Under the pieces are notes generated by a model. The model had not been told where the DNA came from and did no database searches. It was given only the letters and a program-made list of their open reading frames with translations. The position numbers were made by a program, and so were the translations under genes. 64,000 nucleotides of DNA from an uncultured Actinomycetes bacterium (GTDB lineage: Bacteria > Actinomycetota > Thermoleophilia > Gaiellales > Gaiellaceae). Below are positions 1-64,000 of the stretch, in pieces. Every line of letters starts with the position of its first letter. Positions within the stretch are counted from its first letter, which is position 1. The stretch covers positions 4,752 to 68,751 of the forward strand of contig CAWCVG010000008.1 of assembly GCA_963798935.1 (NCBI GenBank). The letters are read 5' to 3'.

Positions 1-2529
1 CGTCAGCTCTTCGACCGGGCCTGCGGCCGCGAGCGCGGGCGTGCGCGCTCCCCCGCAGTGCTCGAGCAACAATGCGGCGCGTGCCGCGGCGGCTCGTGCG
101 CTCGCCTCGCGCCCGGCCTTGCGGTGGGCGGACGCAGCAGCGCTTTCGGCCTCCGCCGCCCACAGCAGCGCGCCCATGTCGGCGAACTGCGCCGCGGCGT
201 GTTCGATCCGGCGCGCGTCTCCGGAATCGATCGCCGCGGCATGCTCTCCGCAGGCAGCCCCAAGCGAGCCCTGCACCTGGCGCGCGCATCGGGCGAGCCG
301 CGTCGCAGCCTCACGTGGATCGCCGAGCCGCAGCAGCTCGTGCGCTGCCTTCACTGCGAGCGTTGTGCCTCGCTCGTTTGCGAGATCGGCCGCCATGTGT
401 GCCTTCTGCTGCGCCTCGGTGAGCGCGCCCCCCGCAGCCGCTGCCCAGGCGCGACCGAGCAGGACGTCGACGTCATAGAGCGACCCGCCTGGGCGCAGAG
501 CGCGTTCGGCCTCGGTCGCGGCCTCGGTCGCGCCGTCCGCGCCGCCCGCCTGACCTCGGGCCTGCGCCGTGAGTGAGAGCGCCAGGGGGAGGGAGCCGGT
601 CGGGTCGGCCTCGCGGAGCAACGCGGAGGCCTCACGCAGCCACCGCCTTGCCGCGGCCAGATGGCCTCGATGCAGCGCGGCCAGCCCGCATTCCAGCGCC
701 ATCAAACCGGTCGCCTCCGTGGTGCGGTCGCCGAGGAAGCGTGCATAGGCCTCGTCTGCGGCGATCTCCGCCTCTTCGAGACGGCCGTTGCAGAGGAGCG
801 CGAGGGCCCGTCCCCCGCGGTATTGCGCCGAGAGCAAGGGGCCGTGACCCGCATCCTTCTCCTCGGCGTAGGGCTGCCAGCGATCGACCAAGGCCAGCGC
901 GTCGTCGGTGCGTCCCGCCCACACGAGCGCATGCACTGCGATCCCGGCCGCGCGCACGCGGAAGTTGCGATCCGCACCCCCGGCGACGAGAGCCAGGGCT
1001 GCTTCCGCCGCTTCCGGCGACCGGCCGCGGCGAGCGAGCACCCAGCATCGGACCAGCTCGAGTTCGCGGCGCAGCTCGGCATCGGAAACCAGCTTCATCG
1101 CGCTGGCGAGAGCTGCTTCGGCCTCAGCGCCGCGGCCAAGCCCGACGACCAGATTCCGGGCATGGGCAAGCGCCACGCTCGCCCGCTCTTGCTCGGTGTC
1201 CGCTCTTTCGGTCAGCGACGAGAGGAGCGCCTCCGCTTCGACGAAGCGCTCCTGACCGATGAGTGCCCGCGCCACCGCGCGCTCAGCTGGAAAGCCAGCA
1301 CCCGCCTCGACCGCCGCACGCGCCAGCCGCTCCGCGAGAACCGGGTCGAGTGAAACCTCTGAGAGGACCGCAGCTCGTAGCAAGAGCTCGGCCGCTGCCG
1401 TGCCGCTCGAGTCGAGCCGCCAGACGACGAAGCGAAGGAGGTCGCCGGAGCGTCTCAGTCCCGTCGTCTCGAGCGCGTCCGCCAATCGACGCTGGAGCGC
1501 GGAGCCGCGCGTCGCAGGCATGCCGGCGCGTACCGACTCACCGAATAGCGGGTGCGCAAGGCGAAGCTCGAGCCGCCGGCGGTCGCGATCTGCGACGAGC
1601 ACACCACGGCGGGTCAGCGTGTCCGCTGCGACTGCCTCGCCCGGGTGCAGCAGTGACGCGCCGAGCGGCTCGCCCAGAGCAACCATCTCCAGCAGCTCGC
1701 GTTCGCGGTCGTCGAGCTGCCCGATGCGCGCTTGGATCAGCTCCCGCAGACGCCTCCCGGCCCGCAGAGGGCCGCGCCAGCGCCACAGCCCCGCCCTCGC
1801 CTCGAGCAGGCGCCGCTCGAGGCCGTCGAGGACGAGCTCGCGCGCGATCAGCGGCACGCCACGGCTCGCGTCCCATAGTCGATGTTTCGTCTCCCCGTCG
1901 ACATCGCCGCCGACTACGGACTCGACGAGCAAGCCGGTCTCCTCGAGCGAGAGCGGCTGCAGCTCGAGGTACTCGCAGTCGTGGTCCTTCCACAGCGCGA
2001 CGACCGCGTCCGGGACCGGCTCGCCGGTCCTGACCGTCGCAACCACCACCGCCTCGTGCGCGGCGGCCAGCTGCTGGACGAGCATCGCTGACGCTGCGTC
2101 GAGGAGGTGCGCGTCGTCGACGAGTAGCGCCACCGGGCGACCATCCTCGCGTGTGGCAATCGCCGCGCGCGCGAGGCGCAGGAGCTGGAGCAGCGTCGCC
2201 GCCGAGTCGGCGTCCGCGGGCAGCAGGTGTGCGAACGGGCCGAGCGGAATCGCGCGACCGGCCTCTGTCGCCGTCACGCGGACGGCCGTGTAGCCCGCGT
2301 CCTCCGCGGCGCGGAGCGCCTCCGTCGCTAGCCGCGTCTTGCCGACCCCAGCCGCGCCCGTGACGACGATCCCGCTCCTCTTCCGGCGCGCGAAGAGGTC
2401 CGGCAAAAGTCGACCTCCTCGCTGCGGCCGATCAGTGGCCACAACCGCGGATCGGTGGCCGAGCTCCCTCCTTCGGCAAGACGAGACGGTATGCGCGCTG
2501 CTCCCGCCAAGACTTCCACTATCGCGCCG
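1..2529 (-). CDS. LAL/MalT-type large ATP-binding transcriptional regulator (P-loop NTPase plus TPR-like helical repeats). The 3' end runs off the window start. One frame break as assembled.
   Basis: Absent from the ORF track because it has no stop inside the window. Manual reverse translation gives ...WPLIGRSEEVDF then (other frame) LPDLFARRKRSGIVVTGAAGVGKTRLATEALRAAEDAGY...VALLVDDAHLLD, i.e. Walker A and B. Ala/Leu-rich helical repeats follow down to ...ALLLEHCGGARTPALAAAGPVEELT at nt 1, where a LuxR-type HTH would normally follow. The frame junction sits at the T4 (plus-strand A4) run at 2405-2408. Start codon is uncertain: GTG 2529, TTG 2520 or ATG 2726. Confidence 0.75.
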
Positions 2530-2780
2530 AGTCGGGCGCAGCTCAAGCCGCGTCCCGGCGGGAGCGGTGTCGGGCAGATGGGCACGCTGCCCGCGCCGAA
2601 CAGCAAGCAGGGCCCTCCGGCGAACTGCCGGCGATCGAACCTGGCCGCGATCAGCGCGTCGTGCTCGACATCGGCTTCGCTCAACCATGCGGAGTCGAGC
2701 CGCGAACTAGCCCGGAAACCCCGCATGAATAGAGCGATTTCGCGTCGATTGTGGCACATCGTCGCGACCCGCGAACCCGC

Positions 2781-2821
2781 CTGCCACGCCGGAGGTCGCG
2801 GGTTCGAGTCCGTCGCTCCCG
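2781..2821 (+). other. tRNA 3'-half-like element, copy 1, with no matching 5' half: anticodon-loop-like CTGCCAC, AGGTC variable loop, T-arm and acceptor 3' strand
   Basis: Sequence is ctgccacgccggaggtcgcgggttcgagtccgtcgctcccg. It contains the GGTTCGAGTCC T-loop signature. No GGGAGCG-type 5' acceptor lies upstream and the putative anticodon stem pairs poorly. It is one C shorter than copy 2 in the T-stem. Confidence 0.45.
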
Positions 2822-2991
2822 TATGAATCGCGGCCGCAAGACCGCGGCCCGGCGCGCAGCCGTTCTGGAACGTTCGTGGAACGCAGCGACGACCACCGGT
2901 GGTGAACGCCGGCAAGGCCAGGACCGGGAAAGCCACCCAAAGAGCGACCGACGGAGACCGGCGAGAACGCGCGGCAAAGCACGGCGCGGAA

Positions 2992-3033
2992 CTGTCACGC
3001 CGGAGGTCGCGGGTTCGAGTCCCGTCGCTCCCG
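2992..3033 (+). other. tRNA 3'-half-like element, copy 2 (anticodon-loop-like CTGTCAC, as in tRNA-Asp GTC), with no matching 5' half
   Basis: Sequence is ctgtcacgccggaggtcgcgggttcgagtcccgtcgctcccg. The T-arm GCGGG/TTCGAGT/CCCGT folds, followed by acceptor 3' strand CGCTCCC and discriminator G. No complementary 5' acceptor or D-arm lies within about 110 nt upstream. It matches copy 1 at 40 of 42 positions. Confidence 0.45.
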
Positions 3034-3268
3034 CTTCCCGCTTGGCGAGGCCGCGAACGCGGTCGTCCACATGGGGTTTCGAACCGGGCGCTTTCCCGGC
3101 CACGACGAGAGCGGCGATCCCGAGGACGCCGAGCGCGACCCAGACGGGGGTCAGCGTGTTTCCGAAGGCGAGCTCCCCAGCCTGTCCCGCGAAGATCAGT
3201 ACGCCCGCGAGGATCGCCGCGACCGCTGTACGCGAGTCGCGGCTGCTTACGAGGGCTTGGCGTTTCGA

Positions 3269-3508
3269 TTGGCGAAACCCCGTCATGAGAGTAGGCTCGG
3301 CATCATCACCAAACGACGGATTCTGTACTGGCTGGCTGCGATGGTCGCCGTGCTCGTCGTGGGAACGACTATCGGCCTCATCTGGGCCGACACCAGCGAC
3401 GTTGCCGGTTTGATTGCCGTGGTGACGAACCTCGTCGGTGGCCTCGGAATCGTGCTTCTCTTGATCGCGCTTGGCGTCGTGACTTGGCGTCAGCGGCAAG
3501 CGGCTTAG
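3269..3508 (+). CDS. small hypothetical membrane protein (two predicted TM helices)
   Basis: The C-terminal part of ORF 3071..3508 reads RRILYWLAAMVAVLVVGTTIGLIWADTSDVAGLIAVVTNLVGGLGIVLLLIALGVVTWRQRQAA. Start is uncertain: TTG 3269 or ATG 3341. No family recognised. Confidence 0.3.
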   Translation: MAKPRHESRLGIITKRRILYWLAAMVAVLVVGTTIGLIWADTSDVAGLIAVVTNLVGGLGIVLLLIALGVVTWRQRQAA

Positions 3509-3989
3509 GCCGCGGCGTACGGCTCGCGGGCACTCGCGAGCGCCTGACTCGTTCTGGCCTATTGGTCTGTGCTACTCGCCGTAGACGCGAGTCCGTTGTC
3601 CTCACGCAGATCCGTGCCGACGATCCCGCGCGGAGTTACCTCGAGGAGGCAGGGACGACCCCACCAGGATTCGCCGATCTGCAATCTGGGATGGCGGGCA
3701 GCGGCCAGAATCAGTTCCGCACCTGGTCGGCATCGGTGAGGCACAGCGGCTTCCTCGTCCAGATCCAGGCGCCGACCGGGAGCTGGTGCTGCGGGCCGCG
3801 CGGGCGCTACGGCCGATCCCGGCGGGCGCGCGTTAGCGCTGCCGCCGCGGATCACCTTGAACCGCCCCGCACAAGCTCTTGGCTGTGCGACTGGCGCATT
3901 GACTGGCGCGCATCGAGTGCTGGAGTGCCAAAGTCGTCCGTTTTGCAGCACGTTTCCGAGTCAGACGCGCAGCTTCCTAAACCGCGTGC

Positions 3990-4013
3990 GCAGGTTCGAT
4001 TCCTGCCGGGGCA
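3990..4013 (+). other. third isolated tRNA T-arm/acceptor-like element
   Basis: A perfect T-arm GCAGG/TTCGATT/CCTGC is followed by CGGGGCA. No TGCCCCG-type 5' acceptor lies within 100 nt upstream. It abuts the stop codon of the SARP gene. Confidence 0.35.
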
Positions 4014-6809
4014 TCAGGCCGTAGCTGATGTCGGGTCGTCGGCGACCGCTAACGCCACAGCCTCCTCCACAGACAGTGCGCGGCCTTCGGCGCGTGCGGC
4101 TGCGAACGCGGCTTCGCCGAGCGACGCGCTCGCCCTTCGGACCGCGTCCTCGAAGCCGCCGGCGTTGGCGGCCGCAAGCGGTGTTCCGGCCGTCTCGCGC
4201 AGCGCGTCGGCGGCGCCGATGAGCCTCGCCGCTCGCTCGGGTCTTCCCTCGGCCTCGGCGGCAAGCGCCAGCACGTGGACCCCATCCGCGATTCCTGCGG
4301 TGGTGCCATGCCTGCGGTACAGCTCGATGGATTCCTTGGCCAGGCTCGCCGCCGCCCCGGTCTCTCGAGCCGCCAGCGCCAGCCTGCTCCGGTCGACGAG
4401 GATGGCCGCCAACGCCGAGTCGTCTTCGTGCTCGCGCGCGAGCTGCTCCGACTCGTCGAGCAGCTCGTTCGCCCGGCGGTGGTCCCCGCCCTGCGCGGTC
4501 AGGACGCCCAGCTCACGGAGCGAGACGATCAGCCCGCGGACGTGCCCGAGCTCGCGAGCCAGCTGCAGCGATTCGTCCGCGTACTCCAGCGCGCGATCGC
4601 GTCGGCCGAGCTCGACCGCGGCCTGGCCGAGCAGGTGGACCGTCCGCCCGATGCCTTCGCGGTCGCCGAGGCTCCTGTAGAGCGCGAGGCTCTCCTCTCC
4701 CACCGCCGAGCAGTGCTCGGCATCGCCGCGGGCGAGCGCGAGGAAGGCAGCCGAGTGGAGTGCCCGAGCTCGGAGCGGGCTCTCGGCGCCCGGAGCGCTC
4801 GCGAGCGCTCGCTCGAGCGATGAGAGCCCCTCCTCGAAGTGGCAGCGGCTGAGCCAGAACTCGAGCAGGCCGACGGCGATCCGCAATGCCAGCTCGGGGT
4901 CCGATCGGTCTGCCCACGCAAGCGCCGACCGCAGATTCGCGTAGTCGGCCTCGAGCCGTTCGAGCCACGCGGCGCGGTTGGGCCCTTGCACCGACTCCCA
5001 CAGGGCAGCGGCCGCCTCCTCCGCAAGCGCCGCGAACCGAGCGGCGTGGCGACGGCGGAGCTCCTCGGCGCCTCCTCTCGCCTCGAGTCGCTCCACCGCG
5101 TACTCCCGGATCGTCTCGAGCATCGAGTAGCGGCTGTCGTCACGCTGCAGCAGGCTCCGGTCGACGAGACGCTCGAGCTCTTCTGACGAGGCCCCGCAAA
5201 CCGCTTCCGCGTCGTCCGAGGTGCAGCCCCCGGAGAAGACGCCAAGCGCCGCAAAGAGCGCGCGCTCTTCGTCTTCGAGCAGGTCGTGACTCCACTCGAC
5301 CGTCGCGCGGAGCGTCTGGTGGCGTTCGGGCAGGTCCCGCGGTCCCTCCGTCAGGACGGCGAGCCGCTCCTGCAATCGCTCGGCAAGCTCGGCCGGCGCG
5401 AGCTGCCGGACGCGCGCCGCGGCGAGCTCGAGTGCGAGCGGAAGGCCGTCGACCGCGACGCAGATCTCGGCGACCGCCGCCGCGTTCGTCGCGTCGAGAC
5501 GAAAGCCGTGGCGGATCGCCTCTGCACGAGCCACGAAAAGCCCGACTGCCTCGTTCTGCGCGAGCACGTCCAGCCGCCGGACGTCCTCGTTGTTCGGCAG
5601 CCGGAGCGGCGGCACGCGGTACTCGTGCTCGCCGGACAACCGCAGAAGTGCGCGGCTCGTGACCAGGACGCACAGTCCCGGCGCAGCTGCGAGCAGCTCG
5701 CTCACGACCGGCGCCGCCTCGTCCACGCGCTCGAAGTTGTCGAGCAACAGCAGGGTCGTCCGCTCTCGCAGAACCTCCTTGACGCTGTCGAGCGTCGTGC
5801 CGCGGCCCTCGCCGAGAGGCAGCGCGTGCGCGATTGTCGGCGAGACGTCAGCCGGATCGTCGAGCGGGGCCAGGTCGACGAAGTAGGCGCCGTCGGGCAG
5901 CGCCCTTCCGAACTCCCAAGCGGCCTCGAGCGCGAGCCGTGTCTTTCCGGTTCCGCCTGGACCGGTGAGTGTGACGAGACGGACGTCGGGGCGGCGGAGC
6001 AATCCGGTCACGGCGGCGAGCTCGAGCCCACGGCCGACAAGGGCCGTCGGCGGGGCGGGAAGGTTGCCCTTCACCGCGCGGACACGCGCCTGCGGCGCGA
6101 GCGCCGGATCCTGGCGCAGGATCGCGCCTTCCAGCCGCCGAAGCTCGGGCCCCGGCTCGACGCCGAGGTCCTCGCCGAGCGTGCGCCGCGCCTCGCGATA
6201 CGCGTCCAGCGCCTCTGCCTGGCGGCCCACGCGGTAGAGGGCGCGCATGAGCTGGCCCCGAAGCCGTTCCCGGTACGGGTGCTCGGAGATCAGGCGCTCG
6301 AGCTCTGGCAGGAGCACGTCGCCTGCGCCCTCGTCGAGCTCCGCGTCGATGCGGCGCTCGACGGCGGCGAGCCGAAGATCGTCGAGCCGGGCCGCTTCCG
6401 CGGACGCGAACGGCGCGTCGACTCCCACGAGGGCGGGGCCGCGCCAGAGCTCGAGCGCCGCGGCGGGAGCGTCCTCCTGGCGCTCGAGGAAGCGGGCGAG
6501 GTCGAGCTCACCGGGCTCGACCCGCAGCATGTAGCCGTCGCCGACCGTCTCGATGCGATCCGGTCCGAGCAGCTTCCGCAGGGCATGGACGGCGACCTGG
6601 AGGGCGTTCTGAACGCGAGCCGGCGGGTCTTCGCCCCAGAGCGCGTCGATCAGCACGTCGCGCCTGACGACCTCGTTCGAATGGAGGAGCAGAAACGCCA
6701 GGAGGGAGCGCTGGCGCGGCCCACCCACGGGCAGGACAGCGCCGCCGCTCTCCACCTCGAGCGGGCCCAGCAGCCGAAACTCGAGCCTCCCCCTGTCCGC
6801 AGAGGTCAC
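4014..6809 (-). CDS. AfsR/SARP-family transcriptional regulator (winged-helix DNA-binding plus BTAD, NB-ARC ATPase, C-terminal TPR)
   Basis: ORF 4014..7331 contains RLEFRLLGPLEVESGGAVLPVGGPRQRSLLAFLLLHSNEVVRRDVLIDALWGEDPP...LDLARF...YRERLRGQLMRALYRVGRQAEALDAYREARRTL (SARP/BTAD), then VTLTGPGGTGKTRLALE (P-loop) and repeated TPR-like ...LGDREGIGRTVHLLGQAAVELGRRDRALEY. Start trimmed to GTG 6809 because the upstream part of the ORF overlaps the divergent cupin gene. Confidence 0.88.
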   Translation of the reverse strand: MTSADRGRLEFRLLGPLEVESGGAVLPVGGPRQRSLLAFLLLHSNEVVRRDVLIDALWGEDPPARVQNALQVAVHALRKLLGPDRIETVGDGYMLRVEPGELDLARFLERQEDAPAAALELWRGPALVGVDAPFASAEAARLDDLRLAAVERRIDAELDEGAGDVLLPELERLISEHPYRERLRGQLMRALYRVGRQAEALDAYREARRTLGEDLGVEPGPELRRLEGAILRQDPALAPQARVRAVKGNLPAPPTALVGRGLELAAVTGLLRRPDVRLVTLTGPGGTGKTRLALEAAWEFGRALPDGAYFVDLAPLDDPADVSPTIAHALPLGEGRGTTLDSVKEVLRERTTLLLLDNFERVDEAAPVVSELLAAAPGLCVLVTSRALLRLSGEHEYRVPPLRLPNNEDVRRLDVLAQNEAVGLFVARAEAIRHGFRLDATNAAAVAEICVAVDGLPLALELAAARVRQLAPAELAERLQERLAVLTEGPRDLPERHQTLRATVEWSHDLLEDEERALFAALGVFSGGCTSDDAEAVCGASSEELERLVDRSLLQRDDSRYSMLETIREYAVERLEARGGAEELRRRHAARFAALAEEAAAALWESVQGPNRAAWLERLEADYANLRSALAWADRSDPELALRIAVGLLEFWLSRCHFEEGLSSLERALASAPGAESPLRARALHSAAFLALARGDAEHCSAVGEESLALYRSLGDREGIGRTVHLLGQAAVELGRRDRALEYADESLQLARELGHVRGLIVSLRELGVLTAQGGDHRRANELLDESEQLAREHEDDSALAAILVDRSRLALAARETGAAASLAKESIELYRRHGTTAGIADGVHVLALAAEAEGRPERAARLIGAADALRETAGTPLAAANAGGFEDAVRRASASLGEAAFAAARAEGRALSVEEAVALAVADDPTSATA

Positions 6810-6812
6810 CGT

Positions 6813-6841
6813 CGTAAGCCTGCCGTAAGCGGGCCGTAAGC
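6813..6841 (+). promoter_or_regulatory. three CGTAAGC heptamer direct repeats at exact 11-bp spacing (candidate SARP box) between the divergent SARP and cupin genes
   Basis: CGTAAGC occurs at 6813-6819, 6824-6830 and 6835-6841. The last copy ends 50 nt upstream of the cupin ATG (6892). The first copy is 4 nt from the proposed SARP GTG (6809). Confidence 0.45.
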
Positions 6842-6891
6842 GCTGCGCCCGATCGTTCGAGGCGTCAATCGAACGAAGGGAGCTCACCAAC

Positions 6892-7470
6892 ATGATTCGC
6901 GCAGGAGATTCGATCGAGAACCCGGTCACCGGCGAGCGCATCGTCTTCCGGAAGACGTCCGCGGAGACGAACGGCGAGGCCGTCGTGGTCGAGTGCTTCG
7001 TCAAGCCGAACGGCGCCGTTGCAGCGGCGCACGTGCATCCGTCCCAGGACGAGCGCTTCGAGGTGCTCAAGGGCTCGCTCACGCTCAAGCTCGACGGCCA
7101 GGAGCTGCCGGCGGGGCCCGGCGACCGGATCCTCGTTCCGGCCGGAACGAAGCACCAGTTCTGGAACGCCGGCGACGAGGAGGCGCACTTCGTCTGCGAG
7201 GTCCGGCCGGCGCTCAAGTTCGAGCAGCTGATCGAGACGATGTTCTCGCTCGCCGCCGACGGCAAGACGAACAAGAAGGGGCTGCCGAACCCGCTCCGGC
7301 TCGCCGTGATCGCACGCGACACGTTCGACACGGTGCAGCTGCCCTTCCCGCCGGCCTGGATGCAGCGGGTCGGCCTGGCACTCGGCGCACCGATCGGCCG
7401 TCTGTTCGGCTACAAGCCGACCTACACGTCGACGGCGGCGCCGGCCGAGAGCGAGGCAGTCACCGCGTGA
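6892..7470 (+). CDS. cupin domain protein
   Basis: Intact 192-aa ORF. Cupin motifs are present: AAHVHPSQDERFEVLKGSLTLKLDG...GDRILVPAGTKHQFWN. The Shine-Dalgarno (SD) sequence GGGAG lies about 9 nt upstream of the ATG. Confidence 0.85.
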   Translation: MIRAGDSIENPVTGERIVFRKTSAETNGEAVVVECFVKPNGAVAAAHVHPSQDERFEVLKGSLTLKLDGQELPAGPGDRILVPAGTKHQFWNAGDEEAHFVCEVRPALKFEQLIETMFSLAADGKTNKKGLPNPLRLAVIARDTFDTVQLPFPPAWMQRVGLALGAPIGRLFGYKPTYTSTAAPAESEAVTA

Positions 7471-7625
7471 GGCGACGTCGCTTGAAGCGCCGGCTGTTCT
7501 GGACGGCCGTGATCGTCGCCCTCCTGCTGATCTGGCTGATCACGCAGGTCCTCCGCGCCGCCGAGGCAACCGCCGCGGCGGCGCGGCGCGCCCACAGCTC
7601 AGCCCATGGAGCAGCGGCTTCATAA
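7467..7625 (+). CDS. small hypothetical membrane protein, start overlapping the cupin stop (GTGA)
   Basis: Translation is VRRRRLKRRLFWTAVIVALLLIWLITQVLRAAEATAAAARRAHSSAHGAAAS. It has a basic N-terminus followed by one TM helix. The overlap geometry suggests translational coupling. No family recognised. Confidence 0.35.
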   Translation: MRRRRLKRRLFWTAVIVALLLIWLITQVLRAAEATAAAARRAHSSAHGAAAS

Positions 7626-7645
7626 ACCGCATCTATGCTCGACAC

Positions 7646-8281
7646 ATGGATGCAACGCGGCCACGTCTTCGCGGCGTCCTCCACCAGTACGCCTTCTTCG
7701 TCTCGCTCGTTTTCGGCGGCGCACTCGTCGTCGTCGCGTCCGGAGCGAGCGAGAAGGTCTCGGCCGCCGTCTTCGCCGCCGCCCTGGCGACCATGTTCGG
7801 CGTCAGTGCGCTCTACCACCGGATCACCTGGCGGCCCGGGCCAAGGCGCTGGATGCGGCGCCTCGACCACGCCGCGATCTACCTCCTGATCGCCGGGACG
7901 TACACGCCCTTCGCATTGCTCGTGCTCTCGGACGCGTGGCGCTGGACCGTCCTCCCGATCGTCTGGGGCGGCGCGCTCGCGGCGATCGTCCTCAAGCTGG
8001 CTTGGGTGGACGGGCCGAAATGGCTGGCCGCCGCGCTCGGGATCGCACTCGGCTGGGTCGGAGTCGTGGCGCTCCCGCAACTCTGGGACCACGCCGGCCT
8101 GGCCGGCATCCTCCTGCTCGCGATCGGAGGTGTTCTCTACACGTGTGGCGCCGTCGTGTACGCCAGCGGCCGGCCCGATCCGAACCCGGCCGTGTTCGGC
8201 TACCACGAGCTCTTTCACGCGCTCGTGATCGCTGCGGCCGCGTGCCAGTACGCGGCCGTCGCGGTGGTCCTCTCCTCCTAG
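7646..8281 (+). CDS. hemolysin III / PAQR-family integral membrane protein
   Basis: Intact 211-aa ORF with seven hydrophobic segments. Family-typical motifs are present: SALYHRITW, RRLDHAAIYLLIAGTYTPF, FGYHELFHALV. Confidence 0.85.
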   Translation: MDATRPRLRGVLHQYAFFVSLVFGGALVVVASGASEKVSAAVFAAALATMFGVSALYHRITWRPGPRRWMRRLDHAAIYLLIAGTYTPFALLVLSDAWRWTVLPIVWGGALAAIVLKLAWVDGPKWLAAALGIALGWVGVVALPQLWDHAGLAGILLLAIGGVLYTCGAVVYASGRPDPNPAVFGYHELFHALVIAAAACQYAAVAVVLSS

Positions 8282-9474
8282 ATCTTCCGCCGCTGCCGCG
8301 GCGGGCCCCACTTGGAGCGCCGCCCCCGGCCCGAGTAGACGAGCCGCTTGGGTGCGACGCGCATGCCCTGCTGCTCGAACTGCTCGTGCTCACCGACGCT
8401 CCGCGCGACGTGGCTGACCTCGGCCTGCTGCTCGGGCAGGACGAGCGTGATGCCGGTGCCGTCTCGTCCGGCGCGGGCGGTGCGCCCGACCCGATGGGTG
8501 TATCCGGTGTTGTCGGCCGGTGGATCGAAGTTGATCACGTGTGAGATGTTGTCGAGGTCGAGGCCCCGCGCGGCAACGTCGGTCGCGACGAGGGTCTTGA
8601 CCTTGCCCGCCTCGAACTGCGCGAGCGCGCGCTCCCTGGCACCCTGGCCCATGTCGCCGTGCATCGCGGCCGCCTTGACTCCGTGCCGCCGCAGCCTTTG
8701 CACCAGCCGGTCGGCGCCGCGCTTCGTCCGCACGAAGACGAGCGTGAGGCCCTCGTCGTGGCCGAGGATCTCCACCAGGGTCTCCACCTTGCTGTCGGCG
8801 GTCACCCCGACGAATCGGTGATCGGTCTCTCCCTGCTCGAGCACGCCCGGGAGCTGGCCGTCGACGCGGCTCGGGTTGTGTGTGTACGCCCGAGCGAGCT
8901 CGGCGACCTCGCCGTCGAGCGTCGCCGAGAAGAACATCGTCTGCCGCTTCTTCGGCAGCCGCCTGACGATCGCGTCGACCTGTGGCTGGAAGCCCATGTC
9001 CAGCATCCGGTCGGCCTCGTCGAGGACGAGGATGCGGATGCCGTCGAGGTTGACCAACCGTCGGTTCGCGAGATCCTGGAGCCGGCCCGGCGTCGCGACG
9101 AGGATGTGCGCGCTCTTCGCCGCCTTCCCCTGCGCGGAGACCGAGGTGCCGCCGTACACGGCCGTGACGCGCAGGCCTCTCGTTCGCCCGATGTCCTCGA
9201 ACTCCTCGGCGACCTGCGTCGCGAGCTCCCTGGTGGGGACGAGGACGAGTGCCGAGGGACGCGCGTCGGCGGCGTCGAGGCGCTGGACGATCGGCGCGGC
9301 GAATGCGATGGTCTTGCCCGACCCCGTGGGGGACCTGGCCAGGACGTCGTTCCCGGCCAAGGCGTCCGGGATGACGAGTGACTGGATCGAGAACGGCGTG
9401 TGAATCGACCGCCGCGCGAGTGCAGCGGCGATCGGTTCGGCCACGCCGAGGCCCGCGAATGATTCCCTTGTCAT
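8278..9474 (-). CDS. DEAD-box ATP-dependent RNA helicase
   Basis: Intact 398-aa ORF carrying the Q-motif region, SPTGSGKT (motif I), DEADRMLDMGF (motif II), SAT (motif III) and HRVGRTARAG (motif VI). SD GAAGGAG lies upstream of the ATG. Confidence 0.93.
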   Translation of the reverse strand: MTRESFAGLGVAEPIAAALARRSIHTPFSIQSLVIPDALAGNDVLARSPTGSGKTIAFAAPIVQRLDAADARPSALVLVPTRELATQVAEEFEDIGRTRGLRVTAVYGGTSVSAQGKAAKSAHILVATPGRLQDLANRRLVNLDGIRILVLDEADRMLDMGFQPQVDAIVRRLPKKRQTMFFSATLDGEVAELARAYTHNPSRVDGQLPGVLEQGETDHRFVGVTADSKVETLVEILGHDEGLTLVFVRTKRGADRLVQRLRRHGVKAAAMHGDMGQGARERALAQFEAGKVKTLVATDVAARGLDLDNISHVINFDPPADNTGYTHRVGRTARAGRDGTGITLVLPEQQAEVSHVARSVGEHEQFEQQGMRVAPKRLVYSGRGRRSKWGPPRQRRKI

Positions 9475-9628
9475 GTGGTTCTCCTTCAGTTCGGTTCGAG
9501 ATTCGCCTGCCTCGAAACCGCCGAAGAAGAAACGAGAAGCTCACCTCACGGGCCCGGCCGGATGCCGTCCCTGCGGCACACGGTAGCGGAGAAATGCCGA
9601 TTCGGGGCAGTTCGGCTTGGACAAACGT

Positions 9629-9644
9629 GCTTGACCGGTTAAGC
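9629..9644. promoter_or_regulatory. operator-like imperfect palindrome GCTTGACCGGTTAAGC just upstream of the GH1 gene
   Basis: The 16-mer is palindromic apart from one symmetric mismatch pair and is centred on CCGG. Related sites occur at 18637-18652 and 19822-19837. It lies 9 nt before ATG 9653. Confidence 0.45.
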
Positions 9645-9652
9645 TATTGTCC

Positions 9653-11005
9653 ATGACGAGCATGAACGGACGACACTTTCCCAGCGATTTCCTCTGGGGC
9701 GCGGCGACGTCGGCATATCAGATCGAGGGCGCGACCGAGGCCGACGGCCGAGGCGCGAGCATCTGGGACACCTTCTGTGAGACCCCGGGCAAGATCCGGA
9801 ACGGCGACTCCGGAGCCATCGCGTGCGACTCCTACCACCGCTATGGCGTGGACATCGAGCGCATGCAGGAGCTCGGCCTCGGCGCCTACCGCTTCTCGAT
9901 CGCCTGGCCGCGCGTCCTCCCCGAGGGCCGGGGACGCGTCAACGAGGCGGGGCTCGATTTCTACGACCGCCTGGTCGACGAGCTGCTCGCCGCGGGCATC
10001 CGCCCGTTCGTCTCGCTCTACCACTGGGACCTCCCGCAGGCACTCGAGGACGCCGGCGGCTGGCCTTCGCGTGCCACGGCGGAGGCATTCGGCGAGTACG
10101 TCGGGGTCGTCGCCGGGCGACTCGGCGACCGGGTCCGCGACTGGCTGACGCAGAACGAGCCGTACTGCGTCTCGTGGCTCGGCTACGCACTGGGCCTCCA
10201 CGCCCCGGGCAGGACCGAGCTCCCCGCCGCCGCGGCCGCCGCACACCATGTGCTCCTCTCGCACGGCCTCGCGGTCGAGGCGCTTCGCCGCGAGAGCCCC
10301 GGATCCGAGGTCGGCATCGTCCTCGACTCGTGGCCGGTCTACCCGGCGAGCGACGACCCGCGCGACGTCGAGGCCGCGAGGGAGCAGGACGGCTTCCGGA
10401 ACAGGCTCTTCTTCGACCCGGTCCTGCGAGGCAGCTACCCGGACGACGTCCTCGAGCATCTCGGCGACTCGGCGCCGCCGGTTCGCGACGGCGACCTGGC
10501 CGCAATCTCCGCGCCGATCGACTTCGTGGGGCTGAACAACTACTCGCGGACGGTCATCGAGGCCGACTCGGAGGGGAAGCCGCAGACCGTCACGAACGGC
10601 GGCCCGACCACGGAGATGGGCTGGGAGATCTATCCCAGCGGGATCTCCGACGTCCTCACCCGCCTGCACCGCGACTACGGCGTCCAGAAGCTGTACGTGA
10701 CGGAGAACGGAGGCGCCTTCCCGGACGTGCTCCTCCACGACGGGCGAGTCGAGGACCGCGACCGGATCGACTACCTCAACAAGTACCTGGGAGCAGTCGG
10801 CAGCGCCATCGCCGACGGCATCCCGGTCCGCGGGTACTTCGTGTGGTCGCTGCTCGACAACTTCGAGTGGGCGTACGGCTACTCCCGGCGCTTCGGGCTC
10901 CTCTACGTCGACTACTCGACGCTCGAGCGCGTCCCGAAGTCGAGCTTCTACTGGTACCGGGACCTGATCGGCGCCGGGCAGCTGCCCGAGCCGGAAACGT
11001 CCTAG
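9653..11005 (+). CDS. GH1 beta-glucosidase
   Basis: Intact ORF; the track starts it at TTG 9647, but in-frame ATG 9653 is preferred. GH1 signatures are present: FLWGAATSAYQIEG, acid/base LTQNEPYC, nucleophile YVTENGGAF, C-terminal WSLLDNFEWAYGY. Confidence 0.93.
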   Translation: MTSMNGRHFPSDFLWGAATSAYQIEGATEADGRGASIWDTFCETPGKIRNGDSGAIACDSYHRYGVDIERMQELGLGAYRFSIAWPRVLPEGRGRVNEAGLDFYDRLVDELLAAGIRPFVSLYHWDLPQALEDAGGWPSRATAEAFGEYVGVVAGRLGDRVRDWLTQNEPYCVSWLGYALGLHAPGRTELPAAAAAAHHVLLSHGLAVEALRRESPGSEVGIVLDSWPVYPASDDPRDVEAAREQDGFRNRLFFDPVLRGSYPDDVLEHLGDSAPPVRDGDLAAISAPIDFVGLNNYSRTVIEADSEGKPQTVTNGGPTTEMGWEIYPSGISDVLTRLHRDYGVQKLYVTENGGAFPDVLLHDGRVEDRDRIDYLNKYLGAVGSAIADGIPVRGYFVWSLLDNFEWAYGYSRRFGLLYVDYSTLERVPKSSFYWYRDLIGAGQLPEPETS

Positions 11006-11899
11006 TCGGCTTCCGGGCCGAGAGCGACCAGGTGGTCGTCCTCGACCTCGAGCAGCGGCACCGCGTCGGCCGCCTCGCCGATCCCCGCTTCGGGCCCGAA
11101 GATCTCCCGCTCGACCTCACCCCACTTCTTGTGCAGCTGCGGCACGGAGGCGATCAGCAGCTTGGTGTAGGGGTGCACGGGGTTCCCGAAGACCTTCTCC
11201 GTCGCCCCCATCTCGACGATGCTCCCGCGGCGCAGGATCACGGTCCGCTCGCTGATGTAGTTGCCGAGCGAGAGGTCGTGCGTGATGAAGAGGACGCCGA
11301 GCCCGCGAGCCTTCAGCTCGCCGAGCAGGTTCAGCACGTCGATCCGGGTCGAGGCGTCGAGCATGCTGATGATCTCGTCCGCGACCAGATACTTGATGTC
11401 GAGCAGGAGCGCGCGCGCGATCAGTAGCCGCTGAAGCTGGCCGCCGCTGAGCTGGTGCGGGTACTTGCCCAGCACAGCCTCGGGCTCGAGGCTCACAGCA
11501 TGGAGGGAGGCGTCCAGCTTGCGACTCCAATCCGAGCCGCTCGTCCCGGGGAAGTACGCGCCGCGGATCATGCTGAAGACCCGGTCGATCTTGAAGATCG
11601 GGTTATAGGAGCTGAAGGGATCCTGGAAGACGCCCTGCACGTGGCCGTGGTAGCCCTTCAGGCGCCGCCGCTCGAGCGTGGAGACGTCGGTCCCCTCGAA
11701 CGTGATCGAGCCGTCCGTGACCGGCGTCAGCCGGAGGATCATCTTCCCGACGGTCGACTTCCCGCTGCCGCTCTCGCCGATCAACGAGACGACCTCGCCG
11801 GGCTGGAGGTCGAAGGACACGTCGCGGACGGCGGTCAGGCGCTTCCCGCCGAAGGTGCCGACCTTGTAGACCTTCGTGACCCGGTCGAGCTTGAAGCAT
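11002..11899 (-). CDS. Opp/Dpp-type ABC transporter ATP-binding protein (second ATPase), with a frame break a few codons after the start as assembled
   Basis: ORF 11002..11820 has GESGSGKST (Walker A), LSGGQLQR (signature) and [11 protein letters not shown] (Walker B). The N-terminus continues upstream as ...[30 protein letters not shown] in that frame, but the only start is ATG 11899 (overlapping the upstream stop as ATGA), which is one frame off. The break lies within 11888-11896. Confidence 0.85.
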
Positions 11900-12852
11900 C
11901 AGACGACCTTCCAGCAGGCGACTTCGTGGCCCGGCGCGATCTCGACGGAACGGCGGCTCCTCGACGCACTTCTCGAACGCGAACGGGCAGCGGGCCCTGA
12001 ACCTGCAGCCCGTCGGCGGATCGAGCAGGGGCGGCGGCCGGCCCTGGGATTCCCGTGAGCTTCTGCTCCTCGTAGGTCACACCGACCTCCGGGCAGCGAG
12101 GAGACGAGCAGCTGCGTGTACGGATGCAGCGGCGCATCGATGATCACCTCGGCGGGCGCCTTCTCGGCCAGCTTGCCCGCGTACATGACGAGGATGGTGT
12201 CGGCGACCTGGTACAGGATCGCCAGGTCGTGCGTGATGACCATCATGCTCTTCACGTAGCCGCGGTCGCGGAACTCGACGAGTGTCTCGGCAACGGCCTT
12301 CTGGGTCGAGACGTCGAGCGCGGACGTGATCTCGTCCGCGATCAGGAGCGCAGGGTTGAGCAGCGTCGAGAGCACCATCACCGTCCGCTGCTTCATCCCG
12401 CCCGAGAGCTCGATCGGATACATCCCGAGCACGTCGTGCGACAGCCCCACGAGGGTCAGCCGTCGCTCCAGTTCTGCCTTCACGGTCGAGAAGCGCACAC
12501 CTCTCGACTCCAGCAGCTCCTCGATCATCTTCCCGACCTTGCGGGTCGGGGTCATCGCGCTCATCGCGTACTGGGGGACGATCGAGACGCTCTTGAACCG
12601 GTACTGGTTCATCGCCTTGGAGTCGTCGATCGGCAGCTCGGCGCCGTCGAGCTCGACCCGTCCCTCGATGTGCTGCATGCGGGCGTCCATCCGAATCAGG
12701 CTCTTTCCGAGCGTCGACTTCCCGCAGCCCGACTCGCCGGCGAGGCCCATGATCTCGCCGTCCGCGATCCCGAACGTGACGCCGTCGACGCACTGGACGT
12801 CCCCGCGGAGCGTTCGGTAATAGACCCGGAGGTTGTCGACCTTGACGCTCAT
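11899..12852 (-). CDS. Opp/Dpp-type ABC transporter ATP-binding protein (first ATPase), with three same-direction frame shifts near the 3' end as assembled
   Basis: [12 protein letters not shown]...GESGCGKST...LSGGMKQR...LLIADE...ITHDL...[12 protein letters not shown] reads cleanly from ATG 12852. Between about 12092 and 11948 the expected tail [16 protein letters not shown] / [31 protein letters not shown] is found in the other two frames. It returns to [15 protein letters not shown] in the original frame. Confidence 0.88.
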
Positions 12853-13769
12853 GTCCGCCGGAGCTTCGGGTTGAAGACCTCGTCGAGGCCGACGTTCATG
12901 ATGTAGAGGGCGGCGACGATCGCGGTGATCCCGATTCCCGGGACGATGAACCACCACCACATGCCGAGCACGAGCGCGCTGTTCGAGACGGCGACGTTCA
13001 ACATCAGCCCGAGCGACATGACCTCGGAGGGGCCGAGCCCGAGGAAGTCCAGCGTCGCCGCGATGAGGATCGAGCCGCCGAACAGGAGAATGAACGTCAA
13101 GAAGAGGTAGGAGCTCATGTTCGGGGCGATCTCCCTGACGATGATCCGCAAGCTCCCCTGGCCGGAGAGGCGCGCCAGGCTGACGAAGTCGCGCGTCGCG
13201 AGGGAGAAGGTCTGCGCCCTGATCGCGCGTGCCGCCCACGGCCACGACGTGACCCCGATCAGGATGGCCTCCCAGATCAGGCTCCCGACCGAGAGGTATG
13301 CCGAGACGATGATCAAGACCGCGATCGTCGGGATCACGAGCACGACGTTCGTGAGCATGCTGAGGATGTCGTCGACGATGCCGCCGAAGTAGCCGGCGAT
13401 GAAGCCGACCGTCATCCCGATGACGGCGGCGACGATCCCTGCCACGGCGCCGACGATGAAGCTCGAGCGCATCCCGTAGACGAACTGGGCGTAGACGTCC
13501 TGGCCCGGGGCCGTCGTGCCGAACCAGTGCTCTTTCGACGGCGGCTGGCCGAGCGCCTCGTAGAACTCGAAGGGGTCGCGGTCCGTGAGCAGCGGGCCGA
13601 AGATCGCGAAGAGCAGCAGGAACACCAGCAGTGAGAGCCCCGCGACGAGCTTCTTGTTGCGGAACGCGAAGTAGAGAGTCTCGCTCCGCTGCCGCTTCTG
13701 GGTCGTGCCGGTCGGCGCGACGACCGTGCCGGCGACGACGGTCTCGTGCTGGGGCTCGACGGTGTCCAT
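12849..13769 (-). CDS. ABC transporter permease (OppC/DppC-like)
   Basis: Intact 306-aa ORF, multi-TM, with an EAA-type loop region (FVSLARLSGQGSLRIIVREIAPN). Its stop overlaps the downstream ATPase start (ATGA). Confidence 0.88.
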   Translation of the reverse strand: MDTVEPQHETVVAGTVVAPTGTTQKRQRSETLYFAFRNKKLVAGLSLLVFLLLFAIFGPLLTDRDPFEFYEALGQPPSKEHWFGTTAPGQDVYAQFVYGMRSSFIVGAVAGIVAAVIGMTVGFIAGYFGGIVDDILSMLTNVVLVIPTIAVLIIVSAYLSVGSLIWEAILIGVTSWPWAARAIRAQTFSLATRDFVSLARLSGQGSLRIIVREIAPNMSSYLFLTFILLFGGSILIAATLDFLGLGPSEVMSLGLMLNVAVSNSALVLGMWWWFIVPGIGITAIVAALYIMNVGLDEVFNPKLRRT

Positions 13770-13772
13770 CGG

Positions 13773-14759
13773 CTACGACCCCTGGAGCCCCGTGCGCGTC
13801 CGCGGGTCGACGATCACGTAGGCGATGTCGACCAGGAAGTTCGCGATCAGGACGCCGACGATGATGAACAGGAAGATGCCCTGGAGCAGGAAGTAGTCGC
13901 GGTTCGTGATCGCCGTGATGATCAGGGTGCCCACGCCGGGATAGCCGAACACGATCTCGGTGACCAGCGCTCCACCGACGATGACCCCCAGGGCAAGGGC
14001 CAGGCCCGACATCTGCGGAAGCACGGCGTTGCGGTAGGCGTACTTGCGGACCAGCCGATTCGGCGCGCCGAGCGCCTGGAGGTAGTTCGCGTAGTCGGCC
14101 TCGAGCTCGTAGATGATCAGGTTCCTCATCCCGATCGCCCACCCTCCGAACGAGACGAGGAAGAGTGTGAGGAACGGGAGGAACCAGTGGTGGAGGAAGC
14201 TGCGGGCGAACTCCCACGTCCACTCCGGTTGCAACGCGAAGTCGTAGGCGCCCGAGATCGGGAAGATCTGCCAGCGGAACGCGAGGAAGTAGGCGAGGAC
14301 GAGCGCCAGCCACATGTACGGCGTGGCCGTGAGGACGTAGGCGACCGGCAGCGCGGTGTTGTCGAGCACCTTCCGCCGCGCCGCGAGCGCGCCGACCCGG
14401 TTCCCGGCGATGTAGCTGAGGACGATCGCGGGGATCAGCAGCGCCAGCGTGTACGGGATGGCCGCCCGGATCAGGTCACTGACCGACGACCCGACGTACG
14501 CGATGCTCGGGCCGAGGTCGCCGTGCGCGAGCCCGAGCCAGAAGTTGAGGTACTGCCTCCAGAGCGGCTCGTCGAGGCCGAAGGACTCCGTGTAGTACCC
14601 GTGCATCTCCTGGGCCGCGGTCGGGTCCGCCTGGATGCGGGCGATCAGGCCAGAGATCGGGTCGCCGGGCATGAGCCGCGGGATCGCCCAGTCGATCGAC
14701 GCGGCGACGAAGAACGTCAGCAGGTAGATGGAGAGCTTGCGGGCGAGGTAACGGCTCAC
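13773..14759 (-). CDS. ABC transporter permease (OppB/DppB-like)
   Basis: Intact 328-aa ORF. The N-terminus MSRYLARKLSIYLLTFFVAASIDWAIPRLMPGDP is typical of OppB/DppB-family permeases, and six hydrophobic segments are present. Confidence 0.88.
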   Translation of the reverse strand: MSRYLARKLSIYLLTFFVAASIDWAIPRLMPGDPISGLIARIQADPTAAQEMHGYYTESFGLDEPLWRQYLNFWLGLAHGDLGPSIAYVGSSVSDLIRAAIPYTLALLIPAIVLSYIAGNRVGALAARRKVLDNTALPVAYVLTATPYMWLALVLAYFLAFRWQIFPISGAYDFALQPEWTWEFARSFLHHWFLPFLTLFLVSFGGWAIGMRNLIIYELEADYANYLQALGAPNRLVRKYAYRNAVLPQMSGLALALGVIVGGALVTEIVFGYPGVGTLIITAITNRDYFLLQGIFLFIIVGVLIANFLVDIAYVIVDPRTRTGLQGS

Positions 14760-14836
14760 GTCGAGAAGTGGCCGCCGCTCCTCCCGGAGGAGGAGCAGCG
14801 GCCCGACTCTAGGTTGCCGTCACTGGTCGTGAAGAC

Positions 14837-16571
14837 CTACCTCGGCTTCAACTTCGCAAGCGCGTCGATGCCCGTCATGTTGATGTAGCCGTTCCAGGTC
14901 GACGGCGTCGCCTGGTTTCCGCTGGAGGTCGGGAAGTTCGTCCAATGCGTCGTGTTGTACTGCGCCCACATGCCGTTGTACCAGAGCGGAATTGCGGGCA
15001 ACTGCGTGAGGATCACCCGTTGGATCTGCGAGTGGATCCGCTTCGCCCGAGCGACGCTCGTGCTCGGGACCTTGTTCAGCTGCGTAGTAAGCGCCCAGGC
15101 CTGTGGCGACGAGAACCGCTGGAAGTTGGCCGCGGTCTGTGACGCCAGGATCGGCAGGCGGAACAGGTAGTCGTAGTAGGTGTACGCGGTGTTGCCGATC
15201 TGCTTCTCGTTGTTGATCACGAGCTCGAACTTGCCCGTGTTGCGCTCGTCGACGAGCCCGTTGAAGTCCGGATAGGCCGGCGTGATCTTGATGCCGGCGT
15301 CCTTGGCGCTGTCGGCGATGATCTGGATCGCCGTCTCCCAGTCAGACCAGCCCTTCGGGACGATCAGCCGGAGGTTGATGGTCGATCCGTCCTTGTCCTC
15401 GACGAACCCGTCGCCGTTCCGGTCCCTGTAACCGGCCTGGGTCAGCCGGTTCCTCGCCCTCGAAGTGCTGAAGCTGAAGCCGAGGCTCCGTGCCTGCGCC
15501 TGGTTGACCCACCGGTTCCAGTTCGGGAGCAGGCCGGTCGGATTGGCCTTCGAGACGATCCGCTGGTAGTCGGCCACGACGATCCTGTTGATGTCGATCG
15601 ACTCGGCGAGTGCCCTGCGGAACGTGACGTCGTTCAGCGGCTTCTTGGTCAGGTTGGGAACGAGCCACGCCGTGTTGGCGGCGAGCATGTACGGCGCCCG
15701 CTTGTAGTAGGTGCCGACCCTGCCTCCCACGTGTCTGTTGATGCCGGGGAAGAAGTTGTTGCTCAGGTCGATCCGGTTCTGCAGGAAGTTCTGCAGGGAC
15801 GCCGTGTTCGACGTGTTGTGGATGTCGACGATGTGCTTCATCGGCATCCTCATCCCGTAGGCCCTGGTGGCCCACCAACCGTCACGCCTGTTCCACTGCA
15901 GTGTCTGACTCCCGCCGGCACCGCCGCCGTAGCGGAACGGGCCGGTCCCGACGATCCGCCTGGTGTTCGACGCGTTGCCGGAGACAAGCTCCTTCGCGCT
16001 GTAGCTCCGGAAGATGTGCCTCGGCACGATCGGGACCGTGTACCGGTTCGAGTCCCACTCCTGGTAGTTCGGAACGCCCCTGAAGTGGAACGTCACGGTC
16101 CTACCCCGCGTGGTGACCCGCTGGAGGCCGGTCTTCCACATCGTCCCGTACTGGGCGCCCGTGTTCTTCTGTGTCTCGAAGGTGAACTTCACGTCGGCAG
16201 CCGTCAGCGGCTTCCCGTCGCTCCACTTGACGCCGCGGCCGCACGGTGACGACGTAGTTCCTCCCCACCCACTTCCCGCTGCTCGCGAGCCACGGGATGA
16301 ACCTGTCCTTGAGCGGGTCGTACCGGAAGAGCGTCTCGTACACGAGGCCGACGACGCCCGTGTTGTAGTCGGGCTTGAGCGGGTTGAAGTTCGTGTAGGG
16401 GCCCCATTGCTTGCCCGACGTGTAGAGGGTTTGACCGCGTGGCACCGCGGCAGCTTCCTGCGGGCCTGCTCCGGCCCCGCCTGCGGTCAGCGTCGCGACA
16501 ACCGCGAGAGCGACCACGCTGGCAACGAAGCCGAAGACCTCGGTCTTCCTCCTTGACTTGCGGCTTGCCAT
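14837..16571 (-). CDS. ABC transporter substrate-binding protein, family 5 (peptide/oligosaccharide type), with one frame break as assembled
   Basis: The N-terminal part (ORF 16101..16646 frame) reads MASRKSRRKTEVFGFVASVVALAVVATLTAGGAG...GQTLYTSGKQWGPYTNFNPL...WVGRNYVVTVRP, which includes a signal peptide. It continues in the ORF 14837..16192 frame as GVKWSDGKPLTAADVKFTFETQK.... The junction is near 16238. A strong SD GGAGGAGGA precedes ATG 16571. Confidence 0.85.
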
Positions 16572-16642
16572 GATCCTCCTCCTCATCCCTCCTGCTTCCA
16601 TTCGTGGATTAGACGACGTCGACCGACTTTCAGCGGCCACTT

Positions 16643-18616
16643 TCAAGCTCGGGCATCACTCCCTTCGCTCGCCGCGGTCGCCGATACGCGGGCGGGGGGT
16701 GATCCCGCGTATCGGATCGACGCGGCGCCGAACGGCTCGAGCGTCAGCTCGCCCATGTCGGGATCGAGCTCGATGCCTGTCAGAACTGGTTGGGTCGAGA
16801 GCGTTTCCCCTGAGGTGTTCACGAAGAGCGCGGTCTCCGCGCCTCCGGTGCGAATCCGACCGACCAGGACGCGCGGATCGTCGACCCGCACCGGCCGCGA
16901 CACGCCCGACGCCTCGGCCAGCGCCGAGTAGATCCGATACGTGTCCTCCGGATTGGCGGCGGGCGTCTTCGCGGCCATGTGCTCGATCGGGTACGTGCAG
17001 AGCACGGTGCAGCCGGCTCCGGTGCGGTGGCGGAGCAGAGCCGGCCGGCCGTGCCCGTCGATCGCGACGACCTGCGCGCCCTGCGGCTCCAGGGGTAGGA
17101 AGGCGCGCGCGCTGGGCTCGCCGGCGACGCGGAAGGTGAGACGTGCGCCCTCCGCGATGTCGCCGAGGTCGTCGACGAACTGGAAGATGACCTCGTCGTC
17201 CTCGATCGGGTCGACGAGGCCGTAGCGCAGGCGGTGGCGGACGCCGAAGATCTCGTCCAGCCATGACAGCCAGGGGCCGCGCTGGGTCGTGGTGCTCCCG
17301 GCGAAGTACGAGGCGTACACCGTGGCGCCGGCCTCGGCGAGCTCGCGGAGCCGGTCGAGCCCGGGTGACGTCAACAGCTTCGCGCAGGGCACGAGGTAGA
17401 GCCGGGCGCTTCCGGGAAGGCCGTCGCGCTCTCGCACGAGCTCGACCGGGAGGTCGGCCTCGCGGGCGGCGACGTACGCCTGGAGCAGGTTGTCGCGCAG
17501 GTCCTGCCGGTACGCCGGATCGGTGAAGGGCAGGACCCGTTCGAAGTGCTCGGGGACGACGAGAGCGGCGTCGCCCGCCACGCGCTCCCACTCGCCACTC
17601 GAGAGGCCGCGCACGAGCTCGGCGAACTCGCTGATCTCGCGGAGCTGCGGCTTCGGACGACCGCGGACGTCCGTCAGGCCGAAGTGCAGCTCGAAGACGT
17701 GATGGCGATACGGGTCCTGGTGCCGGAGGTCGTCGAAGTCCGTGTTGTTCCACGCGAGCCACCCACGGGCTCCGGCGAGGAGCGACGTGTGGAGCACCTG
17801 GCGGTAGTAGGCGGCCGCATGCTCGTCGGCGGCGAAGTCCGAGCTGACGCCGAACTCCTCCAGCACGACCGGCTTGCCCAGGCTTCCCGCGAGCTCACAC
17901 GCGAGCGCGGGAGTGAGGACCTGCCGGACCGGGTCGTCCTCCATCGGGTACGAGTGCGGGCCGAAGAAGTCGACGAGCGGCGCGAGCGCCCGCAGCGAGT
18001 AGCCGTTGTCCCGACCGGACACCTCCACGCCCCATGCCCCGTCGCCGATCGAAACCGGCTGGGTCGCACCACCCGCGCGCAGGGCCTGGATGAGGATGCG
18101 AGCCCAGGCGGTGACCTCCGCGGCGCTCGCGCTCCCGCCGTAGAGCGGCATCTCGTTCGAGAGCAGCCAGGCGGCGACTGCGTGCCGGTGAAATCGGCGC
18201 GCGATCTCCTCGGCGAACCAGGCCTGCTGGCCGACCAGCCAGACGTCACGATAGAGGTCGCGCCCCTGTCGCCAGGGTGGATCCCAGTTCTCCCCCGACA
18301 TGTGCCCGACGATGAGCGTCGGGATCGTTTCGAGCCCGAGCTCCGAGTGCGCATCCAGGAAGTCACTGAACCGGTCGAGGACCTGATCGTCGAGGGTCTC
18401 CGGCTCCGGGACGAAGTCCGGCCAGTAGCAAAACGAGCGTGTGACGGTGCATCCGTGGTCGGAGAGAACCTCGAGCTCATCTCGCACAACCGCGGGGTCG
18501 TAGTGCATCCACATGCGCGGTCCGCCGGTGCGCGACCAGAAGTTGGCGCCGATCCATGGCGTCGAGATGTCCCGCGTGGACGGTGTAGCCGCCTGGGATC
18601 TCGTCGGGGGTCGCAT
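16643..18616 (-). CDS. clan GH-A glycoside hydrolase (GH5/cellulase-family-like catalytic domain plus C-terminal domain)
   Basis: Intact 657-aa ORF: IGANFWSRTGGPRMW..., candidate acid/base WLLSNEMP, candidate nucleophile PVVLEEFG. The C-terminal approximately 300 aa were not assigned. Family assignment is from motif memory only. Confidence 0.7.
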   Translation of the reverse strand: MRPPTRSQAATPSTRDISTPWIGANFWSRTGGPRMWMHYDPAVVRDELEVLSDHGCTVTRSFCYWPDFVPEPETLDDQVLDRFSDFLDAHSELGLETIPTLIVGHMSGENWDPPWRQGRDLYRDVWLVGQQAWFAEEIARRFHRHAVAAWLLSNEMPLYGGSASAAEVTAWARILIQALRAGGATQPVSIGDGAWGVEVSGRDNGYSLRALAPLVDFFGPHSYPMEDDPVRQVLTPALACELAGSLGKPVVLEEFGVSSDFAADEHAAAYYRQVLHTSLLAGARGWLAWNNTDFDDLRHQDPYRHHVFELHFGLTDVRGRPKPQLREISEFAELVRGLSSGEWERVAGDAALVVPEHFERVLPFTDPAYRQDLRDNLLQAYVAAREADLPVELVRERDGLPGSARLYLVPCAKLLTSPGLDRLRELAEAGATVYASYFAGSTTTQRGPWLSWLDEIFGVRHRLRYGLVDPIEDDEVIFQFVDDLGDIAEGARLTFRVAGEPSARAFLPLEPQGAQVVAIDGHGRPALLRHRTGAGCTVLCTYPIEHMAAKTPAANPEDTYRIYSALAEASGVSRPVRVDDPRVLVGRIRTGGAETALFVNTSGETLSTQPVLTGIELDPDMGELTLEPFGAASIRYAGSPPARVSATAASEGSDARA

Positions 18617-18636
18617 CCGGATGTGAAAAGTCCATC

Positions 18637-18652
18637 ACTTATCCGGTTCAGT
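18637..18652. promoter_or_regulatory. operator-like site ACTTATCCGGTTCAGT between the LacI-family gene stop and the GH5-like gene start
   Basis: It shares the core CTTnnCCGGTTnA with the sites at 9629-9644 and 19822-19837. It lies 21 nt upstream of ATG 18616 in minus-strand sense. Confidence 0.35.
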
Positions 18653-18684
18653 GTCAACCAGCTCGTAACAAAGCGACGTGCTGC

Positions 18685-19752
18685 TCAGGCCCGAGCTGCG
18701 CGTCCCCGGACGCCGCCAAGGCCGTTCGCCTGACGCGCAGGACCGGTGCTTCCGCGGGGCGTGAGCTCGCCCCGCTGCGTCTCCTTGTCGTCCGTCGTCC
18801 GGCCCTCGATGACCTCGAGGAGGTGACGGATGGCGGTGCCGCCGTAGGAGACGATGTCGCGGGTGATCGCAGTCAGCGGCGGATGCACCACCTGGCTGAT
18901 CAGCGAGTCGTCCCAGCCGACGATCGACACATCGTCCGGAACCGCGAAGCCCATCTGCAACGCGACTCCCAGGCCGGTGACGGCCAGGAGGTCGCTGTCG
19001 TAGATGATCACGCTCGGAGGCTGTGGCTCCGAGAGGAGCTTGCGCGTCGCGCGGGCGCCGCTCTCGGCGGAGTAGTCCGTCGGGATCACCTCGGCCTCGA
19101 GCCCAAGCTCCTCCGTGACTCTGAGAAATCCCGCCGTCCGCTGTGCCGTGTGGACGAACTCGTCGACGCCTGCGACGCGCGCGATTCGCGTGTGGCCCAG
19201 TGCCGCGACGTAGCGAACCGCCTCGATCACGACACCGGCTTCGTCGTGCCAAACCGCAGGTAGAGCGCCATTTTCCACCGGTCCGCCGATGACGACGGCG
19301 GGCAAGCCGAGGCGAACGAGCTCCCGAACGCGCGGGTCGTCTTTCCGTAGGTCGACCATGAGGACGCCGTCCACGCGGCGCTCGCCCCACCACCGCCGGT
19401 ACACCTCGATCTCGTCCTCCACGGACTGCACGAGCTGAATCGAAAGGGCGATCGACCTTGCCGAAAGCTCGGACTCGACGCCGGCGATGAACTCCATGAA
19501 GAACGGCTCGAGCGCCAGCGTCTTCGCGGGCCGGGCGAGCACGAGGCCGCAGGCGTCGGCGCGCTCGACTGAGAGCGCACGCGCGGCACGGTTGGGATAC
19601 CAGCCGAGCTCACGGGCGATCTCGAGGATTCGCTCCCTGGTGCCGTCGGAGACTCCCGGGCGCCCGTTCAGCGCATACGAGACGGCGCCCTTCGAGACTC
19701 CGGCTCGCTCCGCGATGTCACTGATCGTCACTCGGCGAGCGCGCTCAGCCAA
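18685..19752 (-). CDS. LacI-family transcriptional regulator
   Basis: Intact 355-aa ORF with the N-terminal HTH VTISDIAERAGVSKGAVSYALNGRPGVSDGTRERILEIARELGWYPNRAARAL and a periplasmic-binding-protein-like effector domain. SD AAGGAG precedes TTG 19752. Confidence 0.92.
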   Translation of the reverse strand: MAERARRVTISDIAERAGVSKGAVSYALNGRPGVSDGTRERILEIARELGWYPNRAARALSVERADACGLVLARPAKTLALEPFFMEFIAGVESELSARSIALSIQLVQSVEDEIEVYRRWWGERRVDGVLMVDLRKDDPRVRELVRLGLPAVVIGGPVENGALPAVWHDEAGVVIEAVRYVAALGHTRIARVAGVDEFVHTAQRTAGFLRVTEELGLEAEVIPTDYSAESGARATRKLLSEPQPPSVIIYDSDLLAVTGLGVALQMGFAVPDDVSIVGWDDSLISQVVHPPLTAITRDIVSYGGTAIRHLLEVIEGRTTDDKETQRGELTPRGSTGPARQANGLGGVRGRAARA

Positions 19753-19821
19753 AGGGGGCTCCTTTCCAGGTGGCCGACGGTTGCCAGACCGGCGCCGCGC
19801 CGGCCGCGTCGAATCATAATG

Positions 19822-19837
19822 ACTTGACCGGTTCAGC
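19822..19837. promoter_or_regulatory. operator-like site ACTTGACCGGTTCAGC in the LacI / TPR-gene divergent intergenic region
   Basis: It matches the site at 9629-9644 at 14 of 16 positions. It lies 70 nt upstream of the LacI-family start on the minus strand. Confidence 0.4.
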
Positions 19838-19988
19838 GAGTGAACTGAAACGGGTTCCGCGGGCGAGCGCGCGTGACCCGTTAGTGTCTCGCCCGCGGTC
19901 GTCGCACCGAGCGGAGCGAAGGAACAGCCGTCGGCGCGGCGAAGGCGGCAGTTCCGGAGGAGGATCGCATCCCTAGGCGAGCTCTACG

Positions 19989-20813
19989 GTGACGGAAGGT
20001 CATACACGCTCTCGGCGACGCCTCCTGGCGCTCGGCGGGATGTGGCTGCTGCTCGGCGGCCTGCTGACGGCGCTTGGCCTCGTCGTCGTCGTCGTGGCGG
20101 TTTCCGCCCTCCTGTTGGTCGCGACCCTCGCGGTGATCGGGATTGGCCAGCTTCGCCGGCTCGAGCTGCGGAAGGGCGTGCGCACAGCGACCCAACGGAC
20201 CGCGTCGACGCTCCAGGTGGCGCGCGAGCGGGCGCCGAGACCGCGGGCTCCGCAGCTCCACACTCGCCAGCACGCCCGGAAGCTGCGTGCGCGGGCGAGG
20301 ACGGCTGCCGCTGCGACGCCACGCCGGACCGAAGATCTCGCGACCCGGGCGTTCGAGGGCTACGTCAAGACCATGTACCGGCTGAAGCTCCTGAGGCTCC
20401 ACTCGATCGACCCGAGCGAACGGGCGCAGCAGCTCAACGCGGTCGGCGCGCAGCTCCGGCGGGACGGCGAGCCCGAGCAGGCGGCCGAACGCCATCGGGC
20501 CGCCCTCGCGATCGTCCGCGACCTGGGAGACCCCCACGCCGAGGCGCTGACACTCAACAATCTCGGCCTCGCGCTCGCCCACGGCGGCGCCGAAGATGCC
20601 GCCCTTCAGCATCTCGAGGAAGCGCGGGACGTCCTGCGCGATCTGGGCGACGCGGAGTACGAGGCGCGCGTCATCGCCAACCTCGGCCTCGTCCACCGAA
20701 GGCAGGGACACGACGAGGAGGCCGCCAACCTGCTCCACGAGGCCCTCGGCAAGCTTCCGCCCGAGTCGCCGGCGTACCGTCAGGTCGAGGAAGAGCTGCT
20801 CCGCGCCAGCTGA
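19989..20813 (+). CDS. membrane-anchored TPR-repeat protein (hypothetical)
   Basis: Intact 274-aa ORF. It has two N-terminal hydrophobic helices (LLALGGMWLLLGGLLTALGLVVVVVAVSALLLVATLAVIGI), a basic linker, and C-terminal TPR-like repeats (EALTLNNLGLALAHGG..., EARVIANLGLVHRRQG...). Confidence 0.6.
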   Translation: MTEGHTRSRRRLLALGGMWLLLGGLLTALGLVVVVVAVSALLLVATLAVIGIGQLRRLELRKGVRTATQRTASTLQVARERAPRPRAPQLHTRQHARKLRARARTAAAATPRRTEDLATRAFEGYVKTMYRLKLLRLHSIDPSERAQQLNAVGAQLRRDGEPEQAAERHRAALAIVRDLGDPHAEALTLNNLGLALAHGGAEDAALQHLEEARDVLRDLGDAEYEARVIANLGLVHRRQGHDEEAANLLHEALGKLPPESPAYRQVEEELLRAS

Positions 20814-20822
20814 TCAGAACAC

Positions 20823-20852
20823 AACGCGCCGATGGCGGCCCACCGGCGCGTT
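20823..20852 (+). terminator. stem-loop after the TPR gene (9-bp perfect stem AACGCGCCG/CGGCGCGTT, 12-nt loop), with no U-tract
   Basis: The inverted repeat spans 20823-20831 and 20844-20852, 10 nt after the TGA at 20811-20813. It lies in a convergent intergenic region. Confidence 0.4.
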
Positions 20853-20978
20853 GAACTGGGAGGCTTCACTCCCGGACCGCCCGTTGACGTTGCGGGCGGG
20901 CCTGATGACGCGATTTTCCCGCCGCTCGATTAAAGAACGATCAAAGGAACATGAGAGTTTTCGTCGAGCGGACGAGCG

Positions 20979-21962
20979 CTACGCGCCCGGGGTGTAGCCG
21001 GACCTGTACTCGACGTTCTCCTTGCGGGCGATCTCGACGAGGTACTTCGAGGCCGCCTCGCTCTTCCTCCTCTGCAGCAGCTCTTGACGGATCTGCTCCT
21101 TGACGTCGGCGTAGGCAAACGTCTTCCCCCGCCGTACCGGCCCAAGCGCCTCGATGACGTGCCAGCCGAATGTCGTCCGGACGGGCCCGACGATCCTGCC
21201 CCTCGGAGCCGAGAAGACGACGTTCTCGAACGCGGCGCTCGTGTCGCCCTTCGTGATCTCGAGCCGGCCGCCGGAGGTCCCGGCCCGTGGATCCCGCGAA
21301 TACCGACGGGCGAGCTGGGCGAAGCTCGCGCCCGACCGAAGCTGGTTGACGAGCCGCTGAGCGAGCGCCCGCTGCTCCGTGCGTACGAGAATCTGGCGAA
21401 TCTCGCGCTTGGCCGGCGTCGCGTAGCGCCGCTTGTTCTTGTCGTAGTACTTACGCACCTCGGCATCGGTCACCTTGACGTCGGTGCCGACGTCCTTGAA
21501 CAGCTCCTGCTGGACGAGGGAGGTTTCGAGGTCGGCGCGGGCCTGCTCCTCGCTGACGCCCTGCTTCGCGAGGGCCTCGCGGTAGCGCTTCTCGCTTCCC
21601 CCGTAGTACTGCTCCACCAGCCGTTTTTGCCTCTGCTCGAGCTCCTTGTCCGAAATCTCGATGTCCTGATCCTCGGCTGCCGCGACCAGCTGCGCGCGGC
21701 TGACGAGGTGCTTGACGAGCTGGTCGCGGAACTGCCGGTACTGAGGCGTTCCCTCCTTCGGGAACGGGCGGCCGCTCTCCTTGGCGGTCGCGCGGGCCTG
21801 CGCGAGCAGCCGGTCGAGCTCCTCCTTCGCGACCGTCTCGTCGCCGACAACCGCTACGGCGTCCTTGGGCACGCCGTCGGAGCCGCCGCAGCCGATCGCC
21901 CCGAGAAGGGCGGTCGCTGCGAGACAGGGAATGAAGATGTGCCGCACGCTCTTGCTCACCAC
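20979..21962 (-). CDS. PrsA/SurA-like peptidyl-prolyl isomerase lipoprotein (parvulin domain)
   Basis: Intact 327-aa ORF. It has a lipobox LLGAIGC, a SurA-N-like helical region, and a parvulin region ...REIRQILVRTEQRALAQRLVNQLRSGASFAQLARRYSRDPRAGTSGGRLEITKGDTSAAFENVVFSAP...TTFGWHVIE. Confidence 0.85.
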   Translation of the reverse strand: MVSKSVRHIFIPCLAATALLGAIGCGGSDGVPKDAVAVVGDETVAKEELDRLLAQARATAKESGRPFPKEGTPQYRQFRDQLVKHLVSRAQLVAAAEDQDIEISDKELEQRQKRLVEQYYGGSEKRYREALAKQGVSEEQARADLETSLVQQELFKDVGTDVKVTDAEVRKYYDKNKRRYATPAKREIRQILVRTEQRALAQRLVNQLRSGASFAQLARRYSRDPRAGTSGGRLEITKGDTSAAFENVVFSAPRGRIVGPVRTTFGWHVIEALGPVRRGKTFAYADVKEQIRQELLQRRKSEAASKYLVEIARKENVEYRSGYTPGA

Positions 21963-22083
21963 TCGCTCAAAGTATTTGCGGGGACGGCAAAGCCACGATA
22001 AGCCGAAGGTGAGCGTTTTCTTATGAGCCGACCGCCGTGCTCGGCAGGTTTCTGAGCCTGAAACGCGAAAGGCGCAGGCGGCC

Positions 22084-25000
22084 TCAGCCGGCGCTGACGA
22101 ATTGGACGACGAGCTGCGGCGGACTCTGGCCCTTCTCTCTGCTGTGGAACTGCTGCTCTGCGTCCGCGCTCTCGACGGCGTCGCGGATCAGGAAGCCGTG
22201 GTTGGCGCCGTCGCCGACCGTCGCCCGGACATGCGAGGTGACGTCCCATTCGCGGTAGCCGGCGCCGGAGGCGGTCGTCGCCGCCGTGCCAATCGTCGTG
22301 GGCTGGTTGCTCCAGGAGACGCTGTTCTCGGCCCACGCGGCCCCGATCCGCAGCGCTTGCAGCGTGCGGGCCGGCTTCACCGAAGCCGCGTACAGCCTGA
22401 GCACGGCCCTCTCGATCGCGCAGCCCTGCGGCACGACGGGCAGGGGGAAGCGGACGAGTGCGCGGAAGTTGTCACGCGGCCCCTTGGACTGAACCTTCAA
22501 GATCGAGTCGGTCCCCTTGTTCGACGAGGGGCTGTTCTCGTCGATCCACGCATCCGCGGCCGCGGCCAGCGTCGCCGGCGTGGTGCACGTGGGCGTCGGC
22601 GGCGCGATCGTCCAGGTGTGGGTAGCTGGGGAGGCGTCGAGGTTGCCCACCGCGTCCCTGGCGCGGACGCGGAACTGGTGCGAGCCCGTACCGAGTCCCG
22701 TGTACTGGCGTGGAGTCGCGCAGGCCGCGAACGCAGCGCCGTCGAGGGAGCACTCGAACGTCGAGCCGGACTCGCTCGAGGAGAAGCCGAACGACGCGTT
22801 CGTGGAGGTCGTCGTCGCCGGCGGCGCCGGGCCGATCGTCGTGTCGGGCGCGACCGTGTCGATCGTCCAGCCGGCCTGCGCCGGTGTGCCGTCGACGTTC
22901 CCCGCGGCGTCCCTCGCCCTGACCTGGAACTGGTGTGCGCCGTGCGCCAGGCCCGTGTACTGCCGTGGGGATGAGCAGGCGACGAAGGCGGCACCGTCCA
23001 GGGAGCACTCGAAGGTCGAGCCGGATTCGCCGGCGGTGAAGCTGAAGCTCGCGCTCGTGCTCGCCGTGGTGGCAGGCGGGGCGGGGCCCGAGATGGTCGT
23101 CTCCGGCGCGAGCGTGTCGATCCTCCAGCTCACGGTTGCAGGCGTTGCGTCGACGTTGCCGGCCGCGTCGGTCGCGCGGACGCGGAACTGGTGGGTTCCG
23201 TCCGTCAGGCCGGCGTACGTTTGCGGCGAGGAGCAACTCGCGAATGCGCCGCCGTCGAGCGAGCACTGGAACGTCGAGCCGGACTCGCTCGCCGAGAAGC
23301 CGAAGCTCGCGCTCGTGCTCGCCGTGAGCGCAGGCGGGCCGGAGTCGATCGTCGTTTCGGGCGCGAGTGGGTCGATCGTCCAGGTGTAAGCGGCCGGCGT
23401 CTCGTCGACGTTTCCTGCAGCGTCCGTCGCCTGGACGCGGAACTGGTGGCTCCCGCCCGCGAGGCCGGCGTACTCACGCGGGGACTGACAGACGGCGAAG
23501 GCGGCTCCGTCGAGCGAGCACGCGAATGTCGACCCGGTCTTGCTCGACGAGAACGAGAAGCTCGCGCTCGTGCTCGAGGTCAGGGCGGGCGGGACGGAGT
23601 CGATCGTCGTCTCGGGTGCGGTCGTGTCGGGAGGCGGCTCGATCGTCCACGCGTGAGTCGCCGGCGACCCGTCCGTGTTCCCCGCCGGATCGGTGGCGCG
23701 CACACGGAACACGTGCGGGCCGACGGCCAGCGCGGTGTGCTCGCGCGGCGACGTGCAGGCAGTGAACGCACCGTCGTCGAGCGAGCACTCGAATGTCGAG
23801 CCGGGCTCGCTCGAGAAGTGGAAGCTCGCGCTCGTGGCGGTGGTGGTCGCCGCCGGCCCGGAGTCGATCGTCGTCTCGGGCGAAGTCCGGTCGATCGTCC
23901 ATGTATGCGAGGCGGGACTGGCGTCGGCGTTGTCGGCGAGATCGACGGCGCGCACCTCGAACGCGTGCGCGCCCTCGGGCAGGCCGAGGTAGAGCTTCGG
24001 GCTCGAGCAGTCAGCCCACTCGCCGGCGTCGAGGCGGCACTCGAACCGGAGCTGTGCGTCTCCGGTCCGGTCGTCGCTCCCGACGAACGCAAATGTCGCC
24101 GTGTCGTTGTTGTTCGGGTCGGCGGGGCCCTCCGTGATCGAGGTGTCGGGCGGGGCCGTGTCGATCACCCAGAGACGGCTTGCCGGCGTCGGATCGCTGT
24201 TTCCGGCAGCGTCGGTCGCGCGAACGCGGAACTCGTGCGCGCCCGCGACCAGAGGGCCGTACTCGCGCGGTGAGGTGCAGGGCGCGAAGGCCGCCGCGTC
24301 GAGTGAGCACTCGAGCCGCGACCCGGGCTCGCTCCCCGAGAACGCGAAGCTCGCGCTCTGGCTGCTGGTCGGGTCGGCCGGACCGGAGTCGATCGCCGTC
24401 TCTGGCGGCGTAACGTCGATCGTCCACGCGTACGACGCGGGGCTCGGGTCGCTGTTTCCGGCCGCGTCGGTTGCGCGAACCTGGAAGGTGTGGGTGCCGG
24501 GCTCGAGGTCCGCGTAATCCGCGGGCGAGCCGCAGGCCGTGGGCGTCCCGCCGTCGAGGGAGCACGCGAGCCCCGAGCCGGACTCGTCGGACGAGAACTC
24601 GAAGATCGCCGCTGTGCTGTTGGTCGGATCCGACGGCCCCGTCGAGATCGTCGTCTGCGGCGCGGTCTGATCGACCGTCCAGGCGTGGCCTGCGGGCGTC
24701 GCATCGGTGTTCCCGACCGCATCGACGGCGCGCACTGCAAACGTGTGGCGCCCTTCGCCGAGCCCGTCGTAGCTCGAGGGGCTCGTACACGCCGCGAACG
24801 GTGCTCCGTCCAGCGAGCAGACGAACGTCGCCTGCTCGCCGGCGGAGAATGCAAACGTCGCGGATGAGCTGTTGGTCGGGTCCGCGGGGCGGGCGTCGAT
24901 GGAGGTCTCCGGCGGGGTCAGGTCGACCGTCCACACCGCACTCGCAGGCGTCTCGTCGACGTTGCCCGCCCGATCGATCGCGCGCACGTCGAATGTGTGC

Positions 25001-28000
25001 GGCCCCTCGCCGAGATCCAGGTAGCTCTGCGGGCTCGCGCACGCGGCGAACGGTTCGCCGTCCAGCCTGCACTCGAAGCTCGACTCTTCCACGGCCGAGA
25101 AGGCGAAGCTTGCGGAGGTCGAGCTCGTGCTGTCCGGGGGCGCGTCGTCGATCGACGTCTCGGGTGCCGTCAGGTCGATCGTCCAGCGGTGAACGGCCGG
25201 TTCCGGGTCGACGTTTCCGGCCCGATCCACCGCGCGCACCGCCACGCTGTGGGAACCCTCGGCAAGCCCCTCGAAGCGCGCCGGGCTCGAACAGGACCCG
25301 AAGGGACCATCGTCGAGCGCGCAGGCGAAGGCGCTCTCCTCGTCGGCCGAGAAGACGAACTCGGCTGTGGAGCTGTTCGACGGATCCGCCGGACCCGAGT
25401 CGATCGTCGTCTCGGGCGGCGTCAGGTCGACCGTCCACTCCACGCGCGCGGCCACCGGCTCCAGGTTCCCGGCCGTGTCGGTCGCCCGCACCTCGAAGCT
25501 GTGCCGCTCCTTCCGCCAGCCCCTCGTAGCTGGCCGGGCTCGAGCACGCGGCGAACACAGCGCTGTCGAGTCGGCACTCGAAGCTCGCCGCCTCGTCCGC
25601 CGAGAAGACGAAGCTCGCCGATGCGCTCGCCGTCGGGTCGGCGGGCTGCTCGTCGATCGAGCTCTCCGGCGCCGTCAGATCGACCGTCCAGACCGCACGG
25701 GCCGGCGTCTCGTCGACGTTTCCAGCCGGGTCGATCGCCCGTACGTCGAACGTATGCGGACCCTCCCCCAGCGTCTCGTAGCCCTGCGGGCTGGAGCAGG
25801 CGGTGAACGCTGCGCCGTCCAACCGGCACTCGAAGCGGGCCTCTTCTCCGGCCGAGAACTCGAAGGTCGCGGACGTCGCGTTCGTGGGATCGTCGGGGCG
25901 GGCGCCGATCGACGTGTCGGGGGCGGTCAGATCGATCGTCCAGCCGTACACCGCCGGCTGCGCGGTCGGCGTTCCCGGCCCGGTCGATCGCCCGCACCTC
26001 GACCACGTGGCCACCCTCCGCAAGACTCTCGTAGGTCTGCGCCGCCGAGCAGGGGACGAATGGCGCGGCGTCGAGCGAGCACTCGAACGTCGCCTCCTCG
26101 TCCGCCGAGAAGGCGAACTCCGCGGATGAGCTGTTCGACGGGTCCGCCGGAGCCGAGTCGATCGCGATCACGGGTGGAGTCACGTCGATCGTCCAAAGCG
26201 TGAGCGCCGGGGCTCGTCTCCACGTTCCCAGCCGAGTCGATCCCGCGCACCTCGAAGCTATGCCGCCCCTCGTCGAGTAGGTCGTAGGCCGCCGGGCTCT
26301 CGCAGGCGCTGAACTCACCATCGTCGAGCCGGCACTCGAAGCTCGCCGCCTCATCCGCCGAGAAGGCGAAGCTCGCCGCCGTCTTGTTCGTCGGGTCGGC
26401 CGGGCCCGAGTCGATCGCCGTCGCCGGCTCGGTCAGGTCGACCGTCCACGAGTACCGGGCCGGGACCGGGTCGACGTTGCCGGCGGCGTCGATCGCGCGC
26501 ACGTCGAAGACGTGCCCGCCCTCGGCCAGATCCGGTGAGGCTCTCCGGGCTCGCGCACAGCGAGAAGGCTGCATCGTCGAGCCGGCACTCGAAGCTCACG
26601 CCGTCGGCGGCGGAGAACGCGAGGGTCGCCGAGGTGGCGTTGGTCGGGTCGGCCGGTCCCGAGTCGACTGCCGTCTCGGGCGGAGTGAGGTCGATCGTCC
26701 AGCTGTAGGCAGCCGGCTCCGGGTCGACGTTCCCGGCACGGTCGATCGCCCGCACCTCGACGACGTGGCCACCCTCCCCCAGGCTCTCGTAGCTCTGCGC
26801 CGACGAGCAGACGCCGAAGGGCGCGCCGTCGAGCGAGCACTCGAACGTCGCCTCCTCGTCCGCCGAGAACGCGAAGCTGGCCGACGAGCTGTTGGAGGGA
26901 TCCGACGGGCCCGAGTCGACCACGTCGTCCGGCGCCGTCAGGTCGACCGTCCACGCTCGGCTTACGGCCGGGCCGACGTTGCCGGCCCGATCGATCGCCC
27001 GCACCTCGAGGGCGTGGCGGCCGGCGGCGAGTAGGTCGTACCTGATCGGGCTGCCACAGTCGCCCCAGCCGGACGCCGGGTCGTCGAGCCGGCACTGGAA
27101 GCGAAGCTGCGAGAGCTCGTCCAAATTGTCGGAGCCGGCGAAGCTGAGCTCGGCCGACGTCTCGTTCGTCGGATCGACCGGTCCGGAGAGGATCGCGGCC
27201 GCCGGTGCCGTCAAGTCGACCGTCCATTCGTAGGTCGCCGGCGTCGGATCGACGGCGCGGACCTTTCTCGTCGCCCGCACTTCGAGCTCGTGCCCGCCTT
27301 CTGCCAGCCCGTCGAGCGCCGTGCGGCGACGCGCACGCCGCGAACGCCGCACCGTCGAGCGAGCACTCGAAGGCGCGTCGGCGCGGTCGGAGGAGAACAT
27401 GAAGGTCGCCGCGGTCGCGTTCGTCGGCGAGGCCGGCCCGGCGTCGATCGTCGTCTCTGGCGTCGAGTCGTCGAAGACGAGCACGAGCTGCGGGGGATCG
27501 TCCGTCACCTTGTCCCGGCTGTTGATCGTCTGCTCGTCGCCGACGCCGTTCTCGTCCGCGTCGCGGATCAGGAAGCCGTGGTTGGCCGACGTGTACATGT
27601 CCAGGACCTGGTCGACGACAGTCCACTCGAGCGGCCCCTGGGCCGACGGGGATCCCAGCTGCGGGGCCGATCACGGCTGGCTGGTTGCTCCAGGTCACGC
27701 CGGCTTCGCTCCACGCAGAGCCGACCTGCAGCACCTCGAGCGTGCGGCCATCCTTCGCCGCTGTCGCCTCCACGCGAAGGACGGCCGAGGCGATCGCTCG
27801 TGCAGCCGGCGGGCAGGGTCGGGAGCGGGAAGCGGACGAGCGCCCGCGCGTTGGTGCCGATCTGCGACTTCACCTTCAGCGTCGAGTCGTTGCCGAAGTT
27901 GTTCGAGGGGCTGCTCTCGCTGACCCAGCTGTCGCGGTCGGCGGAGAACGCCTGCGGAATCTTCGGGCACGCGCCCGGCGCGGGCGGTGCGTCGGGGTCG

Positions 28001-30852
28001 TCGAAGACGAGGACGAGCTCGGGCGGGCGATCGGCGCCCTTCTCGCGGCTGTGGAACGACTGCGCGCCGGTCTCGTTCTCCGCGCGGTCCCGGATCAGGA
28101 AGCCGTGGTCGCCCGTGCACGTACATGTCGCGCGTCTGCGCGAGAACGTCCCACTCGAGCACGCCGAGGCCCGACTGGGTCGTGGCGGCCGGTCCGGCCG
28201 TCGCGGGCTGGGTCGCCCAGGTGACGCCGAGCTCGGTCCAGTCGGACGAGCACGCGCACGCGCCTCGAGCGTGCGGCCCTCCGTCGCCGCGGAGGCGTGA
28301 AGGCGCAGCGTCGCGGCCACGAGCTTGCAACCCGGCGGCACGGGCGGGAGGGTGAAGTGGACGAGCGCGCGCTCGTTCGTACCGGCCTGCGACTTGACCT
28401 TGAGGATCGAGTCGCTGCCGAAGTTGCGCGTTCGGCGCGCCCTGCGACACCCAGCTGTCGAAGTCGGCGGGCACCGGCCGCTCGGTCAGCCCGGCGCATT
28501 GCTGCTGCCGCCGCCGCCCGGGCGTCAGCTCGGACTCGTAGGCGCCGGCGTCGAAGCGCGTCGAACTGCGGCCGGTCGACGCCGCGCTGATCGACCGGCG
28601 GGCACGGGTCGAGCTCGGTGCAGACGGCCCTCTCCTGGGCCGGACTTCCGGCAAGCAGGGCGTGCGTCTGGGTCGGACCGCCGTTGTCGGCGAGCGGGCC
28701 GAGGCGGGGATCGGTGCCCGGCTGGTCGCTCAGCTCGCTGAGCTGGCAGGTGTTGGCGTTCTCCACGTTGCCGCCGAGCGAGGTGATCGTGCCGGCGCAG
28801 TTGCCGCCGGCCGGGTTGTTCGCGACGATCGTGTTGGCGAGGAACACAGTCCCGTCGCCGACGAGATCGCCGCCGCCGTTGTTGATGCCGCCGCCGGACG
28901 CGGCGAGGTTGTTCGTGACGGTGCTGTTCCGCATCGTCAGCCGCGAGGAGATGAGCACCCCGCCGCCGAACTGGCTCGCCCGGTTGCCCGAGACCGTCGT
29001 GTTCTCGAGCGTCGCCTCACCGTCGCCGTCGCGTGAGGACGCCGCCGCCGCTCTCGGCCGAGTTGCCCGACAGCGTGCTGCGGGTGACCTCGAGCGGCGC
29101 GTCGCCCACGTGGTGGATCGCGCCGCCGACAGCGGCCGTGTTGCCGCTGATCGACGTCGTCGTGATCGCGAGCGGGCCGTCGCCGCGGCTGTCGATGCCG
29201 CCCCCGTCGCCGCTTCGACTTGTTGTCGCGGATGCGCGAGTCCTCGACCGCGGCCGACTCGCCGACTGCCATCGCCTTGTCGCCGTGCGTACGAGATGCC
29301 GCCGCCGCCTTCCAGCGCAGAGTCGGAGACGTTGCCGACGACGTCGATATTGAGCATGCGGACGGCGCCGGACTGGACGAGGATGCCGCCGCCCTCCTCC
29401 TCCGCGTGGTTCGCGGAGAAGCGCGTGCCGGTGATCGTCACCTGGCCGCCGCCCTCGTTGCTGAACCCGCCGCCGCCTCGAGCCTTGTTCTCCGTGAACG
29501 AGCCGCCGGTGATCACGACCTCGCCGCCGGAGTTGGAGTGCATGCCGCCGCCTTCGCCGCTGGCAAGCGAGGCGGTGACGAGCGCGGGGTTCTTCGTGAA
29601 CGTCGAGTTCTCGACCGTGACGAGGCCGGTCCCCTCGTTGGCGAACCCGCCGCCGGTGACGGCGGAGTTCTCGCTGAACGTGCTGTTCAGGATCGTGACG
29701 CCGCCCTGGTTGCCGTTGAGCATGGCGCCGCCGAGGCCCTCGGCGCTGTTCTTCGAGAAGGTGCTGTCGAGCACGGCGATGGTGCCGCCGGTGGCCGCGA
29801 TGGCGCCGCCGTCCTTCGCCGCGTTCTCCGAGAACGTGCTGTCGGTGAGGTGACGCTGCCGGTCCCGTTGAAGATCGCGCCGCCGTCGGAGCTCGAAACG
29901 TTCTTGGAGAAGCTCGACCCGTCGACGGCCAGGATGCCACCGCCGTCGTTCGAGATGCCGGCGCCGTTGCGCCCGCCGCCGGCGTGATTGTCCGAGATCT
30001 GCGAGTCGGTGACGGTGATCGACCCGATGGCGTCGAGCTCGGCGTTGTTGGCGATCGCGCCGGCTCCCCTGAGGGTCTCGTCGAGCCCGACCACGCTCGC
30101 CGAGTTCCCCGAGATGCTGCTGTTCGCGACGCGTCAGCGTGCCGTCGCGGTTGTTGTTGATCGCGCTCCCGCTCTCGCCGGCGTAGTTCCCCGAGACCGT
30201 CGACTCGGAGACGGCCACCGCCCCGCCGATGTGGTTGTCGATCGCGCCACCGGTCTTGCCGGCGACGTTGCCCGTGAGCACGGCGGCGGTGACGATGACG
30301 GCCGCCGTGCTGTTGTTCATGATCGCTCCGCCGTACTCCGCGGCGTAGCCGTCGCTGACGGTGAGGTCGGAGAAGCTCACATCGCCGCCGTCGACGAGGA
30401 CTTCGAAGATGCGGTCGAGCCCCCGCACGTCCGGGGGAGCGCCGGCCGGCGGCGATGCCGCCGTCGACGAACGTCGAGCCGGCTCCGGCCCCGCGGATCG
30501 CGAGGCTATCGGTGATGTCGAGGTCGCCGGTCGTGATGTCGTTCTGGTTCAGGGGCGGAATCGCGAGCGCGTACGTGCCGGCCGGGACCACGATCACGTC
30601 GGCCCCGGGAATCGCGTTCGCCTCCTGGATCGCGGCCCGCAGCGTGCACACCCCGGCGGTCGTCCGGCACAGCCCGTCGCCGACGCCGGCGTCGAGCGCG
30701 TCGGCCGTGCTGTTTACCTGGAAGTTGAGGCCGGCGGCGCCTGCCACCCCCGCCGCCTTGAGGCCGAGGAGGGCGGCGAGGGCGAGGATGCAGGCGACCG
30801 CCACGAGCCTGGGACCACGTGAAGCGATCCACCGCAGGAGGCGTGTCCGCAT
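22084..30852 (-). CDS. giant modular secreted protein, gene B (about 2,900 codons), interrupted by at least about 17 single-nt frame breaks upstream of 25491 as assembled
   Basis: ATG 30852 opens MRTRLLRWIASRGPRLVAVACILALAALLGLKAAGVAGAAG (signal peptide). Homologous protein sequence can be followed through ORFs 29017..30852, 28095..30428, 29687..30094, 28937..29272, 27695..28654, 27568..28341, 26433..27773, 26351..27598, 25927..26574, 25422..26354, 24011..26023 and the intact 22084..25491. The gene ends ...PPQLVVQFVSAG*. No stop-plus-restart with a signal peptide occurs in between. Confidence 0.8.
22087..22587 (-). other. gene B C-terminal DNRLRE-like module
   Basis: Sequence is CTTPATLAAAADAWIDENSPSSNKGTDSILKVQSKGPRDNFRALVRFPLPVVPQGCAIERAVLRLYAAS...AAWAENSVSWSNQPTT...GYREWDVTSHV...NHGFLIRDAVESADAEQQFHSREKGQSPPQLVVQFVSAG*. 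Confidence 0.7.
22588..27466 (-). repeat. gene B: 19 tandem copies of an approximately 84-aa (252-270 nt) two-cysteine Ig-like repeat
   Basis: Consensus is T(V/I)D.T.P.T.I.SGP.DPTN..SA.F.FS..E....F.C.LDG..F..C.SP..Y..L..G.H.F.VRA.D.AGN.D.TPA...W. I counted 8 repeats in 25492-27466 and 11 in the intact ORF 22084..25491. The plus-strand core CACTCGAA recurs at 22751, 23006, 23264, 23519 and 23786 (some copies with one mismatch), giving a period of 255-267 nt. Confidence 0.85.
27467..28500 (-). other. gene B: two tandem internal DNRLRE-like modules
   Basis: Module 1 (about 27997-28500): DFDSWVSQGAPNA/NFGSDSILKVKSQAGTNERALVHFTLPPVPPGCKLVAATLRLHA...GVTWATQPAT...GDHGFLIRDRAENETGAQSFHSREKGADRPPELVLVFDD. 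Module 2 (about 27467-27969): CPKIPQAFSADRDSWVSESSPSNNFGNDSTLKVKSQIGTNARALVRFPLPTLPAGC...GVTWSNQPAV...NHGFLIRDADENGVGDEQTINSRDKVTDDPPQLVLVFDD. Both contain frame breaks. Confidence 0.65.
28560..28850 (-). other. gene B choice-of-anchor-Q-like region
   Basis: Sequence is ANTIVANNPAGGNCAGTITSLGGNVENANTCQLSELSDQPGTDPRLGPLADNGGPTQTHALLAGSPAQE...DQRGVDRPQ. Confidence 0.6.
28851..30447 (-). repeat. gene B Pmp-like beta-helix repeats (alternating FSxN and GGAI/GGG motifs)
   Basis: Example stretch: STFSENAAKDGGAIAATGGTIAVLDSTFSKNSAEGLGGAMLNGNQGGVTILNSTFSENSAVTGGGFANEGTGLVTVENSTFTKN...GGGMHSNSGGEVVITGGSFTENKARGGGGFSNEGGGQVTITGTRFSANHAEEEGGGILV. Several frame breaks occur inside. Confidence 0.7.
30448..30852 (-). 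other. gene B signal peptide plus CSLREA-type N-terminal domain
   Basis: Sequence is FQVNSTADALDAGVGDGLCRTTAGVCTLRAAIQEANAIPGADVIVVPAGTYALAIPPLNQNDITTGDLDITDSLAIRGAGAGSTFVDGG. The C(T/S)LR(A/E)AIxEAN motif and layout match the CSLREA N-terminal family as remembered. Confidence 0.7.
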
Positions 30853-30932
30853 CGCACATTCGAGGATAGGACCGGTTGATGAGAGGCCGGCACAAACGTG
30901 ATGAGAGGCCCGTCAGGTCCCGATGAGAAGGC
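30853..30932 (-). promoter_or_regulatory. candidate activator-dependent promoter of gene B: three direct repeats at exact 22-bp spacing plus a -10-like TATCCT 10 nt before the ATG
   Basis: On the plus strand, TGATGAGAGGCC lies at 30877-30888, TGATGAGAGGCC at 30899-30910 and CGATGAGAAGGC at 30921-30932. The identical GATGAGA core lies at 30878, 30900 and 30922. The minus-strand TATCCT is the complement of 30863-30868. No good -35 hexamer is present. Confidence 0.45.
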
Positions 30933-31035
30933 GTTTACGTATCCGGGCCGATACCGCTCGGCGGCTCGTACACGGCGACGTCCTTGCCCGCCGCTCGTGC
31001 GCCGGCGGTGGGCGGTGGCCGGCGTCGGCCGGTGC

Positions 31036-34000
31036 TCAGTCGTACTGGATGACGAGCTGCGGCGGGTTGTCCGTGAGCTTCTCGCGGCTGTGGAAGGCCT
31101 GATCCATGCCGCCGGCGTTCTCGGTCGCGTCGCGGATCAGGAAGCCGTGGTTGAAGCCGCCCGGCGCGTACATCGCCTGGGTCTGGCTCGTGATCGTCCA
31201 CTCGCGGTAGCCGAAGCCCGACGTGGTCGTCACGCCCGTGCCCGACGTGGCGGGCTGGTTGCCCCAGGTCACGAGGTTCTCCGTCCACGCCGCTGCGAGC
31301 GGGATGGCCCGCAGCGTGCGCCCGTCCTTGTACGACGAGGCGTACAGGCGGAGCTTCGCGCTGACGACGTCGCAGCCGGCCGGGAGCGTCGGGAGGGCGA
31401 AGCGGACCAGCGCCCTCGCGTTGCTGCTCGACTTCGAATCGACCTTCAGGACCGAGTCCCCGCCGTTGTTCTTCGCCGCGTCGCTCTGCAGCACCCAGCT
31501 GTCCGCCACCGAGGTCACGGTCACCGAGCCGGCGGTGCAGTTCGAGATGTTGGCCGTCCAGCTGCGTGTCGCGGACGACTGGTCGGGGTTGCCGGCCGCG
31601 TCGATCGCGCGGACGCGGAACGTGTGCGGGCCTGCCGTGAGGCCGCTCAGGTGGCGCGGCGACGAGCACGCGGCCCATGGGGCGTTGTCGAGTGAGCACT
31701 CGAATGTCGCCGCCGGGTCGTCCGCGGAGAACGTGAACGTCTCCGTGCTGCTCGTCGTCGTCCCAGACGGGCCGTTGTTGATCGTCGTCTCCGGCGGGAC
31801 GAGGTCGACCGTCCAGGTGTACGTCGCCGGGCTCGGATCCGCCCTGTCGGCGAAGTCGATCGCCCGCACCTGGAACGTGTGCGAGCCGTGCGCGAGCGTC
31901 GGTGTAGCTCTTCGGGCTCGCGCACGCAGCGAACACGCCCAGGTCGAGCTTGCACTCGTAGCGGAGCTGCGACGCCGGCGTCGAGTCGTCGGTGCCGGTG
32001 AACGTGAAGCTCGGCGAGTGCGTCGGGCTCGGGTTCGTTCGGCTTGGTCAGGATGCCCGTGTCCGGCGGTGCGAGGTCCGGAGCCAGCTCGACCGTCCAC
32101 GAGCGAGCCGCCGGCGTGGCGTCGACGTTGCCGGCCGCGTCCTTCGCCCGGGCCTTCAGCGTGTGTGCGCCCACGCTCAGGCTCGAGTACGTCTTCGGCG
32201 AGGCGCAGGGGCTGAACGCTGCGTCGTCGAGCGAGCACTCGAAGGTCGCGGCGGCCTCGTTCGAGGAGAACGTGAACGCCGCGGTGGTGCTGAGCACGGT
32301 TCCGGACGGGCCGCTCTCGATTGTCGTCGCCGGAGGCCTCGTGTCCGGCGCGGCGAAGCGGATCACGAGCTCCGGCCGGTTCATCGGGGCCTCGCGGCTG
32401 GCGATCTGCTGCTCCGAGCCGCCGTTGTTGTCACCAGCGTCCCTGATCAGGAAGCCGTTGTTCACGCTCGCGTACATCGCGAGCACCTGAGCAGACACGT
32501 TCCACTCGCGCCAGCCCGGCGTCGCGCCCGCACCGAGGCCCGACATCGTCGTCACGGGCTCACCGGCCGTCAGCGGCTGGTTGTCCCACGTGACGCCACC
32601 CTCGCCCCAGGTGCCCGCGACGCGCCACGCCTCGAGAGCACGGTCGGTGATCAGCGAGTTCAGGTGCAGGCGCATCGTCGCCGACTCGACCGCGCAGCCT
32701 GCCGGCAGCGCCGGGAGGTTGAAGCGGACGAGAGAGCGGGCGTTGTTCGCCGGGCCCTTGGAGATGACCTTGATGGTCGAGTCGCCACCCTTGTTGGTGA
32801 GCGGCGCGGCCTGGTCGATCCAGGCGTCCGCGCCGGCGCCGACGGTCTGCTGCGTTCCGCAGCTCATGGCCGAGCCCGAAGCGGCGGCGTAGCTGTAGAC
32901 CATCTGCGGCTGGTTGTCCGACTTCTCCCGGCTGTGGAGCTGCTGCTCGGAGCCGCCGTTGCCCTCGGCCGCGTCGCGGATCAGGAAGCCGTTGCTCGCG
33001 CCGGCCGCCACCTGCGTCGTGACGTCCCAGGAGCGGTGACCCTGCCCGGAGTCGGTGGTGGCCGCCGTGCCGCTCGTCGCCGGCTGGTTGCTCCAGTTGA
33101 CGCCGCTCTCCGTCCAGGTCGCGGCCAGCGGCAGAGCCTGGATCGTCCGGCCGGCGGAGTGCCCGCCCGCGTAGAGGCGCAGCGTCGCCGACTGCAGGAC
33201 GCAGCCGGAGGGCACCGTCGGCGCCGGGAAGCGGACGAGCGCGCGGCTGTCCTCGCCGGACTTCGACATCACCTTCAGCACCGAGTCGCCGCCGTGGTTG
33301 TTCGACGGGCTCTTCAGCTCGATCCAGGCGTCCGCGTCGGCGCCGACCGTCTGCACCGAGGTGCAGTCCGGCGCCACGACCGACCACGTCCACGTGGCGG
33401 GCGTCGGGTCGGCGTTCCCCGCCTGGTCGACCGCGCGGACGTCGAACGAGTACGGAGCGCCCTGAGCCAGTCCTGTGTACGTCCTCGGGCTGGTGCAGGC
33501 CGTGAACTCCGTGTCGCCGTCGAATCGGCACTCGTACCGGAGGTCGGCTACCGCATCGAGGTTGTCGCTGCCGGTGAACGTGAGCGTCGCCGACGAGAGC
33601 GTGCTCGGATTCGACGGCTTCCCGGTGATGGACGTCTCCGGCGGTGTCCCGTCGGTGATCGTCCAGCTGTAGCTGTCCGCCGACGGATCGACGTTGCCCG
33701 CGCCGTCGATCGCCCGCACCTGGAACGTGTGCGGCCCGGACGCGAGCGCCGTGTAGGTCATCGGCGACTCGCAGTCGGCGAACGGCGCGGCGTCGAGCGA
33801 GCACTCGAACGCCGAGTCGATCTCGTTCGCGTTGAACGTGAACGTCGCGCTCGTGGCCGTCGTCGAGCTCTGCGGCGTCGTCGAGGATCGTCGTGTTCGG
33901 CGGCACCGCGACCGTCCACGTGTACTCGACCGGCGTCTCGTCAGCGAGGCCGTACGGCTGGAGCTTCGCGGCGACGGTGAGCGTGTGCTCGCCGTCCTCG

Positions 34001-37000
34001 AGGCCGCTGTACGTCTTCGGGTTCGCGCAGAGCGACTCGCCGAGACCGTCGAGGTCGCAGAAGAACTCGACGTTGGTCTGGTCGGACCGAAACTCGAACG
34101 TTGCCGTCGCGGAGTTGCTCGGATCGGCCGGGAAGGCGACGAGCGTCGTCTCCGGCGGCGCCAGAACCGTCCACTCGTAGCGGGCCGGCGTCTGGTCGAC
34201 GTTGAGCGCGAGGTCGGTCGCCCGCACCTCGAACGTGTGGTCGCCGGGCTCGACTTCGTACTCCGCGGGAGACTCGCACTCGGCGAATGCCACACCGTCG
34301 AGCGAGCACTCGAACGTCGCGCCGGCCTCGGAGGCGAACGTGAAGTTCGCGACCGTGGACGGGCTCGGGTCGGCCGGCTGCGTCAGGATCCTCGTGTCGG
34401 GCGCCTCCGTGTCCGGAATCGACCTCGATCGTCCAGGTGTAGCTCTCGGGCGACTGATCCGCGTTGCCGGCGAGGTCGACGGCGCGCACCTCGAAGGTGT
34501 GCGGGCCGGCCGCGAGGTCCGAGTACTCCATCGGCGATTCGCACTCGGCGAACGGCTCGGCGTCGAGCGTGCACTCGAACGTCGCGTCGAGCTCGCTCGC
34601 CAGAAGCTGAACGTCGCGGTCGTGTCCGAATCGTCGGGTCGGCCGGCCGTCCCTGCAGCGTCGTCTCGGGCGGAACGGTGTCGAGGATGACGTTCCACGT
34701 GTGGCTCACCGGCGCCTCGACGTTCCCATGCGACGTCGGTCGCGCGGACGCGGAACGTGTGCGGGCCGAGCTCGACCGGTGTACTCCGCGGGCGAGGCGC
34801 ACGGCGCGAACGGCTGCGTGTCGAGCGAGCACTCGAAGGTGGCAGTCGGGCTCGTTCGAGACGAAGTGGAAGCTCGCCTCGAGCAGGGTCGTCTCCGCGT
34901 CGGGGCCGTTCAGGATCGTCGTCGTCGGCGCCGTCCGGTCGGCCGCGACCGTCCACGTCCAGCTCGCGGGCGTCTCGTCCACGTTGCCGGCCGCGTCGGT
35001 CGCGCGCGCCTCGAGCGTGTGCGGGCCGTCGGCCAGGCCGGTGTAGACGGTCGGATCCGGGCAGGGCGCGAAGCCGGCGTTGTCGAGCGAGCACTCGAAG
35101 GTCGAGACGGCCTCGTCGCTCTGGATCGGCGAACGTCGCGCTCGTGCTGATGCTCGGGACGGCCGGGTCGGGCCCGAGGACGATCGTCGTCTCCGGCGGG
35201 TCGAGCTCGGTGACCGTCCACGAGTAGAGCGTGATCGGCGGCTCCTCCTGCTCCTCGGGCACGAGCACGCGCACCTCGAAGGTGTGCGGCGCCATCAGCA
35301 GGCCGTTGTACGTCTTCGGCGACGTGCACGGCGACCACTCACCGGCGTCGAGCGAGCACTCGTACGCCGGGTTGGTGGCGTTGGCGGAGAACTCGAACGT
35401 CGCGCTCGTCTCGTCCGTCCGCAGGTCCGGGCCGGACGTGATGTCGACGGGCGGCGCGGCGATGGCGACGTCCCACTCGTACTCGGCCGGCTCCGGGTCG
35501 GCGTGGCCGAGTGCGTCGATCGCGCGGACTGCGAAGGCGTGCTCGCCGTAGATCAGGCCGGTGTAGACCTGCGGCGAGGTGCACGGCACCCACACCTGGT
35601 CGTCGACTGCCTCGTCGAGCGCGCACTCGAAGGTGACGCCCTGCTGGTCGGACGAGAACTCGAACGTCGCCGTCGAGTCCTCGGACGGGTTGGGCGGCGT
35701 CGCGTCGAGGATCGTGTCCGGGTAGGCCGAGACCGTCCACTGGCGCGTGGCCGGCGTCGGGTCGGCGCCGCCCGCGATGTTGACCGCGCGGACGGAGAGC
35801 GTGTACGTGCCCGGCAGGGCGACGGTGACCGAGTACGGCGAGACGCAGCTCTCGTACAGCGCGCCGTCGAGCGAGCACTCGAACGTCGCCGTCGGCTCGT
35901 CGCTCGAGAACGTCGAAGGTGCCTTCGAGCGACCACGTCGGCTGCTTCCGGCGAGGCGGTCGATCGTCGTGTTCGGCGCGACGACCGTCCAGTTGTGCAC
36001 GGCCGGGCTCGAGTCGAGCGTGCCGGCGTCGCTCCGGGCGCGGACGATCGAGCTTGTGCGCTCCGAGCGCCAGGCCCTCGATGATGTAGTTCGACTCGCA
36101 CGAGCCCCAAGTCCCGCCGTCAAGCGAGCACTCGAAGGTCGCCTCGGGGTCGGTCGACGAGAAGCGGAACTCGGCGACCGTGCTGCGGGTCGAGGCGGCG
36201 GGGCCGGAGTCGATCGTCGTGTCCGGCGCCACGACCGTCCAGCTGTGGCTGGCCGGCGTCGCGTCGGGGATGCCGGACGTGCTCGTCGCCACCACCTGCA
36301 GCTCGTAGTTGCCGGGCACGAGGCCCTCGATCACGTGCGGCGACTCGCAGCCGCTCCAGGTGAGGCCGCCGTCGAGCGAGCACTCGTACGTCGCCGTCGG
36401 ATCGTTCGGGTCGCCGGTGGAGAAGAAGAAGGTCGCGGTCGAGCTCGCCGTCGTGGCGGCCGGGCCGGACTCGATCGTCGTCTCCGGAACCACGAGCGTG
36501 GTGCCAGTCGCGAGGGCGAACGGCGACAGGCTGTCGGTCACGCCGCAGACCTCGCCGGCCACTGGATCGCCGGAAGTCGTGATGTCGACCCAGCTGCTGG
36601 TGTCGGCGTCCCAGTGCAGGAGGCGGACCGGCTCGGCCAGCGACCCCGGCACGTAGGTGAGGCAGACGGTGACGGGCGCGGTGTATCCGGCCGTCGTGTC
36701 GATGTCGTAGTACGAGGCGCCGGCCGCGAGGTAGCCGACGGGCAGCGCCGGGCCGCCGGGCACGACGTCCGCGGTGGTGTTGCCCGCCGTCGCGACGCTG
36801 GCGAACGTCACCGTGGCGCTCTGGCCCGCACCCAGGTCGAGGTCGACCGAGACGTTGCTGCCGACGGACGTGTTCGGCGGAGGCGGCGCCTCGACCGTCC
36901 AGCTGTAGGTGTCCGCCACGCCGACGTTGCCGAACTCGTCGATCGCCCTGACCCGGGCGGTGTAGGCGCCCGGCGTCAGGCCGGTGAGCTCGTACGGCGA

Positions 37001-40000
37001 CGTGCACGCGGCCCAGTTCGTGCCGTCGATCGAGCACTCGAACGTCAGGCTCTCGGCCGGCGTGGTGTTGTCGGTGCCGCTGAAGACGATGCTCGCCGTC
37101 GTCTGGAGCGTCGTCGCGGGCGGGCCCGACTCGATCGTCGCCACCGGCGGGATCGCAATCGTCCAGGTGTAGGTCGCCGGCGTCTCCTCGACGAAGCCGT
37201 AGCGGTTCGTCGCCTCGACCTCGAGCACGTGCTCGCCCTCGGCGAGGCCGGTGAGGATGCGCGGCGACGCGCAGTCGGGCACGACGATGCCGTCGAGGAA
37301 GCAGGAGAACGTGGCGGGGCGTGCTCCGGCGCCACCGAGAGCGTGAACGTCGCGGTCGTGCTCTCGTCGTGGCTGGCCGGCGGGCCGCGTGATCGTCGTC
37401 GTCGGCGCGCCCGACGACCGTCCAGGTGTAGGGCCCGGCCGCCGGGCCGGCGTTGCCGGCTCGAGTCGACGGCGCGGACGAGCAGGGTGTGCACGCCGGC
37501 CTCGAGGGTGAGCTCGGCCGTGTTGTCGGGCGGCGCGGCGCACTCCTCGTAGGCTGCTCCGTCGACGCTGCACTCGAACACGGCGTCCGCCTCGTTGCTG
37601 GAGAAGACGAACGACGCAGGCGTGCCGAGCGGGATCTCGGCCGGCGGGCCGGAGACGATGGTCGGGGCCGCGGGCGCGGTCAGGTCGACGATCGTCCACT
37701 CCCAGCGTCGCCACCTCGATCGGCACGAGCAGGTTCGGCTTCTCGGCGTAGATCTCGAAGGTGTGCAGGCCGGCCAGCTCGCCGTCGTTCGCGGCCCGGA
37801 TCTCGGCCTCGGTGTACGTCTTCGGCGAGGTGCACCCGGTGGCCGAGGGCACGGAGCCGTCGAGCGAGCAGAAGAGGACCATGTCCGTCGGATCCGACTC
37901 CTCGACGGTGAAGCTGAACGTCGGCAGTCGTGGCCTCGGTCTCGCCGCCCGACTCCGCGGTCGGCCCGCTCGTGATGGTCACGACCGGCGGTGTCAGGTC
38001 GCCGATCTCCCACGCAGAACGTGGCCGGCGTCGGGTCGCGCGCGCCGCCGGAGCCGATCGCCGTGACCTCGAAGTCGTGGTCGCCGGGCAGCAGGCCGCT
38101 GTACGTCACCGGCGAGGTGCACGGCTGCGGGGTGGCCTCGTCGAGCGAGCACTCGAAGGTGGCGCCGGCCTGGTTCGCCGAGAACGTGAACGTCGCGCTC
38201 GTGCTCTCGGTCTGGAAGTCCGGTGCCGGGATTGCGGGCTCGACGAGGTCGATCGTCGTCTCGGGCGCGCGGCGAGATCGTCCAGGTGTGGACGGCGGGC
38301 TCTCCGGCGCCGAGGCCGTCGATCGCGCGGACGCGGAAGACGTGCGTCCCCGCCGCGAGGTCGGTGTACTCGGCCGGCGAGAGCGCAGGAGCCGAAGCCC
38401 GAGTCGTCGAGCGAGCACTCGAAGCTGGCGCCGGCCTCGTTGGACGAGAAGTGCAGGCTCGCCGACGTGCTGTTGGTCGGGTCCGCCGGGCCGTCGTCGA
38501 TGGTCGTGTCGGGCGCGAGGTCGATCGTCCACGCGCTCGCCGCCGGCGTCGGGTCGACGTTGCCGGCCGCGTCGGTCGAGCGGACCGAGAACGTGTGGTC
38601 GCCCGCGGCGAGGCCGGTGTACGCGGCGGGCGAGGTGCACGCCGCGTACGCCGCGTCGTCGAGCGAGCACTCGTAGGCCACGCCCGGCTCCGACGTGAAC
38701 TCGAAGCGACGCGCTCGTGCGAGCGGATCGAGACGGCCGGGCCGACGTGATGGTCGTCTCCGGCGCGACGTGCTCGACCGTCCAGCGTGTAGCTGACCGG
38801 GCTCGGGTCGACGTTGCCGGCCGCGTCGACTGCGCGCACCGACGAACGTGTGCGGGCCGTCGAGCAGGCCGTGCAGGTCCTTCGGCGACGTCGCACGGCC
38901 CAGCGCGCCGGCGTCGAGGCGGCACTGGAAGGTCGCGCCGCGCCTCGGACGAGAACGTCGAAGCCGTGCGGTGCCGCTGTTGCGTCGGCTCGGCCGGCGG
39001 CCGCGTCGATCGACGTCTCGGGCGCCGTCGCGGTCGACCGTCCAGGTGTGGACGATCGCCGGAGTCTCGTCGACGTTGCCCGACGGCGTCGGTCGCGCGC
39101 ACCGAGAAGGTGTGCGGGCCGTCCGCGAGGCCGATGTAGCCGCTGCGGCGACGCGCACTGGACGTACGGGCCGCCGTCGAGCGCGCACTCGAAGGTCGCG
39201 CCGGCCTCGGCAGGAGAACGTGAAGTCGGCGCTCGTGCTGTTGCGTCGCCGTCGGCCGGCCGTGCACCGAGCGTCGTCTCCGGCGCCGTCGTGTCGGGCG
39301 GGCCGATCGTCCAGGTGTAGCGTCGCCGGCGTCGGGTCGGCTGTGCCGTCCTCGTCGGTGGCGACGACCGAGAACTGGTGGACGCCGACGCCAGGCCGGT
39401 GTACTGCGCGGCGAGGTGCAGGCCGCGAAGCGCGCCGCCGTCGAGCGAGCACGCGAAGGTCGAGCCCGCCTCGGTGGAGAAGAAGCCGAAGCTGGCGCTC
39501 GTGCTCGATCGTCGGGTCGTCCGGGCCGCCCGAGATCGTCGTGTCGGGCGCCGTGCCCTCGACGACCGTCCAGGTCCAGCTCGCCGGCGTCGGGTCGACG
39601 TTGCCGTTGATGTCGATCAGCCTGCGACCACGAACGTGTGCGTGCCGAGGCCGATGCGCCGGGAAGCCGAGCTCGGTGTCCGGGAACATCGCCGGCGACA
39701 GGCACTCGCCGAGCTCGACGCCGTCGAGGGAGCACTCGAACGACCGAGCCGGGCTCGCTGGAGGTGAACGCGAAGCGCGCCGGTCGTGCGCGCCGTCGGG
39801 CTGCTCGGGCCGGCGATCGATCGCCGTGTCGGGCGCGTTCGCGACCGTCGAAGCCCACTCGGCCGGGAGCTCGCCGGCGATGCCGAACTCGTTGACCGCG
39901 CGGACCTGGAACAGGTACTCGCCGTCGGGCAGGTTCGTGTAGCGTGTGCGGCGACGAGCACGGCTCGAACAGGTTGTTCAGGAACGGGTTCGGCGTGATC

Positions 40001-43000
40001 CGGCACTCGAAGGTCGCGTTCGGCTCGGTCGAGGAGAACGTGAACGTGTGCTCGGTGCCGGGGCTCGGGTCGGGCGGCGTCGACGTCGATCGTCGGCTCG
40101 AGCGGCGGCGCGATCACGCGCCACTCGTAGCCGCGCCGGCTCGGGCTCGACGTTGCCGGAAGATGTCGATCGCGCGGCACCATGGAAGACGTGCACGCCG
40201 GGCGTCGAGCTCCTCGATCAGGTACGGCGACTCGCAGCGACTCGAACGGCTCGGCGTCGAGCGCGCACTCGAACTCGATCTCGGGCCCGACGCGCCGAGA
40301 ACTGTGAAGATCGCGGTTGATGTTCGTCGACGGGTTCGTCGGCGCCGTGTGGATCGTCGTCTCGGGCGCCGGCGGTCGGCGGCTCGTACGTCCACGTCCA
40401 GGTCGCCGGGCGTCGGGTCGGCGTTCAGCGCCAGGTCGACCGCGCGGACCTGGAACGTGTGCTGGCCGGGCTCGAGCTCGACGTACTGGGCCGGGTTGAA
40501 GCACTCCTCCCACACGGCTCGCCGGTCGTCTCGAACTCGATCGCGCACTCGAACGTAGCGTCGACCTCTCGTTGGAGGAGAACTCGAAGCGTCGCCCAGT
40601 CGTCGATCGTGTGGCGGGCGGGCCCGTCGAGCGATCGTCGTCTCGGGCGGGTCCGCGTCGATGCCCGACCTGGAGAGTGCGTGCTCACCGGCGGGTGCTC
40701 GACGTTCCGGCGAGGTCGATCGCGCGGACGCGGAAGCGTGTGCTGCCCGGCGTCAGGTCGCTGTACTCCATCGGCGACTCGCACTGCTCGAACGGCTCGA
40801 CGTCGAGCTGGCACTCGAACTCGAAGACCGGCTCGTTGGCGGTGAAGCTGAAGATCGCCTCGAACACGCCCTCGACCGCGATGACGCTCGGCGGTGTTGA
40901 TCGTCGTCACCGGCGGCGGTCGTGTCGAGCACGACCGTCCAGCTCCAGCTCGGCCGGCGACGGGTCGACGTGCAGGGCGAGGTCGACCGCGCGGACGCGC
41001 AGGATGTGCGGGCCGGGCGTCAGGCCGGTGAACTCGACCGGGTCCGGGCACGTCGGTGAACGGCGGCGCTGTCGAGCGCGCACTCGAACGTCGCCGGCGG
41101 GTCGTTGCTCTCGAAGGCGAAGGTCGCGATCGGACTCGCCGCGTCTCCGGATCGATCGTCGTAGCTCGGGTCGGCGGGCCGAAGACGATCGTCGTCTCGG
41201 GCGGCGTGCTGTCCACGACCGTCCACTCGTAGGTCGTCGACTCGGGCTCGGCGCGCCGATCGTCTCGGCACGAGCACCTGCACCTCGAAGTCGTGCGGGC
41301 CGAGCGGCACGCCGTTGTAGGTCTTCGGCGAGACGCAGAGCGAGAACGCGCCGCCGTCGAGCGAGCACTCGTACTGGAGGTCGCGGCCCTCGGCGGAGAA
41401 GTCGAACCTCGCGGTCCGGCTCTCGGTCGTGACGTCCGGGCCGGAGGTGATCAGCGACCGGCGGCGCGATGCCCTCGACGTCCCAGCTCCCACTCGGCCG
41501 GCGTCGGGTCGACGTTGCCGTCCGCGTCCACGGCCCGCACGGCGAAGTCGTGCTCGCCGAAGATGAGGTTCGGTGTAGGTGATCCGGCGACGCGCACGGC
41601 GTGAAGCTGCCGCGGTCGACGGCCTCGTCGAGCGCGCACTCGAAGGTGGCGCCCGGGAGGTTGGAGGTGAACGTGAAGGTCGCGGTGCTGCTGTCGGTCG
41701 GGTCGGCCGGCCGGTTGATGATCGCCGTGTCGGGCATCGGCCGTGACGGTCCAGCTGGTAGCTGGCCGGCGTCGGGTCGACCGTGCCGGCGTCGTTCATC
41801 GCGCGGACGAGCAGCTCGTGGTTGCCGGCAGGAGGTCCTCGATCAGGTGCGGCGGTCGAGCACGAGCTGAACGGACGCGCCGTCGAGCGAGCACTCGAAG
41901 GTCGGCCAGCGGGTCGTTCGAGGAGAACGTGAAGCTCGCGGCCATGTTGACCGATCGTCGGCGGGCGGGCCCGTGAGGATCGTCGTGTCGGGCGGCGTGA
42001 CCGTCCAGCGGTGGACGGCCGGCGTCGCGTCGACGTTGCCGAGCGCGTTCACGCGCGCGGACCAGCAGCTCGTGCGTGGCCGGGCAGCAGGCCCTCGATC
42101 ACGTACGGCGTGTCGCAGGAGCCCCACCGGCGGCAGCGGGTCGTCGAGCGCGCACTCGAAGCTCGCGGCCGGGTCGTTCGAGGAGAACGTCGAACGATGG
42201 CCGGTCGGAGTCGGGCTGTGACCGCGTCGGGCCCGGACTCGGATCGTCGTCTCGGGCACGACCGTCGGCGTCGCCGGCGACGATCGCGAACGGCGACAGG
42301 CTCTCGGCGTCGCCGCAGACCGTGCCGGCGACCTCGTCGGCGGTCAGCGTGACGTCGACCCACTCGGTGCCGTCGTGGTGGAGCAGCCGCGGACGGGCAG
42401 GTCGTGTGCGTGCGCCGGGTTGTACGGCAGGCAGACGGTCACCGGCGCCGAGTACTCGGCGGTCGTGCTGACGTCGTAGTAGACCGGCGCCGGCGGACAG
42501 GTAGCCGGCCGGCAGCGGCGGCGCCGTGTCGAGCGTGCTCAGCCGATGGTGTAGCCGGGCATCGCGTGACCTCGGCGAAGGTCACGCGTCGCCACGACCG
42601 GGACTCGTGAGCTGGACGATCACGTCGGTGCCGGCCGGCGTGTTCGGCGGCGGCGGCGCCGCGACCGTCCAGGTGAGGCTGGCCGGCGTCGCGTCGACGT
42701 TGCCGGCGCCGTCGGTCGCGAAGACCTCGAGCGTGTAGTTCGCCGAGCGGGAGGTCGGCGAGCTCGTAGCGGCGAGCTGCAGCCCGCGAACGCGCGCGCC
42801 GTTGAGCGAGCACTCGAAGGTCGACGTCGAGCTCGTTGGAGGAGAACGTGAGCTCGCGGTCGTGCTCGTCGGTGGTCGCCGACGGGCCGGAGTCGATCGT
42901 CGTCTCCGGAGCGGTGCGGTCGTCGATCGATCCACGTGCGGCTCGCCGGCGGGTCCTCGACGAGCGGCTCGGGCTCTCCGGGTCGTGCCTGCGACCTCGA

Positions 43001-46000
43001 AGGTGTGCTCGCCGAACGGCGTTCAGCTCGGTACCGCGTCAGCTGCGCCTCGGTGTAGGTCACCGGCGACGTGCAGGCGGTGAATCGGCTCCCGTCGAGC
43101 GAGCACACGTAGGTCACGCCGGCCTGGTCGGCGGCGAAGGTGAACGTCGCCGAGGTGTCGCCGTCGGTCGACCGAGGCGTCGGCCGGGCCGGCGGTGATC
43201 GTCGTGATCGGCGGCCCGACGACGGTCCACGTGTAGGACTCCGGCGTCGCGTCGACGTTCAGGCTCGGGTCGACCGCGCGCACGAGCAGCGTGTGCAGGC
43301 CGGGCTCGAGGTCGAGCTCGAGCGATGTTGTCCGGCGGCGCACGGCGCAGCGAGCTGAACTCGGGCACGCCGACCGGGTCGAGCGCGCACTCGAAGCTCG
43401 CGTCGGGCTCGTTGCTGGAGAAGACGAACGCGGCGAGCGTCGTCGAGCGCGACCTCGGCAGGCGGGCCGGAGACGATCGTCGTCTCGGGCGCGGTCGAGG
43501 TCCTCGATCGTCCACTCCCACTCGGCCGGGATCGGCTCGGCGAGCAGGTTCTGCACGAGCGCCTGGACCTCGAACGTGTGCGCGCCGGCGAGCTGGCCGC
43601 TGTCGGCCGCTGGCGCGAGAGCTGCGGCCTCGGTGTACTCCTTCGGCGACGTCGCACACCGTGAACGGGGCGCCGTCGAGCGAGCACTGGAAGCGTGCCG
43701 CCGGGATCGTCGGCGGAGAACGTCGAACGTCGGCGTCGTGTCCGTCGGTGGCGAGCGGCGGGCTGCGTCGTGATCGTCACGACCGGCGGCGTCAGGTCGC
43801 CGATCTCCCAGCTGTACGCGGCCGGCGTCGGCTCGACGTTGCCCTCGGCGCCGACGGCGCGGACGAAGAACTCGTGCTCGCCGATCGCGAGGCCGGTGTA
43901 GCGTGACGCCGCGAGCGCGCACGGCGTGAAGGCGAGCTCCTGGTCGAGCGCGCACTCGAACGTCGCGCCGGGCTGGTTCGCCTCGAACGTGAACGTCGCG
44001 CTCGTGCTCTCGGTCTCGGCCGCCGGGACCGGTCAGGATCGTCGTCTCCGGCGGCGGCGTGACGCGCCAGTTGCGGACCGCCGGGCGTCGGGTCGACGTT
44101 GCCCGCCGCGTCGGTCGCGCGGACGCGCAGCTGGTGGCACGCCGACCGACAGGTCGCTGAGCGCGAGCGGCGAGGTGCAGGCGCTGAAGGCCGCGCCGTC
44201 GAGCGAGCACTGGAAGGTCGAGCCCGGCTCGTTGGCGGAGAACGTGAGCGTGGCGCTCGTGCTCGCCGTCTCAGCGGGCGGCCCGGTGTCGATCGTGGTC
44301 TCCGGCGCGCGTCGTGTCCGGCGGCGCCTGCGACGTCCAGCACGTAGCTGGCCGCGGGCTCGCGTCGACGTGGCCGACGCCGTCGGTCGCGCGGACCTCG
44401 AACGTGTGCGGCGCCGACGCGCGAGGCCGGTGTACTGGCGCGGCGAGGTGCACGGCGCGAACGCGGCGCCGTCGAGCGAGCACTCGAACGTCGAGCCGGC
44501 TCGCTGGCGAGAACGCGAAGCTCGCGCTCGTGTCCTGCGGTCGTCGCGGGCGGGCCGGACGTCGATCGTCGTCTCCGGCGGCGTCGTGTCGACGATCGTC
44601 CAGGCGTAGGCTGGCCGGGCTCGGGTCGACGTTGCCGGCGTCGTCGACCGCGCGGACCTCGAACGTGTGCCGGCCGGCGGCCAGGTTCGTGTAGGTCTGC
44701 GGCGCTCGCACTCGCTCCAGGCGCTCTCGCTCTGCGCTGTCGAGGCGGCACTCGAACTCGAGCCGCGACGACCTCGCCCTCGAGCACCAGCGTGTTGTCG
44801 GTGCCGGCGAACCCGAAGCGCGCGGTGCCGGTGCTGCTCGGGTCGGCCGGCGCGCTCGACGATCTGGGTGTCGGGCGGCGTGACGTCCTCGACCGTCCAC
44901 TCGTAGATGCGCCGGCGACGGGTCGACGTTGCCGTGCGCGTCGATCGGCGCGGACGTAGAAGAAGTGGTCGCCGCCGCCGAGGCCGGTGTACGTCTTCGG
45001 CGAGGTGCAGGCGCGAACGCCTTCAGGTCGAGCGAGCACTCGAACGTCGAGCCGGTCTCGGTCGCCGCGAAGCTGAAGGTCGCGCTGGTGCTGGTGCTGA
45101 CGGTCAGCGGCGCCGAGCTCGATGTAGCGTCTCGGGCGGCGTCGTCGTCGCCCTCGACGATCGTCCAGCGTGTAGGACGCCGGCTCGAGCTCGACGTTGC
45201 CGGCGGCGTCGGTCGCCCGCACCTGGAACGTGTGCGGGCCGAGTGCGAGGCTCGCGTGTAGGTCGACCCGCGTCGTGCACGGCGTCGAACGGCGCGCCGT
45301 CGAGCGAGCACTCGAAGGTGGTGCCGAGCTCGCTCGGCGACGAAGCGGAACGTCGCGGTCGTGCTCGACGTCGGGCGGCGGCGTCAGCGTGATCGTCGTG
45401 TCGGGCGGCGTCGGTCTCGGCCGGCCGCCTGGACGGTCCAGCCGTGGAGCGCCGGCGAGATGTCGACGTGGCCGTCGGAGTCGACCGCGCGGACGGCGAC
45501 CCTGTGCCAGCCGACGGCGAGGCCGGTGTACGTGACCGGCGAGGTGCAGCGCCGCGAACGCGGCGCCGTCGAGCGCGCACTGGAAGGTCGCGCCCGGCCG
45601 TGTCGGACGGGAACTCGATCGTCGCGCTCGTCGCGGTGGTGGTGTCGGCCGGCCCGGAGGTGATCGATCGTCTCGCGGCGCCGGGACGATCGTCCAGGTG
45701 TAGCTCGCGGGCGTCGGGTCGAAGAAGTCGCTCTCGTCGACCGCGCGCACGCGCAGGGTGTGCTGGCCGAGCGGGCAGCTCGATCAGCGAGGTGGTTGAT
45801 GATCGGCTGGCCGGGCAGCGGCTCGGGCCCTTCCTCGCAGCCCTCGAAGAGGCCGCCGTCGAGCGAGCACTCGAACTCGGCCGGCTCGGTCGAGGAGAAC
45901 ACGAACGCGGCCGACGTGCTCGTCGTCGACGCCGGCGGCCCGGAGACGATCGTCGTCTCGGGCAGGTTGCCGTCGACGTCCCAGCTCCACTCCTCGGGCG

Positions 46001-49000
46001 TCATGTCGAGGACGCCGAACGGGCGTCACCGCGCGGACCTCGAGGATGTGCTCGCCGTCGGTCAGCCCGGTCAGCGTCGTACGGGTTGGCGCACGGCAGC
46101 GAACGGGCCGAGGTCGAGCGCGCACTCGAAGGTCGAGCCGCTGACGGTCGAGGAGAAGACGAAGTGTCGCGGTGCGCGCCGTTGATCTCGCCCTCGGGCC
46201 CGATGTCGATGAAGGTCTCCGGCGCCTCGACGATGGTGAAGTAGCCAGCGCGCCGGCGTCGGGTCGACGTTGACCGTCGGGTCGTTCGGGTCGATGAGCA
46301 CGGCGCGCACGCGGAAGATGTGCGTGGCCGAGCGCGAGGCCCGGAGTACTGGGACGGGGTCTCGCACTCGTCGAACGCCTCGCCGTCGATCGCGCACTCG
46401 AACGTCGCGCGCGGGTCGTTGGCGGTGAACGCGAACGGCGACGGTGGCGTCGCCGCCGGCCTCCGGGTCGATGCCGCCGGTCACGGCGGGCGGGCCGTCG
46501 GTGATCTCGTGTCGAGGCCGGTCGTGTCGATGACCGTCCACTCCTAGGTCGACGACCGGCGCGTCGACCGCGAGCCTCCTCGCCCTCGAGCACGCTGGAC
46601 CTCGAACTCGTGCGGGCCGAGCGGCAGGCCGTTGTAGGCCTTCGGCGAGCATGCACGGCGAGAACTCGCCGCCGTCGAGCGAGCACTCGTAAGATCGACG
46701 GTCCGTGCCCTCGGCGGAGAACTCGAAGCGGGCGCTGCGGTCGCTGGTCGTCAGGTCCGGGCCGGACGTGATCAGCACCGGCCGGCGGGATCGCCGCCGA
46801 TCTCCCAGCTCCACTCGGCCGGGGTCGGGTCGACGTTGCCGGCGGCGTCCACGGCGCGGACGAGGAGCTCGTGCTCGCCGAAGAGCGAGGTCGGTGTAGG
46901 ACGTACGCGGGCGCGCACGGCAGGAAGAACAGGTTCTCGACCGCCTCGTCGAGCGCGCACTCGAACCTGACGCCGGGCAGGTTGGAGGCGAAGACGAAGG
47001 TCGCGCGTCGTGCTCTCGGTGACCTCCTCCGGCCCGGAGTTGATCGAACGTGTCGGGCGGCGGGCCGACGCGTCCAGCGGTAGACCGCCGGCGTCGGGTC
47101 GACGTTGCCGAGCGCGTCGACGGCGCGGACGCGGCAGCTCGTGCGTGCCCGGGCAGCAGGTCGAGGAACTCGGCGGACTCGCGGCAGCACGGACCGAACG
47201 CGACGCCGTCGAGCGAGCACTCGAAGCTCGGCCAGCGGCTCGTTCGACGGAGAAGTCGAAGATGCGCGATCGGGCTCAGCGTCTGCGTCGGCGGGCCGGA
47301 GTCGATCGTCGTCTCCGGCGGGAGGTCGACCGTCCACTCGTGCATCGCCGGCGACTGGTCCGGGATGCCGATCGGCGCCGCGCGCGCGGACCTGGAAGCG
47401 TGTGCTCGCCCTCGGCGAGGCTCGGTGTAGGTCAGCGGCGACGCGCACGGCGTGAACGGCGCCAGGTCGAGCGAGCACTGGAAGGTCGCGCCGGCCTGGT
47501 CGGCGGAGAACGTGAACGTCGCGGTCGTCGACGTGCTCGGGTCGAGCGGAGCCGAGATGATCGTCGTCTCGGGCAGCGTCGACGTCCGTCGGGCAGCGCG
47601 ACCGTCCACTCGAAGTCGCCGGCGGCTCCTCGACGTGCAGGAACCTGTTCGTCGACTGCACCTCGAAGGTGTGGTCGCCGACGTGCAGCGTCGCGTGACC
47701 GTCACCGGCGACGTGCACGGCGCGAACTCGGCGCCGTCGAAGCGAGCACATGTACGTCACGCCGGTCTGGTCGGCCGTCCAGCTCGAACGTCGCGCTCGT
47801 GCTGGTCGTGGTCGTCGTGCCGGCGTGTTCGCGGGCACGTCGGCGGTGATCGTCGTCAGCGCCGGCCCGAGCGACGTCCAGGTGAACTCCACCGGCGTCG
47901 CGTCGACGTTCAGGCTCGGGTCGACGGCGCGCACGAGCAGCGTGTGCTGGCCGGCCTCGAGGCCGCTGAACTCGTGCCGTGTTGTCGGGCGGCGAGGCGC
48001 ACGCGCTGCACACCGGCGGCAGCGCGACCGGGTCGAGCGCGCACTCGAAGCGTCGACGCCGGGCTCGTTGCTGGCGAAGGTGAAGATCGACGGCAGGTCG
48101 ACGTTCGATCTCGGCCGGCGGCGCCGGCGCGATCGTCGTGTCGGGCGCGCGTATCGTCGTCGACCGTCCACTCCCAGATCGCCGGCACCGGCTCGGCGAG
48201 CAGGTGCAGCTTGTCGGCCGTGACCTCGAGCGTGTGCGCGCCGGCGGCAGTGCCCGGTCGCGAGCGCCAGGTCGGCCTCGGTGTACGTCACCGGCGACTC
48301 GCAGAAGTCGAGCAGGCCGCCGTCGAGCGAGCACTGGAGCGCGTGCGCGTCGGGGTCGTCGACGGTGAACGTGAACGTCGCGCTCGTGTCGTTCGTGGCC
48401 GGCGGCGGGCCCGGTGTGGATCGTCACGACCGGCGGCGTGACGTCGCCGCTCGCCCAGCTCGCAGACCGGCCGGCTCGAGGTCGACGGCGCCCATCGGGC
48501 CCTTCGCGCGCACCTCGAGCTCGTGCTCGCCGAGCGGCACGCGTGAGCGTGTACGGGTTCGGGCAGGGCTCGAACGTGCGCCGAGGTCGAGCGAGCACTC
48601 GAACGTCGCGCCGGCGGCCGGGTCGGCGGCGAAGGTGAACGTCGCCGTCGTGGTCGCCGGTCTCGGCTCCGGGCCCGGTGAGGATCGTCGTCTCCGGCCC
48701 GGCCTCGGTCGTGAAGCGGTGCTCGGCCGGCGTCGGGTCGACGTTCTCGAACTCGTCCACGGCGCGGACGCGCAGCACGTGCTCGCCGCCCGGCAGCTCC
48801 TCGAGCGGGAGGTAGTGGAACGGCGTGTCGCAGCCCTCCCACGGGCCGCCGTCGAGCGAGCACTCGAACTCGAGCTCGAACCAGGCGGTCCGTTGTCGGT
48901 GCCGCGCGAGCTCGAAGCGCAGGTGTCGGGCTCGATCAGGTCGGTCGGGCCGAGGTGCACGACCGACACGATCGTCGTGTCGGGCGGCTCGACGTCCTGG

Positions 49001-52000
49001 ACCTCCCACTCCCGACTCGGCCGGCGTCCTGGTCCTGACCGCGCTCGCCGTCGAGGTAGCGGAACTAGTTCACCGCGTAGACCTCGAACTCGTGCGTTGT
49101 CCTGCGATCAGCGGCCCGGCGATGAACGGCGAGGTGCACGGCGTCGGGCAGCGAGCCGTCGACCGAGCACATGAAGGTCACGTCCGCCTGGTCGGAGTCG
49201 AACGTGAACGTCGCGCTCGCGCGCGCCGCTGATCTCGGGCGGGCCGGAGGTGATCGATCGTCTCGGGCTCGCCGACGACGGTCCAGGTGTGGCTGCGCCG
49301 GCGTCGGGTCGACGTTCTCGAGAGGTCGATCGCGCGCGCCTCGAGCGTGTGCTGGCCGGCGGTCAGGCCGGTCGAGCTCGAGCACGGCGACTCGCAGCCC
49401 GCGAACTGCTCGCCGTCGAGCGAGCACTCGAACTCCTCGACGCAGCTCGTTGCTCTGGAAGCCGAAGATCACGTCCGGGCCGGAGACGCGTCCGGCGGCG
49501 TGCGACGATGAACGTGTCCGGCGGGTCGGTGTCGAGCGGCGGGATGACCAGCCACTCGTACGAGCTCGGGCGTCGAGTCGACGACGCCGGTCGGGCTCGA
49601 CCGCGCGCACCTGGAAGACGTGCGGGCCGATCGTCGAGGCCCTCGACCGTGTGCGGCGTGGTGCACGGCGTGAAGTCGGCGCCGTCGAGCGAGCACTCGA
49701 AGTCGAAGACGGGCGTGCCCGTGTCGAAGTCCTCGCCGAGGAACTCGAACATCGCGATCGTGCCCTCGGTCTCCTCCTCCGGGCCGAGCTCGATCGACGT
49801 GTCGGGCGCGTTGAGGTCGACGTAGGTCCACGTGCGCTTCGCCGGCGTCGGGTCGACGTTGCCCATCTCGTCGATCGCGCGGACCTGCGACCGTGTGCTG
49901 GCCGTACGCGCCCTCCTCGACCTCGACCTCGTAGGGCACGCCCGGCACGCCCGGCGTGGCCAGGATCGGAGGAGCAGGAGCCGAGCAGGACGCCGTCGAG
50001 CAGGCACTCGAACTCGAGGTCGAGGTCGATCGTCTGGTCGTCGATGCCGGTGAACTCGACAGCACGATCTGGTTCGCCGTCAGACGCTCGGCGGGCCCTT
50101 GACGATCCGCGTGTCGGGCGGCGTCGTGTCGAGCGGCGAGCGCGACCTCCCACTCGTAGAGCGTGGGCACGCATCTGCGGCGAGCTCGCCGAGCGGGCTC
50201 GATCGCCTGGACCTCGAACTTGTGGCTCGCCGGTCTCGAGCTGCGTGTAGGTCACCGGCGACTCGCACAGCGTGAACGGCAGGCCGTCGAGCGAGCACTG
50301 CAGCATCGCGCCGGGCACGTCCGACGGCGAAGGTGAACGTCGCGCGTGCTCGTCTCGGTGAGGAGGTCGGGCCCGGTCGAGGATCGTCGCGAGCGGCGCC
50401 ATCGTCGGAGCCGTGCGGCGAGCGCGAAGAGGCCGAAGTCCTCGGGCTCGGCGCAGACCAGGCCGGCGATCGGAGTCGTTCCTGAGCGTGATGTCGGTCC
50501 ACTCGCTGCCGTCGTACTCGAGCAGGCGGGCGGGGCCCTCGGCGTAGTCGGCCGGGTCGTACGGCAGGCAGAGCGCTGACGGGCTCGCCGTACTCGGCGG
50601 TCGTGTGGATGTCGAAGAAGCGGCCGCGCCGCCGTAGCCGGGCAGCGTCGATCGGCGGGCCGCCGTCGAGCTCGTCGAGCGCGGTCGCGCCGGCGATGCT
50701 GACCTCGAAGAAGTGAGCGTCGCGTCGCCGGCGCCGCCGGCGATCGGCAGCGTCGACGCTCGACGTTGTTCCCGACCGGCGTGTTCGGCGCGGCCGCGCA
50801 CGACCGTCCAGCGGTAGCTCCGCCGGGGTCGGGTCGACGTTCTCGGCACGTCGACGGCGCGCGACGTGCAGGACGTGCTCGCCGGCGAGCAGGTCCTCGA
50901 AGACCGCGCCGGCGACTCGCAGCCGCCGAAGCCCTCGAAGTCGAGCGAGCACTCGATCGTCGCGGTCGCCCTCGTTCGAGGCGAAGCCGAAGTACGCGTT
51001 CGGGCTGGCGGTCGTCGCGCGCGGCCCGTACGTGATCGCCGTGTCGGGCGGCGTCGTGTCGACGACGGTCCACTCGTAGTGACCGACGACCGGCTCGTAG
51101 AGCGGCTCGAGCGGCTCGCCGTCGGATGTCGAGGAACGGTCGGGTGGGTGCGCGTAGACCTCGAACTCGTGCTCGCCCGGCGGCCAGGCCGCGGGATCGT
51201 CGAACGGCGACGTGCACGGGCCGGGTCGCCGCCGTCGAGCGAGCACACGAAGAAGACGTCGCCGCTCGGTCGGGAGCGGTCAGCGCGAACTCGAACGTGG
51301 CCGACTGGTTCTCGCTCTCGATGTCGGGGCCGGAGTCGATGATCGTGAGCGGCGGCGTCACGTCGCCGATCTCGCCACTCGTACTCGACCCACTGCTCCT
51401 CCCAGATCGCCGTCCGGGTCCTGCGCGAGGACGGCGAACACGTGCTCGCCGAGCGGCGAGGTCCGGTGTACGTCTCTCCGGCGAGCTGCAGTTCTCGTCG
51501 AGCACGCCGTCGAGCCAGCACCAGTAGGTCGAGCCGGGCGTGTCGGCCGCGAACGTGAACGTGGCGCTCGTGCTCTCGGTGATCTCGTCCGGCGGGCCGG
51601 AGAGGATGGTCGTGACCGGCGGCGGCTTGACGTCCCACTCGTAGCGCGCCGGCGTCGGGTCGCAGTTGCCCGCGGCGTCGCGCGCGCGGACGAGCAGCAC
51701 GTGCGTGCCGCGCGTGAGGTCGGAGAACTCGATCCGGCGAGTGCAGGAGCTGTACGCCGTGCCGTCGAGCGCGCACTGGAACGTCAGCGGCGCCGACGCG
51801 GTTGTCGCGTGCCGGTGAACTCGAACGTCGCGACCGCTCCTGCGTGACCGCGCGGCGGCCCGGTGAGGATCCGCGTGTTCGGCGGCGATCATGTCGGGCC
51901 CGAGCTCGACGTCCCACTCGTAGAGCGACCGGCGGCTCCTCGACGACGCCCTCGGGGTTGGTCGCGCGGACCTGGAACTCGTGCTCGCCGTCCTCGACCG

Positions 52001-55000
52001 TGAAGAAGCACCGGCGACGGCACGAGACGCACGGTCGCCCGAATTCGGCCGCCGTCGTAGCGAGCACTCGAACGTCGAGCCGGGCTGGTCGGCCGCGAAC
52101 GCGAAGACCGCGTGTCTCGCTCGTTGCTGACGAGACGCCCTCGGCGTTCGAGCGTGCCGGGCCGGCGTGATCGTCGTCACGGCGGCGGCACGACCGTGAA
52201 CGTGCGGACCTCGGCCGGCGTCGGGTCGACGTTCAGCGCGAGGTCGATCGCCGGATGCGAAGGTGTGCTGGCCCGGCCTCGAGGCCCTCGCATGGACTCG
52301 GGCGACTCGCACGGCTCCCACGGGTCGACGTCGAGCTGGCACTCGAACGTCGAGCTCGAGCATCCGGCGTCGCGTTGTCGGTGCCGTGAAGGCGACGTCC
52401 AGGAACTCGAACTCGGACTCCGGGATGACCGGGATCTCGGATCGGCGGGTTCTCGAGCCGATCTCGCCGGCGGCCGGTGAGTGATCGCCGGTGCTGGGCG
52501 GCGTCGTGTCCGCCGTCATCGTCCACGTGTAGGTCGGCCGGCGTCGGGTCGACGTTGCCCTCGAAGTTCGGGTTCGGCTGCTCGGGTTCTCGAACGCGGC
52601 TCGGCCATGTCGATCGCGCGCACCTCGAACGTGTGCTGGCCCGGCGCCATCTGCGGGTCCTCGTAGGTGTAGAGGTCGAGCAGGTTGAACGGGCTCGTGC
52701 ACTCCTCCCAGTCGAGCTCGTTGGTGCTGTCGATGCGGCACTCGAACGTGAGCAGCTCGCGGCGGCGTCAGGTCGTCGGTGCCGGTGAACTCGAAGATCG
52801 TCGAGCTCGAGCTCGGGCGCGGGCGCACGCTCGATCGTCAGGTCTCCGGCGGCGTGATGTCGCTGCGCGTCGACGATCTCCCACTCGTACTCGGACGGCC
52901 TCGACCTGCTCGACGCCGTCGGCGTCGGTGCGCGATGACGCGCAGCATGTGGTCGCCGGGCGAGCAGGCTCTCGTACGTGACCGGCGGCGTGCACGGCAC
53001 GAACGGCTCGAGGTCGAGCGAGCACTCGAAGGTCGCGTCGGCGACGTTGGCCTCGAAGTCGATGATCGCGGTCGTGCTCAGCGTCTCGCCGCCGGTGGCC
53101 GGGTCGAGCGGCGTCTCGGGCGGCGTGAAGCCCGTCGACTCGGGATGCGGCCCGGGCAGGAAGATCGTGTGCGACGCCGAGCAGGCTCCAGGTGTAGGTC
53201 GCCGGCTCGCCGACGTTGCCCTCGAAGTCGATCGCGCGCACGAGAACGTGTGCGGGCCGACCTCGGTCTCGTCGAGGCCCCACTCGAAGCCGCCGCGGTT
53301 CATGTGCTGCGCAGCCTCGAACCCGCACGGCTCGTACGGCCAGAAGTCGACCTTGCACTCGAAGGTGACGTCGGGCTCGTTGGAGTGGAACGTGAAGATG
53401 CGCGTCCGTGCAGCCACGTCTCGGCCTGCGGCTTCAGGTCGATGATCGCCTCGGGCGGCGTCGCCGGCCGGCAGCGGCTGGTACGCCCACATGAACTTCG
53501 CGGGCGTCGAGTCGGCCAGGCCGGCTCCGTTCAGGTCGATCGCGCGCACCTCGAAGGTGTGGACGCCGGGCGAGAGGTTGAGGATCTCCGCCGGGTACTC
53601 GCAGTCCTCCCACGCGAGCGGGTCGTGTGCTGTCGATGCGGCACTCGAACACGAGCTCGTGGATGGGCGTGACGTTGTCGCTGCCCATGTAGGTGAAGCT
53701 CGCGTTCCGGCTGTCGCTGGGGTTGGCCGGATGGTCGACGATCCACGTCTCCGGCTCGCCCGGAACGGCCCCGGTCGTGCAGATGACGCTGTAGCACTGC
53801 TCGAACTCGGCGTTGCCGGCGGCGAAGTTGCCGCCGCGGTCGATCGCGCCGATGGCGGCGTAGATGCCCCAGCCGCCGTTCACGCGGGCGCTGTTGTCCT
53901 TGACGATGTGGCCGGCGCCCTCGATGCGAGATGCCGTCGCCGCCGTTGCGCGTCGGCGTTGTTGCCCTCGAGCCAGTTGCCCTGGCCGAGCGGGCGCGGA
54001 GTCGGCGATCTCGATGCCCTCGCCGCCGTTCTCGTGCGCCGTCGTTGTCGATGACCTCGTTCCGGAACGACAGCTCGCCGATCTCGATGCCGATGCCGAG
54101 CGTGCCGCTGGCGTTGTTGCCCTCGATGCGGTTGTCGTACGACTCGCCGAGCTCGATGCCGCTCTTGGCGCCGCGGAGGTCGTTGGCGCTTGATGAGCGT
54201 TGTCGTGCGCCAGCTCCATCGAGACGCCGGCCGCGAGGACGTCGCGGATGCGGTTGTGGATGACGGCGACGCTCGACGACTCGACGATCAGGACGCCGCC
54301 GGCGCCTTCCTCGATCGTGTTGTCCTCGATGTGGACCCGGTTCGTCGGCAGGAGCTCCTCGCCGAGCGTGATGCCGCCGCCGTGGTTCTCGGTCATCGTG
54401 TTGTTGACGATGCGGTGGTCGGAGCCGCCGATGGAGCCGATGGCGTTACCGCCCGAGGTGGCGATCTCGTTCTCCTCGATGCGCGCGCCTGTCGCGTGCT
54501 CGAGGTAGATGCCGTCCTGGGAGCTCAGGGCGAACTCGTTGTGGCGGATGATCGCGTTCTTCGTGCCGCTGTACATGGCGATGCCGTAGCCGTTCGAGAC
54601 CAGCGTGTTCCGCTCGATGATGTTGCCCAGGCCGTTCTGGTCGGCGTCGGCGAGCCCGATGCCGCCCTCCTGGTTCAGCTCCAGCCGCAGGTCGCGCACG
54701 ATGTTCGACCCCGTGCCCGGGTTGAGCATGACGCCGTAGTCGAACTCGTGGACCGTCGCCGTTCATGATCGTGACGTTGTCGAAGCCCATGTTCGTGATG
54801 CCGCCGCCCAGGCCGACGCCGTCGATCGTGTGCCCGTTCAGGTCGAGCGTGATGCTGCCGGTACCGATGACGAGAGCGTTGTCCGGGCACTCGAGCAGGT
54901 CGTTCATCACCTTGACGCTCTCGAGCAGCACCTCGCCGCAGACGACCTCGCGGGCGACCGGAGCCGGGCGCACGCGCCAGATGTGGGTCGCCGTCGCCTC

Positions 55001-58000
55001 GCCGGCGCCGCTCGACGCCCGCACCGTGAACGTGTGGTTGCCGACGGCCAGCGGGCCCGGGTACTCCTTCGGCGAGCGCGCAGGGCGCGAACGCGGCGGC
55101 GTCGAGCTTGCACTCGAACGACGCGCCTGCCGCCGCCGCGGCGAACTCGAACGTCGCGCCCGTCTGGACGGTCGTCGCGTCCGGTGCCGAGGTGATGCTC
55201 ACGGCCGCCGGTGCCAGCTCGGGCGGATTGACCCACCACTCGTATGTCGGCGGACGTCAGGTCGATGTTCCCGGCCGCGTCCACGGCGCGGACCGCGAAC
55301 GTGTGGGTGCCGACCGGCAGATCGAGGGCCGCGGGGGACGAGCACGGGCCCCACGCCTCCTCGTCGAGCTTGCATTGGAACGTGACGGTCGGGCTCGCGT
55401 TGTCGCTGCCGTCGAAGCGGAAGCGCTGAACGGCGGTCGAGCTCGGGTCGAGCGGCGTCTCCAGCAGCTGCGTGCCGGGCGCGATGATGTCGCTGATCGG
55501 CACGTCCACGCCGGTGCAGACGATCGTGAAGCACTGGAGCGGCTTGAGGGTGATCGGGTCGAGCGGTCCGTGGTTGCCCTGTCCCTTGTTGCCACCGCCG
55601 TCCGTGTTGTGGCGGCCGTTCGAGCCTTCGCTCGCCCAGATGCCCCAGCCGCCGTTGTCGTTGGCGAGGTTCGCCTTGATGACGTGGCTGACCTTGGAGA
55701 CGTAGATGCCGTAGCCCTTGTTGTTGTTGACCGTGTTGCCCTCGATCCACGACCCCGAGCCGCCGGTCGTCTCGTCGCCGATGTAGATGCCGTCGCCGTC
55801 GTTGTGCGACGACTCGTTCTTCAGAAGCGTGTTGCTCAGCGAGAGCGACGCGACCGAGATGCCGGTGCTGCCGGAGTCGCTGGCGTCGTTGGCCTCGAGC
55901 CGGTTGCCGCTCGAGGCGACCAGGTCGATGCCGCCCTTGTTGGCGCTGACGTCGTTCCCGAGCAGGACGTTGTCGTCCGCCCGGTAGAGCGAGATGCCCT
56001 CGGCGCTGCCGAAGTGGGCGACGTTGTCGAGCAGCTGGTTCCCGTCCGACTCGAGGATCTCGAGCGCAGGCGCCGCTGGGCTCGAGGATGGTGTTCTTCT
56101 CGACGCGGTTGTTGTTCGACTGCTCGCCGACCGTGCCGGTACGCGTGATGTCGATCTTCACGCCCTCGGCGTTCTCGGAGAGGTCGTTCGAGACGACGGT
56201 GTTGTTGTTCGAGCCCTCCATCAGGACGGCCGAGCCGCTCGAGCCGAAGATCGTGTTGCGCTCGAGCCTGTTCGAGTGCGACCGCTCGAGCATGACGCCT
56301 TCGGAGGGGTTGACGTTGATCTCGTTCTCGAGGATCAGCGTCTCCTTCGTCTTGTACGCGAGCCCAGATGCCGATGTCGTTCGCGACGATGGTGTTGAAG
56401 CGGATGATGTTGCCGAGGACCTTCGAGTCGAACGACGAGGGCGGCGGCGGCGGCAGCGGCAGCAGCATGTCCCTCGGGTGCGGCACGTGGCCGAGCCCGA
56501 TGCCCGCCTCCTGGCTCTGCTGGATCTCGAGCTGCTCGACGATGTTCTTCTCGGTCTCGGGGTTCAGCATGACGCCCCAGTCGAACTCGCGGATCTTGCC
56601 GTTCTTGATCGTGACGTTGTCGTAGCCGTCGTTGCGGATGCCGGCGGCGACTCCCTTGCCGTCGATCGTGTGGCCGTCGAGGTCGATCGTGATGCCGTTC
56701 GCGCCGACGACGAGGCCGTCCCACAGACAGTCCGCGAGGTCGTTGCGGACCTTGATGCTCGTCGTGATGACCTGGCCGCAGAAGATGAAGCCGGGGACGG
56801 GCGCCGAGCCGACGTTCCACGAGAACTTCGCCGGCGACGGGTCGATGTTGCCGGTCATGTCGATCGCCTGGACCTCGAACTTGCGGATGCCGATCGGAAT
56901 GCCGCTGTACTCCTCGGGCGACGAGCACGGCTCCCAGTGGTTATAGGTCGCCGGGGCGTCGAGCTTGCACTCGAACGCGCCGTCGAGTCCTCGCTCGAGA
57001 ACGTGAAGGTCGCGTTCGTGAGCACCGTATTCGGGTCCGGGCCGGAATCGATCGCCGTGTCCGGAGGCGTCACGTCGGTCTGAGGCTGGTTGATCGTCCA
57101 CGTGCGCACGGCCGGCGTCGGGTCGACGTTGCCCTTCAGGTCGACAGCGGCGACCTCGAACGTGTGCGAGCCGGGGGCGAGGTCGGAGTACGTCTTCGGC
57201 GTCGTGCAGTCCCCGAAGGCGACGGGCTGACCGTCGAGCCGGCACTCGAACGTGAGGTACGGCCCCGGAATCAGGTTGTCGCTCCCGGTGAAGCGGAACG
57301 TAGCCTCGGTGCTGTCGACGGCGCCCATCGGGCCGGCCGCGATGAACGTGTCGGGCGGGAGGATGTCGTCGCCCGCGAGCTCGTCCGGGAGGGTGATGTC
57401 GATCTCCCACTCCCAGCGCGCCGGCGTCATGTCCTGGTTCTCGACGTTGTCGAGCGCGCGCACCTCGAGGTGGTGCGGGCCCTGCGCGAGCATCGGGATG
57501 TGGAACGGCGACGCGCACTCGATCCAGATGCCGAAATCGATCGTGTCGACGTCGGGCGGCTCGTTCGGATGCGGCGGCTCGGGCTCGGGATCGGGCGGGA
57601 TCGGCGGATCCGGCGGCGCGTCGATCCGGCACTCGTACGACATCGCGGTCGCCGGCGTGGTGTCGTCGGTGCCGGTGAACGTGAAGGTCGCCGACGTCTG
57701 CGCTGATCTGGCCACCTGACACCGCGCCGCCCGGGCCGGTGAGGAACTGCGTGTCGGGCGCCACGACGTCCTCGGGCGTCAGCGGCGGGGCGCCGCCTCC
57801 CTGACACTCGAGGCCGGCGCACTGCTCGTCGAGGGGGTCGACGGGCTCGCCGGGGCCGCGGCCGTTGCCGCTCGCCTTGTTGACCAACGGATGGCCCAGT
57901 GGAGGCGCATGGTTGGTGTGCGTGTACGGCTCGCCCGGGCAGCTCGGGGTTCTCGCCGATCTCGATGCCGATGCCGGCGTTGTTGTGGGCGGTGTTGTTC

Positions 58001-61000
58001 CTGACCGTGTGGCCGCCGTCGGCGACCGCAATGCCGGTCTCGCCTGTTCTCGTTGGTCGTGTTGCCCTCGATGAGGGCGCCGCCGACCGGCTGGCCGAGG
58101 GTGTTGAAGATCCCGCTCTCGACCGAGATGCCGGCGCCGCCCGTCAGGTTGGCGACGTTGTCCCTGACGACGATGTTGGCGCCGTTCCCGATCTCGAAGC
58201 CGCTCTGCAGCGAATGGGACGCGTTGTTCCCCTCGATGAGGACGTTGTTCGACTCGCCCGTGTCGACGCCGCTCGGGTTGTAGCGCACGTCGTTGCCGAT
58301 CACGACCGTGTCGTTGCCCTGGGTGACCACGACGCCGCCGTCCGAGCTTCCGTGCGCGAGGTTGTCGATCACGCGCGTTCCGGTCGAGTCCTGGATGTAG
58401 ACGCCCGCGTCGCCGTTCCGGACCATCTCGTTGCGCTCGACGAGGTTCCGGTGCGAGCTCGGCCGTGATGACGAGCGCAGCGTCGCCGAAGTCGCTGAAG
58501 TAGTTGTCGACGAACTCGTTCTCGTTCGAGAACTCGAGGTTCGCGCCGGCGTCACTGTCGATGTTGGGGTTGAAGGACACGCCGAGCATCTCGTTGCCCT
58601 CGAAGCGGTTGCGGTTGGCCTCGATCAGCTGGAAGCCGACGCCGCCGTTCGAGAAGAACTCGTTGTCCTTGACCAGCGTGCCCTCGGTGCCGTTGATGAG
58701 CGAGAGCGCCGCCTCGCCGTTGCTCGTGAAGACGTTGTTGCGGATCGTGTTGCCGTTCCGCCCGTCGTCGGCGTCGTTCAGCTCGATGCCGGCGAGGATG
58801 TGGCCCTCGAGCCTCAGGTCGTGGACGACGTTGTAGGTCGTGCCGCCGGTGAGCATGACGCCGTAGCCGAAGTTCTTGACGGTGCCGTTGCGGATGACGA
58901 CGTTCGCTGTGGCCGCTGTTCCGGATGCCGGAGATGAGGCCGTTCTCCTGGCCCGCGATGAACACGGCGTTGCTCGAGACCGTGTGGCCGCCGAGGTCGA
59001 GCACGATGTTCGGCGCGCCGATGATGAGGCCCTCGCCGATGCAGCCCGTCACGTCGTCCGCGAGCAGCGTGCTCTCGGTGATGACCTGGCCGCACTGCGC
59101 CTCGACCGGCGGTCCCGTCGGATCGGCCGGCGGCGGCGGCACCGTCGTGTCGTCGTCCGCGTAGCGGAGGACGAGCTCGGGCAGGGTGCCCGGCTCCGGC
59201 GGCGGCTCCTGGAACGTCTCGCGGCTGGTGAAGCTCTGCTCGGCGCCGTTTTCGAGGTCGCTCTCGTGCGAGTCACGGATCTGCCAGCCGTAGCTGACGC
59301 CGGCCGCGAGCATCTCCTCGACGTGCGAGAGGACGTTCCACTCCATATAGCCATCGGTCTGCGGCGGCACCACCGCGACCGGATCGTCGCTGCTCGTGTC
59401 CGGCTGGTTGGGCCACGTCCCCGGCTGGCTCATCCAGGTGAGCGTGCTCTCCTTGAACGGGCCGGCCAGCGGGGTGGCCAGGATCGTCCGTCCCTCGTCG
59501 CCTCCCTCGGGACCGTCGTTGAAGAGGCGCAGCGTCGCCGACTCGAGCGTGCAGTTGGCTGCGTCCGTGGGCAGGTCGAAGCGGAAGAGCGAGCGCGCGT
59601 TCTGGCCGATGGTCGGCACCGGCGGGACGGCGTCGGGATCGCCGGTCGCATCGGAGGCGACGCTCAGCTCCGTCTCGAAGAGGTAGTTCTCCCACGGCAC
59701 GACCTCGTTCACCCAGCCGTCGGCGGTCGCCGTGAGGGTGATGTTGGCGGTGTCGCAGTTGGTCCCCTGAGCGACCGTCCACGAGAAGCGGGCCGGCGTC
59801 GGGTCGACGAGCTCGGAGCCGCCGCTTTCCGCCCGCACCTCGAGCGTGTGCACGCCGCTCGCCAGGTTGCTGAAGATCATCGGGTTCGTGCACTCGAGCC
59901 AGAGGTCGGGATCCTTCGTGTCGAGCCGGCACTCGTACTCCATGAACATCGGCGGCGTCATCGGGTCGATCGCCGAGAAGGTGAAAGTGGCCGACGCGGC
60001 TGTTCGTGACCGCCGGCGGGTGCTCGACGATGATCGTCTCGGGCGGCTCCTCGGCCGGCCAGATGTCCCTGATCGCCGGCGTCGGGTCGACGTTGTCGTT
60101 CCGGTCGACCGCGCGGACCTCGAAGCGCGTGAGACCCTCCTCGCCGACGAGGATCGACTCCCACGGGCTGTTGCAGCCGAGCCACTGGAGCTCCGGCGGC
60201 ACCGGATCCCACGGCGCGATGACCTCCGGCTCTTCGACGAGGTCGACGTCGTAGAGCCGGCACTCGTAGTTGAGGTCCTCCGTCGCGGTCTGGTTGTCGC
60301 TCCCCGTGAACCGCCACTCCATGGTCTCCTCGGTGTTCTGGATCGGGCCCGAGAGGTACTCGGTGTCCGGCGGGGTGGTCGTCGGGCGGCGGGGGGTCGC
60401 CGACGAACTCGAAGGCGCCCATGTCGCAGCGGCCGTTCTGCGGGCGCGGGATGCCGCGGGCGTCGGTGTCGGGGCACGGCGTCACGGCGGCGTCGATCGC
60501 AAGGCTGCCGTAGTTGAGGCGGTGCGTCATCACGGAACCGCCGTTGTCGGCGAGCGCGTCGACGGTGAACGTCGGGCTGAAGCGGTCACGCATCGGCGCC
60601 AGGCCCGAGTCGCTGTTGCCGGCGACGGCGAGGAAGCACTTCGTCTTCTCGGGCAGGAGCGCCTCGCCCGTGGCCGGGTCTCCGGGGTACTGCTTCCCGC
60701 CGGTGTCCATGTTGCCGCCCTCGGACGTGACGTAGAAGTCGCAGCTGCCGCCTTCGACGCTGCCGCCGACGATCGAGTTCCGCACGACGACCGCTTCGTT
60801 GGCCTTGGGCGGGACGTCCGGCACGAAGTCCGACTCGGCGACGCCGATGCCGCCGCCGCGCGGAGCGGAGTTCCGCCAGACGGTCAGGTTGATCAGCTTG
60901 AGCTCGCCGTCGGCGTCGTGGAAGATGCCGCCGCCGCCGGTGGCCGCGACGTTGCCCGAGATCGTCGTGTTCTCGATCAGCGAGTCGCCGTCGGCGAGGC

Positions 61001-63155
61001 TGAAGATGCCGCCGCCGTGGCCGCCTTCCTCGATGTCGCCGTCCTCGCCGATGACCGGGTGGCGCGCGACGTTGCGGAGGAAGAGCGACCTCCGCACGAT
61101 GAGGTCGTTGTCGGGCGCGTTCGCCAGGCCGCCGCCGCTGACGGCGCTGTTCCGCTCGACCGTCGAATCGAGGATGAAGAACGGGTTGCTCGACGAGTTG
61201 TAGATGCCGCCGCCGTTGAGGACCGCGTAGTTGTTCACGACGTGCAGCCGCTCGAAGGTGACGCGGAAGCCGCTGTTCTCGATGCCGCCGCCGTCCGCGC
61301 CGGCACGGTTGTTGCGGATGACGCTGTCGCTGATCTTGACGTCGCCGGAGTTGTCGATGCTGATGCCGCCGCCCTCTTCGCTGGCGTCGTTGCCCTCGAA
61401 CGTGGAGCCCGTGACGGTGACGGGGCCGCCCTCCGTGTAGAGGCCGCCGCCGCCCGCGATGTTGACGCCCGGGTCATTCGGGTCGACGGGCTCCGGCACT
61501 TCCCCCGGGTCGAGCGGCTCGGGCGGCTCCGGCACGCCGCCCTTGTTGTTCTTGAAGATCGAGTCCTGGATCGTGACGAGCCGCTCGCTGCCCGTCCACG
61601 CGCCGCCGCCCTCGCCGTTCGACTCGTTCGCCGTCGAACGTGACGCGCGTCACGGTCATGCTGGCGCGGCCCCCGTTGGCGAGGCCGCCGCCCTCGTCGC
61701 CCGCCTTGTTGCCGGCGAAGAGGACGTCGGTCAGGACGAGGTGGCCCTCGCCGTCGCTGACCATGCCCCCGCCGGAGCCGAGCGTCTGGATGGCCGGCGG
61801 CTCCGTGCCAGGAGGCGGAGGCGGCGGGTCCGGGGCTGCCGCTGCGTTGCCCACGATCGTCGACCCCGTGATGGTGATCTTCGAGCGCAGGCCGATCGAG
61901 GTCGCCGCGCCGGCGCTGTAGATACCGCCGCCGTCATGCGCCCGGTTGCCGGACACGCGTGCTGTCCTTGATCGTCAGCTTGCCGCCGCTGGAGTAGACG
62001 GCGCCGCCGGTCGCCTCGGTCGTGTTGTCGGTGAACTCCGAGTTCTCGATGATCAGGTTGCCGTCGCCGAGGTTCGCGACTGCGCCGCCGTCGTGCTCGG
62101 AGTAGTTGTCGCGCAGCCTCGAGTTGCCGATCCAGATCGTGCCGACGCCGTCGAACTGACCCTCGTTGGCGATCGGGGTCGAGTCCGGCGGCAGGACGCC
62201 CGGCGCCGGGATCATCTCCTCCGGGTCGAGGGGATCCGGGATCATCGGGCCCGGGTTGTCGATGATGTCCGAATTGAAGATCGAGATGTAGCCGGCCGAT
62301 TGGTTGTTGATCGCCGAGCCGCCGCCGCCCGAGCTGTTGTGCTTGAAGAGCGAGTCGATGATCTCGATGCGCCCGGGCTGCGGCATCGGGATCGGATCCA
62401 TCGGGAGCCAGTCGTAGTCGAACGGATCGGCGTTGTTGATCGCGCCCGCTCCGCCGGGCTGGTTCCTCAGCACCTGGACGTCTCCTGAGGGTGATGACGC
62501 CGGACGACCAGTTCTGGATCGCGGCGCCGTCGCCGTCGACGGAACCCTCGCGAAGCGTCACGTCTTCGAACGTGACGTTGCGCGCCTGCGGATGGATCTC
62601 GAAGAGTCGATCCATACCGACGGCGTCGGCGTTGTTCTCCGGCGGCGTGCCGCCGTCGATGATCGTCCCGGCGGCGGCGTTGCCGCGGATCGTGACCGGA
62701 TCCATGATGTCGAAGTCGCCGCTGGCGGGGGTGTCGTCGTTGACCACCGGGATCCCGAGCGCGAACACGCCCGGAAGCCCGAACGTGATCGTGTCGGCGC
62801 CGGGATGTGCGTTCGCTTCAAGGATCGCGGCGCGGAGCGTGCACGTGTTTCCCGAGAACGCGCCGGTGCTGCAGGTGCCGTCGCCGGGATTCATGTCTGC
62901 TTGATCGGCAGTGCTGTTGACCGTGTAGGTCACGGGAACGGCTGCGAACGCATTCGCCGAGAGCGCGACCGCCGCCACGCTCAACGCGATCGTTGCGATC
63001 GCGAGCCGAACCAGGACGCGGCGCGCGCGGTGGGGGAGGAGCGCGCTCGGCCGGGTCTCGCCCAGGTCGGAGGTCGTGCGGTCGTTGACGTCCTCGCGTA
63101 GAGGCCGTGCGAGGGCGGGGAGGTCCCGAGCGCGCAGGCTCAGGGAGACGGCCAT
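31036..63155 (-). CDS. giant modular secreted protein, gene A (about 32 kb, on the order of 10,700 codons if contiguous), interrupted by many dozens of single-nt frame breaks as assembled
   Basis: The N-terminus lies in ORF 61731..63173 (...RARRVLVRLAIATIALSVAAVALSANAFA / AVPVTYTVNSTADQ...). Recognisable domain sequence continues through minus-strand ORFs including 61934..62473, 61474..61956, 59958..61535, 59273..60322, 58552..60477, 55836..58856, 53434..54729, 52233..53549, 35339..37882, 31647..34295 and 31036..32238. The gene ends ...NPPQLVIQYD*. I saw no internal stop followed by a start and signal peptide. Start is uncertain: ATG 63155 or TTG 63173. Confidence 0.7.
31039..31548 (-). other. 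gene A C-terminal DNRLRE-like module
   Basis: Sequence is ISNCTAGSVTVTSVADSWVLQSDAAKNNGGDSVLKVDSKSSSNARALVRFALPTLPAGCDVVSAKLRLYASSYKDGRTLRAIPLAAAWTENLVTWGNQPAT...GYREWTITSQTQAMYAPGGFNHGFLIRDATENAGGMDQAFHSREKLTDNPPQLVIQYD*. Confidence 0.72.
32355..33365 (-). other. gene A: two tandem internal DNRLRE-like modules (both intact)
   Basis: First module: DCTSVQTVGADADAWIELKSPSNNHGGDSVLKVMSKSGEDSRALVRFPAPTVPSGCVLQSATLRLYAGGHSAGRTIQALPLAATWTESGVNWSNQPAT...NGFLIRDAAEGNGGSEQQLHSREKSDNQPQMVYSY. Second module: SCGTQQTVGAGADAWIDQAAPLTNKGGDSTIKVISKGPANNARSLVRFNLPALPAGCAVESATMRLHL...GVTWDNQPLT...NNGFLIRDAGDNNGGSEQQIASREAPMNRPELVIRF. Ig-like repeats resume in the same ORF afterwards. Confidence 0.72.
36506..36886 (-). 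other. gene A insert domain, copy 1 (intact reference copy, about 127 aa, unassigned family)
   Basis: Sequence is PPPPNTSVGSNVSVDLDLGAGQSATVTFASVATAGNTTADVVPGGPALPVGYLAAGASYYDIDTTAGYTAPVTVCLTYVPGSLAEPVRLLHWDADTSSWVDITTSGDPVAGEVCGVTDSLSPFALA, within ORF 35339..37882. Confidence 0.6.
42275..42660 (-). other. gene A insert domain, copy 2 (unassigned family)
   Basis: Sequence is VAAPPPPNTPAGTDVIVQLTSPG... then ...RLLHHDGTEWVDVTLTADEVAGTVCGDAESLSPFAIVAG, read across frame breaks. Confidence 0.5.
50410..50795 (-). other. gene A insert domain, copy 3 (unassigned family)
   Basis: It starts ...APNTPVGNNV.... It contains ...YFDIHTTAEYGEPV... and ...ARLLEYDGSEWTDITLRND...IAGLVCAEPEDFGLFALAA, read across frame breaks. 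Confidence 0.5.
53776..54940 (-). other. gene A NosD-like beta-helix module 3
   Basis: Header is VCGEVLLESVKVMNDLLECPDNALVIGTGSITLDLNGHTIDGVGLGGGITNMGFDNVTIMNG. It continues GVMLNPGTGSNIVRDLRLELNQEGGIGLADADQNGLGNIIERNTLVSNGYGIAMYSGTKNAIIRHNEFALSSQDGIYLEHATGARIEENEIATSGGNAIGSIGGSDHRIVNNTMTENHGGGITLG.... Confidence 0.72.
55520..56780 (-). other. gene A NosD-like beta-helix module 2
   Basis: Header is FCGQVITTSIKVRNDLADCLWDGLVVGANGITIDLDGHTIDGKGVAAGIRNDGYDNVTIKNGKIREFDWGVMLNPETEKNIVEQLEI. It continues ...MLERSHSNRLERNTIFGSSGSAVLMEGSNNNTVVSNDLSENAEGVKIDI.... Frame breaks occur inside. Confidence 0.7.
57950..59097 (-). other. gene A right-handed parallel beta-helix (NosD-like) module 1
   Basis: Header is QCGQVITESTLLADDVTGCIGEGLIIGAPNIVLDLGGHTVSS...GIRNSGH. 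It continues ...GVMLTGGTTYNVVHDLRLEGHILAGIELNDADDGRNGNTIRNNVFTSNGEAALSLINGTEGTLVKDNEFFSNGGVGFQLIEANRNRFEGNEM...VVIGNDVRYNPSGVDTGESNNVLIEGNNASHSLQSGFEIGNGANIVVRDNV. Frame breaks occur inside. Confidence 0.7.
59155..59760 (-). other. gene A internal DNRLRE-like module (divergent, longer)
   Basis: Sequence is NCDTANITLTATADGWVNEVVPWENYLFETELSVASD...GQNARSLFRFDLPTDAANCTLESATLRLFNDGPEGGDEGRTILATPLAGPFKESTLTWMSQPGTW...GYMEWNVLSHVEEMLAAGVSYGWQIRDSHESDLENGAEQSFTSRETFQEPPPEPGTLPELVLRY. Confidence 0.6.
60400..60770 (-). other. gene A choice-of-anchor-Q-like region
   Basis: Sequence is VVRNSIVGGSVEGGSCDFYVTSEGGNMDTGG...DALADNGGSVMTHRLNYGSLAIDAAVTPCPDTDARGIPRPQNGRCDMGAFEF. Confidence 0.6.
60771..62648 (-). 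repeat. gene A Pmp-like beta-helix repeats with proline-rich inserts
   Basis: Examples: GGAVANLGDGNLIIENSEFTDNTTEATGGAVYSSGGKLTIKDS; GGGIYSAGAATSIGLRSKITITGSTIVGN; GGGLYTEGGPVTVTGSTFEGNDASEEGGGISIDNSGDVKISDSVIRNNRAGADGGGIENSG...GGGIYNSS...GGGLANAP...GGGIFSLADGDSLIENTTISGNVAATGGGGIFHD. Inserts are PDPPPPPPGTEPP and PEPPEPLDPGEVPEPVDPNDPG. Confidence 0.7.
62649..63155 (-). other. gene A N-terminal extension, signal peptide and CSLREA-type domain
   Basis: Sequence is VTYTVNSTADQADMNPGDGTCSTGAFSGNTCTLRAAILEANAHPGADTITFGLPGVFALGIPVVNDDTPASGDFDIMDPVTIRGNAAAGTIIDGG. The predicted cleavage site is ANAFA/AV, near 62942. Confidence 0.7.
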
Positions 63156-63533
63156 GGCTGCCGCGACCAGCAAGAGCGAGGCCGCATTCGCGGCCTCGGG
63201 GTTCAGCAGGAGGAAGGCGTAGAGCGCAAAGGCAGCGCCGCCGGCGAGCAGGGTCCGCCGGCGGCGAGCACACGTGCTCGTGTCCTCGCCGCCGGGTAGG
63301 GGGAGGACCCGATCGACGTTCGGCCGGGCGCGTCAGCCCCGGCCTCCAGAGACCTGTTAAACGTCGAATGTCGCTTAGGTCGCAACCAAAACTCCCCGCG
63401 CCAGTGTGGAAGCGGCGAATCAGGGTTCCGTCAAACCACGGTGAGAGTTCGTTTATCTGTGTCTTTCTCATGGTCCCGCTCCCTGGCCGCGCATCCGGTC
63501 GAGAGCCGGTGCCGCAGGTGCGGGCGGCGAGGC

Positions 63534-64000
63534 CTACCCGGAGAGCCTGTAGCCGACGCCTCGGACCGTCTGGATCATGTCCGGCGCCGAGCTTCTTCCG
63601 GAGCGAATTCACGTACACGTTGACGAGGTTCGTCGTGGGATCGAACGAGTAGCCCCAGACGTGGGAAAGCAATTGCTCTCGGCTCAGGACGTTGTCTGCG
63701 TGCCTGATCAATGTTTCGAGCAACGCGAATTCCCTCGCCGTCAAATCCACCGTGTTTTCGCCGACGGTCGCACGTCTCGTGCGTAAATCGAGCCGAATCT
63801 GGCCGGCCGTCAAGACATCGGCCTCTTGCGTCCCCGTTGTTCGAAGGCGTGTCTTTACCCGAGCCAGCAATTCGTCGAAATGGAAAGGCTTCGTCATGTA
63901 GTCGTCGGCGCCTCCTTCGAGGCACATGACGACGTCGCGCTCGCGCCGTCCCGTCAGCACGAGAATCGGCAAGGTCTTTCCGCGCGAGCGAAGCTCCTGA
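63534..64000 (-). CDS. OmpR/PhoB-family response regulator. The 5' end lies outside the window. One frame break sits near the 3' end as assembled.
   Basis: ORF 62818..63972 frame reads ...LPILVLTGRRERDVVMCLEGGADDYMTKPFHFDELLARVKTRLR... (end of the receiver domain). The winged helix follows: IRLDLRTRRATVGENTVDLTAREFALLETLIRHADNVLSREQLLSHVWGYSFDPTTNLVNVYVNSLRKKLGAG. The expected end IQTVRGVGYRLSG* is found one frame over, with the break near 63575 and stop TAG at 63534-63536. Confidence 0.85.

Follow-up and report, generated by a model that had tools for sequence, protein, structure and literature searches.

Sequence comparison places an old tandem paralogue, probably encoding a secreted fibre, beside a giant Ig-repeat gene in an uncultured soil Gaiellaceae bacterium

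Introduction

Public metagenome-assembled genomes (MAGs) of Gaiellaceae and other Actinomycetota contain proteins in which a head composed of a CSLREA domain, a Pmp-type beta-helix and a choice-of-anchor Q domain is followed by DNRLRE/CBM96 modules and Big_13 Ig-like repeats. Databases list them as ‘CSLREA domain-containing protein’ or ‘DNRLRE domain-containing protein’ [Gaiellaceae bacterium], and also as ‘choice-of-anchor Q domain-containing’. No experimental study of any family member was found in the literature searched. CBM96, to which the DNRLRE domain has been linked, binds alginate; the acidic polysaccharide is held by basic residues in a shallow groove, and lyases are the typical carriers of such modules (PMC9971899).

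Here we describe gene B, a member of this family from an uncultured soil Gaiellaceae bacterium (Actinomycetota). The gene was analysed within a 64,000-nucleotide stretch of one contig (the window), in which it lies directly downstream of a far longer gene of the same kind, gene A. We consider it likely that B is a genuine and probably intact gene for a secreted, elongated fibre located at the cell surface or outside the cell, that it is an old tandem paralogue of A with, probably, a transcription start of its own, and that the breaks in its reading frame are consensus errors.

Modular organization of gene B

Gene B is encoded on the minus strand, and its ATG (30852-30850) and TGA (22086-22084) were located at both ends of the interval assigned to it in a preliminary description of this DNA. 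The frame-corrected product of about 2,918 amino acids begins with a signal-like N terminus, which is followed in order by the CSLREA domain, the Pmp-repeat beta-helix, the choice-of-anchor Q domain, two DNRLRE/CBM96 modules, 19 Ig-like repeats and a terminal DNRLRE/CBM96 module. Curated models (NCBIfam and Pfam) matched the entire domain set that had been proposed.

22084..30852, minus strand: gene B (GC3 frame plot, codon-usage Viterbi, three-frame translation and domain models)
30730..30852, minus strand: signal-peptide-like N terminus of about 41 residues, read from the translation (basic n-region, hydrophobic stretch, small residues before the mature start)
30616..30723, minus strand: CSLREA N-terminal domain with the motif C-T-L-R-A-A (TIGR04214 match)
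28713..30615, minus strand: right-handed beta-helix of Pmp-type (GGAI / FxxN) repeats (POMP_repeat and Chlam_PMP matches in four segments; structure model of the G007 orthologue)
28557..28712, minus strand: choice-of-anchor Q domain, capping the beta-helix (NF041518)
27996..28504, minus strand: DNRLRE/CBM96 module 1, interrupted by frame changes near 28429, 28263 and 28120
27463..27975, minus strand: DNRLRE/CBM96 module 2, interrupted near 27801 and 27668
22597..27463, minus strand: 19 tandem Ig-like repeats of about 84 residues each (19 full-length matches to an HMM built from the repeats)
22087..22596, minus strand: terminal DNRLRE/CBM96 module and protein end (NF033679, PF24517)

Membership of the CSLREA family is defined by an N-terminal domain of about 27 residues that carries a C-[ST]-L-R-[EA]-A motif directly after the signal peptide. 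B has CTLRAA at this place, and TIGR04214 (CSLREA_Nterm) matches residues 44-79 along the full model (1-27) with 30.8 bits (cut-off 25). In a model of the orthologue from G007, another few-contig MAG of the genus, the residues equivalent to the signal region appear as an isolated helix of low confidence (H18-31) that precedes the beta-helix.

The Pmp repeat model PF02415 scores 32.2 bits on B, and the 58-position choice-of-anchor Q model (choice_anch_Q, NF041518) scores 64.7 bits (66.2 bits in a second search; cut-off 25). Only two choice-of-anchor Q matches exist in the genome, one in A and one in B. The family name implies, for members in general, a C-terminal sorting signal (such as LPXTG, PEP-CTERM or type IX), whereas B ends in a DNRLRE module; it showed no LPXTG-like motif, and NCBIfam and Pfam scans gave no sorting-domain match. 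The HMM itself makes no such requirement.

Split by frame changes, the internal DNRLRE modules yield pieces scoring 25.1 and 43.9 bits and become full length once frame-corrected. The terminal module covers model positions 1-163 of 164, with 103.7 bits for NF033679 (cut-off 34) and 101.7 bits for PF24517 (cut-off 26). The locus-specific HMM returned exactly the 19 Ig-like repeats counted earlier, every one of which carries an F-x-C-x-L-D ... C motif with two conserved cysteines. These repeats match NF047446 (OmpL47-type barrel; 209.7 bits, cut-off 40) and PF19077 (Big_13; 147.2 bits, cut-off 27). Scans of B revealed no NosD/Beta_helix-type module and no insert domain, in agreement with the preliminary description; A has three NosD-like modules.

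Relation to gene A and conservation of the pair

Genes A and B are co-oriented and separated by 183 nt, as had been described. The product of A, like that of B, has a CSLREA domain, a Pmp beta-helix and a choice-of-anchor Q domain; after these come, in order, a single DNRLRE module, three NosD-like modules, an array of at least 80 Ig-like repeats, a tandem pair of DNRLRE modules and a terminal DNRLRE module.

31036..63173, minus strand: gene A, the 32-kb upstream paralogue (about 147 frame changes needed in the present assembly)
30853..31035, minus strand: A-B gap of 183 nt (A stop at 31038-31036, B start at 30852)
63534..64000, minus strand: OmpR-type response regulator gene upstream of A, extending past the window, with a 1-nt insertion near 63578

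The proposed kinship of the two genes hinged on their N-terminal regions, and these are homologous over the entire head: from the CSLREA domain to the end of the choice-of-anchor Q domain, A and B share 31% identity across 866 columns (E 1e-76, blastp), or 38% on MAFFT-aligned columns. B had been viewed as the plan of A in miniature. This holds for the domain types, the Ig family and the head, but not for the order of DNRLRE modules, since A has its tandem pair near the C terminus and a single module after the head.

The possibility, raised earlier, that B arose from A by partial duplication stands as regards the paralogy of the heads but not as regards a recent copy, given that B is 67% identical to B of G007 and only 31-38% identical to A. 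The corresponding identity between A and its G007 counterpart is 47%. Because each head is much closer to its counterpart in the same genus than to the other, the A/B duplication is old and the pair has been conserved. Likewise, the Ig repeats of B are nearest to those of G007 B or to one another rather than to A repeats, and these nearest-neighbour identities contradict a recent derivation of the B repeats from A. By sequence comparison, then, B is an old tandem paralogue of A.

The domain types and the repeat family common to both genes could also be produced if B were an assembly duplicate or a chimera of part of A. That reading is so improbable that it can be set aside: the best long blastn matches between the genes reach 65-70% with no near-identical segment, the heads differ in protein sequence to the extent given above, and an orthologous B occupies the same place in G007, G012 and the record ‘MAG: Actinomycetota bacterium SKG bin7’.

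The gene pair was thus recovered in related genomes, as the preliminary description had proposed to check. The order in G007 is response regulator, A and B, with an A-B gap of about 203 nt; there, B has one DNRLRE module where B of the window has the tandem pair, and 20 Ig repeats. On a single G012 contig, the 3′ end of A and the 5′ end of B are separated by 178 nt. The response regulator encoded upstream of A in G007 is 72% identical to that of the window. Our findings show that the A-B pair and the upstream response regulator are conserved within the genus. A histidine kinase is encoded upstream of the OmpR-type response regulator. The PpiC/SurA-like isomerase encoded downstream of B (20979-21962) was considered as a conserved partner and rejected, as it was not found in 60 kb around the G007 A-B locus.

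Frame breaks in gene B

Gene B is not one open reading frame in the present assembly. At least 18 single-base frame changes, mostly 1-nt insertions, interrupt its first 5.3 kb between 30438 and 25516; 16 were placed by codon-usage Viterbi over this interval, and a compensating pair lies in Ig repeat 1 near 27375/27320. An uninterrupted frame is limited to the final 1,142 codons (25512-22087). After correction, B has no in-frame stops and its GC3 stays near 0.9. Gene calls for the giant genes are consequently unreliable in this assembly, which offers dozens of fragments instead of true products of about 2,900 (B) and 10,700 (A) amino acids.

Relative to the G012 contig (87.6% nucleotide identity), the window carries indels of 1 or 2 nt at the Viterbi frame-change sites, 14 of them insertions, and the G012 portions of A (1,466 amino acids) and B (707 amino acids) are each one open frame. 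In SKG bin7 the reading frames are likewise single and open, at 2,468 and 1,652 amino acids, and the 8.5 kb of G007 B are interrupted once. In short-read contigs from four soil studies (90-95% alike), the gaps equal the frame changes in number over the interval covered, and the unbroken 3′ part has none. They also omit one base at 31897, 38839, 39942, 40085 and 40237, positions that coincide with frame-change sites of A or lie close to them. These contigs represent related strains rather than the source sample, since the public runs recovered were soil runs that contain at most 8% of the sampled words.

The rest of the genome contains about 735 frameshift-like junctions with a +1 bias of 517:218 (2.4:1), including some in a response regulator, an ABC ATPase and a solute-binding protein. 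Since this assembly-wide bias matches the breaks in B, the latter are most likely consensus errors. The fragmentation of B would then stem from an error-prone, probably long-read, metagenome assembly and not from biology. Counting against an artefact is the density of frame changes in A and B, which at about 2-4.6 per kb (up to 35-40 per 10-kb bin) is more than tenfold the rate of about 0.24 per kb averaged over the genome. The breaks are strongly concentrated in Ig-repeat genes, namely A, B and a third one on contig C36.

Such clustering would be compatible with B and A being true pseudogenes in this strain, with real indels in genes whose counterparts in related strains are intact. We judge this improbable. 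Mutational decay in bacteria is usually deletion-biased, whereas the indels here are nearly all of 1 nt and insertion-biased 2.4:1, like the genome-wide junctions that include regulators and transporters. Frame-corrected B is free of nonsense codons and shows no erosion of GC3, and each break is flanked on either side by conserved protein sequence. Moreover, neither the short-read contigs of the four soil studies nor two short-read MAG contigs belonging to relatives carry the indels, and the A gene of G007 also shows mostly +1 breaks. The evidence likewise disfavours real population heterogeneity in the three Ig-repeat surface-protein genes, in which phase-variation-like or hypermutation events would switch giant fibres on and off; this we hold to be very improbable.

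Within the preferred reading of consensus errors, three specific causes were considered, and the first two were rejected. Homopolymer errors do not fit, as the inserted bases lie mostly outside runs and 9 of 13 create a CpG. A fixed error-prone position of the repeat is contradicted by the breaks in A, which are spread across the whole 84-residue unit. Finally, failed polishing through simple multi-mapping is unlikely because repeats and paralogues are just 65-70% identical in DNA.

A conserved repeat array upstream of gene B

The preliminary description had credited B with a promoter-like repeat array of its own. The array is real, and its layout is conserved in three genomes.

30878..30930, minus strand: three direct repeats with a TCTCAT core in exact 22-nt phase (first bases 30928, 30906 and 30884 in gene orientation)
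30863..30868, minus strand: -10-like hexamer TATCCT, whose end lies 10 nt upstream of the ATG (identified by position and conservation)

The same three-repeat layout is present in G012 and G007, and nowhere else in the 3.13-Mb genome are two TCTCAT cores spaced by 22 nt. No such array precedes the orthologue in SKG bin7, which is more distant. G012 and G007 have TACCGT at the position of the -10-like hexamer, and no Shine-Dalgarno-like run occurs between the hexamer and the ATG of B. A scan of 20700-31300 for consensus sigma-70 promoters was empty, so that the hexamer is proposed solely from position and conservation. Terminator-like sites were no commoner than in shuffled sequences. Strong GC-rich hairpins are found just after the A stop in G012 and G007 (z about -3), with a U-rich tail in G007; the hairpin at this place in the window is weak (z -1.67).

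Taken together, the conserved array, the hexamer 10 nt before the ATG and the hairpin after A in relatives point to a probable transcription start of B itself. The two genes could instead form one operon read from the promoter of A, with the array serving as another regulatory site such as an attenuator or internal operator. The co-orientation and short gap of the genes, the empty promoter scan and the weak hairpin of the window are all consistent with an operon, which we nonetheless regard as doubtful. The succession of array, hexamer, 10 nt and an ATG without a ribosome-binding run has been kept while the flanks diverge, and the layout fits the short-leader or leaderless starts that are common in Actinomycetota. 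The strong hairpins after A in both relatives, with the U-rich tail in G007, also argue for separate transcription.

The same operator was sought upstream of A but was not found in G000 or G007, which leaves binding of the response regulator to the B array unsupported. The 22-nt-phase TCTCAT array is a concrete candidate operator or promoter element in a lineage without genetics.

Predicted fold and role

Residues 40-730 of the G007 orthologue were modelled (mean pLDDT 82 for the model) as about 24 three-strand coils. The modelled head matches Rhombotarget A, the pectate lyase Pel9A and phage tailspikes with TM scores of 0.24-0.44, and the modelled DNRLRE module matches 8WAB (TM 0.73-0.75) and 7VBO (TM 0.60). 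A profile search of PDB sequences retrieves the same entries as the fold search.

These data are consistent with the following architecture. A Sec-type signal would direct secretion of B, whose head of about 700 residues is predicted to form a right-handed beta-helix opened by the CSLREA domain and capped by choice-of-anchor Q. Next would come two CBM96-type (DNRLRE) beta-sandwich modules, of a kind that elsewhere binds acidic polysaccharides. The 19 Ig-like repeats, each with two conserved cysteines, may act as a spacer stalk, and a terminal CBM96-type module would end the protein. Judged from domain content, B most likely serves in multivalent binding of polysaccharide, be it matrix, cell wall or a plant or microbial glycan. 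Neither an anchor nor a secretion-system signal nor a catalytic motif could be recognised in B, so both its cellular location and its ligand are inferred.

Another possibility is that the beta-helix head is an enzyme, a polysaccharide lyase or hydrolase, making B a tethered depolymerase. Its fold matches include Pel9A, PL6 alginate lyases and capsule-degrading tailspikes, and CBM96 modules are typically attached to lyases (PMC9971899). However, the fold matches are weak (TM scores normalised to the target; rmsd 9-26 Å), and none of the lyase or hydrolase family models matches. Rhombotarget A, which is not an enzyme, is the top match of the head in both sequence and fold. In addition, the near-invariant columns are scaffold Gly and Asn residues of the repeats, with no obvious catalytic set. 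An enzymatic head therefore seems unlikely.

Comparison with known systems

The three DNRLRE modules of B match PF24517 and NF033679, and the modelled module of the G007 orthologue superposes on CBM96 TM6-N4 of the Dp0100 alginate lyase (7VBO) and on a chondroitin-sulfate-binding module (8WAB). Sequence identity is about 20%, and the modules of B would sit on a non-enzymatic fibre rather than a lyase. The ligand contacts of TM6-N4 are described as Lys and Arg residues, whereas the likeness of B is one of predicted fold in its G007 orthologue.

B resembles chlamydial Pmp autotransporters in having a beta-helix built from Pmp-type repeats (PF02415, TIGR01376). It differs in ending with a CBM96 module, and no autotransporter beta-barrel was detected in any segment scanned (NCBIfam, Pfam). 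Because the host is an actinobacterium, the logic of secretion and anchoring must differ as well.

The long tandem beta-sandwich array resembles the extenders of giant Ig-repeat adhesins (Ca2+-stabilised; Leptospira OmpL47-type), with weak to moderate matches to NF033510 and NF047446. The equivalog model Lepto_OmpL47 reaches 88.7 bits, far under its cut-off of 250. Unlike those adhesins, B has two conserved cysteines in its repeats, and neither a type I secretion signal nor RTX repeats were found in it.

The closest relatives are the catalogued actinobacterial proteins, of which examples such as P0012 (the G012 fragment of gene B) and P0006 are 51-76% identical to the G007 orthologue. Nothing essential separates B from them; it is longer than most catalogued fragments and frame-broken in its assembly. 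B is thus an ordinary member of a named, experimentally unstudied family with close relatives already in public databases, and its general biological import is small, as annotation pipelines already name the family (CSLREA, choice-of-anchor Q, DNRLRE).

Nearest of all in position is gene A, which has the same domain types, Ig-repeat family and terminal DNRLRE module and a head homologous throughout. A is 3.7 times longer, with its three NosD-like beta-helix modules, unassigned insert domains and far larger Ig array; its tandem DNRLRE pair is near the C terminus, and it lacks the phased TCTCAT array upstream. The conserved pair thereby provides a natural contrast between a long and a short fibre in the cell-surface architecture of Gaiellaceae.

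A domain plan shared with gene A

The preliminary description held that gene B (22084-30852, minus strand) repeats in miniature the plan of the 32-kb gene A (31036-63173, minus strand) directly upstream, and this observation on gene B is confirmed. Each element of the proposed plan is matched by curated models:

CSLREA_Nterm domain of B, 30.8 bits against a cut-off of 25
POMP/Chlam_PMP repeats of B
28557-28712, minus strand, choice_anch_Q domain, 64.7 bits against a cut-off of 25
28504-27996, 27975-27463 and 22596-22089, minus strand, three DNRLRE modules, the terminal one scoring 103.7 bits with the curated DNRLRE/CBM96 model
27463-22597, minus strand, array of 19 full-length Ig-like units of ~84 residues each
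Big_13 and OmpL47-type Ig-like repeats of B

The DNRLRE modules were placed by searching iteratively with the last module of B; this returns the two tandem copies and one terminal copy originally described, and four copies in A. With an HMM trained on the repeats of B itself, exactly the 19 Ig-like units counted earlier are recovered, together with at least 80 in A, and 20 and 43 in the B and A orthologues, respectively, of the same-genus genome G007. The expected lack of NosD-like modules is also borne out, with no NosD or Beta_helix match to B in the domain-model scan versus three such modules in A. Domain-model and motif scans detected no anchor motif, autotransporter barrel or catalytic family in B. 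Within the Ig array of A lie an insert domain at 50578-51222 (minus strand), which has no Pfam or NCBIfam match, and a second at ~42264-42604 (minus strand), recognized from the Viterbi translation only.

An old tandem duplication

The heads of A and B, the stretch running from CSLREA through choice-of-anchor Q, are homologous along their entire length: the alignment spans 866 columns with 31% identity (E 1e-76). Reading B as a tandem paralogue of A is supported. The possibility that B is an assembly duplicate of A is ruled out, since the best long blastn matches between them are just 65-70% identical.

The source genome (G000), a MAG from soil, comprises 36 contigs totalling 3.13 Mb and has a completeness of 79%. 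When 40 relatives were searched with a probe segment, two genomes of the same genus, G007 (76% identity) and G012 (94%), proved to carry orthologues of B. The G007 locus runs from a response regulator through A (~7,100 residues) to B (~2,840 residues, with one frame break), the two genes being ~203 nt apart. A 6.6-kb contig of G012, colinear with window positions 35443-28788 at 87.6% nucleotide identity, carries the final 1,466 codons of A and the initial 707 codons of B, each as one open frame, separated by 178 nt. The same A-B arrangement is present in “MAG: Actinomycetota bacterium SKG bin7”, where the open frames extend over 2,468 and 1,652 residues. Module content drifts among these loci, as the B of G007 has one head-proximal DNRLRE module versus two in the window.

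Head identity is 67% between the B proteins of the window and G007, and 47% between the A proteins. Moreover, each Ig repeat of B is most similar either to a repeat of the G007 B, in many cases the one at the corresponding position, or to another repeat of B itself; none has its closest match in A. Together with the A-B head identity, these relationships show that the duplication is older than the split of these species.

Frame breaks in gene B and elsewhere

The window has a G+C content of ~70%, and a GC3 frame plot reveals a minus-strand coding signal that is unbroken from ~63.2 kb to 22.1 kb while its frame shifts repeatedly. A codon-usage Viterbi analysis, trained on 491 long ORFs from the remainder of the genome, resolves 30852-22084 into a single gene whose frame changes 16 times, always between 30438 and 25516, leaving the last 1,142 codons unbroken. 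Three-frame translation adds a compensating pair near 27375 and 27320, in the first Ig repeat, that Viterbi missed. The corrected protein has ~2,918 residues and no in-frame stops. The stop codon of A at 31038-31036 places the co-oriented genes 183 nt apart, as first reported.

Alignment with G012 contains 22 gap events, and the 1- and 2-nt gaps coincide with Viterbi frame-change sites. Fourteen of these short gaps are insertions in the window, mostly outside homopolymers, and the inserted base creates a CpG in 9 of 13. Four soil studies supplied short-read contigs that are mostly 90-95% similar to the window. They show one gap over 28908-29181, two over 29173-29543 and two over 29514-30248, matching the frame-change count of each interval; none occurs over 22180-22763 or 24413-24774. 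The same soil runs omit single bases at 31897, 38839, 39942, 40085 and 40237, all at or near frame-change sites of A.

The assembly is error-prone throughout. Across the genome, leaving A and B aside, there are ~735 frameshift-like junctions (0.24 per kb). Events of the +1 type outnumber those of the -1 type by 2.4:1 (517:218), and A and B themselves have the same bias (66:29). In the OmpR-type response regulator an extra G near 63578 disrupts the frame (within 63534-63620, minus strand); once this base is removed, the protein ends in GVGYRLSG at a TAG near 63534, matching its G007 orthologue. An Opp/Dpp-type ABC ATPase (11897-12861, minus strand) and a solute-binding protein (14849-16652, minus strand) are also broken, the former twice and the latter once, near 16240. 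Junctions are over 10 times denser in A and B than elsewhere, at 35-40 per 10-kb bin, and break positions are distributed across the whole repeat unit. Other hot bins lie on contig C29 at 190-200 kb (18 junctions) and 30-40 kb (14), the latter containing another DNRLRE gene. A third Ig-repeat locus, on contig C36 at ~9,000-23,000 (minus strand), has 23 copies of the same ~84-residue repeat, gave no choice-of-anchor-Q or DNRLRE match, and is likewise fragmented into short ORFs.

More giant genes of this family occur in same-genus genomes, near 387,000 on contig C1 of G007 and near 20,000 on contig C55 of G001. Their frames of 10,672 and 7,129 residues are intact, and thus such genes can be assembled unbroken. 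We consider it very probable that the frame breaks are consensus errors. Their local excess might stem from hypervariable surface genes in which alleles of several strains are mixed, although this is a guess. Gene calls from the G000 assembly need frame-aware handling.

Gene neighbourhood and a possible separate start

The co-oriented gene order is histidine kinase, OmpR-type response regulator, A, B and an isomerase, of which only the regulator-A-B part also exists in G007. The features flanking B are:

20979-21962, minus strand, PpiC/SurA-like peptidyl-prolyl isomerase, co-oriented, 122 nt downstream of B
30928, 30906 and 30884 (first bases), minus strand, three TCTCAT cores at exact 22-nt spacing
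30868-30863, minus strand, TATCCT after the last core, with the ATG 10 nt further

Because the isomerase was not found in 60 kb around the G007 A-B locus, a dedicated partnership with B is unlikely.

The repeat array noted earlier upstream of B is real, and G012 and G007 share its layout (three cores at 22-nt phase, TACCGT, 10 nt, ATG) with diverged flanks; it is absent upstream of the SKG bin7 orthologue. Two TCTCAT cores 22 nt apart occur only here in the whole genome, and no similar array precedes A. Strong hairpins directly follow the stop codon of A in G012 and G007 (z about -3), and the corresponding fold in the window is weak (z -1.67). A scan for consensus sigma-70 promoters found none. 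It is plausible that B is transcribed from a separate, regulated start of its own.

Predicted fold and relation to known proteins

The N-terminal 1,143 residues of the G007 orthologue of B were modelled with 30 homologues (mean pLDDT 82). A single low-confidence helix is followed by ~24 beta-helix coils (residues 40-730), a disordered linker, a beta-sandwich (789-960) and an Ig-like domain. In Foldseek searches the sandwich resembles a chondroitin-sulfate-binding CBM (8WAB, TM 0.73-0.75) and an alginate-binding CBM96 (7VBO, TM 0.60), while the beta-helix gives weak matches to Rhombotarget A, pectate lyase Pel9A, PL6 lyases and phage tailspikes. Searching PDB sequences with a profile recovered the same entries. 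The module on which CBM96 was established binds alginate and shares ~30% identity with DNRLRE domains (PMC9971899). The best-supported reading of these domains is that B would be a secreted, multivalent glycan-binding fibre in which the Ig array serves as a spacer. Its near relatives, a group in Gaiellaceae, bear the public names CSLREA- or DNRLRE-domain-containing protein, and B is a further member of this already known, uncharacterised kind of protein.

Follow-up and report, generated by a model that had tools for sequence, protein, structure and literature searches.

The window, a stretch of 64,000 nucleotides from a high-GC soil actinobacterium that probably belongs to the Gaiellales, likely carries two adjacent intact genes (gene A and gene B), each of which would encode a giant secreted modular protein with a disulfide-bonded Ig-like stalk and glycan-binding modules. 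A profile search of the frame-corrected minus strand identified 100 copies of the repeat that forms this stalk, far beyond chance and in agreement with an earlier note on this DNA, which had counted ~100 copies of an ~84-aa unit. The profile was seeded with one copy and run after codon-bias frame correction; on the uncorrected sequence, a profile from one copy found copies, whole or partial, in each of the three frames of the minus strand at 22.6-60.2 kb. The median length of full-length copies is 84 aa, and the spacing between copies clusters at 249-267 nt. The array had been placed at 22588-53775, a span in which 92 of the 100 copies start, but it extends past this limit to 60184. The copies lie in a single intact frame only at 22.1-25.5 kb (eleven copies of gene B, at 22606-25416, share it) and are divided between frames elsewhere, a caveat that the earlier note did not contain. 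In gene A, beta-helix and CBM96 modules interrupt the array, and most copies are frame-split in the assembly. The DNA core CACTCGAA, from which the period had been read at five positions, is exact at three of them (22751, 23006, and 23786); at the other two (23264 and 23519), a variant of it (FQC, FAC) stands in register. This octamer, the reverse complement of F-E-C codons, occurs 65 times on the plus strand.

Across the 100 copies, the conserved positions are P2 (100%), C34 (99%), D37 (95%), C44 (91%), and W80 (97%), together with a VRAxDxAGNxDxTPA motif. The conservation of two cysteines that had been noted from the sequence is thus borne out, and 73 of the copies contain exactly two. The long variant described at the same time was also recovered, with G[ST]D[ND] in 12 copies and [YF][EQ]C[RK][LFI]D in 18. 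The amino acid identity between copies, judged by eye to be 40-70%, was set too high: the measured median is 40% (5-95% range 28-53%, maximum 77%). The last four copies of gene B are indeed more alike (mean 70%, versus 54% among the rest of that gene's copies), and the higher identity of these C-terminal copies fits a more recent local expansion.

The coordinates of the two genes and their domains are listed in Table 1. Both proteins look exported, as the earlier note had assumed, judging by signal-peptide-like N-termini read by eye. The start of gene A is ambiguous (TTG at 63173 or ATG at 63155, with the frame open further upstream), its stop codon is at 31036-31038, and its CSLREA domain is preceded by a signal-peptide-like segment whose last residues are AFA. 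Gene B runs from an ATG at 30852 to a stop codon at 22084-22086, and its signal-peptide-like N-terminus is followed by CSLREA and then by a GGAI-type (PMP-like) beta-helix region. The two genes together contain six to seven full-length PF24517/NF033679 matches (E 1e-14 to 3.5e-54). An orthologue of gene A in the same genus (G007:C1:384862-416877) is colinear with it at 87% nucleotide identity and reads through 10,672 codons without interruption, with 81 repeat copies. Gene B aligns end to end with an ENA contig (L001) at 92.6% identity, and in this contig the two upstream CBM96 modules of gene B are matched by PF24517 in two stretches at 7e-44. An orthologue of gene A was found in only two of 39 genomes of the genus, and no third one turned up with which changes could be polarised.

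Table 1. Positions of the giant genes, their predicted domains, and neighboring features in the window
Feature	Coordinates	Strand	Basis
Gene A, ~32 kb, ~10,700-aa giant protein	31036-63173	-	ORF ends and colinear same-genus orthologue
Gene A CSLREA domain	62811-62927	-	TIGR04214, 27.9 bits (cut-off 25)
Gene A N-terminal right-handed beta-helix	61167-61454	-	PF13229 8e-11 and Chlam_PMP
Gene A choice-of-anchor Q domain	60405-60560	-	NF041518 2e-20
Gene A two-Cys Ig-like repeats, 81 copies	31549-60184	-	Profile matches on frame-corrected reading and residue conservation
Gene A CBM96 (DNRLRE), N-terminal region	59206-59742	-	PF24517 1.5e-14
Gene A NosD-like beta-helix module 1	58497-58907	-	PF13229 7e-16, PF05048 4e-9
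Gene A NosD-like beta-helix module 2	55618-56365	-	PF13229 and PF05048 in two frames; broken near 56067
Gene A NosD-like beta-helix module 3	54211-54705	-	PF13229 3e-20, PF05048 6e-13
Dense frame-break zone	38000-54000		31-43 frame-shifting gaps per 2 kb versus intact orthologue
Gene A two tandem CBM96 near C-terminus	32400-33353 (lower bound approximate)	-	PF24517 3.5e-54, two stretches
Gene A C-terminal CBM96	31042-31524	-	PF24517 2.6e-29, profile positions 3-164 of 164
Gene B, 8.8 kb, ~2,920 aa, tandem paralogue	22084-30852	-	ORFs and orthologous ENA contig L001
Gene B CSLREA domain	30616-30723	-	TIGR04214, 30.9 bits (cut-off 25)
Gene B choice-of-anchor Q domain	28560-28712	-	NF041518
Gene B two CBM96 upstream of repeat array, frame-broken	27500-28485 (approximate)	-	PF24517, two frames
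Gene B two-Cys Ig-like repeats, 19 copies	22606-27460	-	Profile matches
Gene B C-terminal CBM96	22102-22575	-	PF24517 5e-29, NF033679 1e-29
Gene for a SurA/PrsA-like parvulin peptidyl-prolyl isomerase, directly downstream	20982-22187 stop-to-stop (called ORF 20979-21962)	-	SurA_N_3 8.5e-16, Rotamase_3 3.4e-22

The predicted layout of the proteins comprises a Sec-type signal peptide, CSLREA, a PMP/NosD-like right-handed beta-helix, a choice-of-anchor Q domain, and several CBM96 (DNRLRE) modules per protein, one of them at the extreme C-terminus, with the modules separated by the stalk of tandem ~84-aa domains (81 domains in the gene A protein, 19 in that of gene B). From this layout we infer export, a spacer or adhesin role, and a glycan ligand. 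The stalk would be a stiff spacer that resists protease and force and, in gene A, extends for a few hundred nm, and it would keep the glycan-binding CBM96 modules, and possibly glycan-cleaving beta-helices, distant from the cell. In this way, the bacterium could attach to polysaccharide, be it in soil, in its own matrix, or on the surfaces of plants or microbes. Neither protein has a recognisable cell-wall anchor, LPXTG or otherwise, and the products may be a surface fibre or a released matrix protein, either of which would fit such a sequence. The parvulin gene, which also lies directly after the gene A orthologue in the same-genus genome, may provide a PrsA/SurA-like foldase for the giant proteins. 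The genes could also be intact and their product chiefly a giant multi-catalytic polysaccharide degrader, with NosD/PbH1 beta-helices as active lyases or hydrolases, CBM96 for targeting, and the Ig array as a mere linker. The four beta-helix regions in gene A are consistent with such an enzyme, as are the definition of CBM96 in a multidomain alginate lyase (PMC9971899), the label 'parallel beta-helix repeat protein' given to database relatives, and the GH1, GH5-like, ABC sugar-uptake, and LacI genes at 9.6-19.8 kb of the window. It is nevertheless unlikely, since none of the beta-helix modules matches a polysaccharide-lyase or glycoside-hydrolase family, their matches being to the generic models Beta_helix, NosD, and Chlam_PMP alone, and 81 spacer domains far exceed known modular CAZymes. 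The sugar-utilisation block is missing at the locus of the same-genus orthologue, so it is not tied to the giant gene. In the adhesin or matrix fibre that we favor, the beta-helices may serve structure or adhesion alone, with no catalytic role.

Comparison of the window with the intact gene A orthologue revealed 338 frame-shifting gaps. Single extra bases in the window account for 253 of them, and because 84% of these bases are G or C and 77% lie outside any homopolymer run, we read the gaps as assembly artefacts and not as gene decay. Natural bacterial indels favor deletions and homopolymer slippage, whereas insertions here outnumber deletions by 253 to 42. The zone in which the gaps are densest (Table 1) we read as a badly polished assembly stretch. 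Its differences from the orthologue show an excess of AT-to-GC over GC-to-AT changes (821 versus 434), the opposite of mutational decay, and ~296 indels accompany ~2250 substitutions in 16 kb without any large deletion. After projection onto the orthologue, only two in-frame stops are left in 10,558 codons, both at predicted shift sites, and C34, C44, and W80 persist in the corrected copies. Independent assemblies point the same way. The L001 contig does not have the extra bases of the window and has private gaps of its own, so that the private 1-nt gaps in gene B differ between the two; in the corrected frame of this gene, differences are twice as frequent at third codon positions as at first and second ones. 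Among the best-supported indels in contigs of four independent soil-metagenome runs, 10 of 12 lie within 5 nt of predicted shifts and act in the restoring direction. Real breaks would make gene A, and also part of gene B, a decaying pseudogene in this strain and the repeats its relics. This would agree with the restriction of the indel excess to the giant genes (~1.8% in 38-54 kb versus <0.05% in a flank, with only eight gaps in a 5.6-kb flank compared with the same-genus genome) and with the occurrence of the orthologue in so few genomes, which marks the gene as dispensable or often unassembled. First and second codon positions in the dense zone also differ more from the orthologue (13.7%/11.6% versus 9.9%/7.3%) with third positions unchanged, an excess that we attribute to GC-biased miscalls but that relaxed selection would produce as well. 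Given the insertion bias, the near absence of stops, and an ABC ATPase gene in the flank with a compensated triple shift, we consider decay very unlikely; most likely, the frame breaks are assembly errors, and genes A and B are really intact.

The repeat unit is an Ig/FN3-like beta-sandwich in models predicted with AlphaFold2, both for one repeat (pLDDT 95.9, seven strands) and for three (pLDDT 95.9, pTM 0.78). The best PDB matches in Foldseek were the SiiE BIg domain (2yn3), the Y_Y_Y domain of BT4663 (4a2m), PKD-like domains of ColH/ColG, and FN3-like modules of CbhA, with TM scores of 0.65-0.72. The prediction for three consecutive repeats supports the beta-sandwich with an intradomain Cys pair that the earlier note had suggested. 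The modelled pairs (34/44, 119/129, and 205/215) lie on the neighboring antiparallel C and C' strands, in hairpins formed by residues 31-36/42-44, 116-121/127-129, and 202-207/213-215, with the register opposite in all three copies; Cys-Cys proximity is deduced from this strand register. In the 120 best homologues of the at least 5970 database proteins that match the repeat protein, both cysteines are present in 1740 of 1784 copies (97.5%), neither in 21, and only one in ~5, and this both-or-neither loss supports an intradomain disulfide. Most likely, one such bond, C34-C44, is formed per domain after export, and adjacent VKOR and DsbA-like genes in the same genome (C32:212581-213467) could supply the enzymes that form it. 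That C34 and C44 instead bind metal, or form bonds between domains or molecules that cross-link fibres, is highly improbable: proximity comes from strand register rather than from coordinates, and the weakly matching Ca_tandemer-type adhesin repeats (110 bits on an 11-copy stretch, P0001) use Ca2+ and not disulfides for stability, but the cysteines occupy adjacent strands of one hairpin in every modelled copy, their loss is paired in homologues, and two thiols by themselves make a poor metal site.

The earlier description of the family as not recognised does not hold at the protein level, as the same 11-copy stretch scores 148 bits (cut-off 27) with Pfam Big_13 (PF19077) and 210 bits (cut-off 40) with NCBIfam NF047446, an OmpL47-type beta-barrel domain that takes its name from the surface protein OmpL47 of Leptospira. 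Single copies reach at most 26.9 bits with Big_13, just below its cut-off, and the one printed score against the OmpL47-type model is 26.8 bits. Both models recognise the repeat through its C-terminal strands only. The Big_13 alignment covers profile positions 69-102 of 102 and does not reach the N-terminal two thirds, which contain the Cys pair. In the ESM Atlas, the nearest clusters consist of Big_13 'Ig-like domain-containing proteins'. Among the bacterial Ig-like domains detected by Big_13 and OmpL47-type models, the repeat forms a subgroup with two Cys: it has in common with them the Ig-like beta-sandwich fold and the strand F-G motif G-x-H/Y-x-F/L-x-V-x-A-x-D-x-A-G-N, whereas the F-x-C-x-L-D-G...C-x-S-P hairpin with the Cys pair is a feature of the subgroup. 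We found no description of a two-Cys form of the Big_13-type repeat in the literature.

The two-Cys repeat is also found in proteins of Solirubrobacter soli and Solirubrobacter sp. ('Ig-like domain(-repeat) protein'), Gaiellaceae MAGs ('DNRLRE domain-containing protein'), and Archangium ('adventurous gliding motility protein AgmC'), which are 40-65% identical to P0001 over 80-96% of its length; for the proteins under these names, no described function of the repeat was found in the literature. Many database relatives also carry CBM96 and Beta_helix/NosD domains, like genes A and B. The listed relatives have 1,000-2,100 aa, the only length range that the homologue search admitted, and gene A is approximately five times longer. 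Among the giant adhesins of Gram-negative bacteria that are built from repeats, SiiE of Salmonella enterica (53 BIg domains), MpIBP, and LapA likewise contain long tandem arrays of ~90-aa bacterial Ig-like domains that form a rod with binding modules at the ends. SiiE is the best structural match to the repeat (Foldseek E 8e-4, TMq 0.70) at ~22% sequence identity, and the same strand F-G motif gives it a weak profile match as well. These adhesins leave the cell by type I secretion, directed by RTX or C-terminal signals, and Ca2+ stabilises their interfaces. In contrast, the gene A and gene B proteins have a predicted N-terminal Sec-type signal peptide and a C-terminal CBM96, come from a host that is probably a monoderm actinobacterium, and contain a Cys pair instead of the demonstrated Ca2+ site of SiiE-type adhesins. 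The name DNRLRE was given to a ~200-aa domain by Adindla et al. 2004 (PMC2447325), and the founding member of CBM96 is the beta-sandwich module of the alginate lyase Dp0100 from Defluviitalea phaphyphila (PMC9971899), which binds alginate through Lys/Arg residues of a groove. In Dp0100, CBM96 is part of a lyase, whereas in the products of genes A and B the putative glycan-binding CBM96 modules would be mounted on a giant non-lyase scaffold.

The coding of interest in the window lies entirely on the minus strand, and no single long open reading frame spans the repeat array; the longest open stretches reach ~1,000–1,250 codons, with frames changing along the way. The motif C-x-[LVIF]-D-G has 48 matches on the minus strand, spread over all three frames, and a single match on the plus strand; many of the matches turn to nonsense within a few residues. 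A frame-intact part of gene B, P0001, contains eleven clean copies, and a profile derived from them gave partial or whole matches between 22.6 and 60.2 kb, with parts of a single copy often located in differing frames. Frames were traced with a codon-bias dynamic programme that permits 1-nt shifts. The trace required 229 shifts, none of them in 22.1–25.5 kb, about one per 80 nt in 38–54 kb and few elsewhere. Profile search of the resulting read-through identified 100 copies, of which 81 lie upstream of 31 kb (gene A) and 19 downstream of it (gene B), in agreement with the ~100 copies first read from the sequence at 22588–53775; 92 of them begin within that interval. The copies measure 84 aa in the median, with a spacing that clusters at 249–267 nt. 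Across the 100 copies, the best conserved positions are P2 (100%), C34 (99%), W80 (97%), D37 (95%) and C44 (91%), and both cysteines are present in all 25 frame-intact copies, so the reported Cys pair holds. The long variant was also borne out, with G[ST]D[ND] in 12 copies and [YF][EQ]C[RK][LFI]D in 18. The DNA core CACTCGAA, the reverse complement of the F-E-C codons, occurs 65 times in total, but exactly at only three of the five positions named for it.

The origin of the frame breaks was addressed by comparison with a same-genus genome, G007, in which the gene A orthologue (C1:384862–416877) reads through 10,672 codons without a break and contains 81 repeat copies. The two genes are colinear with 87% nucleotide identity, and their N- and C-termini are nearly identical. 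Gene A differs from the orthologue by 338 frame-shifting gaps, 253 of which are a single extra base in the window (G or C in 84% of these), and they crowd at 38–54 kb with 31–43 gaps per 2 kb; a 5.6-kb flank contains only eight gaps. Of the shifts predicted by frame tracing, 197 of 206 lie within 12 nt of a G007 gap. When gene A is projected onto the G007 frame, its 10,558 codons contain only two in-frame stops, both at shift sites. An independent ENA contig orthologous to gene B (L001, 92.6% identity) lacks the extra bases of the window at essentially all predicted shifts and carries 1-nt gaps that the window does not share; in the corrected frame, differences between the two are twice as frequent at third codon positions as at first and second ones. 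In soil contigs from four metagenome runs that cover 37–55 kb, 10 of the 12 best-supported indels are located ≤5 nt from predicted shifts and act in the restoring direction. These contigs are short and derive from many related organisms, and the runs contain only ~0.1 of the sampled words; the contigs show that frame-restoring forms exist elsewhere and say nothing of the source strain.

The substitutions carry a signal of their own. In the dense zone (38000–54000), 821 AT-to-GC and 434 GC-to-AT differences from G007 were counted, compared with 577 and 447 elsewhere in gene A. The excess of first- and second-position differences in this zone persists when 3–15 nt are masked at each gap, and the AT-to-GC bias can account for it. 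The direction of the bias is the opposite of mutational decay, and the excess looks like biased consensus error. Among 39 genomes of the genus, no third orthologue that would polarise the substitutions was found, only paralogue-level matches. A simple nanopore homopolymer error is not supported, as neither the shift sites nor the extra bases are enriched in runs (77% of the extra bases lie outside any homopolymer run), although an artefact is still favoured. At none of 253 sites does the extra base match the one that G007 has at a neighboring mismatch, a count that is uninformative on a consensus artefact in which both alleles are kept, because G007 is a non-co-existing strain. Taken together, the frame breaks are very probably consensus or polishing errors that are concentrated in the repeat array. 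The contig would then carry ~340 frame-shifting errors, and automated gene calls on it yield dozens of fragments. On this reading, any call of a pseudogene would be mistaken. The main practical result is that the gene calls of the contig are unreliable in the array.

Two further observations concern the assemblies. Outside the repeat genes, the C-terminal part of an Opp/Dpp-type ABC ATPase (11940–12100, minus strand) leaves its frame for ~50 codons and regains it afterwards, through 1-nt shifts that compensate one another. The source genome is a metagenome-assembled genome (MAG) of 3.13 Mb in 36 contigs with 69% GC and 79% completeness; searches of it recovered neither rpoB nor rpoC, so that these genes could not serve for a genome-wide check of frame integrity and one or more core regions must be missing from the assembly.

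The copies are more diverged than the 40–70% identity estimated by eye in the earlier note, with a pairwise median of 40% and a 5–95% range of 28–53%. The last four copies of gene B are more alike, as had been noted (mean 70% versus 54% in the rest of gene B), and in the best-match analysis the most similar copies at this 3′ end are nearest neighbors, which supports the proposed recent local expansion. Gene B also contains a super-repeat of three copies (757 nt) at 25.1–27 kb with 73–77% identity. In gene A, mean identity plotted against copy lag is flat with no global peak, and super-repeats of 17–22 copies (4.6–6.2 kb) are visible only in the best-match analysis; they join 34.6–38.3, 40.8–44 and 46–48.4 kb at 51–64% identity against a background of 39% and are old.

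The earlier statement that the repeat family was not recognised did not hold. The Pfam model PF19077 (Big_13) matches P0001 with 148.3 bits (E 1e-43, seven stretches; gathering cut-off 27 bits), and the NCBIfam model NF047446 (OmpL47-type domain) with 210.3 bits in 12 stretches (curated cut-off 40 bits). With single copies as queries, Big_13 gives ≤26.9 bits and matches 11 of 25 at E ≤ 0.01; NF047446 matches 19 of 25 at the same threshold, and the one copy with a reported score falls short of the cut-off with 26.8 bits, aligned to profile positions 21–61 of 68. The Big_13 alignment is restricted to profile positions 69–102 of 102, corresponding to the G-x-H-x-F-x-V-R-A-x-D-x-A-G-N strands; a full-length match was not obtained, and the N-terminal two thirds of the repeat, including the Cys pair, are unmatched. 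NF033510 (Ca_tandemer; 110 bits, cut-off 50) is similarly confined to positions 61–95 of 96. In the Pfam and NCBIfam copies searched, no model spans the whole repeat. Database search returned at least 5970 proteins at E ≤ 1e-10, with names that include Ig-like domain protein (Solirubrobacter), DNRLRE domain-containing protein (Gaiellaceae MAGs), AgmC (Archangium), MYXO-CTERM protein and parallel beta-helix repeat protein. In the ESM Atlas, the nearest clusters are annotated as 'Ig-like domain-containing proteins', with Big_13 in 70–92% of members; PF27332, named TP_0781 there, is a minor co-hit on many homologues. A profile search of PDB sequences gave weak, motif-level matches only (titin FN3, 1.5e-4; SiiE, 5e-3). 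The repeat is thus a widespread two-Cys subgroup of bacterial Ig-like domains rather than an unrecognised family. No paper on the two-Cys repeat was found.

An AlphaFold2 model of a single repeat, calculated with the 25-copy alignment, has a pLDDT of 95.9 and predicts seven strands in two sheets, an Ig-like/FN3-like β-sandwich of E-set type. Foldseek matched this model with a probability of 1.00 and TM of 0.65–0.72, the best matches being BIg domains of SiiE, the Y_Y_Y domain of BT4663, PKD-like domains of collagenase and FN3-like modules of CbhA. The model of three consecutive repeats (pLDDT 95.9, pTM 0.78) suggests a defined rod-like arrangement. In each modelled copy, the two cysteines (34/44, 119/129 and 205/215) are register partners on neighboring antiparallel strands of a hairpin (31–36/42–44, 116–121/127–129 and 202–207/213–215). 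Among 1784 copies from the 120 best homologues, both cysteines are present in 1740, neither in 21 and a single one in ~5; such both-or-neither loss is the expectation for a structural disulfide. The predicted strand register and the pattern of loss support a probable intradomain disulfide, a possibility raised in the earlier note. Elsewhere in the source genome, genes for VKOR and a DsbA-like protein are located side by side, a pair that is the usual actinobacterial oxidative-folding system. Overall, the observation in the earlier note stood, and its interpretation was supported in part, for the probable disulfide and the recent expansion but not for the family.

Features of the two giant repeat genes and of genes discussed with them (window coordinates unless a contig is given)
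Feature	Position	Strand	Remarks
Gene A	~63173 to stop at 31036	minus	
Gene A CBM96	59.2–59.7 kb	minus	
Gene A NosD/Beta_helix modules	58.5–58.9, 55.6–56.4, 54.2–54.7 kb	minus	
Gene A two CBM96	32.4–33.4 kb	minus	after long Ig-like array; then three repeats
Gene A terminal CBM96	31042–31524	minus	102.6 bits, profile positions 3–164 of 164
Gene B	ATG 30852 to stop at 22084	minus	
Gene B two CBM96	~27.5–28.5 kb	minus	then 19 repeats
P0001	22087–25674	minus	single intact frame, 1196 aa; eleven clean copies and C-terminal domain
Gene B terminal CBM96	22102–22575	minus	101.6 bits
SurA/PrsA-like parvulin prolyl isomerase (PPIase)	20982–22187	minus	directly downstream of gene B
VKOR and DsbA-like thioredoxin-fold gene	G000:C32:212581–213467		side by side; G000, source MAG

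The N-termini of the two gene products are alike and comprise a signal-peptide-like segment, a CSLREA motif (TIGR04214; 30.9 bits in gene B and 27.9 bits in gene A, cut-off 25 bits), a GGAI-rich PMP-like β-helix and a choice-of-anchor Q domain. In gene A, the frame 5′ of the candidate starts (63173–63330, minus strand) encodes hydrophobic segments whose amino acid sequence is conserved in G007, so the start may be further upstream; if so, possible additional membrane-spanning segments would precede the signal-peptide-like segment. CBM96/DNRLRE modules (PF24517, NF033679) were matched over their full length above the cut-off. CBM96 is defined as an alginate-binding β-sandwich module, and its founding member, the Dp0100 module, binds alginate via basic groove residues (PMC9971899); a ~200-aa DNRLRE domain was described from cell-surface proteins (PMC2447325).

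The position of the PPIase gene is kept in G007, where it directly follows the gene A orthologue, and its product could be an extracytoplasmic foldase dedicated to the proline-rich repeats. The G007 locus (C1:416878–425000) lacks both gene B (22084–30852) and the block of GH1, ABC transporter, GH5-like and LacI genes (9586–19871), and the PPIase gene is followed by the orthologue of window 3968–9585. Both the sugar block and gene B, the tandem paralogue, are therefore insertions that vary within the genus. The best match of the GH1 protein is to an uncultured actinomycete MAG (63%), which makes it uninformative as a taxonomic marker; the source was assigned to the Gaiellales solely from the names given to homologues of gene B. 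A second long array of the two-Cys repeat is present at G007:C4:59400–73300, split into open frames of 365–1751 codons, which means that the G007 assembly has broken frames or several genes there.

The predicted architecture of both genes combines export signals, terminal and internal glycan-binding modules and β-helices, and in gene A the stalk would consist of 81 stapled sandwich domains. Based on this domain content, we propose that the giant proteins may serve as a glycan-binding surface or matrix fibre; the main functional rival is a mainly catalytic role for the β-helices. An Ig-like domain measures ~3.5–4 nm, a value taken from SiiE, and at this spacing the glycan-binding fibre would be ~0.3 µm long. 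A broader reading, which as a whole we consider less likely than not, is that the two-Cys ~84-aa module is a distinct, unnamed Ig-like family, stapled by a C–C′ disulfide, that existing models catch by its last two strands only. It would be the building block of giant CSLREA/β-helix/CBM96 fibres of up to ~10,700 aa in soil Actinomycetota (Gaiellales, Solirubrobacterales) and Myxococcota, with a dedicated PrsA/SurA-like foldase gene adjoining the giant gene. If this were true, abundant uncultured soil lineages would make ~0.3 µm surface or matrix fibres with mechanical stability from ~80 disulfides, versus Ca2+ in the giant adhesins of Gram-negative bacteria.

The scientific weight of these results is modest. 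They document a giant predicted glycan-binding fibre protein (~10,700 aa, gene A) and its 2,900-aa paralogue in an abundant, poorly known lineage of soil actinobacteria, and a very common two-Cys Ig-like module of which existing models cover only half. With a profile dedicated to this module, thousands of proteins now labelled 'hypothetical' or 'large repetitive' would be better annotated.

Judged by their architecture, the gene A and gene B proteins would work like giant Ig-repeat adhesins, for which SiiE is the nearest structure. They fall outside that group: they have Sec-type N-termini with a signal-peptide-like segment and a CBM96 at the C-terminus, and no RTX or type I secretion (T1SS) signal was seen in the giant proteins. 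In the giant adhesins the repeats are rigidified by Ca2+; the gene A and gene B repeats have a Cys pair in its place, and one disulfide per domain may stand in for the metal ion.

Follow-up and report, generated by a model that had tools for sequence, protein, structure and literature searches.

Does a 32-kb region whose protein modules are scattered over all three minus-strand reading frames represent one giant gene that has lost its frame in the deposited sequence, a gene that is decaying in the organism, or several adjacent genes? We address this question for the left-to-right positions 31–63 kb of the window, by which we mean the whole 64,000-nucleotide stretch of DNA that was analysed. 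We conclude that 63155–31036 is very probably a single gene (gene A) for a Sec-exported giant fibre protein, that the breaks in its frame are consensus errors, and that the organism's own gene is intact. The conceptual product has ~10,650 aa, and our overall size range for the protein is 8,600–10,650 aa. The original prediction had read the region as one unit encoding a giant modular secreted protein, and this reading is borne out by two orthologues that read in one frame. One of them (L032; JGI 3300065083, Ga0586915_0000161), 86.6% identical in DNA, was called as one gene encoding 8,587 aa; it matches the final 9.3 kb of gene A from end to end and has the same C-terminus. The other (L002; contig CAWALC010000001.1), 86.5% identical in DNA, stays open for 4,303 codons or more and runs colinearly with the initial 13 kb.

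In the deposited sequence the reading path of gene A is broken by well over 100 frame-disrupting indels, and its continuity can nevertheless be followed in several ways. A frameshift-tolerant tiling, which had been proposed as a check of the original prediction, was obtained by tblastn with an intact relative of 5,633 aa (P0121). It yielded 1006 HSPs, 100% of them on the minus strand, which cover all but 338 nt of 22084–63173 and tile colinearly and in order over 63023–52800, with frame jumps that are single-base junctions. Profile searches, proposed as a further check, gave Pfam/NCBIfam matches above curated cut-offs for the claimed module types even on raw, uncorrected in-frame segments of gene A, namely for CSLREA_Nterm, Chlam_PMP, Beta_helix/NosD/para_beta_helix, choice_anch_Q and CBM96/DNRLRE. 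For the Ig-like repeat, a profile of 85 positions trained on unbroken copies matched 143 times when run over the three uncorrected minus frames and never on the plus strand. Gene A contains ~81 instances of this module, 38 of which change frame partway, the profile coordinates resuming exactly where they left off, just as the original prediction had described the repeats as running on in another frame at each break.

The boundaries of the gene can be placed from the same comparisons. The C-terminus reads ...PPQLVIQYD followed by the stop at 31036–31038, the orthologues terminate at the same point, and on this evidence the stop at 31036 is taken as the true end of gene A. The start had been assigned to TTG 63173, but ATG 63155, which is kept in L002, appears likelier. 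In a scan of 63.3–22.1 kb, signal-like hydrophobic segments and CSLREA motifs turned up twice each, once where gene A begins and once where the neighbouring gene B begins. Because these features are limited to the two gene starts, gene A has no hidden internal start, in agreement with the earlier observation that no internal stop is followed by a start codon and signal peptide.

The modules of gene A are listed from the N- to the C-terminus in Table 1 together with the neighbouring genes. All modules named in the original prediction were found where it had placed them, including three NosD-like modules, four CBM96/DNRLRE modules, three inserts and ~81 Ig-like repeats (~80 had been estimated).

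Table 1. Features of gene A, in order from the N- to the C-terminus, and of its neighbours (positions in the window)
Feature	Position	Strand	Evidence
Gene A, one conceptual ORF, ~10,650 codons	31036..63155	minus	tblastn tiling, orthologue alignments, boundaries
N-terminus: conserved ATG, long charged n-region, hydrophobic core RVLVRLAIATIALSVAAVA	62943..63155	minus	hydrophobicity scan; sequence conserved in L002
CSLREA N-terminal domain, motif CTLRAAILEANA at 62843	62487..62940	minus	TIGR04214 and motif scan
PMP-type (GGxI/FxxN) repeat beta-helix region	60561..62486	minus	PF02415 44.8 bits, PF13229 47.9 bits
Choice-of-anchor Q domain	60405..60560	minus	NF041518, 72.7 bits (cut-off 25)
CBM96/DNRLRE module 1	59206..59742	minus	PF24517 57 bits, NF033679 58.6 bits
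NosD-like parallel beta-helix module 1	57900..59100	minus	colinear with P0121 residues 1290-1690
NosD-like parallel beta-helix module 2	55483..56810	minus	PF05048 64.5 bits, TIGR03804 64.1 bits
NosD-like parallel beta-helix module 3	53758..54970	minus	tblastn to P0121 residues 2612-2958; gap in Ig-like matches
Main Ig-like (Y_Y_Y/PKD-like) array, ~70 repeats	33378..53757	minus	profile matches, AF2, Foldseek, self-similarity
Insert domain copy 1, unassigned all-beta, ~130 aa, frame-broken	50324..50802	minus	gap in repeat array; pieces alignable to copy 3
Insert domain copy 2, frame-broken	42262..42663	minus	gap in Ig-like array; alignment
Insert domain copy 3, unbroken	36494..36889	minus	Pfam search, AF2 model
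CBM96/DNRLRE modules 2 and 3, tandem	32361..33353	minus	PF24517 185 bits (2 stretches), NF033679 173 bits
CBM96/DNRLRE module 4, C-terminal, then stop 31036-31038	31042..31524	minus	PF24517 103 bits
Gene B, paralogue, ~2,920 codons	22084..30852	minus	module types as in gene A
OmpR-type response regulator, 5' of gene A, partial at window edge	63322..64000	minus	Pfam; L002 alignment
SurA/PrsA-like PPIase, downstream	20979..21962	minus	syntenic in L032 and L033

The N-terminus carries a cleavage-like site between ANAFA and AVP and is predicted to be a Sec signal peptide or a signal anchor; its hydrophobic segment is the only one in gene A. On the raw frame 62487–63320 the CSLREA profile TIGR04214 scored 30.3 bits (cut-off 25), and the PMP-type repeat region (cut-off of PF02415, 20.6 bits) is colinear with P0121 residues 198–820. 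Two Ig-like repeats, recognized by profile matches at 60379–59773, precede CBM96/DNRLRE module 1, and the profile has no match between 59773 and 57706, the area of beta-helix module 1. The scores of beta-helix module 2 come from segment 55246–56067 (cut-offs 23.6 for PF05048 and 19.45 for TIGR03804), and a search of PDB sequences with one beta-helix module returned no solved relative. Insert domain copy 3 matched 0 families in Pfam, and its AF2 model is of low confidence (pLDDT 60). The C-terminal CBM96 is of the same type as in L032, P0121 and gene B.

The Ig-like repeat itself is 85 aa long and has two conserved Cys. Its AF2 model is a beta-sandwich (pLDDT 97), for which Foldseek returned Y_Y_Y, PKD and SiiE BIg domains (TM ~0.67 for BIg). 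The main array contains a super-repeat of roughly 5–6 kb in ~3 copies, which are ~65–74% identical in DNA, with a maximum of 78% over at least 200 nt in the self-comparison. Since the internal repeats do not exceed this identity, the length of the gene does not come from concatenated duplicates.

The original prediction had seen frame breaks, and their number is far above what can be seen by reading: codon statistics alone give at least 116, and comparison with L002 and L032 gives 187 frame-disrupting indels in the comparable 22.4 of 32 kb, the middle 9.9 kb (50.3–40.4 kb) lying outside this comparison. Against L002 there are 118 gaps of a length other than a multiple of three (91 insertions and 27 deletions), with 78 insertions and 23 deletions among the 1-nt events. 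Against L032 there are 69 such gaps (55 insertions and 14 deletions), and the 1-nt insertions consist of C in 25 cases, G in 20, T in 3 and A in 0; 41 of these 48 have no identical neighbouring base. No enrichment of homopolymers or motifs was seen at the indel sites, runs of at least 4 bases being found near 1.1% of break sites compared to a background of 2.8%. The phase of the insertions is weakly biased towards sites adjoining wobble positions (59/28/39, p=0.003), an effect that gap placement could also yield. The breaks are densest at 54.2–50.3 kb, where they occur about once per 42 nt.

Two features of these breaks are unusual for sequencing error and count against reading them as such: an insertion-biased, non-homopolymer spectrum is atypical of textbook Nanopore consensus error, and the highest density exceeds what is predicted for low coverage of accurate reads. 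Several specific causes were considered and rejected, namely 1) identical repeats that were collapsed or could not be polished, given that the copies are 60–80% identical and a non-repetitive gene is also affected, 2) slippage in homopolymers, or a motif of the methylation type (for example GATC), given the few runs at the sites and no strong k-mer enrichment, and 3) conserved or programmed frameshift sites, given that the break positions in the window are unlike those in a frame-broken orthologue in L001.

The distribution of the breaks along the contig extends beyond gene A. The error-dense zone begins at ~25.5 kb of the window, extends to 63.6 kb or beyond, and tracks contig position rather than gene identity; in the flank at 1–25 kb the genes are full-length, with one break. 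Gene B, which has its own signal peptide, CSLREA, PMP repeats, DNRLRE modules and 19 Ig-like repeats, and which has a counterpart of 2,534 aa in L033, is frame-broken above ~25.5 kb and clean from 25509 to 22084, that is, over its last 3.4 kb, which are of the same repeat type. Near the opposite edge of the window, a 1-nt G insertion at 63585, detected relative to L002, disrupts the C-terminus of the response regulator. Because the zone is thus positional, affecting the response regulator and sparing the end of gene B, the frame breaks in gene A are almost certainly non-biological errors of the assembly consensus, and the deposited sequence therefore does not encode the protein. Pieces of the window are on deposit as proteins in their own right, one example being P0001 (525 aa). 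The nearest relatives are MFD MAGs; these rest on Nanopore reads alone, with Flye assembly and one round of Medaka polishing, and from these relatives a long-read MAG of the Nanopore type is the most likely source of the window.

Well over 100 breaks in the deposited sequence, and homologues that are also fragmented in two other long-read contigs, are what one might expect of a true pseudogene, in which the frameshifts are real in the organism and the gene is decaying. We consider this very improbable. The ~7,100 comparable codons contain 0 in-frame stops, whereas 5–36 are expected from unselected substitution; when unselected change was simulated at one-tenth of the observed divergence, ~5 stops arose and 0 of 200 runs were free of stops. 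The differences from the orthologues (796 synonymous, 1,175 non-synonymous) are in excess at third codon positions, and this bias persists even where the indels are densest. Natural gene decay in bacteria is generally deletion-biased and repeat-associated, whereas the indels found here favour insertion and are mostly single G/C bases away from homopolymers. Furthermore, large deletions are absent, the adjacent response-regulator gene bears the same type of lesion, the L001 orthologue is broken at other positions, and close orthologues are intact. The chance that the region comprises several adjacent genes, or is translated by programmed frameshifting instead of as one ORF, appears negligible. 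Gene callers do divide it into many ORFs and nearly all shifts are +1 in the best-resolved parts, but no signal peptide or CSLREA motif occurs internally in gene A, the breaks fall inside domains whose profile coordinates run on, the junction contexts have no motif in common, and the break positions are not conserved in orthologues, which read through in one frame.

The length of the gene requires separate consideration. The conceptual product is ~2,070 aa longer than that of L032, its closest full-length orthologue, a difference of roughly one 5–6 kb super-repeat; the 50.3–40.4 kb segment outside the orthologue comparison coincides with the worst-quality sequence; and none of the best 150 representatives reaches 10,000 aa, the longest having 6,225 aa. 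These observations would fit a real gene whose breaks are errors but whose 32-kb length is partly an artefact, caused by one super-repeat too many or by a chimeric junction in the error-dense middle, with a product nearer 8,600 aa. We regard such an artefact as unlikely: given the low identity of the super-repeat copies, none was derived from another by recent duplication or by artefact; both ends of gene A are colinear with independent assemblies, with no rearrangement; the Ig-like modules are continuous on one strand across the middle segment; and repeat number commonly varies between relatives. Only tentatively do we suggest a fuller account, in which an intact ORF of ~10,650 codons, the longest known in the family and one ~2,000-aa super-repeat longer than its nearest orthologue, coincides with a collapse of quality at a strain-diversity hot spot formed by the locus and its paralogue. 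Reads from co-existing variants would then corrupt the consensus, and the weak excess of wobble-adjacent insertions and the high indel density are compatible with this possibility.

With gene A read as a single gene broken by consensus errors, the case shows a 32-kb gene being broken up by a local low-quality stretch of a MAG into dozens of short deposited "proteins". Consequently, giant genes are undercounted and spurious fragments enter protein databases. The combination of indel spectrum, stop count and codon-position bias relative to an intact orthologue can separate such artefacts from real pseudogenes without access to reads.

Judged by its sequence, gene A is large, and unusually long, but an ordinary representative of a known family that is uncharacterised; it is ordinary in kind because intact relatives are already in public databases. 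It has the CSLREA and choice-of-anchor Q domains and colinear full-length homology to intact named members, and it has in common with P0121 and L032 the CSLREA domain, PMP repeats, choice-of-anchor Q domain, module order and CBM96 C-terminus; the colinear identity is 45–62% to P0121 and about 75–86% to L032 and L002. The combined architecture had been thought undescribed, but it is already public, for example in intact P0121 and in representatives of 4,194–6,225 aa, which are named CSLREA or choice-of-anchor Q proteins (the intact relatives have ~4,200–6,200 aa). Large proteins of this kind are known from Actinomycetota and Chloroflexota metagenomes, and we found no experimentally characterised member of the family. 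Gene A differs from its relatives in having ~81 Ig-like repeats, compared to 33 in P0121, and a tandem paralogue, gene B, which is absent in L032. The expectation of an exceptionally large protein holds in that ~10,650 aa is close to the ~10,700 aa claimed, yet this is far smaller than published giant proteins, which reach 85,804 aa.

Among characterised systems, fibrillar adhesins (a class defined in PMC8286594) resemble gene A in being very long secreted proteins with a tandem Ig-like stalk and binding domains; a Mobiluncus adhesin, for comparison, has 7,651 aa and 51 Ig-like domains (PMC10619420). In gene A the stalk consists of ~81 copies of the 85-aa repeat, and the four CBM96 and three beta-helix modules are candidate ligand-binding domains. 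Unlike fibrillar adhesins, gene A lacks LPXTG or another C-terminal anchor (no cell-surface anchor such as LPXTG, SLH or a C-terminal TM segment was found, and the C-terminus has no hydrophobic tail), has CBM96 modules both C-terminally and internally, and embeds three large parallel beta-helix modules. The T1SS/RTX adhesins (SiiE, LapA, MpIBP) are of a similar size class with a presumed stalk role, and the BIg repeat of SiiE has a similar fold; gene A, in contrast, bears a Sec-type signal at its N-terminus rather than a T1SS signal at its C-terminus, belongs to a Gram-positive-type host, and matches no RTX family, Ca_tandemer scoring 17–27 bits against a cut-off of 50. The likeness to chlamydial Pmp autotransporters ends with the PMP repeat motif, which exceeds the Pfam cut-off: the autotransporter beta-barrel is absent, and the C-terminal segments match CBM96 and Ig-like families only. 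CBM96 is an alginate-specific carbohydrate-binding module whose founding case is joined to an alginate lyase (PMC9971899). In gene A four modules match CBM96 (PF24517, 57–185 bits), and no lyase or hydrolase catalytic family or catalytic residues were identified. The parallel beta-helix (PbH1) repeats are as in NosD/AlgG-type proteins, with scores below the thresholds of the NosD subfamily TIGR04247 (22 bits, cut-off 300) and the AlgG equivalog NF038177 (15 bits, cut-off 700).

The suggestion of a carbohydrate-active adhesin seems reasonable in this light, and from the domain types, on which any proposed function entirely rests, we infer export, stalk geometry, ligand and regulation as follows. 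The protein of this high-GC soil actinobacterium would be exported by Sec and would begin with a signal peptide, followed by a beta-helical head made up of the CSLREA domain, the PMP repeats and the choice-of-anchor Q domain. Next would come the three NosD-like modules, with Ig-like repeats and a single CBM96 interspersed between them. A stalk, perhaps a few hundred nanometres long, would be formed by another ~70 Ig-like repeats that contain disulfides, accompanied by the three unassigned inserts, and the tail would hold three more CBM96 modules. The beta-helix and CBM96 modules may bind, and possibly modify, acidic polysaccharide, and the fibre would act as an adhesin-like binder of matrix or substrate. 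The upstream two-component system (histidine kinase and response regulator, arranged likewise in L001 and L002) probably controls the protein and the downstream PrsA/SurA-like foldase probably assists it; the conservation of these neighbours suggests regulated export. Gene A thus adds a very large member to a family of giant secreted proteins that is seemingly common in soil Actinomycetota, and the CSLREA/choice-of-anchor Q family is a reasonable target for studies of the ways in which soil bacteria adhere to polysaccharide matrices or remodel them.

Comparison with intact relatives supports, at the level of sequence, that gene A, the giant minus-strand gene broken by many frame shifts in the window, is one reading unit, and so bears out the original prediction for 31036-63173. 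In the protein homologue search the matches did not exceed ~1.73 times the query length (a 421-aa query reached 729 aa, and a 1,000-aa one 1,737 aa), so that short queries cannot reveal giant relatives; P0121, an intact 5,633-aa "CSLREA domain-containing protein" from a JGI contig, was found as a non-representative cluster member of one match. Its 1006 tblastn HSPs all lie on the minus strand and cover 22084-63173 except for 338 nt, and its residues 12-3400 tile positions 63023-52800 in order, with frame jumps at single-base junctions such as 62481/62479 and 58906/58904. A scan of species-representative genomes yielded locus L002, on a 1.15-Mb contig of the uncultured Actinomycetes MAG MFD02360.bin.2.70, where the orthologue (86.5% DNA identity) runs as one open frame of at least 4,303 codons up to the end of the retrieved locus. 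The 91-kb JGI contig L032, reached via the downstream PPIase, carries an orthologue that is annotated as a single gene with 8,587 residues and whose visible last 9.3 kb is stop-free and aligns end to end with 40367-31035 at 86.6% identity. The ENA locus L033 has the same gene order as the window: first a product of 5,399 aa like that of gene A, next one of 2,534 aa resembling that of gene B (the paralogue just downstream of gene A), and then the PPIase; representatives sharing the N-terminal domain have 4,194-6,225 aa.

The best start of gene A is the ATG at 63155, which is conserved in the L002 orthologue; after it come a hydrophobic core and an ANAFA/AVP site. The C-terminus reads ...PPQLVIQYD before the stop at 31036, and this end point after the terminal CBM96 is common to gene A, its intact relatives and gene B. 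The whole 63.3-22.1 kb translation contains only two strongly hydrophobic segments and only two CSLREA motifs, which sit at the starts of gene A and gene B; gene A therefore has no hidden internal start, in agreement with the earlier reading that 31-63 kb holds no internal stop with a start and signal peptide after it. Gene B, missing from that description, begins directly downstream of the gene A stop. It has a signal peptide and a CSLREA motif of its own, and it further contains PMP repeats, DNRLRE modules and 19 repeats of the Ig-like type. Its counterpart is absent in L032, where the PPIase directly follows gene A.

The GC content of the window is ~70%, which leads to many long spurious ORFs, and the open stretches on the minus strand at 31-63 kb overlap, keep changing frame and do not exceed 1,257 codons each. 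A codon-usage Viterbi path through the three minus frames requires 116 frame switches at 63.2-31.0 kb, and its translation is a clearly modular protein. The modules originally listed were checked on raw, uncorrected in-frame segments, where CSLREA_Nterm, Chlam_PMP and Beta_helix, choice-of-anchor Q, four copies of CBM96/DNRLRE and NosD / parallel beta-helix repeats of gene A (-) all score above curated family cut-offs. An Ig-like repeat profile of 85 positions, made from unbroken copies, matches the raw minus frames 143 times and the plus strand never. Gene A contains ~81 Ig-like modules, 38 of which are divided over two or three frames with profile coordinates that continue exactly, as had been described for repeats resuming in another frame. 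The repeat is modeled as a beta-sandwich (pLDDT 97), the nearest folds being the Y_Y_Y domain of BT4663, PKD domains and SiiE BIg domains. The insert domains, of which P0121 has one copy, follow the pattern ...YYD..TTA.Y..PV.VCL.Y...LL..D....W.D.T..., have no Pfam match and yield only a low-confidence AlphaFold model (pLDDT 60).

Positions of the features in the window and in related loci
Feature	Locus	Position (strand)	Description
Gene A	window	63155-31036 (-)	
Gene B	window	30852-22084 (-)	ATG to stop, ~2,920 codons
Insert domain copy 1	window	50324-50802 (-)	all-beta, ~130 aa
Insert domain copy 2	window	42262-42663 (-)	all-beta, ~130 aa
Insert domain copy 3	window	36494-36889 (-)	all-beta, ~130 aa
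Super-repeat	window	36000-54000 (-)	~5-6 kb, about three copies
Error-dense zone	window	~25500 to at least 63600	
SBP_bac_5 gene	window	14837-16430	break at ~16250 (-)
Two-component genes	window	63322-64000	upstream of giant gene
Two-component genes	L001	6298-8554	upstream of giant gene
Two-component genes	L002	6013-8408	upstream of giant gene
PPIase	window	20979-21962 (-)	
PPIase	L032	10001-10984	
PPIase	L033	10001-10969	
Gene A orthologue	L001	9009-22039 (+)	divergent
Sugar-utilisation cluster	window	9647-19752	
BTAD/AAA/TPR regulator	window	4014-7331	SARP-like

L002 and L032, which carry the two intact orthologues, allowed a comparison at the DNA level over 22.4 of the 32 kb. Non-3n gap events number 118 relative to L002 (91 insertions and 27 deletions in the window, with 78 and 23 of them being 1 nt long) and 69 relative to L032 (55 and 14, with 48 and 9 of 1 nt). 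The 48 single-base insertions relative to L032 comprise 25 C, 20 G, 3 T and no A; 41 of them lack an identical adjacent base, and neither runs of four or more bases nor any sequence motif is enriched near the indel sites. Indel density in gene A is uneven. It rises from ~1 per 370 nt in the stretch 63-54 kb to ~1 per 42 nt between 54.2 and 50.3 kb; further along, the counts per kb are 9-18 for 40-37 kb and 1-6 for 37-31 kb. The substitutions in gene A look selected: no in-frame stop occurs in the ~7,100 gap-free codons compared with the two orthologues, third positions are favored among the differences, also where indels are densest, and the changes comprise 796 synonymous and 1,175 non-synonymous ones. 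The observed divergence is 11.7%; when substitutions without selection were simulated at one-tenth of this value, ~5 stops arose and none of 200 runs was stop-free, and at half of the observed value the mean was ~19 stops.

Where the errors lie depends on the position along the contig and not on which gene is hit. The error-dense zone starts within gene B (last break near 25510), whose final 3.4 kb at 25509-22084 consists of the same kind of repeats and is clean, and it continues beyond gene A; in its worst part, 37-54 kb, the density reaches 1 indel per 42 nt. The first 25 kb contains full-length genes (GH1, DEAD helicase, Opp-type ABC transporter parts, GH5-like enzyme, LacI regulator, PPIase and BTAD/AAA/TPR regulator) and one break only, in the SBP_bac_5 solute-binding protein gene, where ...YVVTVRP in one frame is resumed as GVKWSDGKPLTAADV... 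in another. The non-repetitive OmpR-type response-regulator gene (-) has its C-terminus broken by a single inserted G at 63585, and deleting this G gives back ...LRKKLGPDMIQTVRGVGYRLSG and the stop codon, matching L002.

Judging from these sequences, we conclude that the frame breaks in gene A are consensus errors, that is, an artefact. Natural decay with ~190 frameshifts would leave many nonsense codons, deletions and a flattened codon-position bias, none of which is seen, and collapsed or unpolishable identical repeats are rejected as the cause because the repeat copies are only 60-80% identical. At L001, an independent Flye-style ENA contig, the orthologue has five frame changes, all +1, at positions other than those of the window, which excludes both conserved programmed frameshift sites and an inherited pseudogene. 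Over a 5-kb stretch of this orthologue the gene caller put junk opposite-strand ORFs. Long-read metagenome assemblies seem to fragment the giant genes of this family repeatedly; for such assemblies it is documented that indels cause frameshifts and that related strains are merged into a single consensus. The closest relatives of the window belong to the Microflora Danica long-read MAG set, and the window is probably of the same type of origin. Very low local coverage and mixed reads from divergent strains or paralogues are candidate causes of the local density and insertion bias of the errors; insertions beside wobble positions are in weak excess, confounded by alignment, which is compatible with such a mixture.

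The conceptual product of gene A has ~10,650 aa, against 8,587 aa in L032, a gap of about one unit of the super-repeat, which shows self-similarity at offsets of 4.7-6.0 kb. This suggests that the super-repeat copy number changed between close relatives. An over-long assembly of gene A would place the difference in an assembly fault, and the part at 50.3-40.4 kb is indeed the noisiest and lies outside the intact-orthologue comparison, but we consider such a fault improbable: the super-repeat copies are 65-74% identical, with a maximum of 78% over at least 200 nt, and therefore none is a falsely duplicated noisy version of another.

At three loci the giant gene is immediately preceded, on the same strand, by genes for a histidine kinase and an OmpR-type response regulator, which suggests dedicated regulation by this two-component pair. 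In the window, L032 and L033 the giant gene(s) are closely followed by a conserved gene for a SurA/PrsA-like parvulin PPIase, a plausible extracytoplasmic foldase for the giant proteins. The window also contains a SARP-like regulator and a sugar-utilisation cluster, the latter with a GH1 beta-glucosidase-type enzyme, an Opp-type ABC transporter (ATPase, two permeases and SBP), a GH5-like protein and a LacI regulator.

The N-terminal signal, the long Ig-like stalk, the PMP-type and NosD-like beta-helices, the four CBM96 modules and the lack of a C-terminal anchor suggest that the gene A product is a Sec-exported fibre that binds matrix or substrate and possibly modifies polysaccharide too. The founding CBM96 binds alginate (PMC9971899). 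Neither a catalytic family nor an anchor was found among the gene A modules, and the beta-helix modules score below the NosD and AlgG family cut-offs, with no solved relative by sequence. By analogy, the product may work like fibrillar adhesins (PMC8286594, PMC10619420), although that class has an anchor and the gene A product has none.

The original finding is real and was described correctly. The size of the protein is notable as claimed but not exceptional, as lengths of up to 85,804 aa occur among curated proteins of bacteria and more than 30,000 aa has been reported in Actinobacteria. The architecture, which had not been recognised as that of a described protein, is already in databases: the gene A product is a member of the known, uncharacterised CSLREA / choice-of-anchor Q family. 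Its novelty is consequently modest, gene A adding a long new member to an already known family.
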